From: Moniliella sp. 'wahieum'
Lineage: Eukaryota
DNA length: 64,000 nt
NCBI GenBank assembly: GCA_003971905.1
Contig: RSEE01000006.1
Coordinates: 186,001-250,000 of the forward strand
Reading direction: 5' to 3'
How positions within the stretch are numbered: position 1 is the first letter of the stretch; every line of letters starts with the position of its first letter. Both the position numbers and the translations under genes were made by a program. The notes beneath the pieces are model-generated. The model saw nothing but the letters and a program-made list of their open reading frames with translations. It did not search any database and was not told the DNA's origin. Shown piece after piece: positions 1 through 64,000 of this stretch.

Positions 1-724
1 TTGGCATTCTCTGGACTTGAGCATAACCTCCGCCATGATCTCCTCCTTACTCCGCGGCTTTCCCTCTGCGTCTTCCCTGGCCACACCTTCCGGCAACTCG
101 TCGTCAAAGGGGTTGTAGGTTGTTGGGCACCTGCTTCCTCCTCATCGTCGGTACCCAGTCCGGCACCAAGAACACAATCGTCCATGCCCGATAAGCTTTG
201 GCCAAAGTGGGTCAACCCTTCGTCCTCCGAGTCATCAAGGTTAAACAGGCTCGCCTTGCCCGCGGCGGCGGTGGCAGAGCCACTTGTGAGCTGTCGTTTG
301 CGTTCGGCAGTAAAACGTTCGAGCATGCGCTGCTCCACCGACATGTTGGGGTTGTTCTCGCCGAACCGGCGATCGACAAACGCCCGCGCTTGTGCCGGTC
401 CTGCAGCTGCGGCAGCAGCTGGGCCTTCCGTGCGGCTATGGCAGCTGACTTGGAATCAGCCGGCCGGCCGACGGTACCCTTGGCGTTCTTGTGTTGGATG
501 CTGGCGCGGGTGAGAATGTCGCGCTTCTGCTTGGTAACTTTGGTGTCAAACGTGCTGGCAAACGCATCGCCCAGGGCGGAGCGTGCCTCGAGGCGTGTGC
601 GCGCCTTGGCGTTCGCGCCGGAGGCAGACGAGCGCTTCTTCCCCTCGGACGGACCTCCCCGCAGGCCATCGCTAACCGCTCGGTTCTTGAGCTGGGCCAG
701 CTGGGAGCCTCCCTTCTTGGCCAT
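1..724 (-). CDS. NOP14: Nucleolar protein Nop14 (N-terminal part, runs off window start)
   Basis: MAKKGGSQLAQLK... then, across a frameshift, VDRRFGENNPNMSVEQRMLERF and NLDD...LTHFGQSLS, matching the Nop14 N-terminal motifs. Confidence 0.85.
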
Positions 725-951
725 GGCTGTGGTGTGGGACGCCCAAGCGGTTGATGCTGATGTGCAAGGTGGATATTTTTTTGGGCCACAACGGATCGGT
801 GCAAGTGCGGTCGACTGCCAGTTTCAATTTCCGACCACTTTTTTTTTTAATTACTTGCTGCCCCCTCTCGGGTCGATCTCAGGCCCGCTGGAGGAAGGGA
901 GGCCATCCGCTTGCGACAGACCACCATCTCCACCGCGTCGTTCCCGAGAGG

Positions 952-2794
952 ATGGACTCGGCCGCTAATTCGCGCATCGCTCGCTCCCATGCCGCCCAGG
1001 ACCGCATTGAAGCCAAGCTGAAGGCCGCGCGTGAGCGGGCTGCGGCCAAGGCAGCTCCCCCGGCCCAGGACGGCCATGAGGAGGACCAAGCCCCCGGCGC
1101 AGCTCCTGTTTCCCCTCCCATCCTGCTGCCCTGCCCGCCCACCTTCCCTCCGACGAGTCTGATACAAAGCCGCAATCATTCGGAGAGCTGGGCATCACCC
1201 CTCCTCTCGTCCGTTCGCTTTCCAACCTGGCCATCACCGTCCCCACCGACATTCAAGCGCTTACCATCCCTGCCATTCTGGCTGGCGGGAGGGATGTTGT
1301 GGGCGGAGCCCAGACGGGTGCCGGTAAGACCCTCTGTTTTGCTCTGCCGATATTACAACGCCTGGCTGCCGACCCCGTCGCTGGATTTGCCCTTATCCTC
1401 ACCCCGACGCGCGAACTGGCCATGCAGCTGCACCAGCAATTCGTAGCTGTAGCCCAGGGTATCCGGCCGCCGCTTGGCTTGCACTCGGCTCTTGTGGTGG
1501 GTGGGTTGGACCAGCTCAAGCAAGCGTCAACGTTGGCGAACGTGCGCCCGCATGTCATCATCGCCACCCCGGGTCGACTGGTGGACTTGCTGCGGAGCAG
1601 TGGCAACGGATACAATGGCCTACTGTCGCGTTGCCGCTTCGTCGTCCTGGACGAGGCAGACCTGCTCTTGACGCCTTCTTTCGCTCCTGAATTGGCCTAT
1701 TTGTTCCAGGAGGCTCTGCCGCCTGCCAAGCAGAGGCAAACGCTCCTCTTCACCGCTACCTTGACCGAGTCGATTGATGCGCTGGTTGCGAAGAATGCGA
1801 CACGCGCCTCTGACGAGGGCAAGTTGCCACCGCTTGTTTGCAAGATTGATCAGGCTACCTCCACCCCCAAGGAGTTGATTCAGCGCTACATTCTCGTTCC
1901 TTCACATATGCGTGAACCCCACCTTTATCATATGCTGCGCCATTCGCCGGCCTTGCGCCAACTGATGCGCAGGCCAAAGGAGCGCTCCTCGGATTCTGGC
2001 AAGTCTGACTTGCAGGACGAGATTGAGAAGAAGCAAGAAGAGGAAGAAGAAGAAGAGTACGAGGTACTCCCTCACGAGGAAGAAGGGGAAAGCGAGGATG
2101 AGGAGAAGATGCAAGCCAAGCTAAAGCAGACACCTACTATCATCTTTGTCAACCGCAGCTCCATGGCCGAGCAAGTGTCGAGGATGCTGACCCTGCTTGA
2201 CATTCCCAATGTGGCGTTGCACAGTCTTTTGGACCAGCGACAGAGACTGGACAACCTACAAGCCTTCCGTGCTGCCAAGTACCCTGTCCTTGTCTCTACC
2301 GACGTTGGTTCGCGCGGCCTTGACATTCCCCAAGTCCAGTGCGTGATCAACTTTGACTTACCGGCGGCATGGGAGGACTATGTGCACCGCGTCGGTCGTA
2401 CCGCCCGCCATGGCAAGATCGGATGGGCAGTGAGTTTCGTGACGGAGCACGATGTCAAGTTGGTCCAGTCGATTGAAGAGAAGATCGGGACTCGGTTGAC
2501 CGAGCTCAAGGGCTTCACTGATCGCGCAGGTGGGTCGGGGTTCACATTACACAAGACGGGAGAAGAATGCTAGAGCACTTGTCGCGCGTCATGGCGGCCA
2601 AGCGCACTGCCCGCCTCGATATGGACGATGCCAAGATGGGCGCGGCAGGAACGAAACAAGCGCAAAAGCGAGCTCCGATCCGACTCTGGTCGCAAAAAAC
2701 ACAAAAAGAACAAGCCCAAGCAGCCCAAGGCCTAAAACAGGGGAAGAAGCAATTAATGGATGTGGAGGCGTGTATGCAGTCTACCTCAACTTAG
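952..2794 (+). CDS. DBP8: DEAD-box RNA helicase, Dbp8/DDX49-like
   Basis: GGAQTGAGKT, LTPTRELAMQ, ATPGRL, VLDEAD, TAT, TDVGSRGLDIP, YVHRVGRTAR; frameshifts near both ends. Confidence 0.85.
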
Positions 2795-3681
2795 TTGTCC
2801 GGCAGAGTCATAGGCAGCAGAGCACAGGCTACCCTACGCCCCTCGGACTGGAGAAGGTTGTACGTCGAGGCGGCGTGACCCGTGTCTTGCACCTCGACTT
2901 GGATGCCCAAGTTGCCCAAGTAAGCTCGGATTGGGGGTGGCAGAGGCAGCGCCCGAAAGCCCGTACCAAAGATAAGGATATCTGGGTAAGCAGTTAGGAC
3001 GTGTTTCCTCCCTTCAAAGACCCGGAGCGAGGGATGAGAATCCAGAGAGAACGTACCTGGCTTGGGTGCTACCACCTCAAATAGTTTCCAAATTTCGTCT
3101 TGGCCCGTCTCCTTGTCGAGCCACGCCTCCCAGCCTCCGGGTACAAGAGCAGGGGAATGCGAAGCGGGCGCAGAACGACCACCAGGAGGGAACTGGCGGA
3201 GTCGTGCATTCATTGCATTGGTCAGCACAGCCGTGGGGCTGAGGGGAGGCGGGCGCCAAAGAAAGAGTGTATTGTTGAGGATGATCAATGGCTCCTCGGT
3301 TCGCGGCCCTGTCGAAAGAAGGAAGTGCCCCTTGCGGGCTGGGGACCCAGAGGGGGCATTAGGGTCAGGGTTTCCCACTCGGGTTACCACCAGACTGCCA
3401 TCTTCTTCTTCCAGTAGGTTGACGTAGTTAGCGCTCTTGCCCAGCTCGGGGGCCGCCGCCTCCTCTGCGTCAGTACGGAACGTCTTGAGCTCCGGTCCAC
3501 GCGAGGTACAAGAGGAGCTAACGCCGCGGATAAGCACATGATCTCGTGACACGATGTTGGGCCTCAGTTGGCGGGAAGCGGTCCCGGCGATAAGAGAGCG
3601 CGCGATACTGGGAGACCATCGGAGCGCGTGCATCTGGGAATGCAAGAGTAGAGATGGTGGTTGCTTCGCCATCAGCTTCAA
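2791..3681 (-). CDS. Mth938-domain protein, complex I assembly factor NDUFAF3-like
   Basis: C-terminal PDILIFGTG...LGIQVEVQDTGHAASTYNLLQSEGRRVACALLP; Arg/Ser-rich presequence-like N-terminus. Confidence 0.85.
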   Translation of the reverse strand: MKLMAKQPPSLLLHSQMHALRWSPSIARSLIAGTASRQLRPNIVSRDHVLIRGVSSSCTSRGPELKTFRTDAEEAAAPELGKSANYVNLLEEEDGSLVVTRVGNPDPNAPSGSPARKGHFLLSTGPRTEEPLIILNNTLFLWRPPPLSPTAVLTNAMNARLRQFPPGGRSAPASHSPALVPGGWEAWLDKETGQDEIWKLFEVVAPKPGTFSLDSHPSLRVFEGRKHVLTAYPDILIFGTGFRALPLPPPIRAYLGNLGIQVEVQDTGHAASTYNLLQSEGRRVACALLPMTLPDN

Positions 3682-4195
3682 GCAGCATCGGCAATGCTAG
3701 CGCGTGACATTCTCTCTGCGCGGAATTGATTCCGCCCATTTACCCCACATTATGCGCCACCCCTCGGTTGCAGAGCAGTAAGTATTTGATGACTAGTGGC
3801 TCTTTCCAGGCGCATATTTAGCACCACACGCTTCGGCATATCTGATCGATGTATAGGATTCGGGGAAGCCCTGGAGAAATCCCATACACAAGCGCAATGC
3901 TGGATCCGGGCCCTCATACATATGGTTGGTATAACACACCGACCATTCCCTCAGGTGTGTGGGGTTGGTGAAATGAACGAAAATAATAAAGTTGTACTGC
4001 ATGTAGTATCAGAAAATGCCCAGGGTGCACATCAGTCCCTGTCATACACAGTCAGTCATATACAGTGTTGCTATCCAGTTTTCTCTTTGTTCGTGGTGCA
4101 CATCAATATGTATGGTCCAAGTGTAAAAAGAAGGTATGCACAACAGAGAGCAAAAATGGAAGAAGAAAAAGACATCAAAAAAGGCGAGAAGAACG

Positions 4196-5904
4196 TTACT
4201 TGTCATTAGATGGCTTCTGCTCAATGTCGTAAGATGATGGAGTGAGTGTAGTGGCGACAGCCGTGTCAGCAATTGCAATGTCATGGTGCAGCTCGCGTTC
4301 AAGGGTGGTGTGGTTGGTCACACGCCAAATGAGCAGAGGTACCACAATTAAGAGCGCGCCCACATTGAGCCCCCACGCGACGCCCAGTTGCTCCTCAAAC
4401 GATTTCTTATTGTTCTCCATTCCCCATCCTGCCACGTTGCCTGCACTCTGGATGGCCTTGTACAATCCGCTGATGTAGGCAAGCTTGGAGATGTCGTTGC
4501 TAAGCATGCCAAAGATGGAGTAGCACAGTACTTGTGTACAGGCGTCGATAAGTCCCATGCACATGTATAGTACTGCCCGGCCGCCATAGGGATTCGACTC
4601 GGTCCAGGGATTGTCGGCGCAGGGAGCAACGTGATAGCCACAATGGATGTCGAGGCCCACACGGGTGTTACTCTCGGCGTATTGTCGAAGGCTCATTCCC
4701 TCGGCCGCATAGTGCTCCTTGAATTCCATCAGGACTTTGTACGAACCACCCACACGGTCCAGCAAACGACGAAGGTGATCGCCCATCCGGCCCATGCACG
4801 ATGACGCCGAGTTAGACGTGGTGTATCCAGTACGAAACCCATGATCATCGCGCCAAACATTTGAGCGAGCCAGTAGAGAAGCGAGTTGAGGCCACGAGCA
4901 CGAAGGGAGAAGAAGTAACCATTGTACACGGTTTGCTGCCAGGCATAGCAATAATTGGAACTGAGAGCAAGAGGAATAGAGAGCAAAATCCAGGAGTCCT
5001 GGCACAGTACCCGCACCATGCCCGTCATTTCCTCCTTAAATGGTAACTCTGTGGGAGTGACCACAAGGGTGCCATCGGAACGGACCGTCTTGCGCGGATT
5101 GCGCAACAAAAGTGTCGCGCATGCTCCTACAAAGGTAATCACCGTAAAGGCAATGTACGTGCTGTTGCTCACCTGATTGTCAGACGTGTTCCATCCCAGA
5201 CCCATCTCGATGGCTGATCCCAGGACGCCTCCCAGATTAAAAATGATCCAGAACAACGCGATGGCTATACGAAAGGAACTGTCAGGAGGAGCAGGGGAAG
5301 GAAGAATGCAGAGCGACGTACCTTTGCCCTTGTTCTCCTCGGTGGGGTAGGAAAGCATCAGAGCACCCTGTCCAGTCCAGAGGAAGGAAGCACACATCCC
5401 AAGAATGGCACCCGCGGCAATGACAAAGTTGGTGTTGCCATTGATGTTGTAGCTGAGGAAAGAGGCAGTGTAAAGACAGTAACCAAGAGCACCTGTTTCG
5501 ACAGTGTCAGGTGCAAGGCGTTGCGCAGAAAGGATGGCGTAAAAATGACTTACCAATGAAAATCATCGTCTTGGAACCAACCATGTTGTGGATACTGCCC
5601 GAGATGAAAGAGACGCCGGCAAAAACGGAGTATAAGGCAATGTTGGCCTTAACCGCGGCACTGGGGTCGGACAGGCCGCCACCTCCCATGCCACCAAGGG
5701 CGTTGAACATGCCTGGGCCAAGGAAGCAAACGAAGCCGAGGATGCACACCTGGACCATGGCCGAATCATACCAGCCCAGGAGACCTTTGCGGCGTATGAC
5801 ATGGACCACGTCCACCTCCCCATTGGTGGGCAAGGCGACAGCTCAATGTCGATGTGATCTTTCCGGTCGAGCGACCCTGGGGTTGAAGCAGAGGCAGCAG
5901 ACAT
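4196..5904 (-). CDS. UNC93-like / DUF895 MFS membrane protein (spliced)
   Basis: QVCILGFVCFLGPGMFNALGGMGGGG, FLWTGQGALMLSYPTEENKG, FWIIFNLGGVLG, GLYKAIQSAG; short introns near 5510-5551 and about 5270-5320. Confidence 0.85.
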
Positions 5905-8900
5905 AGGGCGAGAGGGGGTGTGTGGTGGGGGGAAGAAGATGATAAGGGCAAAGGGGCTCAGGCTGAGCGCTGAGTGAATATAGTCAGTGCTCAGCGCGTT
6001 CAGCCTTCAAGTTGGCGCTGTGGATGTGTGGACTGTGATAAATGCAATGGCGTACACTCGGGCTGCGTTGCGGGCCAAGCTGCGGCAGTGCCAACCTGTG
6101 GGCGTGTTGGGAAGCCTTGGGCGGTGCGCTGTTGTTGTGTGCGAGCATGTCTGGCCTCTGTGGCCCGTCTGGCCCCTGGCGGAAGCTAAGCCAGGAACGA
6201 CCCGAAGATCGACGTGGCGGGGGGCTGGCTCCATGCGCCCCATGCTCCCGGTCCCGACCCTCGCCCCCACCCGTCACTACACTGGGCTCGTGCCGGGGGC
6301 AAGCGGAGGCTGGCGCTGTGCCTAATGCGCCTGCCAGCTTCCGGCATCCTTCGCGGCGCTTGTCCCGGGCTGAGCGCCGAGCAGCCGACCATAGCACTAG
6401 GGCGCTGTCGGATCACTGACTGCCCACACTTGTCCCGCAACACGGGCCACGCACAGGGGCAGCCTGGGGGGGCTATCAACGGTATCTCTCCAAGCCTAAG
6501 GCTAATGCCATACTACGTAATCACCCGCAGCCCCTAGTCGCCCCCCCCAGCAGGCCCCAGCTGCTGTGCATGTGATGCATGATGTGTTGGCAGCGTGCGG
6601 CGGGCATAAGGGTGGAGCTAGTCACTAGTCACTCACTAGCCTCCTAGTCACTAGTCACCCCGGCCGCCACGCGCTTGTCCGATTAATGACCGATTGCCTC
6701 GGGCAATCAGACAGGCGTTTTCGCCGAAGGAAACGACGCCCCCGCAATCGCATGTCTCAGGCGTTGCAACGGATTTATTATCCGGAGACGGCAGAGGAAG
6801 AGCCGGGGCAGCCTGTGTTGGCTCAGACACCTCAGGTTGAACGACCATCGATCAGGCAGAACCTGAGAGGCTGAGCGGCTGAGCGCGCTGTGGCTACGCT
6901 CGCGGATCGCTAGTAGATTGGGCAGAGGAATGTCGAGGAGGTCTCGGATGAATCATCAACACGAGCTCACTTTTATAGAGTAGTTGATGTCTCCATGTGG
7001 AAACGAGGAAAGCACCACAGTGACCCGCGGAGCACACCCTCGCAATGCCACAGCCTCGACCCTTAGTGCCTGCACCATAAAACGGATAAGCGCGGAGCTC
7101 TGGCCGAGAGATGTGGGGAAAAGTCCTACTGTTGCACAGACTGAGTTCGGGAGTGGAGATGGTGCACGGGGTAAGGAGTTGCTGATTGGGGGACACAGCC
7201 CAAGACCAAGACATGCGGACAGAGTCGGAGAGGTGGCGAATACGGGCGCATACGCCCATAGGTCGATGGGTGCTCTGAGTGGTGTTTGGTGCTGACATGT
7301 GACAGTCACTATAACATAACATTCTCATATTGGTTCTGCTCATGTATGTTGGGTCGAGGTTGGCCTGCACCGTCTAGTGTTGCCCCGTGGTTAGCTACGT
7401 CTTCCTTCAGTTAGCATACCTACTCAGAAGGTTTTCTTTTCTTGCAGCATGCCTGTATTTGCGTTCCAACCACCTGTAACCTGCTCCCGTAATACTCGAT
7501 ACTCCTCCTCTCTCTCCGCTATATTCGCTGTCTGCATCGTAGAAACTGTGTCTCGATTGCGTTCTGGCATACTTGCGGCGCTATACCCGCATGCCTTGAC
7601 ACGGGTGGGGTCACGAAAACGGGGGAATGGAGGTGGTCGATGGGGGAACAAGGAGCATGAAGGGGGCGAAATCTCTATGTCTTAAGATTTGAGATCTTAA
7701 TTATACATCTCTTTGCTGCACTGTGTAGGATTTTTACGGCAACGAGATTGTCACCGAATGACTAAGCTCGCTCCAATTTCCAATTCCGCATCCGTGTCTC
7801 TCGTTCTTCCCTTCCCTTTTGCTTCTTTTCTCTGCTTGATGCCTTCTGTTTCCTCCCACGAACGATCTTGCCTTTCCCCCCGTCTCTGACAGGACCTTGG
7901 TCTCCCTCGTTTAGCCCCGACTGTTACAGAGATGATTCGTCTTTTATGCCATCACCGTATACCACCGTGCACCACAGAGCGCACTATGGACCTTCTCTCG
8001 GGCGTGGTGAAGCTAGCACCCTGCTCTGCCCAATGTTGGATTAGCTTGTTGCCCATGTGCGATGTGGAAGTAGGGACTATAGCCCAGGCGTGCTGGGTAC
8101 AGCCTGGCACAGCACAGGCACTGGCGAGATAAGGACTACCGGCTCGATTGGTGCTCTCGAGATTTGCCAGGATGCATGTGGGCGGCACAAGACTGAGCCA
8201 CAGCGCAGCGGACGGGATTTGGCGAAAGGTCAACTACTGAGCGGGAGCTTCTGAAGAAGAGAGGGCGGTTGCAAATGGTCGCGATTGGTGCTCTGTGGAC
8301 CGCTTAGTGGTTGCGCACAAGACACTACTGTCCGCCCATCTCCAATAATGAACGCTTCTTCCTTGGACTTACTCTGAGTAGTATTGTTCAGTCTCCTGTA
8401 TTAACACACATGCTGCACTATAACCGCGCAATATCCACTGGATCACCCCGATTGACATATATTAACCCCGAAAAATCCACTGATTATCGTTCCGGCCTTA
8501 CCGGTTCATGATTACATTTAGTACCACTGATTGCCACAGAAATACGACGCAGCGAGTGTCAACGTCCCGGACTTATCTTCGGTTAGCGACCTATACCTCT
8601 TGGGTCCACATGCAAGGACATGAATGCAGCCAAATTCCGGAGCGCATGTTATCCGCACCCAACACTGAGGCTAATCGACGAGATGTTGCGCTTGAGCGGA
8701 CCATGAAGAGATTCGGGGGCTTGCGCGCTGAAGACCTGTGTGAAAGCAGACAGAAATCGATCCCATACTATACACGCACTATTATGCGTACACACTGATG
8801 CAGTCCGATCGATGAGAGGCAATGTCGCTGTTGGATAGAAAAGGGGCTGCATCGAGAGGAACAGAGGGAAATCGACAGCGCCGCAGTACGGCACACTGAT

Positions 8901-9165
8901 GCAGGCGCTACTGAAACGCCGCCCATGTCAGAAGGTATCTCATATTAACAGGTAGCGCCCACTTAGCGCAGCCGGCGAGGGGAACAATATGCAAAACGCC
9001 TACACGGCATAGCGACTCTAAATTGATTGGTGAGGCAGAGCTGTCGATATATAGGAGAGTGTCCATGCCGAATTAACCATATGCACTCGCACCCCACATT
9101 CACCAACACCACCACCTCTCCCCACGACCTCCCGGCCCAGCACCACTCCACCCTGCTCTCCTACC

Positions 9166-11014
9166 ATGCCCAAAGCAATCGGGATCGATCTTGGCACCAC
9201 CTACTCTTGTGTTGCTGTTCTTGAGGGTGAGCGCGGGTTACGATCATTCGCAACAACCACGGCGATAACACCACCCCCTCGTATGTGGCCTTCACGCATG
9301 GAGAGGCTTATTGGTGAGGCGGCGGTCTCGCAGACTGCCAGGAACCCATCCAATACCGTGTTTGACGCCAAACGACTTATCGGCCGCAGATTTGACGATG
9401 AGGTGGTCCAGGACGATATGAAGCACTGGTCCTTTCAAAGTGGTTGATGTGGACGGTCAGCCGGCAATTCAAGTCAATCAAGGGCGATACGAAGACTTTC
9501 ACTCCCGAGGAAATCTCGGCCATGGTTTTGGTCCAAGATGCGCGAGACGGCCGAGGCGTACCTTGGCGGTCCTGTAAAGGATGCTTGGTGACAGTACCTG
9601 CCTACTTCAACACATCCCAACGCCAGGCTACCAAGGACGCTGGTACCATTGCTGGGCTGAACGTCTTGCGCGTTATCAACGAGCCCGACAGCTGCTGCTA
9701 TTTCTTACGGGTTGGACTCATGACTGAACATAAACGTACTGTCCTCGTCTTTGACTTTGGCGGGTACCTTTGACGATCGTTGCTTGAGATTACAAGGGGA
9801 AATTTGAAGTCAAGGCCACCTCCGGTGATACCCATCTCGGTGGTGAAGACTTCGACACCGTCTTGTCGACCATTTTGTCGAGGAATTCAAACGCAAGGAA
9901 AACAAAGACCTTACATCTAACCCTCGCGCTCTTCGCCGTCTCCGTACTTCTTGCGAGCGCGCGAAGCGCATTCTCTCAGAGGCTGAACATACCACAATCG
10001 AGATCGACTCGTTATTTCAGGGTATTGACTTTATCGCCCCTATCAGCCGAATCTTTTGAGGAGCTGTGCAAGACCTATTTGCCGTATCATTGACCCTGTC
10101 GAGAGCGTCCTGCAAGACGCGAACATTAACAAAATGACGTGACTGACGTTGCTTGGTTGGGGGGTCAAAGGATTCCTCGTGTGCAGCGCTTCTGACGGAG
10201 TTCTTTGACGGGCGCAAGCTCGTCGCTCAATCAACCCCGACGAGGCTGTTGCCTATGGCGCCGCCATCCAGGCTGCGATTCTCGCGGAAGACACACATGT
10301 TGAACCAAGAGCTGATTCTGCTCGATGTAGTCCCACTGTCTTTGGGGTTGGAATCACGGGGTGGTCTGTTTAATGTCTTCATCAACGAATTCAATGGTGC
10401 CCACCAAGGCGGTGAACCCTTCACAACGACTTGATGATGGCCAGACTAGTGCCGGATTTTCCGTGTACGAGGGTGAGCGGTGTCTCGCCGCGAAGAACCA
10501 TTTTCTGGGCATTCACGCTACTGATATCCCGCCTGCGCCCTGTGCTCAGCCTACGCTTGATGTGACTTTTGACTTGGACTACAACTCCATTCTCACGGTG
10601 TCGGCGTTTACAAGAAGACGAACAAATCCAAGCGATTACCATCACCGATAGTGGCTGCCTGTCGAAGCAGGACATTGCGCGCATGGTGTCGGATGCGGGA
10701 AGTACAAGCAAGATGATCACGAAGCGCTGGCACGGATCAATGCCTTAAATGAGCTGGATTTGTACGCCTTCCAAATGCGCCTCTGGCTGCGTGAACATAG
10801 ACACGGAAACGTCACGTCGAACGAACGGGAGGTACTGCAAGCGGCGGTCAATGAGACGTTTGACTGGAAGACGAGTACTCAAGGGTGGCTTCAAAGGAGA
10901 TGTTTGAAGAAACGAAGAGAAACCTGCAGGCCATTGCAGACCCCGTCATGCAGGGATTTGAGCGGCGGAGGCGGACCGCTGGACATCACCGCGCCAGTCG
11001 GCAAACACTCTTAG
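9166..11014 (+). CDS. Atypical cytosolic-type Hsp70, copy 1 (many frameshifts; error versus pseudogene unresolved)
   Basis: [40 protein letters not shown]; no EEVD. Confidence 0.9.
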
Positions 11015-11207
11015 TGGTGAGCATCCTCTGTTGTCCACAAGTACTACTACTACAGCGATGGTCACAAGTGGTTGCGGGTGGAACCCAATACATGCCACTA
11101 TTTTTCTCTCTCTTTTTCTCCTTTCCTTTTCTCCTTCTTCTCTCCTTCTTTCTCCTTCTTCCTCTACCATCTCTTTCTCTTCTCGAATCCGGAACCCCAC
11201 TGTTCTC

Positions 11208-11454
11208 TGTTGAGTATCGGACCACATCATCTGGATTCGAGACTCAACAGTTTGGTTCGGCACTGGTTTGGTTTGTCCTGCTTTGTGGGCCAACCGACTT
11301 GGTGGTCTGATATACAAAGTTCTTTTGCTCGAGTGATCCTTTTTCGTTCTTTTCCCTACGTTGCGTATAAGTAGGACGACCCCACGCGGGTATACAATGT
11401 ATTCTTCACCACACGACTCCCTTTGGCTTGCCTGATAGACTCCGCTACTCTACA
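11208..11454. mobile_element. Solo LTR (247 bp)
   Basis: TG...CA ends with imperfect terminal IR (TGTTGAGTATCGG / CCGCTACTCTACA); 5-bp TSD TTCTC at 11203-11207 and 11455-11459; absent from the paralogous flanks of copies 2 and 4, which have one TTCTC. Confidence 0.85.
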
Positions 11455-11596
11455 TTCTCCTAACACTAAGTGCGGTCGAAAAGACCCCCCTCCCTGCCAG
11501 GTCTCCCATCATGAGCACCGCCATCATCGTATGGCCGTCTTCACAATAAGATGACTTACCGAAATTGACTGTGTGATAACATGATGCATGCCCACT

Positions 11597-11899
11597 AATC
11601 TTCTATTACCATATGGCAGGACCCACCAAAAAGTGTGCAACCCTACTGCTCCCCCACCTGCACGTGCCCCCATTGCCGCGCCAACGACCAATAGTATATA
11701 ATCATCACAAACCCGAAACGACCGCAGTCGGCAGCCTTGTGGCCATGGCGACGGCAGTGGCGGCACAACTCTCGGTGTGGATTGAAGGAACACTGTGCGC
11801 GAGTGTGGTCGTTGGTGCGGCAATGGGGGCACGTGCAGGTGGGGGAGCAGTAGGGTTGCACACTTTTTGGTGGGTCCTGCCATATGGTAATAGAAGATT
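11597..11899. mobile_element. MITE/foldback element with 94-bp terminal inverted repeats
   Basis: 11597-11690 is the reverse complement of 11806-11899 with one mismatch; 115-bp spacer; absent at the homologous position of the other units. Confidence 0.85.
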
Positions 11900-12680
11900 T
11901 TTGCGCCATGAAGCAGAACACTCTGTTCGACATACAGTCTTTAAACTACTACTACAGAGGGCTGTTTTAACGGCGGCAATGAACGGAAACGAGAAGTTGA
12001 GAGCATCTTACACGGTAGTGATCGGGTTCCCCAGCACGGCCCTCAATGGGTCGTGACACTCAGTCGCTTAGCCGGGCGGAAGAGTTCTGCTCGCAGGCCG
12101 TGCATGTGCTGCTCACTCCATTCACCTCTCCTTTCTTTTCTCTTCCTTCCGACGTTGCTTGAGGACTTGTACTCCCACCACGTTGCTTCACGCCTTGTCT
12201 GAAGGCTACTTTGCACCTGATCCATAGGATCGCGAGTGCTCCCGAATCGCACTCTAGCAGCCACAAGGACATGATTACAACCAAATTACGGAGCGCATGT
12301 TACACGCCACTCCAACATTGCGGCTGCGTTTGAGCGGACCGTGAGGAGAGTCGGCGGAGGCCTACTACGCGCTGAAGACTTGATGAAAGGAGACGGAAGC
12401 CAATATCTCATACTAGGCATGTATTAGTATTATGCGTACACACCGATGCAGTCCGATCGATGAGAGGGAAATGACGCTTTTGGGTTGAAAAGGGGCGTTG
12501 AGAGGCACAGAGAGGAAATCGACAGTGCCGCAGTACTGCACTGATGCAGAAACGCCCCCCACAGACGGTAGCCCATACTAACAGGCAGCGCCCACTCGGC
12601 GCAGCCGGCGAGAGAAACTTAAAATATGCTAATGTCTTATAGGCACGGTGCTCTATACTGATTGCTGGCATCTGTCGAGA

Positions 12681-12690
12681 TATATATAAG
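12681..12690 (+). promoter_or_regulatory. TATA box of the Hsp70 unit (equivalents near 9048, 15815, 55598)
   Basis: TATATA(A/G)G about 105-120 bp upstream of the ATG in all four copies, in a conserved context CTGTCGA..TATATA..GAGTGTCCATGCCGAATTAACC. Confidence 0.6.
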
Positions 12691-12800
12691 AGTGTGTCCA
12701 TGCCGAATTAACCATACGCACTCGCACCACCTTCACCAACACCACCCCCTTTCGCACCAGCACCTTCCCGCCCAGCACTTCCCCGTCCTCCTGTCCTACC

Positions 12801-14672
12801 ATGACCAAAGCAATCGGTATCGATCTTGGCACCACCTACTCATGTGTCGCTGTTTTGAGGGTGAAGAGGACGGGGTCACGATCATTCGCAACAGCCAAGG
12901 CAATAAGACCACCCCCTCGTATGTGGCCTTCAACGACATGGAGAGGCTTATTGGTGATGCGGCGCTCAAGCAGACTGCCATGAACCCATCCAATACTGTT
13001 TTGACGCCAAACGACTTATCGGCCGCTGGTATGACGAAGAGGTGGTCCAGTCTGACATGAAGCACTGGCCTTTTAAGGTGACTGATGTGGGCGGTCAGCC
13101 GGTAATCGAGGTACAATACAAGGGCGAGACGAAGCAGCTCAAACCCGAGGAAATATCGTCCATGGTTTTATCCAAGATGCGCGAGACGGCGGAGGCGTAC
13201 CTTGGCGGGCCTGTAAAGGATGCTGTGGTGACTGTACCTGCCTACTTCAACACCTCCCAACGCCAGGCTACCAAGGACGCTGGTACTATTGCTGGGCTGA
13301 ACGTCTTGCATATTATCAGCGAGCCGACAGCTGCTGCTATTGCTTACGGGTTGGACACATGGACGGAGCATAAACGAACTGTCCTCGTCTTTGACTTGGG
13401 TGGCGGTACGTTTGACGCGTCGTTGCTTGACATTACAGAGGGCACATTTGCCGTCAAGGCCACATCCGGTGATACCCATCTCGGTGGCGAAGACTTTGAC
13501 ACCCGTCTCGTCGACCATTTTGTTGAGGAATTCAAACGCAAGGAAAACAAGGACATCACATCTAACCCTCGCGCTCTTCGCCGTCTCCGTACATCTTGCG
13601 AACGCGCGAAGCGCACTCTTTCCGAGGCTGAACATACCACAATCGAGATCGACTCGTTATTTCAGGGTATTGACTTTATCGCCCCTATCAGCCGGTCTCT
13701 CTTTGAGGAGTTGTGCAAAGACCTGTTTTCCCGTATCATTGGCCCTGTCGAGGGCGCCCTGAAACGCGAACATTAGCAAGAATGACGTGACTGACGTTGT
13801 CTTGGTTGGGGGTCAACAAGGATTCCTCGAGTGCAGCGTCTTCTCACGGAGTTCTTTGACGGGCGCGAACTCAGTCGCTCAATCAACCCCGACGAGGCTG
13901 TTGCCTATGGCGCCGCCATCCAGGCTGCTATGCTTGCGGATGACACCGAGTTGACCCAGGAGCTGATTCTCCTCGATGTTGTCCCACTGTCTTTGGGTTT
14001 GAGAAAACACGGTGGTGTATTTTCTGTCATCATCACACGCAATTCAACGGTGCCCACCACAGAGGTGAAACCCTTCACAACGACGTATAACGATCAGACT
14101 ACTGTCAGATTTGCCGTGTACGAGGGTGAACGGTCCCTTGCCGAGGAGAACCATTTCTGGGTGAGTTCAGTCTAACTGATATCCCGCCTGCGCCCGAGGG
14201 TGAGCCCAAGTTTAATGTGACTTTTGACTTGGACTCCAACTCCCTTCTCACGGTGTCCGCCGTTGACGAAAAGACGAACAAATCAAAAACGATTACCATC
14301 ACCGATAGTGGCTGCCTGTCAAAGCAGGACATTGCGCGCATGGTGTCGGATGCGGAGAAGTACAAGCAAGATGATCACGAAGCGCTGGCACGGATCAATG
14401 CCTTAAGTGAGCTGGATTCGTACGCCTGCCAAATGCGCCGCTGGCTGCGTGACCATGAAACTGCGGACAAGCTCAAGCCGGATGAAAGGGTGGTTCTGGA
14501 AACGGTGGTCAATGAGATGTTTGACTGGAAAGACGAGTACTCAACGAAGGCTTCAAAAGAGATGTTTGAAGAAAAGAAAACACACCTGCAGTCCATTGCA
14601 GACCCCATCGTGCAGGGTTTTGAGCGGCGGAGCCGGAGCCCTGGAAATCACCGCGCCAGTCACAGCTCTTAG
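12801..14672 (+). CDS. Atypical cytosolic-type Hsp70, copy 2
   Basis: [46 protein letters not shown]; ends [15 protein letters not shown]; several single-base frameshifts. Confidence 0.93.
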
Positions 14673-15931
14673 TGGTGAGCACCCTCTGCGGTCCCCATGC
14701 ACTATAGCGATGATCACAAGTTGTTGCCAGTGGACCCCAATATATGCCACTATTTTCTCTTCCTCTGTTCTCCTTTCCTTTTCTCTTTCTTTCTCTCCCA
14801 TCTCTTTCTCTTCTCGAATCTGGAACCCACACCCCATCTGTTCTCCTAACAACTAAGTGCGGTCGAAAAGACCCCCTCCCTGCCAGGTCTCCCATCATGA
14901 GCACCGCATCATCGTATGGCCGTCTTCTCGATAAGATCACATACCAAAATTGACGTGTGATAACTGCATGATGCCCACTATACTATATTGTTTCGGCATG
15001 TAGCAGAACACTCTATTCGACGCCCAGTCTTTAAACTGCTGCTACAGTGGGCTGTTTTAACGTCGGCAATGAACGGAAACGAGAGATTGAGAGTATGTTG
15101 GAGGGTAGTGCTACTAGGGTTCCCCTGCACGGCTCTCAATGGGTCGGTGACGCTCATCGCTTAGCCGGCGGAAGAGTTCCGCTCGCAGGCGCGCACGCCC
15201 TGCTCGCACCATCTCCCGTTTCCCTCTCCTTTCGCCCTCCCGTCAGACGTTGCTTGCAGGGTTGTGGCTCACCGTGAGCACTTTGCCTTCCAGCTTCACG
15301 CCTTGTCTGAAGGCTACTTTGCACCTGATCCATAGGATCGTGAGTGCTCCCAAGTCGCGCTATAGCAGCCGCAAGGACATGATTGCAACCAAATGCCGCA
15401 GCGCATGTTACACGCCACTCCAACATTGCGGCTGCGTTTGAGCGGACCGTGAGGAGATGAGGGGCAGGCCTACTACGCGCGCTGAAGACTTGGTGAAAGC
15501 AGACGGAAGCCAATATCGCATACTATATACTACTAGACACATACTAGTATTATGCGTACACACTGATGCAGTGCGATCGATGAGAGGGAAATGTCGCATT
15601 TGAATTGAAAAGGGGCGTTGAGAGGCACAGAGGGGAAATTGACAGTGCCGCAGTACGACACTGATGCAGGCGCGACTGAAACGCCCCCCACAGACGACGG
15701 TAGCCCATACTAACAAGCAGCGCCCACTCAGCGCAGCCGGCGAGAGAAACTTAAGATATGCAAAAGTCTTATACGGCACAGCGACTCTATACTGATTGCT
15801 GGCATCTGTCGAGATATATAAGAGTGTGTCCATGCCGAATTAACCATACGCACTCGCACCACCTTCAGCAACACCACCCCCTTTCGCACCAGCACCTCCT
15901 CGCCCAGCACTTCTCCGTCCCCTCACCTACC

Positions 15932-17814
15932 ATGACCAAAGCAATCGGTATCGATCTTGGCACCACCTACTCATGTGTCGCTGTTCTTGAGGGTGAGGAC
16001 GGGGTCACGATCATTCGCAACAGCGAGGGCAATAAGACCACCCCCTCCTACGTGGCCTTCAACGACATGGAGAGGCTTATTGGTGATGCGTTCACGCAGA
16101 CTGCCATGAACACATCCAATACTGTGTTTGACGCCAAGCGACTTATCGGCCGCTGGTATGACGAAGAGGTGGTCCAGGATGATATGAAGCACTGGCCTTT
16201 CAAAGTGGTTGATGAGGACGGTCAGCCGGCAATTCAAGTGCAATACAAGGGTGAGACGAAGACTTTCACTCCCGAGGAAATCTCGTCCATGGTGTTGTGC
16301 AAGATGCGCGAGACGGCCGAGACGTACCTTGGGGGGCCTGTAAAGGATGCTGTGGTGACAGTACCTGCCTACTTCAACTCCTCCCAACGCCAGGCTACCA
16401 AAGACGCCGGTACCATTGCCGGGCTCAACATCTTGGGCATTGTCAATGAGCCCACGGCTGCTGCCATGGCTTACGGGTTGGACACCATGACTGAACATAA
16501 ACGCACTGTCCTCGTCTTTGACTTGGGTGGCGGTACCTTTGACGTATCGTTGCTTGAGATTACAAAGGGGAAATTTGAAGTCAAGGCCACCTCCGGTGAT
16601 ACCCATCTCGGTGGCGAAGACTTCGACACCCGTCTTGTCGACCATTTTGTCGAGGAATTCAAACGCAAGGAAAACAAAGACCTTACATGTAACCCTCGCG
16701 CTCTTCGCCGTCTCCGTACTTCTTGCGAGCGCGCGAAGCGCACTCTTTCCGAGGCTGAACATACCACAATCGAGATTGACTCGTTGTTTCAGGATATTGA
16801 CTTTATCGCCTCTATCAGCCGGTCTCTCTTTGAGAAGTTGTGCAAAGACCTGTTTTCCCGTATCATTGGCCCGGTCGAGAACGTCCTGGAGGACGCGGAC
16901 ATTAACAAGAATGACGTGACTGACGTTGTCTTGGTTGGGGGGTCAACAAGGATTCCTCGTGTGCAGCGCCTTCTGACGGAGTTCTTTGACGGGCGCAAGC
17001 TCAGTCGCTCAATCAACCCCGACGAGGCTGTTGCCTATGGCCCGCCATCCAGGCTGCTATTCTCGCGGGTGACACCACCGAGTTGAGCCAAGAGCTGATT
17101 CTGCTCGATGTCGTCCCACTGTCTTTGGGTGTGGAAAAGAAAGGTGGTGTGTTTGTTGTCATCATCAAACGCAATTCAAAGGTGCCCACCAAGGAGGTGG
17201 AACCCTTCACAACGTCGTGTGACGACCAGACTACTGTCAGATTTTCCGTCTACGAGGGTGAGCGGTCCCTCGTCAAGGAGAACCATTTTCTGGGTGAGTT
17301 CAGGCTAACTGATATCCCGCCTGCGCCCGAGGGTAAGCCCAAGTTTACTGTGACTTTTGACTTGGACTCCAACTCCCTTCTCACGGTGTCCGCCGTTGAC
17401 GAAGAGACGAACAAATCAAAAACGATTACCATCACCGATAGTGGCCGCCTGTCGAAGCAGGACATTGCGCGCATGGTGTCGGATGCCGAGAAGTACAAGC
17501 AAGATGATGACGAAGCAGTGGCACGGATTAATGCCTTAAATGAGCTGGATTCGTCCGCCTGCAAAATGCGCCGCTGGCTGCGTGACCATGGTACTGCGGA
17601 CAAGTTCAAGTTGAAGCAAAGGGAGGTACTTGAAGCGGCGGTCAATGAGACGTTTGACTGGCACGGCGAGAACTCAACGAATGCTTCAAAGGAGATGTTT
17701 GAAGAAAGGAAATCGAACCTGCAGTCCATTGCAGACCCCATCGTGCAGGAATTTGAGCAGCGGAGCCGGAGCGCTGGAAAGCGCCGCGCCCGGCGGTACA
17801 AGTCTAAGTCGTGA
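15932..17814 (+). CDS. Atypical cytosolic-type Hsp70, copy 3
   Basis: Nearly intact (one frameshift near 17040); all NBD motifs present; ends [17 protein letters not shown]. Confidence 0.95.
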
Positions 17815-19018
17815 GCACCCTCTGTTGTACACAACATGTACTACATCGATGGTCACAAGTGGTTGCGGGTGGAACGCAATACATGCCACTATTTTTCTCT
17901 TCCTTCTCCTTGCTTTTCCTGCTTCTTTCTCTCCCTTTTCTTTCTCTTCTTGAATCTGGAAGCCGCGTTCGATCTGTTATCCTAACGACGAAGTGCGGTC
18001 GAAAAGATCTCCCTCTGCCTGGTCTCTCTTGTCATGATCACCGGCATCATCGTATGGCGGTCTTCACAACACGACATACAGAAATTGTTGACTGTGTGAC
18101 AACGTGATGCCCACTATACTATGCTTTATTCGATGCACAGTCTTTCAACTACTACTATAGAGGGCCGGTTTAAAAAAGGAGAAGTAGTATATGCAACTTG
18201 AGAACCGCGGCTCACAGAGTGACAGAGTGAAGTTCAGTCTCTTCAAAGGAAGCTAGGAAGATGGCTCCAACAAAAGGAAAAAGGGTCCGTGTGCGGGAGC
18301 AAGACTGTCACGGCTGATGTGGGTATTTGGGTATTTAACGTTTAATTGCTTCTCTTCTTGTTTTGGCTACATGTCTCGTGCTGCGCTATATTGATTGGCG
18401 TGCTCTTTTTCACATTGGAAGGCGCGCACTCTCTCGTTCGCTCAGTGGGGGCTATGGCAGAGGTTGCATTACTAAGTCAGACGCCTTCTGGAGGATGTTG
18501 GTGATGCGAAGGGGAGCGCTGGGTTGGAAGGGGGGGAAGGAGGAGGCCCGCTTTGTCTTTCACGTGACCTGGTTCGGTTGGTTCGGTTGGTTGGTCTGAG
18601 ATCTGCGATCTGACTTGTGATAAGGTACGCGCAGCTGAAAACACACTGCTGGGGTGCGGTAGCCGGGAAAGTGCCGCCGTGCCGAGGTGGCGGCGATCTG
18701 CGCAGCAGCTAGAATTCAAGCGAGGCGCGGCACAGCGCCAGTGTAGACTGCGCAAGGGCCAGGTGCCATCTGCCCTATCTCACATCTTCCGTCTCACACC
18801 CCCCATGCCGGGTGGCCCCCGGGCTGGAGCAGTGTTGCAGCAGTGTCGCAGTTTGTGCACCCGCAGCTGGGAGAAGGCCAGACCACCCGTGCGTTCGAGC
18901 CGTCCAGCACACCCGAGTCTTCCTCGTCCTCCCCTCTTCTCTCTTTTCTTTTCTTTTCTTCTCTCCCCCTCCCCCCCACCACTGCCTGTGCCGCGACTCC
19001 GAGTTTCTGCCCCGCAAC

Positions 19019-20395
19019 ATGTACCTCACTGGAGCCTCTTTGGTCACTGCCTTGGCTGCCGCCAGCAGCGTCTCTGCCCGCGCCATCCTGTACAGTCCGG
19101 AGGCCCGCGGACCGGCCCCCACGGGTGCGCTCGACAAGCGGGCCACCTCCGCGGCGACGTCCGTATCGGTCGTGACGACCGTGCCGTACACGCCGACAGA
19201 GAACACCAAGTCGGCCGGTATCTGGTCCACTGCCAGCCCGGCGCCGTTCTCGTACGGCACTCCCAGCGGCACCTATTTCGGCGTCAAGGCTCGTGGCAAG
19301 AACGGACCGACCAACCCGGATCAACCGGCGCTCAACCCCCAGTCAACCAGACCTCCGACTCGCGCCTGGCCAGCATCAACTCCATTGACGACTGGTGCAC
19401 CTTCGGACCGTCCCCGCTCAACAACACCGATACCCTCGGCGACCTGGAGCAGACCACCGTGGCGTACTGCACCAAGCCACGCAACAATGCTCGTGTGATT
19501 GTATGTTGTTGCCCCCCTGTCGTCTATTGTGTTTCTCAATGCTAACTTGTTCTTCTGCATTGTTGTATGCTAGCCCGATGGCACGGTGACGGCGGTTCAG
19601 TTTGTCAAGACGCCGCTGTACGTGCAGCTCTACGCCACTGGCAACTTTGCCAACATCAATGTTGCTCCCGGTGATTCGGGCGGAGAGCTGGACCCCCACG
19701 GGGCGACCAACATGGGCAACCCGGTCGGTGGGAACGTCACCTCGAACGTGGCGGCGGCAAGACGGATGTGTTTTACGAAGAGTGGATGAACTACATTTCC
19801 TCTTCCGAGGTGTGCTTCCGCGTGTGCATTTCCGGTACGGACGAGGCGACGCCGTCGGTAGAGTGCCAGCACACGCTGGACGAGATGGGCTGCTCGTTTG
19901 TCATGGCTCAGCTGCCACTGACAAACGGGACGTTCGAGTCGTGCGAGGCTGACGCGGCCTACCCGCCCGGCCTGTACCCCCCAACCCGACGGTTCTACCT
20001 CGACGTTCCAACAGTACTACGCCGGTGTCTACACCCACGGTGCAACGGCCTACTCGTACCAGAACGCCCAGTCGGACCAAGTCACTCCATCCGCCCCTTA
20101 CTCTTACCCTACTCCGAGCTCTTGCGCCGCCGTGTCCACCATCAGCAACGGCTTGGTCGGCATGGACTACATTGCCCCCCCCGCCTCCACTACTTCCACC
20201 GCCGCTTCCACTGCTAGCACCGCCCCATCGGCCTCGGCTGCTGCCAGCGGTGGCAGTACCCTCATTCCCGCCTCGGCCTCGGCTGCCGGCTCGGGCAGCT
20301 CATCCAAAAAATCGTCCGCCTCACGCACCAACATGCTCGGCGGCGCGGCGGCTGTGCTGGCTGCTCTGGCGGGCAGCGCCATGGCGCTGCTTTAA
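19019..20395 (+). CDS. Secreted, probably GPI-anchored mannoprotein, MP88/macrophage-activating-glycoprotein-like
   Basis: Signal peptide MYLTGASLVTALAAASSVSA; INSIDDWCTFGP, AYCTKPRNNARVI|PDG, DSGGELDPHGA; Ser/Ala-rich stalk and hydrophobic C-terminus; intron 19501-19573 (GTATGT..GCTAAC..TAG). Confidence 0.8.
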
Positions 20396-21889
20396 CCGCA
20401 AGCACAGCCATGGCTTACCGCAGTATCCAACTGCCTCTGCCGCTTGGCCCCAAACCGTTCCGTTTGCTCAGTCCCCTGTGCAGCATGTCACCTTTGCTAT
20501 CCCTTTTCCTCCACTACCCTCTCCTTGCTCTGCCGTTGCCTCTCGTTGCCCTCCGTTGCCCTCTCGTTTCCCTCTCGTTCCCTCTCGTTGTTTCGTTGTC
20601 CTCGTTTTGCAGCACCATGCCGTGTCATATTCTTCTCTCCCCCCTCTAACCCGTAGGACCATTGTCCAATCGGTTGTGGAACCTTTTGTCCTCCTGCACC
20701 CGTCCGGTTGGCTTGTTTCGTGTCACATGTCTCCTTGCAGTGCGTTTGCTCCTTGAATGTCTTGTTCTTAATCGTTTTTTTTGCTGTCGTTCTGTGTGTG
20801 TGGCAACAGTAGCCTGTGTCTCCTTTTGTTTTGTTTGTCGATATTTCTGTTTCTGCCTGTGAATGGTGAAATCCCACCAGCTTGCTGCGGTACCTTGGTA
20901 GCAATTGCATATAGTAATGCGACGACGGGCGATGGGCGACCCGGGCTTTGTTGTCGGGCATAATATTGTCCGTTGGCCTGAGAACCCCTTGAGGACTGAG
21001 GGAGGCACCAACTGCCTCTCCTCTCCTCCGTCTTTCTGCCTCCATATCCCATCCCTTTGCCTACTTATGCGTTGTTACACGTTGTTCTCGTCCCACGCTA
21101 CCCCTTTTTGTCTACCCCCACCTGATTGTCTCCCACATCAGGCGGCATGCGCCATTGCCATATGCCATGGAACATAGGACATGTGACAGTGTTCATATAA
21201 TGCCAAGCGACCACGCAACGAACGCCAACCCACAGATCCGAACCAAGCCCAAATTCAGTGCAGGAGGGGGGAAGGAGGGGGGGGGGAGAGAGTGTGTATC
21301 ATAGTGCCGAAGGCCAAACCGGCTCGCCGGGGGGCAGGTGAAAACGCTAATAGGTGTAGCATAGGGGGGTCGTGGGTCCTTAGCCCTTAGCGCGTACCCA
21401 CGAGAAGCGCGGGGGAGGGGGGGAGGCTAAGATGGAGAGTCTACTCTACCGACCTGATGATGCCAACACAGATCGGAAGCCAGGGGAAGAGGGGAGGGGA
21501 CGAAGGAATGAGCAAGAGAGAACGCTTCGCTCTGTGGTGCGGCCCGACTGAGAAGGGGAGACAATGCTGGGAGGGTGGGAAGGCCATCAGATGAGGCGTG
21601 GGGGGAGACATACGTGTAGATAGGAGCACTGTGCGATGAGGAAGAGGAAGGGTGTATGAGTCTGCAAGGTGGAGAAATCGGAATGCGAGGGAGTTATGCG
21701 AGCAGGGAAAGGAGGGAGCAGAGAGACCCATAGATATATATGCGCCCGAGGAACCGGTGCAGTACGAGAGAGAAGAAAGTGAGAACAGAGCAGAGGTGGT
21801 CCGGTGATTCCTCCCTGATGGCAACCTTTGTGGCCACAGGAAGCAAACAGCACCAGGAGACGAGATGGACACGATGAATGAAAGACGAG

Positions 21890-24421
21890 AAGAGTGAGAC
21901 TACGACTGCCCATAACCTTGTTGCGACTTCGACGGACGACGTCATCTTGGGAAGCGTTTTCGAGGAACAAAAGCTCTTGATTGCACTCGTGTATCCTTCC
22001 GCAGATGTCGAAGCACCAACATTCACGTTGCTTTCATTGTGCGCCTCCCTTTGGGCAGGCCGGACAAGATCGGATGGGCGCGAGCGAAGAGTTGGTTTTT
22101 CTGCTGCTATCAGCGACCTAGTGGGGCTGCTGCGTCAGGTGTGGCACTCGAAATAAGGGAACGGCGAAACAGATTGGAAAAGGAACCGTTCTGTGACGAA
22201 TGCGATGGATCGATTGGGTGAAGGATGAGGGGGGAACGGGGAGGGGGTCTTGCTGGTTCGGGGAGGAGTCAGAGGTACGCTGATGGCCCTTACTGTTCGG
22301 ATCCTTATTATCCTTGCTCTTCATTCCGTTGAAAACTGACCTTGGTCCCACTGCACTTGCTGAAGAATGACACAAAGGGTAAGAAACCTACCTGTCCCGT
22401 TGATACTACCGGCAGGGTCGCGAGATAAACTGGTCTTGCTCGCCGCACGGGCTGGGGTAGGCAGTTGGAGGAGGGAGGCAACCCTGATGGCTGCGCTTTT
22501 AACCATGGATGAACTCACCTCGCTTCGGTCCTGTTTGCAACCGGAAGAACCGGCACATTGCGGATTGGTGGTTGGGCTTCGGGTGCGTTGGTTCCCAGTC
22601 CAAACAAGAACCGCAGGAGGGGCATGCTGCGCCGTTGAGCTAGCTCAGTGGTTGCTCCCTTGGTGCGCGCCACGGGCCCAGTGGTGCAAGGGACCGTTGT
22701 CCCACTCTGAACAGGGAACGCAGCCTCCCGTCGTGGCTCCCGATTACATCCTTCAGGTGGTTCGAGTGGGGGAACGACGTAAACAATGGAAGCGAGTTTG
22801 GTGCCGGGCGACAGGGGCACGGGCATCTTGGGATTCGGGATGGGAGATTCTGGAGGGGAAGAGGACACGTGATGTGGTACTCCTTTGGGGGGCTAGTAGG
22901 CAAACGTCCTCCTCTGTCTTTGGGGCAAGCTTGGCTGGCACTGGCCGGGGAAGCAGCCTTTGGCCCGAGCATGGATCACTCTTGGTTAATGACTGGCGGG
23001 GCGGTCATGTGGCTGTTCTTGCCCTCTCCCGCCTGTTGGGCACAGTAGAGGAAGCATAGAGAAGAGGTGGACTTTTTGCCTGTACCCCACGAAGAGCGGG
23101 CCGACGAGCTGGAGAGAGCGCCAACGAGGCTCAACTCGCCATCGGACGTGGGCCGAGACAGAGGGGGGCGGTGGTGGTGGGTGACGTCCACGAACTGGTC
23201 GTAGTCCACGCCGTATCCATCCTGGAACCGGGGGATGTGACAATGGAGGATTGGGGGCGACGCTGGGAAGTGGCGGATGTGGTGATCAAATCGGTAAGAA
23301 CGAAGGTGGCGAAACCTTTGGTTTGGATGCGAGGATGGGCTGAAGGAGCTGACATACGAAGAAACAGGGGCATGTTTCCTTCTCTTTGACGAGGAGCCTG
23401 AGAAAGGGCGCGAGCGAAGACGATCAGAAGAAGGCGTCACCCACACTCGAAGCTGCTGACGGAGAACACGGCACTGACTTCTTCGCATCGCGCGCCTGAG
23501 GTGCCCCCAATTCGGAATCTCATCATCACAAGTGTGTCTATCCCACCCGGATCCTCGTCCGTAGCTCCATTGGTATCCATGTTCATCACCACCACCGGTG
23601 GGGCTGAGCGATAGCGAGCGCGGCGCGCAATCGAGCGGGCATAACGCTCTTGCTCCGCTCGTATTTCGGCGTCTTGACTAACACGGCGGCGGGGATGTGC
23701 AGTTGCATTTGGTCGGGCTGGGCCAGGAGAGGCTGGCAATAAGCCATGAGTTCGGGCTCGTCGATCCCAGGTCGTAGTCCAAGAGAAGGAGGAGCTGCAG
23801 CTCCATTAGGTTGACGTCAGACTGGGTAAGAGTTGGCTATACCGGACCCAGTACTTGTTCTTGAGGGATGAGTCGTTGAGATACTTGGCAGCAATAATGA
23901 CCGCAGCCAGAAAGAGGCGTGGTGGGTACAGGGGAGGCGGTTGGCAACATAGGGAAGACGGGACTTGAGGCGGTTAAGGTAGACCATGGTGCAGAGGAGC
24001 GTGGGGAGCTGGATGTTGCTCAGCTCGGCAATCTGAGTAATGAACGCAATGAGTGACGGAACGGGGGTTGGGTTGGAAGAGGGATTGGGATGCGGAGCAG
24101 AAGAAGACTCAGTCTGGGAAGAGGAGGCGGGGGGTGTGGGGTAGTTTGTGGGAAGTCCTGGCTGGGTGGGTTTTTGGGCTACTAGGTCGGATGGCGCCAC
24201 CACCACCTGGCCCTCCACGATCCGCGGCACTTCTTGGGCAATGTGGGCTGAGAGAGAGAGAGGGAATGCATGAGAGTTGAGTCGATGTACGCAGAAGAGA
24301 CGCGAGAATACGGAAGCGCACGCACCAATCAGCTGGGCGCAACGGGTCGCTCGACGAGGTCCATGAGGGAGACGTTGTGGGTGGCGAGAGGCACGAGGGA
24401 GGCAGGGTGGCGCAGCATCAT
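21890..24421 (-). CDS. Pho85-type (Pcl1/2-like) cyclin with long low-complexity C-terminus; 3' end uncertain
   Basis: RHPASL..HNVSLMDLV, SNIQLPTLLCTMVYLNRLKSRLP, and across a frameshift LFLAAVIIAAKYLNDSSLKNKYW, VNLMELQLL. Confidence 0.8.
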
Positions 24422-26506
24422 GATGGTGGGGTGGGGGGGGTGAAGGAGTGATGTGCTGGTGGAAGAGGGCGGGATGGTGGCAGGCCGAGGAGAAGCGAGG
24501 CGTGGGGCGCGGGGGTTATCGCAGGGGAGAGAGAGAGGAGAGGAGCCAGCAGGCGACAGAAGCTGCTGTGCTCGCGGGGGGCTAAAGCAAGGCCACCGGC
24601 ACCCGCACGGAGGCTGCAGGGTGCTGCGCGGAGTGGAGCCCCAAAGCTTACCCAGCGTGCGATGGCTGCACCGCAGAGCGAGCACATGTTGCGTTCTCTT
24701 CGCTTGTGCAGTATACAGACAACACCCGGCCGGCCCAAGCGGCGTGGGGCGAGAGAGGAGAGCGCGCCAACAAGGGACGTGCGCAGCAGCAAAGAGAGGA
24801 GAAGAGCGCAATCTGCCAATCCGATCGGACCAGGAGCGGCTCGGAGGAGGGCGGCGGGCAAGCGGCGGCGGTGGATGGGACCGCCTCACTGGCTGGGCCC
24901 GTCTCGGCTGTGCACACACGCACCACCACCCTAACCAGATCCCCCCCGCTGCGGGCGGCACACAATTAAGATATCGGCGCTCTTTTGCACCCGTCAGCGC
25001 TCGGCGGTTCTTTTCTCTTTCTCCCCACACACGCGGCGCTTTGGTTGGGCACAGCACTCCGATATGCTGCTGTAGAGTGCTGCTCCTCCCACTTCCGACT
25101 ACGATAATCGACAGCCCTATTAGCCCGGGGCCGATGATCATCGATCATGTCCATTCTGCAGCCTCAGCCAGGCGACAAGGCCTCCTCGGATGGCAAAACT
25201 ATACGCTTCCGCTCCTCGCATCCGCCCGCAGCATGGCGTAACGCAGACCCACAAGACCACCCGTAGCCTCTACCGCGCTTCATTCACGCCTCCCGCCAGT
25301 GGTCCGTCGACAAGATACGCATCGACCTCCAGTTTGGCCAACATGCCCTTCGCCCCGCCACCCACTGTGCCTTTCTCCGCTCCCCCCCCCCAGTCCCCCG
25401 CCTCATAGACCGCACCGACGAGGCCGAGAAGGCCGCCGGCAAGATCCACATTGCCGGCGGCTAAACTCCTCGCACCGGGTCCCAAAACTCAGGCCAGCAT
25501 CGCTGGACCTCCCTCCAGCTCATCGACGACGAAAACATCCTCGACGGCGGCAAGACCCTGAGCACAATGAGTGCCGACGAAAAATCAAATATAGTACGCC
25601 AAACGTTCCCTCTCACTAACCTCCAGCAGCTCCTGCTCAACAACAGACCATCCCAAAAAGAACGTCTTTATATATCCTCTTCTTCCCTTTTCTTCCCCGA
25701 CCCTTCGCCTCCGCTCATCCACTCACAGTGTGTGTCCTACTCAGTTCCCCACGCCAGAGGAAGTGCTGGAGCCACCGAGCATGCCAAAGTGTACTATACG
25801 CCAAACTGTGCGCACCCAGGTGGAGGTTGCCGAGCAGGGCAAGGCTCTGCCTGTTCTGACCTTCGCCCAACGGGCCAAGATCTTTATAGCCGTACCGGCC
25901 TCATCAAGTCTCGTTTGTTTTCTCTGTACCCCTCCACCATAGAATGCCAGTCTCATCCACAGTTCTGCGCGCCACTAAAAAAGGCTGTCCAGGTCAGGAT
26001 ACGACATACCCTCTGGTGTGCGCCAGTGCGGGACCGAGCCAGGGGCGAAGCACCGGACAGGAGGTAGCAGGCAGTGGTGGTGCTCTCACTTCCCCGCGAG
26101 GTAGCTCCCAGCAGCCAGAAGAGTGGAGCCAGCGTGCGGCCCTGGGGGGCGCGAACAAGGATAATTGCGGGGGCAATTAACAATTCCGCTGCGCAGTGCG
26201 GAGCAGCGACGCAGACTGCGACCTACCTAAATACGTCCCCCCCACCACCTGGCCATCGCGTGTGCGGGTGGGATGGGAGCGCGTGTGCGGCGGCTGCTGT
26301 CTTGATGCTGCCGGCTGGGTCCCTCGCTTAGCGCCTCCTGCGACTGAGCCCCTGCGTCCTGCCTCGCTTTGCGTGGCCTGTAACCACGATCAGCGCTCCG
26401 CACCCATCATCCATCCCGCTACCCAAAGATGCGCCCCCTGCCGCCCCATCCCGCGCCGCCTGCGTCTTCGCGACCGCCCGGCGCCCCATCTGCCGCAACT
26501 GCGGCC

Positions 26507-29500
26507 ATGCCAGCTGCCGCTTCCCCGGCCCGCACCCCCACCAACCCCCGCCACGTCCGCTCCCACCGCGCCCGGTCCCGCCCATCCCGCTCGTCGTCAA
26601 GTGCCTCTCCACCGATGGCCGCACCAAGCGCCTCCAGTTCGCCTCCGTCACAGCCACCACCTACCCCGTCCTGCGCAGCCGCGTGGCGCGTTCCCTCCAG
26701 CTCCATGACGATTGGTCCGTCACCGGGGCCAGTCCGCCGGCACGCCTGACGGGGGACGGGCGGCGTTTGATCTGTCCTATACGGACGATGATGGTGAGGT
26801 GTGCGAGGTGGGGTGCGAGGCCGACTTGGAGGATGCGCTGGCGTTTTTCACACCTTCGCTCCTCTGGCACGCACTGCACCAGCCCGGAGAGGTACCACCG
26901 ACCGAATGGGCCGGCGCCACGGCGGTGGAGGTGCGTTGCTGGCCCGTATGCGCAGCAGTTTTCGCTCAGTGATTGGGGCACCGACCGCCGACAGCGCCTC
27001 GCTTCGCTCCCACAGCACTTTCCTCCTATGCCATCGGCAGCTCCACCTCCGGATCGCATAGCTCCACCTACCCTTACGCCTTGGACCTCCGCTTCCGCCC
27101 TCCCTCCTCCGCCGCCGCCCTGTCCAGCCACAACAGTTTCCCCTCTTCCCCCGGCAGCACGAGCAGTGCCGGCTTGCCTCCCGACGCTGATCAGGCCAGC
27201 CTTGTGTCGGACCATAGACGTGTCCGTTTTAGCGCGCAGATTCAGCGTGCCGGCATCGACGAGCCAGAGGCTGGGGAGGGCGACGCCTCCTCTTCGGGCA
27301 GCGACCTGGCACTGCGGCCGGCCGCTTCGCTGCATGCGTCCTCTGCCGCTTCTCGCTTCACTCTCGACTTGGGTCCGGCCCCCGTGATACGACCTTCTCC
27401 TTGGGGTAGGCACCAGATGGAGGACAAGCCTCTCCCCCCTCCCCCACTACCACCGCGCGCCCTCGCGTCTACCGAAGGCGTAGAGACTACGTCGGTGTCC
27501 CTCTATTCATCGAGCCACCCCTATTACCAACCAAGCCCGACCAATTTTCCTTCGACGAGGGCCTGTCGCAGCTGGGCCATCGTTCGGACTTGGATGCATC
27601 GAGCGTGCGGAGTGGTAGACCAGCGTCCCTTCGCTCGGCCCGGTCGTTCCTGACCCAGGCTTCCTCCTTGCGCGCTGGGTCCATCTACGGGCACATACAG
27701 AGCTCCTACGACCAACGGCAATACAGAGGGTTCTTCTCTGCCGCCTTGGATCCGTCCGATCCTACGGGTACGAGTAGCGGGGAAGAGTCGGACGATACGG
27801 TGAGTCAAATTGGCACGCAGACGAAAGTGCATCTTCTTGGCCCCCGCCCTTGCCGCCCGCTCACCCAGGGGTTCGTGGGCTTGCCACCATCGGACGCCCA
27901 GTTTCTCCAAGCGTGTCAGCGCCCTGCCCCTCTTTCCTTGAATGAGAATGCACCCGCTTCGTCTGCCCCAGCCGCTTCCTCCTCGTTGCTCCACCCTCTT
28001 CAGAAAGCTACCTGTAGTGCTTGCGATGTGCCGCTTGGTGGGCCCGATGGGTTCGGGTTGCGGTACGTTTGCGATGGGGCGGGCCTCGCCGCGATGGATC
28101 GACGAGCAGCGGTGAGAGTACAGCACGCCCCCAGGAGCGGCACCTGTACACCTTTCCTCGTTGGATGCGCCCTTCTTCTACTGCGCCTGCTTCGTCGCGA
28201 CTGGCCCAGAACGTGGAGGAGCCCCAATCTCCGACACAACAGAGTCCAAGCCGCCAAGATGCGGGGTGCAAGGGCTGGAGTTCTGTGCGGCGTGTATCTT
28301 TACCCGGGGCCGGAACATGTGGCGGCGTGTGCGTCGTCAAGCCACTGGTACTGACCCCACCACACCCGCTTCTCCTCGCACCAGCGTTGGCATGCATTTT
28401 ACGAGCTATGTGGAATGCCGAAGAGCGGGCTTGGCTTCCAGTTCGTCACGACATTCGCGGGGCCTGGTCTCGTGCGCCAGTTCGAGCTGGCGGGAAGGAC
28501 AGTTCCGTTGCTCCCAGTGTGACGAATACGCCCTCTGGCCAGTGTTTCCGCATCGTGTCGAAGCTGTAGGTGGATTGCTAATTCACGCTATGGGATCCCC
28601 ATACTGACCTTGTCTGTTCTGTATCTTTCCCAGGCACGCTTGTCACAGTTCATCCGTCTCCCCATTTCGTCTCGGCATCGTCCCAACTCAGATGACCGCA
28701 CCCTTAAAAACAGGCAGTACTACGCTCGTGCTCGCCCCGGATGACAGATTGCGGTGCAACTGGAGTGGCGTGTGCGTCTGCGGACAGTACCCCATTGTCG
28801 GGTGTGCGGGTTCACTGTGCTTCCTGTCCGGGCGGGAGGGACTTTGTTCGGTTTGCGACGAGCGCGGCTTATCCTTCCAACCCACCAGGCGCGCCTTGAC
28901 TGCACCAGGTGCCTCGGACGAGGCGTACCTACCCCCCCACACGCAGCAGCACATTTGCCTCAAAATCACCTTGCCAGTCGACAAACGCAATGTACAAGCC
29001 ACGGCAGCCATGTTGGAGGAAGCTTCGGACCGTCTGGTCGAGCTGGCGTTGCAGGGCAGCGTTCCTCTTGATGCCCTCAGCTCCCCGTCCCACGCGGGAC
29101 GCGCTTATGGAACAAGGTCCTCACGAACATACCTCCGTCCCTGCCAATTTGCGCCACGTGCCCCCCCCCCCGTCTCTGTTCCTTCTCAACCTCCCCATGC
29201 AGGCCTCTTGCTTGAGCCCGAGCCCGGCGTGCCTCCGCCTTTCCCTACCAGCCTTCCCCCTGAGGCTCCTGTGGCGACCGACGCGTTGTCTTCTTTCCCC
29301 CCGGTGCATCTGGAGCTAGCTCCTGGCTTATCCGGTCGGCCATTGGTGCCCCTATCCCCGGGTGCAGCTGGTGCGGGCCTCCTTCGCTGGTGGCGTGCGG
29401 TACTTGTGTGCGCGCTGCCCCGTCGAGCCATCAGGAGGGTACAGTTTGTGCCAGACGTGTGAGCCGTACTCGTTGTTGGTCCACGACCCGCGCCACATCT

Positions 29501-30294
29501 TTCTCAAGATCAATCGGTCTCACAGCACGTCGGGCTTGGTTCGTGCGCCTACCCTGGCTGTTCAGTACGATCCCTCGCCGCAACTGCCCCAGGTGGCAGC
29601 GACGACGACACGGTAGCCAGGCACTGTGGGACGCACTCTTGTCCTTGGCCGGTGTACCCAGCTCGGAACAACTCTTTGAGCTGGACCAGCTGGTGCACCA
29701 GCTCGACCCCCGGACCATCCTCTGCGCGCCAAGACGGAGCGCATCCGTACCCTTCGATACCAGTTGCACGAAACGATGCTCGCTTCGAACCTGGAGCACG
29801 TTCCTGTTCTTTGTGCGCCCCGAGCGGGAAGGAGGGTGCGCACCCGCACCCACACCCGCACCCGTAACCTATCCCCCGCGTCGCATGTTGGAGCGGGACG
29901 ATTCCGACAAAACGTTGGTCCCACCGGACCGCGACGGCAGACGCCCGTCCGCGACGCGCGTACTGGACAACGTGGTGGACAGCTTGTTGGCGGAACTGCA
30001 TCTGGTCCGCCCAACCAACTGGTTCATGCTTCATTCTATGCGACAGTTGCTTTGAGTTGGTCGAAGGGCCGTGGCTGCGGTGTGTGAAACTGTACGGCGT
30101 CGGTGGACTTGTGTGCGCGGTGCGAGATGCGCGCGGAGCACGATGGGTCGCATGTGCTCGCTGTGTTCAAGCAGTCTGTCGACGCGGAACAGATCAAGGC
30201 TCTGGTCAGCCAAGCTCCTTCCTCCCCGGCTCACAGCAGCAGCAACAGCAGCGCACCCACGCTCCAGCCCCACACGCGCCATCTTGCCGGGTAA
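26507..30294 (+). CDS. PB1 + multiple ZZ-type zinc finger protein (NBR1/p62-like architecture)
   Basis: N-terminal VVKC...LSYTDDDGEVCEV (OPCA-like motif); repeated Cys/His clusters such as YSLCQTCE..HDPRHIFLKI and DLCARCE..HDGSHVLAVFK; heavily frameshifted. Confidence 0.65.
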
Positions 30295-30997
30295 CTTGTT
30301 TGCGAGAAAACGGGTCGCAGTGGCTTGTGACTAGCCTATCCCCCTTTTTCCTTCCTTCCTTCTTAGTATCCTTACCTTTCATCTTTCTCCCGTTTGTCCC
30401 TCCTCCTTCCTTGTTCCCATCTCCTGTCGGCTCCCATCCACAACGCTTGTTCCGTCCCAGCGGACAGGGAGTGTAGTGTGGCGTAGCGCACCAGGACTGC
30501 CCCTGCACTTCCCACAACGGCGTTTGCCCTTCATCTCCCAATCCAATACCTCGTTTGATTTGGGTGCTCCCAAACTAGGTCAATTCCTACAATAGCGCCG
30601 TGGGGCGAACGATACACACTGAGAAGTCGAAGGGACGGTGCTGCTGTATTTTTTCATTTCACAAGGCAAACGCTGCTGGTGTCGACTGCAGAATTTGAAG
30701 CTCGAGCGCGAGTGGTCGAATGACTCGACTGACTCCGGGACATGCGACTACCAGTGTCGTCGATCACCTTCCACCACTGCTCGTCCCGCCCGCCTTCCCC
30801 TCGCTCTCTCTGCACGCCCACCTCCGCCCTGCACCACCCACCCCTGCTTCCCGCACCGAGGGACCGGCCACCCCCTTCCTTTCTCGGTCCCCACGCGCCG
30901 CTGCCTTCGCCTCGACTTGGACGTCAGCCTCCACCGCAGCAACTTCCGCGCCTCGAGCCTCTTCTCCTCCCCTCGGTCCCCCCCTGTCCCACGTGAC

Positions 30998-32955
30998 ATG
31001 AGAACGCGCACCGACATCGACCTCGGCCTCGAACCCGTCGAGGCGCAGATCTGCCAGCTGCTCGACGATACGTGCCAATGGATCCAGGCTACCCACCGGT
31101 TCTCTCCCCGGACCTGGAGCCGCGGCCTGATGCAGACGGGAAACGTCCTCCCTCCGCGGCCGAAACACTGCAAGCGAACGAGTGGAAGTGCGAGGCGCGT
31201 ATTGCCGGTGGGTGGGTGCGCGACAAGGTGACCGGCCGTGCTTCGGACGACATGGAGTGTCGCTTTCGAGTTTGACCGGCTTCCATTCGCCCACTATCTC
31301 AAGCTCTACCTTGAATCGGACACGTTCCAGCAGTCTCGGCTCTGTGCCCAGATCGCCGCTCTTCCCGACCAGCTTGGCAAGGGGCAATGGGGATCATTAG
31401 CAAGATTGAAGCCAACCCGAGCAGAGCAAAAACTAGGACTGCCACTGTGGTGTGCTGGGCCGATCGCTCGACTTAGTCAACCTGCGAAGGAAACGTACCT
31501 CAAGGACACAGGATCCCGATCCAAGAATTTGGCACGCCCGTCGAGGATGCCCAACGGCGGGATTGCACCATCAACGCACTTTTCTACAATGTGCACACGC
31601 ACCAGGTGGAGGACATGACTGGCAAGGGCTTGTTGGACTTGTCGCGCGGCATCATACGTACCCGCTCGAACCGTTCCAAACCTTTGAGGACGACCCGCTG
31701 CGAATCCTGCGCTGTGTCCGCTTTGCCAGCCGGTTCGCATTATCTTCCACCAGGACATTAAGGACGTCCTGCTCGGCCCGCGTGGCACGCACTTGCGACA
31801 AGAGTTGGCCTCCAAGATCAGTCGGGAACGGATTGGGATTGAGACGGACAAGATGCTGCGCGGGCCATACCCTGGGATTGCGTTGGATGATTTACATTGG
31901 TTGCATCTGTTCCCCATCGTCTTCCGCCCGCCTCCGGAGCAGGACGGCTCGCCTTCTCCCTTGTTTTTGCCCAACGCTACCACCGAGCCTGTTGCGCCAT
32001 TGCGCTCGGATAAAGAGGCAGTGGCGATCTCCGAGCGATTGGAACGCATCTGGCGCAGGGCAGCGCGAGCCCGCGAAAAGGGTACCTCGCCTCCGTCTCG
32101 GATCGCGCCTCTGTTTGATCCGGAGCAGCGACGCCGGCTGTTTTATGCCGCGGCTCTGTGGCCGCTGGTGGGGCTGGTGACCTGGACCCATCCTGCCGAG
32201 ACCAAGGCGAAAGCCGGACAGAAGACGACGAAGGCGAAGCGCAGTTTGGTCTCGGCCACCGAGAGCGTGTTGCTGGAAGGCCTCAAGCTCGGCGGGCGAG
32301 CAGACCAAGGAACCTGTCGAGGCGCTGTTCAAAGCGCTTGTTGCGCTCGCCGAGTTCAAGGCGTGGGAAACCGCCGCGGTGCAACGAGGCGAGAAGGTGG
32401 AAACGATCCAGACCCAACTCTACTTTCTGTTGCGCAAACCCTGCTTTGTCAACCCGACATACTCCCTTTCCCCTGTTTCGGCCTTCTTCTTTGCTGCGCT
32501 CGCCCATGCCCATTCCGGGTCCACGGACTCCGACTCCGACTCCGACTCCCACTCTCACTCCGACTCCCACTCCCACTCCCACTCCCACTCCGGCTCCGCC
32601 TCCCACCTCGCCCCCACCGCGGACTTGGACCGCTGGTGGACTTGGATCGAGGAGCTGGATATGGTAAGGCGGGCGAGCGAACGGCCACTGTTGAATGGTC
32701 TCCAGATCCAGCAGCTGGTCGGCTTTGCGCCAGGCCCACTCATCCCGGCCATCCAACACCACGTGCTGGAATGGCAATTGTGGAACGTCGCTGCTGACGC
32801 TGCCGCCGGCCCGTCTGCCTCCGCCGTCGCCGCAGCTCAAACTTGGTTCCGTACCGCCTGGGACGCAGGCACCGTCTTACCCCCCCGACGAAGTGGCACG
32901 CGCTCAGGCAGCCGCGGCGGCCAAGGACGCAAAGAAGACCAAAAGGAAAACGTAA
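30998..32955 (+). CDS. CCA1: CCA-adding tRNA nucleotidyltransferase
   Basis: EARIAGGWVRDK, FGTPVEDAQRRDCTINALFYN, TFEDDPLRILRCVRFASRF, KISRERIGIE. Confidence 0.9.
32527..32592 (+). repeat. Coding hexamer microsatellite (ACTCC[C/G])n encoding DSDSDSHSHSDSHSHSHSHS
   Basis: Directly visible 6-bp repeats inside the CCA1 C-terminal region. Confidence 0.9.
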
Positions 32956-33497
32956 CGAGCGTGCCAGGCAAGTGGACGCGGGAATGGCGACGCTGTGATG
33001 CGGTGACGTTTTGACGCTCTGATACTTGAAGCTGAAGGATGGCAGACAAGCCGGGCGCATGCGCCCGGCGCGATACGGGCAGGAGGGGCGCCGTGGAGCG
33101 GGCAGGATCAGTTCATCGGCATGCACCGATCGCATATACACATCTATCGATCCATCTCTCCGCAGACGGTCGGTTCCCATGAGATGCACATAATTAATGG
33201 CCGTCACGCAAATGCCCCAGGGGCGAGATCCTGCGATGGATCCGAGTTCTGGTTCTGAGCGTACTGGCTAACGGTGGGAACCCGAGAGGCAAATAGGACA
33301 AAGCACACAAGGTGGGGTGGTTGTGACCAAACATCTTCATCCTCGTGCCAGTTGTATCGTGTGATGTTCGTCTCGACACCGCCACGCCATACCATGCTAG
33401 CGGCTCGGCGTACCCTTTGCATACGGATGCACGGAGGTTAGGCTGCTCTTCGAGATTGCTGATACCGGCCGAGCGTGAAGATGGCTTCACGGTGTCT

Positions 33498-34534
33498 TTA
33501 CGGGGCATCCGTGTTGCGGTTGCGGTTATTCCCGCGTTTGTTGGTATGGGGGTGACCGCCGTGGGAGCCAGTCTCGCAATCGGGAGCGGCTGGGAGAAGC
33601 GCAATGTCTTGTTTGACTTCTTCCATGCTCAGGTGCTCTAGACGAAGACGGTCCTTAGGGTCACGCAGACCCCCGACAAGAATGCGGCGGTAATATTCGT
33701 CGCTGGCCGGGCAGACGCAGTTGATCCGGTGTTGAAGCTGGGTCATCTCCGATAGATACTCGCTCCCACTCCGGCGGGTTTGGAAGCAGTGGAGATGACG
33801 GTCACTCAGCTCGTGGTATCTCACGCTGTCTACATTACCGTATCTGTTGCGCAGGACGCGAAGCAGGTCATGTGTAGTGTCGACGTTGCCCTCATCGATG
33901 ATGAGGAAGCGAACGTCGAGGGGGAGGCGGTACAACAACAGGTTCGTTAGGTGCATGTCGAGGAATTGGTCGTATTGGTCTGACGAGCGACCGGATTGGA
34001 CAATTCTTTGACGATGGGGTGGATGCGGTGCAAAATGTCGAGGATAAAGGATTCCCAGGTCACGTATTCGACGGGATCGTTCAAAATAGTCTTGAAAGTG
34101 TTGTTGAGACGCTCAATCTCCTTTCCTGCCTCCTTCAACGCGTAACGGAGGTCAGCCCTGTCCTCGCTCGTGAGCGCAGGGCTGCTCGGGTAGATCCCGA
34201 GTTGGCCAGTTCGGTGAGCACATAGTCCTCCAGCGCATGGGTGAGCGTGTAGATCCACAGGTCCATTCCGCCGGGGGCTTTCTTGTTGTTCGACGCGTAC
34301 ATCGCAGTGTGTGCCTCGGTCGCCGTCGAGCGGCACAGGGCATGCAAGCTCTCGCTGCTCGTTTGCGGAAACAGACGAACGCCTGCCAGGAGGTTGGCTC
34401 CAGCATCAGCGTGGACCTGTTTCCAGGGGGTCCGGGTGGGGGTGGAGGGGCTCTTTGTGGACGATGTGCTGCGCATGTTTGGTTGGAGTAGCACCGGGGG
34501 GCGGCGTCTGCTGCATGGCTTCGTTGGCAGACAT
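33498..34534 (-). CDS. Stand-alone Ty1/Copia Gag-like protein (UBN2/Retrotran_gag_2-like), no pol or LTR seen
   Basis: ILNDPVEYVTWESFILDIL ... FLIIDEGNVDTTHDLLRVLRNRYG ... SEYLSEMTQL ... ILVGGL follows the Copia capsid pattern; ATG preceded by (CAC)n; stitched over about 3 frameshifts. Confidence 0.55.
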
Positions 34535-35003
34535 GGTGGTGGTGGTGGTGGTGGTTCGGGGGGGGCTAGTGACTAGGGACGTGGGCACGCCAGGACTCGG
34601 TCAGTGCGGGGCAGTCGGTGATGCGTGACGCGTGACGAGCCAAGGCATGCATCATGCATCATGCACGGGGCGGGGCAGATATCAGTCACACGCCACGTCA
34701 CACGTCACGTGGTGCCCGTGAGCATGCGTAGGGTTAGCGCTTTGCTTGAGCGCAATTCGATCGGCACCTCTGCTCTTGTTCGCGCCATCGCATAAGCAAC
34801 CCTCATTGATCACCCATCCCCCCACGCGCCAGCCAGCCCCCACCGCTCGGCCCTGCCACCACCCGCACCCGCACCACCTTCCCCGCTTGCAACTCCCTTC
34901 CTCGCACCCGCTACGCCGCCCTCGCCGCCCCAAAAGTCAGCCCCCCCTTCTTCCTCCCTCGCAACTCCAACACCTGCAGCTGTTGCCCCCCCAGTTACGT
35001 GCC

Positions 35004-35333
35004 ATGCCGATGCCCGCAAGCCCAACGTAAACGAGATGAAGCTTCGCCGCCTCACCGAGAACAATGCGCGGCTTCAGGAGGACCTGCGTCGGCCGCGCAT
35101 CAAGGTTTCTGAAGCCAGCCAATCGTACGTGGATCTGCTCCCTGGTTGTGCTTTGCGATCTGCCATCTAACCCCTCTTGGCCACTTTCGGCTGCCCATCA
35201 ACCCAGCTTGGTGGCCTACTGCCAAGCCACGCACGACCCCCTCATCCCATCCGTTTGGGGTACTGTCGACAAGAAGGACGACCCCTATGCCCCGAAACAA
35301 ACTACTGCCGGATGCGAGTGCGTCGTCATGTGA
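35004..35333 (+). CDS. Heterotrimeric G-protein gamma subunit
   Basis: EMKLRRLTENNARLQEDLRRPRIKVSEASQS|LVAYCQATHDPLIPSVWG...GCECVVM* (CAAX); intron 35125-35206 with CTAAC branch point. Confidence 0.92.
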
Positions 35334-37494
35334 GGTATATGACGGGTTACTTCGGTTATGACTGCTAGGCACCTGGTCCAGAGTCACGGTTACCCGCTGT
35401 GTCCACTTTCTCCCTCTCGCCTACGACCTAACCGAGGATCAGTCAGGCTTGAGCTAGGCTCCATTGGTTGTCTTAAAAGCCTCGCCTTCTTCCCGCCTTC
35501 ACGCTCGGAAGTTATCTGTTTGTCGGCGCCTTTCGTCACTGGTGCCAAGATTGTCCTTCCTGGGAACTCCTTCTACCTCGCGCATTTCTCTTTGATACCA
35601 TCATCGTCTCTTTCCCTATCTGATCTGATCTTCTCCCAGGAGCATCTCTCCTACAAATCGGTCGTCTACGCCCTCACTCCCCTTCGTTTAATCTCAGACC
35701 TCACGTTCCCTTGCCACCTTCCAGAAGATCTATCCCTGTACACCATTGTCCAGCCATTGTTGTCATCTCCAGCAATGGCCAAACAAACTGTCCTCTCTGT
35801 TTCCGCCCCTTTTCTCCAACCTACGGCGATAGGTAGTTTTAGCAACAAGAAACAATTATCAAGCTTCAAGCATTGGCTGCGTATGTACAGCATCAGTCAC
35901 GTCTAGTTTTCTGTATACAAGAGGAAAGAAAAGGTATAGCATCGGCAGTGGTACTGCGGTCCTGTCGCCTCCTTAGAGCATCCCCTCCCAGTACGGCAGT
36001 CATGTACATCGACGCTTGTGCATCTTAGTAGTCCTGGTTTGGAGATGAGGCGAATCATCAGTGGTCTCCCGTCTCGCCGCTTGGAAAATACAACGGGAAT
36101 GGGCCCAATGAGAGGGCAGTGGCAAAACTGCACCTGGCCGAAACAGCCGGTGCCCAACGACATGATGCTCGTCCGCATTAACCTCCCCCTCCCACCCGTC
36201 ACCACGCACCGGAAACGCATGCATTGATGGTCATGCCCGAGGCGGCCATGCTGTCACATTGATACCATCGGCGCCGGTATAGGCAACTATAGGCAACGTT
36301 GCCAACTTAACTCCCGCTAAGCACGGCCCCAAACAGCCCAACACCAACATCGGTACGGTCCAGTGCACCGCCTTGAAGCAGACCAGGGAAAACGCACCAG
36401 CAACCCAGGCAGGCGAACGCAGTCCCCCACATGGACGGCACCAGTCGACCTTTGGACGGGGGTGGGCATCGTGCTGTCGAGAGCCAGCTTCATGGTCTGC
36501 GGTTCAAAACATATCGAGACCGAACACAGGGCAAGGTACATGCCAATCAAGACGGCGCAAAAGGCCAAATGGAAGCACTGCGTACAATGGGCTAAAGGTC
36601 AGGTCCCGCTTTGGAGTAAGATGCGCCCTGGGTAAGGGGGATGAGACAACAGGGCAACCAGGCCTTCTTGCCATAGGCTAAGCCATGATCCCGAATGAAG
36701 ACCGAGGGGAAGACTTCTAAGAAGAGGGAGATGACACTGAGTGCCGTCGTGGACCAAGACCAACTGAATGCAGAGACCAGAAGCATTATAGGGTCCAGAA
36801 TGTGAAGAAAAGGGATGCGCTGATGAATGTCCCAACGGTGATGAGGGTATTGATAGTGGAAATAGGGGGGGTTGAACGACGACGAATATCGTCATCCGAG
36901 CCGCCTTCCCTGGCCGGCTCTTCTTGCAGACGATGGGTCATGCTGTTGGCCGCGTTTTAGTGCCCTTTGCGGGGCAGAGGGGTGACGGGGGGCTGGCTGT
37001 TTGGGCTGGCTGTTGCGGTCATCGAATCGAAGAGGGAAATTTTTGATCTCACCAAAAGCGACCGTACTCAGAGGTCTCTCAAATGGTTGCATTGCCAGAA
37101 AAACTTCGACCCTCCGCTCGGAAAAGAATCACTTGTGCCTATGCCTTGCTCGGCAGATCCAACTATGGCTCCATTTCTTGTAGAGGCAAAAGGTGAGAGC
37201 TATGGGGGGGAGAGGGACAAGGAAGACAGGCTGCTGGGGATGGAACAACCCCGCAGGGCATCGTTCCCGCGCCGGCTAAGTTGAGGCTAACACTCGGCGG
37301 AAGACGCGGCGGAACGAGGGAGTCATTTATGGGGTGTGGCGGTGCTGGCCTGTGCGCGCGTGGGAGAGGAGCAGAAAAGCCAACGCGGCCATATATGCAG
37401 TTTAAGTACCCACAGCAACCCAGCCGCAGCCGGGACGCCACCACCGCACCTCCAAGTCTTCGCCCCGCTGCTCGGTGCCGGCCGGCCGACCAGG

Positions 37495-40400
37495 ATGCGC
37501 GTCTTTGGCGCCCACGACGGCGCGCTCCTCTCTGTGGACAGCCGCTGGCTGCCTTCCCCACCACCAGCGCCCTCGCCGACGTCGTCGCTCTCGCCACCGG
37601 CATCGTAGCCGACGCAGTCATCCTCCTCACCCAGGACGGCGTGCAAGTAACGGACGAGCTGCTGCCCCAGCTGCTGGCTGAGCCCAGCACCGACCTGATC
37701 TGGTCTTTTCTCGCCTCATCTTCTCTGCCGAGCCAGAGACGGTCGCGCCGTCGTCCAGAGCGCGGTGGTGCTCCAGCCTCGGCTGCCTAGTACGTTTGCT
37801 CACCTCTCTCTCGGTCTGACAGGCACGGTGCGCGACCAGGCTCTGACTCTGACCCTGACTCTGACTCTTTCTCGCCCTCTTCTGCCTCACGCCATCCCCA
37901 TCTTCCGCTCGCCAACGCCCAACGCACTGCACGAGTTGGTGACGATTGGGGAGCAGGCAGCGCGGACGGCGGCTCTGCACGCGCACCACGCTACCGCCCT
38001 CGCTGGCCGCCTGGAAGTCATCCAGCGCGCCTCGCACGTTGCCCTTCTCAACCTCGTTCAGCATGGGACGGGCATCCGGCACGCTGCGCGGGCCTTCCAC
38101 ACCACCTGTACGACCGAGCTGCGACGCATGCGGTTCTTGCTGGAAGGATGCGACAGGACCCTTTCGGCTCTGGACTTGGTCCAGGTCCGCCCTGAACTCC
38201 TGTCCTCCTACTGTGGGCAGCCCGGGCAGGAGCGAGTCGGCTGCCTACCGCCCACCCGCTGCTGAGTAGTTGGATCAATAAGGATCGCATGCGCACCGTG
38301 GCAGCCAAGCTGAGACGGTGCTGCACACGCTCCAGAAGCAGCTCACAGCCCTGGGGGCAAGAGGAGAAGAACTGCACGATGAGATGCGCAGGCTGCAGCA
38401 GACCTCTTCCCTTCCCCCCGTGTATCCGAGGGGGAGGAGCAAGAGGCGGTGCAGGCGGCGGAACGGACACAGGTACTGGCGCACCGTATCAGCGAGATCG
38501 CCTCGCCCGACGCCAAGGGCTGGCCGGTGGCGGACAAGTTGACGGAGGATAAGCTTGTGGCGCTGTCGAGTGCGATGGATGAGATTGAGCAGTGTGATGA
38601 GGTGGCGCGCGACGCGCTCCGGCGCTTGACCCAGCAGCTCAATAGGGCCACCACGCGCGCTGTGCACCACCTCTCGCGTGTATCCAATCTGCGAGCGCGT
38701 ACGCCGACTATGGGATGGAAGTGGCGGAGATGCAAGCTGCCGTTCCGCTCTCGTCGCCCCACGGCCACGGCCCGATCCAAGTGGAGTGCTTTCCCTACTT
38801 GGAGCGTCTGGCCGCCATCTTGCCCGCCTATGCGGCCACGGTGGCTGAACGGGTGCGGCGCTCCGAGTTTGCCGACCTGTTCCTCGCTCGCTCCACTTCC
38901 TTCGCCCATATGATGGCCACATTCGGCTTGCAGGAGGAGCGCAAACGAGCGCGGTACGATACCCGCCACCCTACCCTTCTTCCCTGGCACATCAGCGACT
39001 CGACCAGCCCGCGCCCCGGTTGCACATCCAGACCGAGGCGACTGAGCTAGAGCCAGACACCACCCGGCCCGGCGTGACCACATCTACGACCTGCTCAGCT
39101 TGCTCGACCACATCGAACATGAGCTCGGGAGTACGTCTACCTCACAGGAGCCCAGTAGGCCAATAGCCATCCAAGTAGCAACCCCCCGGTGCCTTCCAAC
39201 TCGGATGAATCGCTTCTTCCTCGCTCCCCCCGCCCTCGCGAGCCCAATCGAAACGACACGGACGCTGCTGCGCGCGCTGTTGCACGAGCTGGATACCGTA
39301 CCAGAGCAGTTTGAGCAACTCGTCCGCACTCACTTGTTCAGCGCAGAGGAGGCCCTACCTCCCGACCCCGAGGCGGCCCCACATCCTCGAGCGGAACCCA
39401 CGGTGCCCACCCAGCTGCCGACGGAACGCCGTGCCGACCAAGAGACTGTGGACCGACTCACCATGGAGCGGGACGCGGCGCGCGCCTCCCTCGCCCAAGC
39501 ACAGCAGGAACACACCCACTGTGGCCGAGAAGGAAGCTTGCACGCTCGCATCCAACGTCTCGCGTCCGAGGCACAAACCAACCAGCAGCAGCACCTCGCT
39601 TGTCGCACCCAGCTTGCCGCCCTGCAGGCTGAGGTGGAGCAGTTGCGGGGTGCGCGTCCCACGGACCAGGAGGACGATGGGGCTCCCACAGGACTTTGGA
39701 GCCGAATCGGTCGTTGGAGCCAAGCCAGACACTTCTGCCGAGCTCACCACAGCCCAAGGTGCCTAGCCAGAGTAGTTCTGTCACCTCGAAGCCACGGGTC
39801 CCAGAAAGAGCTTGATGCTTCGTCCCAAGGCAAGGGTGACGGAACGGCGTCTTTGCTCTCAGCCGAGAGCGAGATGGCTAAGCTGAAGGAGGAGGTGAGA
39901 ACGTGCGGGCGCAATTGGAGCGAGAGCAAGGGGCGGCAAATGCGCTGGACCCAAGCATGACGCAGGCGGAGGGAACGAGGGGGGAGGACAGGGCGGCGAC
40001 AGCGGTGCAGGTGGCGCAGATTCAAGGGGAGGCCGACGCGCGGGCGGGACTTGAGTTCGGCCCGTGCGCGGCCCGGGCGGCGCAGCAGCGGATGCGGATG
40101 CGTTGACGGAGGACGGTGGCGGTGCTGCGGACCCAGTGGCTGCTGCTGACGAGGACCATGGGGTGCTTGTGCAGGAACTGGAGGCGGCGCACCGCGCACG
40201 CCGCTGTGCCGACGCCGAGGCTGCTCGGGCTACGAACGCTTGCATGAGCTGGTGCAGTCAGCCGCCCTGGGCCCACGCCCTGCTCCGCGTCCACCGCGCC
40301 CTGCTCGCTGTCCCACCCATGTCTAGCCGCGCGTCCCGCGCCGACTCCAAGTCCGAGCCTGCCGCCTCCCTGTGCCGGCTGACACCATGCCTGAGCCTGA

Positions 40401-41508
40401 GCACCGGCACGCGCAATCCGAGGTAACGGAGAAGTTATTTATTGCGTGGACGCTCTCGACCTGGGCCCAGGCCGGGAAGGCGAGACGAACGAGGGATCGA
40501 TCAGCAGCCACCGGGCTGCATCGACAATACAGGACCAAGGAGGCGTCTCTCACTCTCCCACCCATACTCCAAGCAAGAGGGCCCCGAGTGTTCGCCCCCT
40601 GCCTTGGTTCCATTGAAGCGGCAGAGGGACGGAGCTCGCCGTCAGACTCGCCGCGCTGGCAGCGACCGAGGCATCCTGCCCTCGGATGAAGACGCCGACG
40701 TTGACTCGCAGGACAAGGCCAGCGCCGTCACGGCGCCCGAGCTGCCAGCGCCGCGCGGGGTGGAAGCCGTGGCGTGTGCGCTGACACGGGTGTATGCGGT
40801 GGTGTGTCCGGCCGGCATAGCCTCCGAGGCAGAGGCGAAGCTGCAGAGTCTGGTCAAGGGATGAAGAAGTGGATGCGGGGGTACCGAAACTGAAGGAATC
40901 GTATAACCAGCGCGCCACCACGTGCCGTTGCCCCCCTCGGTCTCGGTCTCGGTCTCGGACTTGGCCTCGGCCTCCTCGGGCAGCACGACGACCGCCTCGC
41001 CTTTACGGCCTTTCATCCGGGCGACCTGGCCCTCTTCCTCCCCACCCGCGACCTTCTTGCGCCCACCTGGGCTGCATTTAGCCTCACTTGCCCCCACCAC
41101 TTTTTGAATACGCTGCGCCGCACTGCGCCGCGGCGGGCGCAGCGCAAGCGACGGCGACCGCTGCACTCGTGCACGGCCAACAGTTTCTCGTCGCGCGCAT
41201 TGTCAGCATGGCATGTACCAAGCTGGCTCGCCTGATCTGCTGGGCTTTGTGCGGCTCGGGCCGGGGCCGGCGGGCGGGGCACCGGAGCAAGGTGCTGCGC
41301 TGTCGGAGCAGGCACGGGGGGAGATGAGCAACCCGTTTGGGCTGCCGCGGGAGGCGGTACTGTGTGCTGGATGCGGTGCGTATGACGCGGGGGGGGCGCG
41401 GGGGCGGAGACGGGGGCGGGGGGGGGGCGACGGGCCTGGATGGGGTGGGGCAAGGCGGCTCGGCGGGGCACGCTATGCGTCGCTCACCGCGCCACAGCTA
41501 CGCAGTAG
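37495..41508 (+). CDS. ATG11: Autophagy scaffold Atg11
   Basis: Start MRVFGAHDG; RRSEF motif; coiled-coil region; C-terminal LAFTAFHPGDLALFLPTR...WAAF...PHHFLN, FLVARIV, SNPFGL; end approximate. Confidence 0.85.
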
Positions 41509-41975
41509 ACAGCGAGGCAGAATGGCATGGATGGATGCATCGAGCGAGTGGGCTGGGCTATGCTGAGCGCTGAGCCTCAGCTCCGACTGTCGTAGCAGAC
41601 AGTGCGTCTGGTTTAGTGCACCGGGAGCAGCGCCAACAGCACCGCCAGCAGCGCCAGGAGCACCGCCAAGAGCAGCACGCGGCTGCGTTGGCCCGCGCAG
41701 GACACGCGCAGCGGGCACGAGCCATGCTTACGTGGCGGCGACGGGCGGCTGGCGGCGGCTAGCAACTGGCTCCGGCTGGCCACAACCGACTGGCCACGCC
41801 CACACTGGCGCGCTGCTGCGCACATAGGCTGACCGTCACCAGTCATAGTCACGCCGCCCTCACTCCGGCCCAGCACCGCCCCCTCGCCCATCCGCACCGC
41901 GCGCACAGCCACCCCCACACCCCCTGGCCTGGCGCCGTGCTGCCTGCCGCGCCGCTGCTGCTCCTGGCCATGATC

Positions 41976-43059
<1,084 letters not shown>

Positions 43060-43659
43060 GCACCTACCGGTACACCACCTCACGCCATCCGCCAGGGCGG
43101 TACCCGTCGTCCTCATGCCGCAGAAGGGGGCGCTGTGCCATGTGCATGTGCATGTCCATGCATGTCAGCAAGCCCAGCGCCTCGCTTTTTCTTTCTTTGT
43201 TTCCCTGTTCTTGTCCCCCCCCCCTCCTCCGCCCTCATGCCGTCCCGGTACGGTCCCGACTCCTGTCCTTTAGGCTTACCAACTCCGTCCTTTTACACTT
43301 TTCGTTTGTCCCTGTTGGGAGGAGTGTTGCGATGCAGGCGGCGCGGATCGGGAGCGGCCTGGCCCGGCCCGAGCGCTGGTCTGTCCCAGTTGCCTGCCTC
43401 CCGGCGCCGCCCCGCTCGCCTAGCCGATGCGTCCGCTGGCTCCCCCCCAGTCCTGTCCTGCTACCCACAGCTGTCGCGCTCGTTGAAATCGTTGGAAGGA
43501 GCGGAAGGCTACTACTATATGCGTGCGACGAGCGACAGTCGGTGGGAATAGCATGGTGCAGCGTAGCATACGTGGAATAGATTGCTCGGCTGCGTCTCTC
43601 GCGCCAGCTGGGGACGGACGCGATCCCAGCTCCCAGCTCCTAGATGCTAGATCATCCGC

Positions 43660-46612
43660 TCATAGGCCTCGCGGCTGCACCGCGCCCCAGGTGTAGAGCA
43701 GCGCGTGCTCATTGTCCTCCGTTACGCGCTTGACGTTGGCTCGCAGCTCATTGAGCGACGCCTGGACCTCGCGCAGGACAGGCGCCACGCTATTTGCCGT
43801 CTTGCCACGCAGCGTCTTGCCATGGGCCGTCATGAGCGCGGCGAGCCAACGGAGGTGGTACTCGACATGGGGCGAGTTGGCACGCGGGTGCATCCGCGCC
43901 GCCACCAAACGCAGCAACGGCACCACATACAAACTCGGCACTTGGCCCGCCACCAAACTAATCTCATGCGCCGGGATGCGTTCGTACATCTCGGCCAACA
44001 GCCCGCTCAGCCAAACGCAGCGCACCAATCAGCGCCATCAGATGCTCCCCGTCCTGCGCTGCTTCCCGGATGCCCTGCGGGGTCAGGTCGAGGTCCAAAT
44101 CGAACGGGTCAAACTGCGCCGCAGAGCGGGCCGCATCCAACGAGTAAATCTGCAAGCCACTCGTCGTGCTCGCTGCCCAGTTGCGGCCGGTCGGATCGAA
44201 GCGGATGCAGGTGGAGCGCGACAGGGGCGGGGTGGAACGTTGGCTTCCATCGCCCGTTTGGACGCCTGGAAGACTCCGGTCCTTTCGCTGCGCACGTCAA
44301 CTCCTCGTCGTCGTCCTGGAGCAGATCAATGTTGCCTGCAGCAGTGAGCTTGCGCGAGTCGAGGCGGACCTGCAAGCCGTCAAAGTCAAAGTTGCCCGTA
44401 ATCTGCCAGCGCTTGAGCAACACCTTCTCCCGTACATCGTACAGACAGATCCAGTTGCTGTTGCCCGATGCCAGCACGCTCTCCCCATCAGCCGAATAGG
44501 TGAGGGAGGTGAAACAGTTGTCGCCCTTGCGGCTGTCGGCGGCGGTCCGATCGCCTCGCCTGCGGCCACGCGCAATGTCCCGCCGCGCCTCAATCACGCC
44601 CGTTTGGGTCGATAGTTTGGTATCAAAGAAACTCAGTTGCCATCCAGCGTCGCCACACAGACTCGATCGAGTCGGACGGAAGGCGACAGCCATAGCTTCG
44701 CTGTTGAGTTGGATCGTCTCGGTTTGCTTGCCGTCGCGGAACACCTCCCAGATCCGTAGCGTCCGGTCCCACGACACACTCACCAACGTGCCCCGCCCGT
44801 CGGGCGCAAATGCCAAGCCAGACACGGGGCCAGTATGCCCGCCAAACGTCTCGATCAGCTTGCCCGTCTGGACGGACCACATGTAAATCTCAAACTGGTC
44901 CTGGCTGCCGGCCACCACCACCTCGCCACTTGGCTCGACGGCCAAGGAGCCAAACTGGACCGGATCCGGCGTGACAAACGTACGGAAGTTGCGGTAGCGA
45001 ATCAAGTCCCAGGCGCGTACCGTGCCGTCCAAACTGGCACTAAACAGGACCTGGCCACCGCGCTTGGCAAATTCCAACGCGGTCACTTCGGCCGTGTGCT
45101 GCTCAAACGTGACGGTGGCCAGACCGGTCGTCGTGTTCCACAACTTGAGCCGACCATCGCCACCGCCCGTGACGATGGTGGTGCCATCGGGAGAGTAGGC
45201 AAGGAATGGATCAAGCCCATATGGTGCGCCTGCTGACGCAAAATGTAATTGCTCGACGCCCATTCCCACACCATCAGTTGGCTCGTCGAGCCGGAACCGA
45301 GCGCGAGCCAGTCGCCAGTCGGGGACAAGCGGGCGGTAGTGAGAGAGGCATGGGAGATACTCAGTTCATGCACCTTGCTAAAATCAGGCAGCGTGTGTAG
45401 CGTAAACACGCCCGAATCAAACGCGGTCAACAACAGACCCGTTGCAGCGTGGTAGTCCACCGACCGCACCTCCTCGTGCGCGCGAAAGTAGTAGAACCGT
45501 TCGGCAATGTCCCAGCGTGTAGTAGCCAGACGATGCGGGGGTAACCGTTCCTCCTCTAACGCTTCGCGTTGTCGCCGGGAACGTTGCTCCTCCTCCATCT
45601 CCCGCTCCATCTCCACCTCCATCTCCTCATCATCGCTCTCCTCCTCCTCCTCCTCCTTGGCACGCCACACAAAGCACGCACCGTCTCGACTGACGGTATA
45701 GATCTCGGTTTCGTCCGCATTGAAGAAGGCGCCAATCACCGGAGCCTTGTGCCCACTAAACGTCTTGGGCTTGAACTTGCGCCAGCGCCGCACACCGCCC
45801 GGGTACTTGGGGTCGGCAACGGGTTCCGCCAGTGGGACCAAGACCGGGTTGAGCGAATAGAGGCGGCAAGTCATGTCTTTGGAGGTGGTGAGGAACATGC
45901 TGCATTCCTGTCAGTTCCATCCTCGGATGCGACAAGAAGGGGGGGGAGGGGGGGGAACGTACTCGCTGCTCTTGCTCCACGTGATGCTCAGCACATCCTC
46001 AAAGTGACCCGTGTAGACACGGTGCAGTCAAAGGGGGTGAAGGAAGGAGCGATGATGCCAATGGTCGGGGTCCCGTTCTGGTCGACGGTGGCAAAGCCCG
46101 GGTCTTCCATACTTGGATATGATGGTTGTGGGTGACGGCAAGGTAGCGCGCGTCGGGGCTGAACTGTGCGTCGCGAAGAGGCGCCTTGAAGGAGATTTGG
46201 GCCAGGACGATTCGCGTCCGAGCGCGCGGTGGAGCTGACACCGACCCCGCCCAGCGAGTCGGGCACGGTCGCCGTCGCGCGGAACGAGACCAGCGTCGCG
46301 CGGCCGTCTTGTCGGACGCAAGGAGGAGGTGGGTGTTGCTGTGCGGGCCGAGGGCAGGGGACAGAGCAAGACGCGCAATGGAATGCTTCAGCTCAAAGTC
46401 AAACGTGCGCGTCGACGTGGCATAGACCGCGTCCTGCGCCGCCGCTGGCTCGCCGCCCGCGAGGGGACTGTGCTGCTGAGGGGAAAGACGCTGCAGCGGG
46501 CGCCAATGGGGCTGATGATGGACGACGAGTCGGGGGTGAAGACGACGTTGCTGATGCCGTCGTACACGCTGCCCAGGACGCTCTGGAGGTGGAACTGGGT
46601 AGAGCCAGGCAT
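43660..46612 (-). CDS. PWP2: WD40 SSU processome protein Pwp2/Utp1
   Basis: FHLQSVLGSVY..NVVFTPD, QLMVWEW..YILRQQ, SASLDGTVRAWDLIRYRNFRTF, SPHVEYHLRW. Confidence 0.92.
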
Positions 46613-46951
46613 CGCCGCACAACAACGATGGTGGTGGGCGCGCTGGTTTGCAGAAAGCGAGCAAGCCAGCTGGCCGCCAGCACAAAAAAGTCCAGGGTCG
46701 GTGCAACCGCTGCCGGGGCCAATTTCTCGGCACGTGACCGCATCGGTGCAAACCCCATTTCACCAAACGGGGGACTGCCTGCCTTGAAGTATTTCTTGAA
46801 GCTTTTATGCCAGTTCAGCTCATTAGATTGCTGCTCCTTTTCGCAGGCCATAGCAGGCCGTAACCAAGGGGGCATCGGCTGGCGTCTACAGCCGCGTGCC
46901 TATGCTAGAGAATGCCGCCCCCCCACCGATCTACAGACGGCGCGGTGAGCA

Positions 46952-48371
46952 CTAGAGTACATTGCGAGCCAATCCCACCCCCAAAACGCCGCGGCCATCG
47001 CCCATCCTCCCTCCTTCAACGGTCGAATCCACGTCCAGATCACCACTCCTCCTCCTCCGCCGCCGCCGCCGCCGGCTTGGGTTGTGGTTCAGCAGACGGT
47101 AGAGCCTGTTGCGGTTCGCACCGCGCGAATCCGGGCGAGCGGCAGCGTCGAAGAGGGCAGAGTGCAGGGCCGCGTGCAGCGTCGAGAGCGCTTGGGCCGT
47201 CTGCTTGTTGGCGAGGAAGGGCGCATCACGCTCAGCCGCGGCCAACTGCGCCTCGGTGGCCTTTTGCGTCGGTGGTGTCTCGCCTCGCTCCAGCAGGTAC
47301 TGCGCGTTGGTTGCCGCCAACAGCAGGGGTACATGCGGCGACGCAGCGGCCAGCTGGGCCTCCGCCTCGGCGGCGGCCGCATCGGCTTGCGCCACCTCGT
47401 CCTTCTCCGCGCTGCTGCTCGTGGCGGCAGAGGCGGCCGTGGCTGCGGCGGCAAGCTCCTTGCTGCCATCCAGATGGGCACCACAAGGCGCTGAAGAATG
47501 CGGTTGTAAAGGGCATCACTGGGGCTGAGCCGGAGGACAGTGATAAAAGGCGTGAGCGAAGCCAAGACATCCACCTTGCCCTCTTTCCGTGCCAGCGTGG
47601 CTACCAGCCGGTCCAGCTCTTCCATAGCCAAATCGGCGATATGGAGCGCAATGCTCCCTGGAACCCGCAGATCGGTGGAGTTGAGGGCCCCCAGGACGCT
47701 TGGCGTTTTCCTTGGTCAAGATCTCTGCCCACTTGGCCACCAAGCTCGGTTCCCATCCGTGCGCCTGGAGCAGCGAAGCCCCGCCGCCCAAAACCGACGC
47801 ATCAGCAGGAAAAATTCGAGACACGGTGCTTATCCAGACCTTGCCAGTCGCTCACCATCGTGCCCCAAAAGCATCAAAGAACGCGAGGGCAGCCAGCGCT
47901 TGCTCCGTCGTGGCTTCCGGAGAGGGGCCTTGCGCTTCTTTCCCGCCTTCTCCTTCTCACTGTTCTTAGCCGCAGGGGCATCTTGACCTACCCCGCCAAT
48001 CACAAGTACCAGCTCAGCCAACTCATCCGCTAACACTTGCTGCACCAGCGGCTTGTCCGAGTGGTAAAAACCTGTAGCACCCTGTTAGTACTCGCTCACC
48101 ACCAGCATAGGTGCGGGGCGGGGGGGGGACATACTTTGGAACAACCCTTCCACAGACGCAGCATCTCCGTTTCGGGAATCTTCTTGCCGCTGGAGAGAAA
48201 GGCGGTCAGGCCCAGCGCCCGGTCCCGCTCCCGCTTCTCATTGGACGCAAGCGACTTGGCCATGGGGATCTCAGCGGGGGCAGTGGCCTTGACCTTGGCT
48301 GCCGCGGCCAGCTGGCGCTTGAGCTGGTGGCGCTGCCGCTTCGAGGCACGGACGCTCTCCACGTGGTCCAT
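46952..48371 (-). CDS. RRP1: Rrp1/Nop52 ribosome biogenesis protein
   Basis: [54 protein letters not shown]. Confidence 0.85.
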
Positions 48372-48663
48372 GGGGGGCAGTGGTGGTAGTGGTGGTAGTG
48401 GTGGCTGGGGTGGCTGGACAGGCGCTGGCTCGGCCTGCGCTGTGGGTCCCTCGGCCGGCGTGTGGGCAGAAAAAAAAAGTTGCTGGCTGCCCGCGCGGAA
48501 TTGGCGCGGGCGGAATGGGTGCACCCAACCGCGGCTTCGGGGCGACGAACGAAGAAGAAAAGCAGGCCGGCTGGCCAAGGCAAGGAAGGAGACGTGGGAC
48601 TGGAACGGCTTCTGCCCCTGCACCTCCGCTTTCGCTTTCGCTTTCGTCCTCCTCGTCGACGCA

Positions 48664-49851
48664 ATGAGCGTCCATCTGCGTCTGGCCCGGCACGGCTCCA
48701 CCAACCGGCCGTTCTACCACATTGTTGCCGCCCTGCGCAGCCGTCCGCGCGACAGCCGTCCGCTGGAAAAGTTGGGCGAGTACGATCCGCTGGCCCAGGC
48801 CACGTTGCGCCAGCCCCCCCGGCATGGGCGCCGCAGATGGGCGTCCTGACCCCAGAGGCGCGGATTGACATCAATGCCCTGCTGGGGCGCATGCACAACC
48901 ACCGCTACTGGAAAGTGGGCAACATCAACCGTCCCCCGGACCCAAACAAAGACCCGTACGACAATGAGGGCCAGGTGGTTCATTCGGGCATTGCGCGTCG
49001 CTCGGACATTGTCCGCCAAAAGCACGTCGAATGGAACAAGGAGCGCATCCTGTACTGGCTTTCCAACGGTGCCCAGCCCACGCCTCCTGTGGCCAAATTG
49101 CTCATCAAGGGCGGCATCCTCCCGCCTGGTCGGGTCCACCGCGGCCGCTTCCGCTCCCTGTGGGGCGACTCGGTGCACGACTCGGTGGCTCTGGGCTACC
49201 AAAGACGGCCAAGGACCCCGATGCCATTATCCAGCATGGTCCGGGCGGCATTGTGATCCGTTCGCTGCCCCCGCCCAAGGCGCCTGGTGCCGATGCCACG
49301 CCTGAGGAAGTAGAGGCCTACCAGGTGGCTTGGACAAGTACATGCCGACCAAAGCTACGCCAAGTCGATCACTACCCACCGCGACGCTCTGACGGACGAG
49401 CAGATGAACTACAGTGGGGTGCCTGAAAAGCTGCTCAAGAAGCCCGGTGGGTTCCTTTCCGTGACGGCCAAGGACGAGTGGAGGCCGCTGGACCCGGTTG
49501 CGCTGCCGGACTCGGTGGTGGAAGAGTTGGCGGATCAGGTGGCGGCCGGCATGCGCCTCATCGAATCCACGCCCAAGCTGCGAGTGGGCGGCGTCGAACC
49601 GGTCGCGCTTCCACCGCCGCGTTCTGCGGAGACGGGAACAGAAGCGTTTGGCTCGCACCCCGCGCCTGCTGGGCAAGCCCGACTCGGTGCTGCGCCAGAT
49701 GCGCAAAGTGATTGCTCGCTTCCGCAGCATGGGCCGCATGCCGCCTGCTGCGCTGCTGGTGCGCCACCACCAGCTGCGCGTGGCGTACGCCATGAAGTAC
49801 CACGTGCCGTACTGGCCCTTGGTCGGCACGCCTCACATGCCGCGCATCTAA
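48664..49851 (+). CDS. MRPS16: Mitochondrial ribosomal protein S16 (bS16m), extended
   Basis: [21 protein letters not shown]...[30 protein letters not shown]; 3' end inferred across frameshifts. Confidence 0.85.
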
Positions 49852-50008
49852 GTGGGGGGAGCAGAGACGAGCAAAAATGCATGAATGGCATCAGGAGCTT
49901 TCTTGCCAGCACTGCTGGCTGCCGTAGTGGGGTGGGAAAGGTAGTTTGTTTGTTCTGCTTGCCGGCTTAGCGTTGGAGCGGCGGTAGCAAGGCGGGGCAG
50001 CAAAAAAG

Positions 50009-50104
50009 AGGAGTAGGTCGGACTCGAACCAACGACTTCAAGATGTTAGCAGCCCTGGAAGGGACAATTGCAATCTCACACGCTAACCGCTGCGTCACTA
50101 CTCC
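50009..50104 (-). tRNA. tRNA-Cys(GCA) with 23-nt intron
   Basis: Acceptor GGAGTAG/CTACTCC plus U73; D arm ACGC/GCGT; anticodon loop TT-GCA-A[intron]A; T loop TTCGAGT; 73 nt after splicing; followed by a T6 Pol III terminator. Confidence 0.92.
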
Positions 50105-50174
50105 GGATGGATGACGGCTGGATTTGTTTTGAAATAGTCTGTGGTTGCCGTTGTCGGAATTCGGACTGGAGCAG

Positions 50175-50225
50175 ACGCGACACGCGACGCGTGGTTGAAA
50201 GTTTCCGCCGCAGATTGTGACGCGT
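50175..50225. promoter_or_regulatory. MCB-box cluster upstream of CDC6
   Basis: ACGCGA twice and ACGCGT twice (50187, 50220) within about 140 bp of the ATG; CDC6/cdc18 are known MBF targets in yeasts. Confidence 0.6.
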
Positions 50226-50314
50226 CGGAAGGCGCGGCGGGAGCGCAGAGCACCGAGGCAGAGCACACACCTGCGTCGTCGCTACCACCACCACCACCAC
50301 CACCACCAACCCCC

Positions 50315-52415
50315 ATGCGCTCGCTGCGGTCTGCTCGTGTGCTGCCCCGCCGCCGCCTTCCTCGGTGGAGTGTGTGCCCTCGTCGGAGACCGAGGAGGAG
50401 CCCGACGCGTACCTCGACTCGGACCCTGCGCCCGACGAGGACGACCCATCCGCCTCCTCCGCCGCGCACGCCGCGCCCGCCTGCGCCCGCTCCGCCCCCC
50501 TCCGCCTCCGCCGCCTCGTCGCCCCTCTCCTCGCCCCCCACCTCCCCCACCCTCCGGCACCTGCGCCCGCCAAGCGCATCACACGCAGCGCCGCCGCCCG
50601 CATGCCCTGCTCCCCCAGCCCCCCTGCTCCTGGTATGTGTACGCCCTGCTGCCTCTCTTTGGGTCGAATGCTAGGATGAGCATCCGAGAGCTAATCTGTT
50701 CTGCCTGCTAGCCCCGCCCCGCCCGCCGAAGAGAAAACGGTCGGACAAGGCCGAGACAAGACAAGCCAGTCCCCCGGCACCCAAGCGCGCTTTTGAGCGC
50801 ACCCACTCCTCTGCTTCGACCTTGGTCGACGAAAGCTCGGACTGCGAAACCGTGACGGGCGACCCAGTCGCCGAGACCAAAGCCACAGTGCTCGAGCCAA
50901 GCGAAACGTTCCCGCATGTCTATGCCCATGCTCGCTCCCTCCTCCGCTCTGCCCATCCCGCCCACACCCTCATTGGCCGTGAAACCGAACGAAGCACCAT
51001 CCATTCCTTTCTCTCTGCCCGCCTCGGTCCATCGTCAGAAGGGCCAGCGTCACTCTACATTGCCGGCACACCCGGCACGGGCAAGACAGCGCTGGTGTGC
51101 GATGTTGTGGCCAAATTTCAATCCGAGGCAGAGGTGGTGATCCTCAACTGTTGCGCTCGCCTCGGCGGCCGATGTGTACGGTACCATCTTGAGCCACTTG
51201 CCCTGCGGCACAGGGAAGCGAAGTCGCACGTCGAGTGAGTCGGAGCGACTGCTGCTCTCTCACCTGACCGCACCAAGTAGCAAGACGGTGATCGTGCTGG
51301 ACGAGATGGACGCGCTGGTGCGCACCGGTGCGCACCAGGACGTGTTGTACAAAATCTTTTTGGCTGTGGCCCAGGCGAATCCCAGTCGGGCCCAGGCGAA
51401 GGCTAAGACAGCTTTGATTGGCATTGCCAACTCGCTCGATCTCGCCCACCACTTTTTACCCTTACTCGCTGCCCACGCAGCCTGTCCCGAGCTGCTCAGT
51501 TTCACTCCGTTTACCGCACAGGAAATTGTACAAGTGGTCACTGCGCGGTTGGACGCCCTCTGGGCTCGCGCCGACGCGCCCCCCAAGCCCGAGACTGAGG
51601 CTGACGCACTGCCCATCTTTAGCGTCCCAGGACTCCGACTGGCAGCAATGAAGGTGGCAGCTGCGACGGGCGACCTGCGCAAAGCGCTCGACGTGTGCCG
51701 CTTGGCCATCGAGACGCTTGAGACGCAACAGCGCAAAAAGGGCGTGGACCTAACCTGCTTGACTCCTGCCTCGGCCGCGCGTGTAGGCCCACCACAGGTA
51801 CTGACGGCGATCGCCAAGACACTTGTCGCTGCCGGTGCCGGGTCCTGCTCAGCGACAGTAGCCAAAGTTCGGGGCTTGCCGTTGCATGGCGGGTTACTGT
51901 TGGCGTCCTACTTGCTCGTCGACACGCGCCAGCACCACCTCGGGCCTCGTCAGCCAATCGATGTGGCAAGCGTATACGATACCTACACACGCATCTTGTC
52001 TGACGACGGCAGCTTTTCCCCGCTGCCCTTGGGCGACGTGTTGGACCTCCTGGCTAGTCTCGAGACGCAAGCCTTCCTCGACCTCAGTGCGCCGTGCGCG
52101 CCACGTAAGGGCGCCGGCGGGACCAAGGGAAGCAAGCCCGGCATGCGCCATGCCCCGCTGGGCGCGCGCGCACGTATCGTCACGCTCCGCCTGCCGGTGG
52201 AGGAGGTGCGACGCGGACTGACGGAGCCGGCGGCAGGCGCTGCGGCGGGAGGATCAGGACAAACTGTGGCGGCCGAGACGATTGGGCGACTGCTGCAAAC
52301 TGAGACGAGGCGGATCCTGCGAGCCAAAGGGTGGGAACAAGCTGCGGACGCGTTCCAGCACACCCGCGCAGAGGAGTTGGGCGGCGGACGCTTGGCCGTG
52401 GCCAAGGGCTTGTAG
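50315..52415 (+). CDS. CDC6: Replication initiator Cdc6/Cdc18
   Basis: YIAGTPGTGKT, IVLDEMDAL, LIGIANSLDL, KVAAATGDLRKALDVCR; intron about 50633-50710. Confidence 0.92.
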
Positions 52416-52649
52416 CGTACCACGAGGTTTAGAATCGAGTCGTTTGCTTTGTTGTTGCTTTCTGCTTGCTTGGCCGGCACCCGACAAAGAAGATAGACCT
52501 GTGAGCTCAAGAGATATACTTAGCACTGGTGAGATCTATGTTTTCCTCTCCTCATTTTGCCACCACCTCCATCTTCCCGCCGCTCTGGGCCGGGTGGGGT
52601 GGATGGGTTGGAGGAGCAGGCGTAGGCGTAGGTGCAGAAAGCGTGGCTG

Positions 52650-54900
52650 ATGGGATGCCTAACCTCCCCGTAGCCGTCCCACCACACTACGTCAAGATAC
52701 CGGACTTCTTGTTTCGTCGCTCCCCTCCATCCTCCAACACGCCCGGGATCGGTATCGCCCTCGCCCACAGCCCACTGTCACCATCTCATCGATATCGTCC
52801 GCCCATGCACTCTGTCCATCTGCTGGCCCGTGCGGCTGGACGTGCGCGCCGCTTGCATTTATCCTGGCCACGCTAAAACCCCCATCGTAGGTCACTTCAA
52901 GGAATAGTGGACCAACCGAGTTGCAAGGGTACAACGGCACGGAGCATCCGTGGTAGCCCCCCGGGGGGGCAGGAAGCGAGAAGGGGTTGGGGTGACCTCC
53001 CCTTCCCTCCCCTCTCTCCCGAGCTGCTGTACATCCTGCGGTGCAGGTCAAACCATCAGCGTCGACGGTTCACTGCCCCTCGACTCAGGCCTCACAACTA
53101 TAGCCCAATCCACAGGATGCCCCTGCAGTGTCGTTTGCGCGTTGCAATCTCACTCGTTCTCCCGACCTACGCCCATTTAGTAGTCATGGACGGGCAGTCT
53201 AGACAGCGCGGAGCCTTCTACTGCTCCTACTACCAAGCTGGGCAAGCGCCACGGTCCTCAGTTCCTGTGCCCCGCGGGGGTCACTTTGTGCGCCGAAATC
53301 GATCCGAGCACAGCATTCTGTCCATTGAAGACGGTAGCAACGGCTGCCTTGGTGGTGGAAGTGGCCAATTGACGAGACGTGCTCAAGTAAACCCCATGGC
53401 AGTTCATTCTGATGCGACCAGTGTGGCCCACAGCGATCCTGGAACAAACGCGGGTCATTATCGTTCCACAGCACGCGGCTGTTCGGTATCGTCTGGGCGA
53501 GGAGCAGAGGTTGCTCTGTTTACTCTACATGTATGAAGAGTGTCCTGTAGTGTTTTTTGCTTCTAGAGTGCGTGGTGCCAGGTGAGGCAGGATGATGGGT
53601 AGTTGTGAGCTACTGCTCTTTCCTCTTGACTTTTTGTGAGCCGCGCTGGGTTGGGCTATGGAGCATCATGACCGTGATGCAGCTAGCCTTTCTCACCTGG
53701 CCTGCTGTTACTGCTGCACCGGACAGCGACAAAGCTTCTGTGTTTCCTCCGAGACGCTCGTCTACCCCTCGGAGACTTGCCGTTTTGCACTAAGGAGCTA
53801 TACTACTCATCGTTCATCAGCACAGAGTGTGTGGTCACCGCCCATATCTAAGTTCAAGTAGCAACCGTACAGCTGAAAAGCCGGTCACTGTGTGCAGCAC
53901 ACGGGACTGTTGAGTGGGTAGTCCGTACCGGGTTGGAGCACAAAGAAGCGGTGCCCCAAGGCTTTCTGAGCCGAACTGCGCAGGTTGGGGTCGGGGTGGA
54001 AGAGGCGATGGATCGACAAAGGTCCTGGATTGTCTAATCTTCAGTACCAGTATCCGCAATACCTCTTCTGTGTTGTACATAGAGTAGGTAATAGCAGATG
54101 CCGGCGACCGTATCTTGTTCGTTTCAGTCCTCAGTCTTTTCTGCTGGTTTATCTTCACCTCAACCGTTCTTTTTGCTGCGGTGTGGAGGGAAAAAACGGT
54201 TCTTCTCTCCCCTCTTGCCTCCTTCTCTCGAACCAGCCTTTCCACAGTCCCCACATCCATTTCTCCCATTTCAGTGGCGCTCGCACCGCTCTCCATCTCG
54301 GGTTCCTGCAGTGCGCGACGACGCCGCCGGCATTCCCCGGTCTCTTGACCGGCAGTATGTCGTACATCTCACTCGGGGTGTTTCCATTGGCCTGCCCCTC
54401 CCCCCGGGGCTCCTGTACGAAGGGGACGTGCAGGATGTGCGCACTGCAGTACGGATAGGTAGATACGCACAACAGGCATCCGCTACGTTCCTTCACGAGA
54501 CGTTTCATCTGGTATCCGATTAGTCTGTTGCACGGCTGCGGACTTTACTGTTCGACTTGGCATATATGTCTATATACCTCTCCAAGTTGGGTCGACCTCT
54601 ATGACCTTCTAAGCTTTTCCTTTTTACCTCCACACGTCGAATATACTATTTCGACTTGGAACATGTTGTTTACTAATACTTCCAAGTTGAAGCTACCTCT
54701 GTGACTTTGAACGCTTCCTCCTTATTACCTCCACAGTTGTATCTCCTGTTTCTCTTCCCTCGCGACTTGGCAGCGCGTCGCCTGCCACTTATGTTTTCCT
54801 TTTGCTTTGTGACCGGAGACGCTGGAGAGACATCCTTTCTTCTTTCATTCATGCCTTGGCCCTTGGACGACGACCACTACCACCTGTGGTCTGGCGAGCT
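52650..54900 (+). pseudogene. Possible degenerate F-box/repeat-protein gene
   Basis: Only DLPFPPLSPELLYIL (F-box-like, about 52995) and recurring LPP motifs; no continuous ORF. Confidence 0.2.
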
Positions 54901-54915
54901 TACCCGGGGGGGGGC

Positions 54916-57900
54916 TGTTAGAGGGTAAGTACTAGTGCTGGGATTCCACTGCACAGCCCTCAATGGATCGGTGACGCTCGCTTAGCTGGGCGGAAGAGTT
55001 GCGCTCGCAGGCCGCGCACGCCCTGCTCGCTCCATCTCCCTTCTCCCCCTCCTTTCTCCTTCCCTTCAGACGTTGCTTGAAGACTTGGGGCCCACCACTT
55101 TGCCTTCACGCCTTGTCTGAAGGCTACTTTGCACCTGATCCGTAGGATCGCGAGTGCTCCCAATTCGCACTCTAGCAGCCGCAAGGACATGATTGCAACC
55201 AAATTCCGCAGCGCATGTCACACGCCACACTCCAACATTGCGGTTGCGTTTGAGCGGACCGTGAGGAGATTCGGCGGAGGCCTACTACGCGCTGAAGACT
55301 TGGTGAAAGCAGACGGAAACCACCATCTCATACGAAACATGTACTAGTATTATGTGTACACACCGATGCAGTCCGATCGATGAGAGCTTTTGGATTGAAA
55401 AGGCGTGTTGAGACGCACAGAGGGGAAATCGACAGTGCCGCAGTACGACGCTGATGCAGAAACGCCCCCCACGGACGGTAGCCCATACTAACAGGCATCC
55501 GCGCCCACTCAGCCCAGCCGGTGAGAGAAAACTTAAAATATGCAAAAGGCTTATACGGCACAGCGACTCTATAATACTGTTGATTGGCATCTGTCGATAT
55601 ATAAGAGAGTGTCCATGCCGAATTAACCATACGTACGCGCACCACATACCAGCTCTCTCCCCACCACCTCCCCGCCCAGCACTTCTCCGCCCTCCTCACC
55701 TACCATGACCAAAGCAATCGGGATCGATCTTGGCACCACCTACTCATGTGTCGCTGTTTTTGAGGGTGAGGACAGGGTCACGATCATTCGCAACAGCGAA
55801 GGCAATAACACCACCCCCTCCTACGTGGCCTTCAACGACATGGAGAGGCTTATTGGTGATGCGGCGTTCAAGCAGACTGCCATGAACCCATCCAATACCG
55901 TGTTTGACGCCAAACGGCTTATCGGCCGCAGATTTGACGAAGAGGTGGTCCAGGATGATATGAAGCACTGGCCTTTCAAAGTGGTTGATGAGGACGGTCA
56001 GCCGGCAATTCAAGTCCAATACAAGGGCGATACGAAGACTTTCACTCCCGAGGAAATCTCGGCCATGGTTGTGTCCAAGATGCGCGAGACGGCCGAGGCG
56101 TACCTTGGTGGGCCTGTAAAGGATGCTGTGGTGACAGTGCCTGCCTACTTCAACACCTCCCAACGCCAGGCTACCAAAGACGCTGGTACCATTGCCGGGC
56201 TCAACATCTTGGGCATTGTCAATGAGCCCACTGCTGCTGCCATGGCTTACGGGTTGGACACCATGACTGAACATAAACGTACTGTCCTCGTCTTTGACTT
56301 GGGTGGCGGTACGTTTGACGTATCGTTGCTTGACATTACAGCGGGCACATTTCCGTCAAGGCCACCTCCGGTGACACCCATCTCGGTGGCGAAGACTTTG
56401 ACACCTGTCTCGTCGACCATTTTGTCGAGGAATTCAAACGCAAGGAAAACAAGGACATCACATCTGACCCCCGCGCTCTTCGCCGTCTCCGGACTTCATG
56501 CGAGCGCGCGAAGCGAACTCTTTCCGAGGCTGAACATACCACAATCGCGATCGATTCGTTATTTCAGGGTATTGACTTTATCGCCTCTATCAACCGGTCT
56601 CTCTTTGAGGAGCTGTGCAAAGACCTGTTTTCCCGTATCATTGGCCCTGTCGAGAGCGTCCTGCAAGACGCGAACATTAACAAAAATGACGTGACTGACG
56701 TTGTCTTGGTTGGGGGATCAACAAGGATTCCTCGTGTGAAGCGCCTTCTATCGGACTTCTTTGACGGGCGCAAACTCAATCGCTCAATCAACCCCGACGA
56801 GGCTGTTGCTTATGGCGCCGCCATCCAGGTTGCGATTCTCGCGGGTGACAAAAACCCCGAGTTGAGCCAAGAGCTGATTCTGCTCGATGTAGTCCCACTG
56901 TCTTTGGGTGTGAGAAAACACGGCGGTGTGTTTTCTGCCATCATCAAACGCAATTCAAGGGTGCCCACCACGGGGGTGAAATCCTTTCGCACAACGCATC
57001 ATGGCGACCAGGCTGATGTCAGAATTTCCGTGTACGAGGGTGAGCGGTCCCTCGTCGAGGAGAACCATTTTCTGGGCGCGTTCAGGTTAACTGATATCCC
57101 GCCTGCGCCCTGGGATGAGCCTACGATTGATGTGACTTTTGACTTGGACACCAACTCCATTCTCACGGTGTCGGCTGTTGACAAGAAGACGAACAACTCC
57201 CAAACGATTACCATCACCGATAGTGGCCGCCTGTCAAAGCAGGACATTGCGCGCATGGTGTCGGATGCCGAGAAATACAAGAAAGATGATCAGGAAGCAG
57301 TGGCACGGATTAATGCCTTAAATGAGCTGGATTTGTACGCCTGCCAAATGCGCCGCTGGCTGCGTGAACATGGTACTGCGGACAAGCTCAAGCCGAAGGA
57401 AAGGGAGGTACTGGAAGCGACGGTCAATCAGACGTTTGACTGGCACGGCGAGTACTCAACGAAGGCTTCAAAGGAGAGTTTCAAGAAAAGAAAAGACACC
57501 TGCAGGCCATTGCAGACCCCATCGTGCAGGGATTTGAGCAGCGGAGCCGGAGCGCTGGAAAGCGCCGCGCCAGTCACAGCTCTTAGTGGTGAGCACCCCC
57601 TGTTGTCCACGTGTATTACAGCGATGGTCACAAGTGGTTGCGGGTGGAACCCAATATATGTCACTATTTTTCTCTTCCTATTCTCCTTTCCTTTTTACTC
57701 TTTCTTTCTCTCTCTCTTTCTCTTCTCGAATCTGGAACCCACACCCCATCTGTTCTCCTAACAACTATGTGCGGTCGAAAAGACCCCCTCCCTGCCAGGT
57801 CTCCATCATGAGCACCGGATCATCGTATGACACCGGATCATCGTATGACCGTCTTCACAATAAGATGACACATAATACCGAAGTTGACTGCGTGATAACA

Positions 57901-58095
57901 TGATGCCCGCTATAGTACTATTGTCTCGCCATGAAGCAGAACACTCTATTCGACGCGCAGTCTTTAAACTACTACACAGAGGGCTGTTTTAACGGCGGCA
58001 ATTAATGAACGGAAACGAGAGGTTGAGAGCATGTTATAGAGGGTATAGTGCTACCAGAGTTCCCCTGCACGGCCCTCAATGGGTCGGTGACGCTC
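54916..58095 (+). repeat. Dispersed fourth Hsp70 unit bounded by ~60-bp direct repeats
   Basis: Aligns to the tandem units along its length; TGTT..GAGGGT..TTCC.CTGCAC.GCCCTCAATGG.TCGGTGACGCTC at 54916-54979 and 58032-58095. Confidence 0.92.
55705..57586 (+). CDS. Atypical cytosolic-type Hsp70, copy 4
   Basis: All NBD motifs present; frameshifts near 56352 and 57490; restored C-terminus [14 protein letters not shown]. Confidence 0.95.
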
Positions 58096-58887
58096 TGGCC
58101 CTCTCCATCACCGGCATCACCACAGTCACCACTGGTCACTTCCCTTCTGGTCGCACACGGAGCTTTCCATGCGCCATTCAATATTTCCTTCTCAGCTGCC
58201 TGGAGCGAATGAAACGGGGCGCAAACAGCTGCCCTACGGCACTACGGCATGGATTGAATGCACAGTGGTGCCCATGGAACATTGCTGATGGCTCATCTCA
58301 TGGCATCGCTTGGTATATACGAACCAGCGTGGCTGGTTGCTATGCTAGAGAGCGGCCGTACCGTCCACCGGCACCGCCGGTGGCAAAGTACCACCACCGA
58401 GAACGGAGCACCGCGCGCGGAGGGGCCTTGCGCAGTACACCGTTCCCAGTCACCCAGTCGAACCCATCTCCCTGTATGGTTGTCACCTTACAGGCCGCCC
58501 ACTGCAGCAACCGGGACGTTTTCGTACCTGTCCGACCGACACCGCCGCGCGACGGACTGTACATGCCCGACCCCCCCGCCGTTGCAGTAGGCCAAACGTG
58601 ACCGCGTGACCACGGAAAAAGGGTCCGGACCAATCCGCTCTACTGTGGCCTGACCCAACCGCGCTCGCCTAACCCTCCACCTACGTTTGTCGTTCATTCC
58701 GTAACCGCTAACCCGTCAAGGCCGCGGGAGGACACGTCGTACACTAATATACCCCACCGTGCCGTACCGTACCCTACCCTAGTATAAGGTAAACGTACCC
58801 CGACGGCGGACGGGGGAAGACACCTGGAATACTCTACACTGAGCACTGAGCTCCGCCCTGCTGTGCGGGGGAAGCGTTGAACTTCAG

Positions 58888-58940
58888 CGCTGAACGCTGA
58901 ACGCTGAACGTGGAACGTTGAACGTGGAACGCTGAACGTC
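58888..58940. repeat. 7-bp tandem repeat CG(C/T)(T/G)GAA x7
   Basis: cgctgaa cgctgaa cgctgaa cgtggaa cgttgaa cgtggaa cgctgaa. Confidence 0.9.
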
Positions 58941-60046
58941 GATCTAAGCGTAAGCCCACACGCAATTCACGGAGGCAAGCCCGCCCTCCCTATGGCAGAA
59001 GCTGCACTGCCGAGGGGGGGGGGGGGACGTGTGAGGTGGGCCAGGGCCAGACGGGGAGCTAGGGGGGCGACCGAGGTGACAAGGTGCCGAGGTAAGCAGG
59101 CCGGGGCGACGGGGCGGAGGGGTGGGTACGGGGTCGGGCGTCGGGCGTCGAGCGTCGGGGGCAGAAGAAGAGTAGGAGCAGGACCAAGTGGGACCCAGAC
59201 CAGGGGCTATTGCGGTCCAACGTCTAAGGGGGGGAAGGGGGGATGGATTGTAGGAAGGCAGGGCCGGGCAAGAGAGGTGAGGTGAGGTGAGAGGGGAGGA
59301 GAGGAGAGGCGAAGAGAGAGAGGATAGAGAGAGGAGAGGGGGAAGGGCAGAGAGAGCTTGAAACGGTTCCGCCTAGCTAAGAGTGTGGAGAGAGGGAGTG
59401 GAAGAGACAGAGAAGGGGAGAGGTCCCCCACACTACTCCCACACTCTACTCCACTCCACTCCACTCCACACCTACAGCCAGGCGTCAGAAGCGGAAGGCC
59501 ACAAGCGCTTTTTTGTTGGTTTTGGCATAAGAGAACATCCGACGCTCCGCAAGGAACTGGAACTGGGAACCGTAAGGAGGCAGCGATGTTAAGGACATGT
59601 CGAGAAACGCGGGCCGACGGAACGCACGTGCGTCCGCGGCGGGACGGAGAAAAAAAAAAAGAGAAAAAGACAAAAAGAGAAAGAAAAGAAAAAAAAGGAA
59701 AAGGGAAAAATGGTGATGTGGTCGGGGGGGAAGGGAGAGCCGAGACAGGGAACGAAGACGGACCAAGGGGAGAAGGTGAGGGAGGCCGAGAGGCAGAGGC
59801 AGAGGCAGAGGCGGAGGACGGACGCGACCAGTGGGGAGACGGACGAAACCCAGGTGGGCCCCAAGCCCTTGGGAAGTGGTTAACAAAAAGGCGAGCGAAC
59901 AGGGCAGGCAAAGGCGAGCAGGCAAGAACAGATGAAGAGATGGGCAGGGCAGGAACGAAACGGGGAACACGGCACAAATCAACAAACAGTCCACAGTCCA
60001 CAAACCACCAACCACCAAACGTAAACCACAACCTACCACGCCACCC

Positions 60047-62148
60047 TCACAGTCCGGCAATGGGCACATGCGGAACCGTGTACGGGTAGGCGAGGCGGTA
60101 CGGGTGGTAGTGGCCGTAGAGCGGGACCAAGCGTTGTTGCTGTTGCTGTTGCGGTTGTTGCGGCTGGTACGAGTAGGGGTAAGGATAGTATCCGTTGTAC
60201 CCCATCCAGGAAGCGTACTCGGGCGCCTTGCTCTGGCCCACAGGCAGTAACGCAGCCGGAGCGAGCGGGACCGAGGCCTTCGCCTCGGGCTCTTGAATCG
60301 ACGGCGACGAGGACGAAGAGGAGGAGGTACTGTCGTCCATTTGCTGGGCGGGCGAGGAGAGCGCCTCAAAGCCGCGGTAGGGCGACGCGTTGAGCGAGTC
60401 GACGGTGGAATGTTCCGACGCTGGCGACACAGGCTCCAGCAACGGCGAGTCCAGGTCCATGTCGCCCGTGGAGAGGTAGGAAACCACCGAGCTGGCCCGC
60501 TTGGGTTTCAGCATGCGTTCCGCCGGCAACTGCTCCTCGAGCGCAACCAGCACCCACCTGTACTGGTCCGGTCCCACTTCGTTCATCTCCAGCGCCTTGT
60601 CAATCGTTTCCTCCCCGGGGCAGGGCGGGTTGTACGAGTCAATCAGGCGGGCGCGAGACAAAGTTGCTGAGATCGTGGAGGTAGGAGACCCACTCTTCCT
60701 CCTTCGGCACCAAGTCAAAGTGGCACACGCGCAGGTAGAAGCGTTCCATCACGTTGAGCTCGGCGAGCGGGATGCCAGTCACCTCGGTCCAGGTCTTGTT
60801 CAAAAAGGTATTGTCGTCCAAGTGCTTGTTGCCCATCATCGGCCCAAGACAAACAGCTTGAACGGGAGCGACGTGCTGGGTTGCAGGAAGGCCTGGGCAA
60901 ATTCCTGCTTCCAGGTCTGGACGAGGTAGGCTTGCGCCTCCATCGCACCCTCCTGCTTCTTCACACATCCTCCATCTCCTCCCCGCCACATCGGCAAGGG
61001 TACGGTAGAGCCGGAGGGCGTAAAAGAGAGCGAGGAAGAGGGTTGAGGGCGTAAGCAGCGGCTGCTGCAACACGGTTTGAACAAAATTGGTAAACGTCTC
61101 CATGGTCAAATGCGTCGTCTGCACCGCACCCTCGCGCTGCAACGGCCAGGAGCGCCACTTGCGCATAGATCGAGTCTTGCTGCAACGAAAGAAACACACG
61201 GTCGTCGTACGTTTGGTCCGTGGCCACCTGCAGCGAGGTAGGCTGCGGTGCAGGGCCATGTCGACGACCTGCTTGCTAGCAGGCGAGAGCCAGTCGGGGC
61301 TCATCGCTCACCAACCACTTCCTGGAACGCCTCGGACAGCTGAAGGAACAGGGCAGCCACCACGGGCGCAAGCCAAGACGTGCGTCCCTCCAAGACCAAT
61401 CTTCGTCGCCGGGCATCGCCTCTCGCTCACGGGCGACGCGGGGCTTGGGCACGTCGCGCTGCACACGGGCGGCGGGGTGGAGACGAGCGGCACGGCAGAC
61501 GGCTGATGCGTACCAAGATGCAAGATGGCAGGATCAACAAACCAGGCCTCAGCGTCAGCAAGAGTGGGGGGCACAGACCCAGACAGGGCAGAGGCCGAGA
61601 AGGGGAGACTTACGGCGTGAGACCAGTACTTGGGGGTGGGCGTTGGCCGGCAGCGGGGCTTGCTGGTGCTGGTGCTGGTGGGGGTGCTGGTGCTGGTGCT
61701 GCGAAGGCGGCGTCGGCCACGCGCCCGCAGGAGCGGCCGCCGAGTTGGCACCATGGCTGGCGGACAGCTTGGCGAGATTGTGGCAACGACGAGCTGGTGC
61801 TCGAGGGAGTGGTGGGTGTGGGCGTACCCGTGGCCCGTGGCGCGGTACTCGGCGGCGGACGGAGCCCAGTCGGGCGCCTCGAGGGGCGAGGCGGCGGCGG
61901 CGCCGCGGGAGCGTACTGGGGCGGGAGGGGGGCGAGGGGGGGGGGGGTAGGGGGTAGTAGGCGCTGTCATGGGCGGGGTAGGCGAGCGGATACTGGACAT
62001 GGGGGGGCGAATGCACGGGGCCCGGCGCCGGCCACTGGGCATAGGCGGCCGCGGCACCGTGGTGGCTGTCGGTGCGGCGGGGCGGGTAGGCGGCGGGGTA
62101 GGCAGGCGCGCCGCCGTAGACGGCGCCCATGGCGGGGAAGTAGCTCAT
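60047..62148 (-). CDS. Pho85-family cyclin (Clg1/Pcl-like)
   Basis: FVQTVLQQ..TPSTLFLALFYALRL; GNKHLDDNTFLNKTWTEVTGIPLAELNVMERFYL; Pro/Tyr/His-rich N-terminus. Confidence 0.8.
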
Positions 62149-63213
62149 GGCCAGCGGCACAGGCACGGAGACGCAGGGGCGGGCGAGCGCAGAGGCAGGC
62201 AGCCGGACAACGCACCAACACGGGGAACACGGGGCGAACACGCAGGAGCTGCAATTAAGGCGTCTGTGCGTTCTGGGGGTGGGGGTGGGGGGGGGGGGGG
62301 GGGGGGAGGAGAAGGGGAGGGGGCGGGCAAGGAGCGCGGGTCGAGCGAGAGAGAAGAGACGGCGGGCTGAGCGTCGCGGGGCACTCAGAGGCTCATCAGC
62401 TCTGGGCTCGAGTCAGAGGGCTGCAGAGGGGCTGGCAGGCAAGCACGCCGGCACCAAGCGCAGTGCCAAGGCCAGGGCCGAGGGGGGGGGGGGAAGCGAG
62501 GAAGGTAGGCCGGTGGAGTGAGCAGGCGAGGGAGGGGGGGCAGCGAGGCGGGGGGGGGGGGGGAGGGCGCGCGGAGGAGGTGGTGGCGGGGACGCAGCTG
62601 TGCATCGCCGCGACGGCCTCCGACTTGGCCACGCCGGCGCATCGGGGTCGGGCGGGCGTGGCGGGGGGGGTTGCTGCCGCCTGGGGCCCAGGGGAGAGTG
62701 CTGCCTACTGCGTGCTGCCTACTGCGACTGCTCCTGCGGCCCCTGCGGGCATCGCTCATCCTCCAGCTCAGCTCACCCACCGCGCTGCCTGAATGCCGCC
62801 GCAGCACAGCACAGCACAGCACCGCCCATGCCCCCTGCGTTTCGCCACCACCCGGGCAGCACGGCGCCTGTGCTGCACGCGGTTTGTTCTGCACGTTCCC
62901 AGGGGTAGGGTTGGGGGACGGGCGGCACGCGGGACGCTGCGCTGGTTTCTTTCTTTTTTTTTCAGGTGCAGCCACACGCGCGCCGTGGGGGGCGGGGCGG
63001 CGCGGCTGCCCACTGGGTGGTTGGGCCATCGTGCAGAGTGGCAGGCGAGTGGCCACGCGCACTGCGCCTGCGCCCGTGCTGCGCCAGCCTGCTTCGGCCG
63101 TCTTCTGTGTATGTAAGCTGCATCGTGGCCTCGGCTGCTGGTGCGATTACGTACGCGTATGCTGCAGCTGAACGTTCAACACGTGCATGTCATTATCATT
63201 GCCAGTAGGAATA

Positions 63214-64000
63214 CTACAGCGCCGTCCATCCCTTGGGCTCGGTCGCCAGCGACTGGCGCACGGACGTGGGGTAATCCACCAGCGCATCCCGCCCAATCAG
63301 GTCCACAAAGCGGCCGTTGTGCACCTCGTTCAGGTCCTCCTTGTCCAGCTCCGCCTCCTTCTCCCACGCCGTGTGCGCCAGCGGCGCATCCGGCCGCACA
63401 GCGAGGATGTTGTGGATGAGGCTGCGGTACGTGTACGGCGCCGTGAACGCCAGGATCCGCTCCCCGCCCACATCCGCCCGCGTCAGCGCCGCCACGTGCA
63501 CCTGCGCCGTGTTCACCACATTCACCATCCACTGCGGGCCCTCGTACTTGAGCCGGCTCAGGTCCCCCGCCGCCGCGTCTGGTACACGATCAGGTTGGTG
63601 TTGAACGACGTGGCTGCCGGGTGCGTCGGCCCCCAGTTGACATTGGGCAGGATCGTCGTCAGCGTGAACCCAGGCTGGGTCGTCTGCACAAACTTCCATG
63701 CCGCCTGCTCCGACAGCACCTTGCTCGCGGCGTAAATGTCCTTCTTGTTGCCGTTCGTTTGCGCCGGCACGACACCTCCTCGTTCCACGACGCGGTCGTC
63801 ACCTCCTTGCCCTGCGTAAACTGCGAATACGTCGCGGCAAACGAGCTGGAGGTGACCACCACCCGCCGCACCGACGGCGTCGCAGCGGCCACCTTGAGGA
63901 TACCCAGCGTGCCCTCCACACTCGGAGGCACCACCTCCTCCCACTTGTCGGAAAACGTCAGCACGGCAGCCACATGTGCCACGCCGGCCACGCCTTGGAT
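63214..64000 (-). CDS. NAD(P)-dependent aldehyde reductase / extended SDR (Gre2/DFR-like), 5' end outside window
   Basis: GVAHVA, PSVEGTLGILK, SVRRVVVTSS, YAASKVLSEQAAWKFV, TILPNVNWGP. Confidence 0.88.

Follow-up and report, generated by a model that had tools for sequence, protein, structure and literature searches.

A candidate family of atypical cytosolic Hsp70s with a retained ATPase domain and altered cleft loops in Moniliella sp. 'wahieum'

The window analyzed here, a 64,000-nucleotide stretch of contig RSEE01000006.1 from Moniliella sp. 'wahieum', contains four intronless Hsp70-like genes that are ~90% identical to each other (Table 1), with a mean column identity of 92% in the four-copy DNA alignment. 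The sequence-only reading of this DNA had placed four Hsp70 paralogs in 9166..57586, a span that the CDS coordinates match, and a tblastn search of the window with canonical Ssa as the query revealed no locus beyond these four. Copies 1 to 3 are arranged in tandem with a spacing of 3.1-3.6 kb and have housekeeping genes as neighbors; copy 4 is a whole unit located 39.8 kb from copy 3 and flanked by unrelated genes. The conserved flank upstream of copy 1 carries a TATA-like ATATATAAGAG ~100 bp 5' of the ATG and is repeated before copies 2 to 4 (at ~12150-12800, 15280-15931, and 55050-55704, respectively). On the basis of the match between the downstream flank of copy 4 and the flanks after copies 1 to 3, the duplicated unit is ~3.0-3.1 kb long. 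The larger spacing between copies 1 and 2 (3.6 kb vs 3.1 kb elsewhere) is explained by two insertions together, one of ~245 nt and the other a foldback of ~317 nt whose 101-nt arms (11590-11690 and 11806-11906) are 96% complementary. None of the four upstream flanks yielded a trimeric HSE in a search that allowed up to one mismatch.

Table 1. Features of the Hsp70-like array and its dispersed copy (window positions).
Feature	Positions	Strand	Description or basis
Hsp70-like copy 1	9166..11014	+	~31 small frame-breaking indels; no in-frame stop once corrected
Hsp70-like copy 2	12801..14672	+	5 frame-breaking indels, at ~12861, 12999, 13761, 13807, and 14153
Hsp70-like copy 3	15932..17814	+	1-nt deletion at ~17041, otherwise an open 627-codon frame
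Hsp70-like copy 4	55705..57586	+	dispersed unit; two 1-nt deletions, at ~56352 and 57477
Conserved upstream flank of copy 1	8500..9165	+	~650 bp; flank alignment
Two insertions exclusive to the copy 1-copy 2 spacer	11212..11906	.	repeat families and flank alignment
Conserved downstream flank of copy 4	57587..58060	+	alignment and repeat families D10, D17, and D18

The genes belong to the Hsp70 family by domain profile and by alignment with solved Hsp70 structures, which settles the fold. All four fragments tested match PF00012 (E values of 1e-55 to 1e-161); these fragments, taken from copies 3 and 4, cover profile positions 1-367, 369-597, 1-210, and 208-585 of 599, and the architecture is full length, with the NBD, hydrophobic linker, SBD-beta, and helical lid. 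Residues 2-369 of the copy 3 NBD align end to end with the NBDs of human HSPA6/HSPA1A (E 1e-164), and the blocks that we take to be phosphate-1, phosphate-2 (DLGGGTFD), and adenosine (GGSTRIP) are identical to their human counterparts. The same blocks are found in copies 2 and 4, and those of copy 1 are partly disrupted by indels.

In the given sequence every copy contains frame-breaking indels, about 31, 5, 1, and 2 in copies 1 to 4, respectively; the earlier ascription of indels to copy 1 thus holds for that copy, but the other three are frame-broken as well. A majority consensus built from all four nevertheless gives a clean 625-codon ORF, no in-frame stop occurs in 4 x 625 codons after frame correction, and each of copies 1 to 4 has 3-nt in-frame indels. 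The essential neighbors of the array show the same kind of damage. In Dbp8, two compensating frameshifts flank 26 residues with 92% conservation in the alternative frame, and at least three frame switches, without an intron gap, are present in WDR3/Utp12, for which two sequences (P0320 and P0372) were chosen as likely orthologs from a WD40-repeat-rich match list with 150 entries listed. The combined error rate for these two genes is 5 per 3.8 kb (~1.3 per kb), which corresponds to 2.5 expected events per Hsp70 copy; at this rate the probability of five or more is 0.105 and that of 31 or more is 2e-23. Because Dbp8 and WDR3 are also frameshifted, the breaks in copies 2 to 4 look like, and most likely are, assembly errors, and frameshifts in this assembly should not be read as pseudogenization in genome scans. 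For copy 1, 12 of the 25 deletion events fall in alignment columns showing polymorphism between the remaining copies, vs a background of 13% (p 4e-5), and its private substitutions number 83 (37 to 69 in the other copies), at a neutral ratio of 62 non-synonymous vs 21 synonymous. Two readings are left for copy 1, namely a genuine pseudogene and a consensus that was poorly resolved. Codon-model fits were restricted to copies 2 to 4.

The four copies are 58-64% identical to canonical Ssa proteins, which are 81-96% identical among themselves. When compared by domain with Tilletiaria Ssa, they show identities of 72-74% for the NBD, 52-57% for SBD-beta, and 38-40% for the lid (canonical baselines of 86-88%, 89-95%, and 72-76%, respectively). 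The four copies group together with a support of 100 in the maximum-likelihood tree; their stem is very long, at 1.31 changes per site, and the clade falls within the Ustilaginomycotina Ssa group (support 98). The copies have a GC3 of 0.60-0.66 vs 0.68-0.75 in the neighboring genes. RIP-like mutation was considered as a source of the lower GC and rejected, as the private changes have a ts/tv of ~0.8-1.5 and show no excess of C>T/G>A; foreign origin is not supported, given that GC3 is just slightly below that of the neighbors and that the copies group within the subphylum to which the host belongs. Among the best 120 of 8000 scored matches to copy 4 residues 208-585 in 5.8 billion proteins, none exceeds 60% identity. 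A lid-plus-tail query gave no match at E <=0.001 to longer proteins, a result that is weak evidence as a negative, and a metagenome contig scan returned four loci, the best at 50% identity. In one relative, a canonical-type Hsp70 (P0002) and Dbp8 (P0122) each lie on a 19,913-base contig, putatively the same one; in the best tree, P0002 groups with the window clade at a support of only 22. Within the clade, the informative 2:2 sites are divided 27/25/21 across the three possible topologies and are clustered along the gene. This even, clustered distribution points to gene conversion among the copies; part of the apparent mosaicism could also stem from errors in the consensus of a tandem repeat.

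To compare the substrate-binding loops, we used HSPA1A numbering after frame correction of the copies, and the variant motifs described in the sequence-only reading were reproduced. Positions 404-408 read ESRGG, RKHGG, EKKGG, and RKHGG in copies 1 to 4, and positions 465-470 read PPAPCA, PPAPEG, PPAPEG, and PPAPWD, respectively; the five canonical sequences displayed with them have ETAGG and PPAPRG. The 429-438 loop is TTTYDGQTSA in copy 1 and has a one-codon insertion in copy 4 (+3 nt at 56987). In HSPA1A, the arch is formed by A406/Y431 (PMC8269394 and PMC6017645, excerpts), and the list of substrate contact residues in the former excerpt was used for the residue comparison. Both arch residues are replaced in every copy, with R/H/K/H at position 406 and T/T/S/H at position 431, and the PPAPR arginine (469) is C/E/E/W. 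The hydrophobic pocket is still hydrophobic, with L/L/V/V at position 403, F in all four copies at position 428, A/V/V/V at 438, and F/F/F/I at 440. The tails lack GGMP and EEVD, the latter of which docks TPR co-chaperones and ends every canonical sequence aligned, and instead read ...FE(R/Q)R(S/R)R(S/T)(A/P)G..R.. before the stop. The J-domain contact arginine position, which by our own alignment reasoning we equate with DnaK R167, is R/H/G/G in copies 1 to 4. DnaK R167 is the partner of DnaJ D35 (PMC5519331, excerpt).

Variable residues are concentrated at the cleft, as the sequence-only reading had anticipated: they occupy 21 of the 32 cleft-loop sites vs 24 of the 81 sites in the remaining SBD-beta for all four copies (Fisher p 0.0006), and 17/32 vs 17/81 for copies 2 to 4 (p 0.0013), with both p-values being post hoc because the loops had been picked earlier for looking variable. 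The dN/dS comparison of NBD and SBD that had been proposed gave uneven values for copies 2 to 4, not the uniform ratio near 1 accompanied by real stops that had been named as the signature of neutral decay. Omega is 0.31 for the NBD (LRT against 1 = 43.3, p 5e-11), 1.02 for SBD-beta, and 1.00 for the lid plus tail. Subdividing SBD-beta yields 0.56 for the scaffold (p 0.12), 2.77 for the cleft loops (32 codons; p 0.042, nominal and post hoc), and 3.18 for the motif spans as originally delimited (p 0.047). Pairwise NG86 estimates agree with these fits. An NBD omega of 0.31 is far looser than for canonical Hsp70.

The reading that we favor, with a probability of roughly 0.55, is that these genes are a family of atypical cytosolic Hsp70s that arose recently in the lineage of this smut-related Ustilaginomycotina fungus and whose coupling to clients and co-chaperones is altered. 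An intronless Ssa-type gene would have evolved very fast, after which a unit of ~3.1 kb (promoter, CDS, and 3' flank) would have been copied to give three members in tandem and one 40 kb off, and segments would since have been exchanged between copies by gene conversion. Purifying selection would have kept the ATP-binding and hydrolysis domain together with the hydrophobic interdomain linker, and, given this constraint, the clamp cycle powered by ATP probably still operates. The client-binding side would have been freed from canonical constraint, with an arch that varies between copies and pairs a basic residue with either His or a small polar residue, a lid evolving neutrally, and a short basic tail in place of GGMP/EEVD. 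With the arch, PPAPR, lid, and tail changed but the pocket hydrophobic, the copies most likely retain the ability to clamp hydrophobic segments, with preferences that have changed and are specific to each paralog, and their coupling to EEVD-dependent co-chaperones would be lost. The proposal that they are not housekeeping Ssa chaperones is supported by their identity to Ssa, the stem length, the absence of EEVD/GGMP, and the replacement of the arch and the PPAPR arginine.

The loop data could also reflect adaptive diversification, in which the cleft loops are selected to differ, with one ligand per paralog and a shared ATPase switch, so as to form a small recognition repertoire for, as examples, specific clients or parasite or host molecules. 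The omega values for the loops and motif spans relative to those of the scaffold and NBD, the richness of the loops in variable sites, and the differences between copies at both arch residues around a pocket that stays hydrophobic are consistent with this explanation, and positive selection has precedent in divergent Hsp70 expansions (PMC6872716, excerpt). We consider it unlikely, however, as the p-values are uncorrected and apply to a loop set picked after the variation was seen, three usable sequences are available with gene conversion present, the lid and tail are also at an omega of 1.0, which suggests general relaxation, and relaxed constraint accounts for the loop data almost as well as an omega above 1. 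Moreover, there are just four copies in one genome, and the linked genes are housekeeping, with none suggestive of defense or secretion. The earlier description of the loops as diversifying is not supported beyond nominal significance, with an omega above 1 (p 0.04, post hoc) for 32 codons in three sequences; a ligand-specific repertoire is not made by four copies in one genome, and nothing in the analysis points to the sensor, decoy, antiviral, or host-interaction role that had been suggested. Less probable still is an Hsp70-derived recognition family with a common ATPase switch, diversifying cleft loops (arch, L3,4, and L5,6), and one specific ligand per paralog, amounting to a small variable-receptor set in a basidiomycete; such a family might have taken the place of the canonical Ssa-type gene that, in a relative, seems to lie close to Dbp8.

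Decay would account for the same loop variability as neutral drift, the genes then being pseudogenes in decay, derived from a divergent Ssa paralog that formerly functioned and has entered the death phase of birth-and-death evolution. Frame-breaking indels are present in all four copies, GC3 is slightly below that of the neighbors, and the omega of ~1 for the SBD and lid is equal to that expected from neutral decay of that half; the absence of close relatives in the searched collections would also fit unannotated dead genes, and SSA subfamilies contain taxon-specific copies and putative pseudogenes (PMC3879978, excerpt). Whole-gene neutrality is contradicted by the NBD omega in copies 2 to 4 and by the lack of in-frame stops, however, and the frameshift counts of these copies match the error rate in Dbp8 and WDR3. 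Even for copy 1, natural decay yields far fewer indels per substitution than the ~31 indels and 83 private substitutions observed, and the preference of its deletions for paralog-variable sites looks like a consensus artifact. We regard decay of the family as doubtful. Extending the artifact to the whole locus, such that poor repeat consensus in an error-prone long-read assembly produced the paralog differences and even the copy number, is highly improbable: indel errors are demonstrable in essential genes, copy 1 deletions are enriched at paralog-variable columns, and a palindromic foldback adjoins copy 1, but the 8-12% substitution differences with their strong codon-position pattern are beyond random errors, flanks and in-frame indels are particular to each copy, and copy 4 is placed 40 kb away among unrelated genes.

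The Hsp70 substrate cleft is among the most conserved surfaces in biology. If the four genes are a family of atypical Hsp70s, as we favor, then close paralogs that have kept the ATPase and pocket but swapped the arch, latch, and co-chaperone handles would provide a useful natural series, with which one could ask how cleft loops set client specificity and how an Hsp70 operates when it lacks EEVD coupling or the usual J-domain contact. If the copies are dead or unexpressed, they would represent ordinary birth-and-death evolution of SSA genes. The family is an interesting, as yet unproven, loop specialization with the ATP-driven engine kept, in an error-prone assembly.

The canonical Ssa/Hsc70 proteins of Ustilaginomycotina (e.g., Tilletiaria, Meira, and Acaromyces), among which the copies are nested, share their PF00012 architecture and NBD blocks. 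The copies differ from them in the arch, the PPAPR arginine, the R171 equivalent, the missing GGMP/EEVD tail, omega values of 0.31 to 1 or more in place of strong constraint, and the presence of four tandem or nearby genes. Large tandem HSP70 expansions have also been reported in oyster, shrimp, and wheat. In the Ascomycota, an excerpted study of SSA birth-and-death evolution that used synteny-based orthology and four Basidiomycota genomes as the outgroup (Kominek et al. 2013, PMC3879978) similarly describes taxon-specific copies and putative pseudogenes gained and lost; a remodeled cleft or EEVD loss is not described in the excerpt, and a text search of the paper for 'EEVD' gave no hit. The Hsp70 expansion of Halicephalobus mephisto resembles the present family in its bursts of long-branch paralogs, with tandem duplication as the driver, and expansions of this type show signs of positive selection on some lineages; it is a large family with heat-induced expression, whereas the four copies described here are known from sequence and lack HSEs, and a cleft-loop concentration of changes is not described there (PMC6872716, excerpt). 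Because such expansions, as well as EEVD-less Hsp70s with a changed arch (PMC8269394, excerpt), have been described, the earlier suggestion of an undescribed system is too strong. The latter excerpt concerns TbHsp70.c of Trypanosoma brucei, described as a single gene and not an array, from an unrelated lineage, with an acidic residue plus valine (D/V) in the arch in contrast to the basic plus polar arch of the copies, and with retention of J-protein stimulation, whereas three of the copies have H or G in place of the contact arginine (PMC8269394). Like the copies, TbHsp70.c is of the cytosolic type, lacks GGMP repeats and EEVD, and has substitutions at A406/Y431 with the other pocket residues kept; it is an active ATPase/holdase, and such atypical forms of Hsp70 can therefore be functional (PMC8269394, excerpt).

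Four Hsp70-like genes were located on the plus strand of the window, as the sequence-only reading had reported, and the loop sequences that it quoted were recovered once the frames had been corrected. A search of the window with a canonical Ssa query revealed no Hsp70 locus beyond these four copies. The genome is expected to carry a canonical, EEVD-bearing Ssa outside the window; were it lacking, the Ssa function would fall to the array. A DNA alignment of the four copies spans 2 kb, with a mean column identity of 92%, and the duplicated unit of ~3.1 kb comprises the gene, ~650 bp upstream, and ~470 bp downstream. Three units are arranged in tandem; the fourth is likewise complete and sits 39.8 kb off, in the same orientation. 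Copies 1 and 2 are spaced 3.6 kb apart because two private insertions are present there, one of them a foldback that is unique to the spacer 3' of copy 1, adjoins the second insertion, and could be either a MITE-like insertion or a palindromic long-read artefact. A TATA-like element is conserved in the shared upstream flank, and a heat-shock element (≤1 mismatch) was absent from the upstream flanks of all four copies.

Coordinates of features discussed in the text (window positions)
Feature	Position	Strand	Remarks
Hsp70-like copy 1	9166-11014	+	
Hsp70-like copy 2	12801-14672	+	
Hsp70-like copy 3	15932-17814	+	
Hsp70-like copy 4	55705-57586	+	
Foldback	11590-11906		101-nt arms, 96% complementary, 115 nt between arms
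Second private insertion	about 11212-11457		~245 nt, spacer 3' of copy 1
Dbp8 frame break region	2560-2645	+	two compensating shifts, no intron gap
WDR3/Utp12 frame breaks	43675-45901	-	at least three switches, at about 45215, 44285, and 43990
Poly(A)-polymerase/CCA-adding RNA-binding match	31688-32794		Pfam, weak
G-gamma-like match	34796-35167		Pfam

The window as a whole is eukaryotic and intron-poor, with a GC content of 52-69%, and contains housekeeping genes for Nop14, a DEAD-box helicase (Dbp8), DUF498, an UNC-93-like transporter, ATG11, a PP1-type phosphatase, WDR3/Utp12, Nop52, mitochondrial S16, and a Cdc6/ORC-like ATPase. The top named match of the Dbp8 protein was from Tilletiaria anomala (62% identity), followed by other Ustilaginomycotina, and two further assemblies matched at 86% and 75%. 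These matches place the organism among smut-related basidiomycetes, at some distance from any annotated relative. The Hsp70 units (window 8001-18000 and 54001-58000) form 52-53% GC islands within surroundings of 58-69% GC. Because GC3 in the copies (0.60-0.66) falls only slightly short of that in their neighbours (0.68-0.75), this dip mostly reflects AT-richer flanks and protein composition. Between 18500 and 36000, many long open frames occur on both strands, and apart from the two matches listed in the table they gave no Pfam match at E ≤ 1e-4. In DNA of such high GC, chance alone yields long open frames, so the gene content of this region is uncertain.

At the protein level, the copies share 80-87% identity with one another and 58-64% with canonical Ssa-type proteins, versus 81-96% for canonical proteins among themselves across fungi. 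Maximum-likelihood analysis of 34 rows placed the four copies in a single clade (support 100) with a stem length of 1.31 changes per site, nested within the Ustilaginomycotina Ssa group (support 98). On the basis of identity to Tilletiaria Ssa, the values for the copies and for the canonical baseline were 72-74% versus 86-88% in the ATPase domain (NBD), 52-57% versus 89-95% in the substrate-binding beta domain (SBD-beta), and 38-40% versus 72-76% in the lid and tail; the steepest divergence is in the part that canonical proteins conserve best. The informative sites were clustered and supported the three possible copy groupings almost equally (27, 25, and 21 sites), and we therefore conclude that segments have been exchanged between copies by gene conversion. 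The mutation spectrum of the copies carried no RIP signature, and RIP was rejected as the cause of their lower GC. No closer family member was present among the matches listed from a large protein collection (best 120 of 8000 scored), nor among metagenome contigs, where the best match had 50% identity. Two database proteins, P0002 (a canonical-type, EEVD-bearing Hsp70 from a relative) and P0122 (a 75% Dbp8 homolog), each come with a single contig record, of exactly 19,913 bases in both cases. In the best tree, P0002 grouped with the Hsp70 clade of the window, and support for this grouping was negligible (22). The data suggest that the relative has a normal Ssa-type gene near Dbp8, where the window has the divergent array, and the array may have descended from an Ssa-type gene already at that place, which we regard as a lead and not a result.

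All four copies contain frame-breaking indels of 1-2 nt (about 31, 5, 1, and 2 in copies 1, 2, 3, and 4, respectively), which, taken alone, would suggest that they are true pseudogenes. For copies 2-4, however, the majority consensus of the four copies is a clean 625-codon intronless frame, no copy has an in-frame stop after frame correction, and the same type of lesion is found in the essential genes for Dbp8 and WDR3/Utp12. In Dbp8, an out-of-frame stretch of 26 residues is 92% identical to the protein of a relative before the original frame resumes, and the frame switches in WDR3/Utp12 leave no room for an intron. The alignment of a WDR3 homolog by tblastn also crosses two in-frame stops in the N-terminal part (about 46030 and about 45900, minus strand), which may be a short intron or additional assembly errors. 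The two genes together show about 5 breaks per 3.8 kb, giving an expectation of 2.5 per Hsp70 copy, against which the 5, 1, and 2 indels of copies 2-4 are unremarkable (P(≥5) = 0.105) and the 31 of copy 1 are not (P = 2e-23). In coding sequence, the assembly thus carries indel errors at roughly 1.3 per kb, and frameshifts elsewhere in this genome should therefore not be read as pseudogenes. With errors at this level, calling any individual copy intact is at best tentative. Copy 1 has 62 non-synonymous and 21 synonymous private changes, a neutral ratio, and about 31 indels versus these 83 substitutions; natural decay is not known to leave nearly so many indels per substitution. Furthermore, 12 of its 25 deletions fall at columns that differ among the other three copies, compared to a background of 13% (p 4e-5). 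These results suggest that copy 1 is a poorly resolved repeat consensus as much as a dead gene.

Codon models were fitted to copies 2-4 only, on a star tree for which topology is irrelevant, and omega (dN/dS) was tested against 1. The NBD gave an omega of 0.31 (LRT 43.3, p 5e-11) and is under purifying selection among these copies since the duplications. Random sequencing errors could not yield such a value, which speaks against an assembly artefact and, together with the clean frames and the lesions in essential neighbours, argues against copies 2-4 being pseudogenes. Neither SBD-beta as a whole (omega 1.02) nor the lid and tail (1.00) differed significantly from 1. Within SBD-beta, the three cleft loops (L1,2, L3,4, and L5,6; 32 codons) gave 2.77 (p 0.042), the scaffold outside the loops (80 codons) 0.56 (p 0.12), and the motif spans named in the sequence-only reading (21 codons) 3.18 (p 0.047), whereas a set of 13 contact codons had no synonymous change and was not significant. 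Variable residues were enriched in the loops (21/32 versus 24/81, p 0.0006). The contrast predicted between a constrained NBD and variable loops was thus matched, nominally for the loops. Their omega and the enrichment are in line with adaptive diversification of the cleft among paralogs, but the loop set was defined post hoc with the variation already seen, the p values are uncorrected, three sequences entered the tests, all from an assembly prone to errors, and the lid shows the same lack of constraint. The pattern is compatible with diversifying selection on the cleft or with plain loss of canonical constraint. The proposal of a diversifying, ligand-specific repertoire is accordingly supported in part, for cleft-focused variation and NBD constraint, and the data do not tell selection on the loops from relaxation.

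The best-supported reading is that the copies would constitute a family of atypical cytosolic Hsp70s that is young and lineage-specific. They retain the NBD motif blocks and the hydrophobic linker (ELILLDV), whereas the arginine of PPAPRG, a latch residue touching the lid, is replaced by C/E/E/W (copies 1/2/3/4), and the C-terminal tail lacks GGMP repeats and EEVD and finishes in a short basic stretch. Residues were numbered as in human HSPA1A via alignments. Among the positions that the excerpted text of PMC8269394 lists as in direct substrate contact within the cleft, the pocket remains hydrophobic (403 L/L/V/V, 428 F in all four, 438 A/V/V/V, and 440 F/F/F/I), as do two further pocket positions from our own mapping to HSPA1A (474 L/F/F/I and 476 V in all four). 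Substitutions occupy both arch positions and vary from copy to copy (406 R/H/K/H, 431 T/T/S/H). The putative equivalent, by our own alignment reasoning, of DnaK R167, which pairs with DnaJ D35 according to the portion of PMC5519331 consulted, reads R/H/G/G. These features are consistent with a retained ATP engine and fold and with paralog-specific remodelling of the arch, latch, lid, and co-chaperone handles. Because the hydrophobic pocket is preserved, the proteins have probably kept the ability to bind hydrophobic segments, with altered preferences that differ from one copy to the next, and they would be uncoupled from EEVD-dependent partners.

Cleft-focused variation in an Hsp70 with a conserved engine is unusual, and the family is small. 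The array had been put forward as a candidate for an undescribed system, a claim that the literature does not sustain. Like the window copies, TbHsp70.c of Trypanosoma brucei has neither GGMP nor EEVD and carries substituted arch residues, and it is described as an active ATPase/holdase in the available part of PMC8269394; by analogy, atypical Hsp70s of this kind can work. Extracts of two further reports describe divergent nematode Hsp70 expansions with long branches and signs of positive selection (PMC6872716) and, for SSA genes in Ascomycota, a birth-and-death process with copies confined to particular taxa and with putative pseudogenes (PMC3879978). In light of these precedents, we conclude that the Hsp70 array is not a new system.
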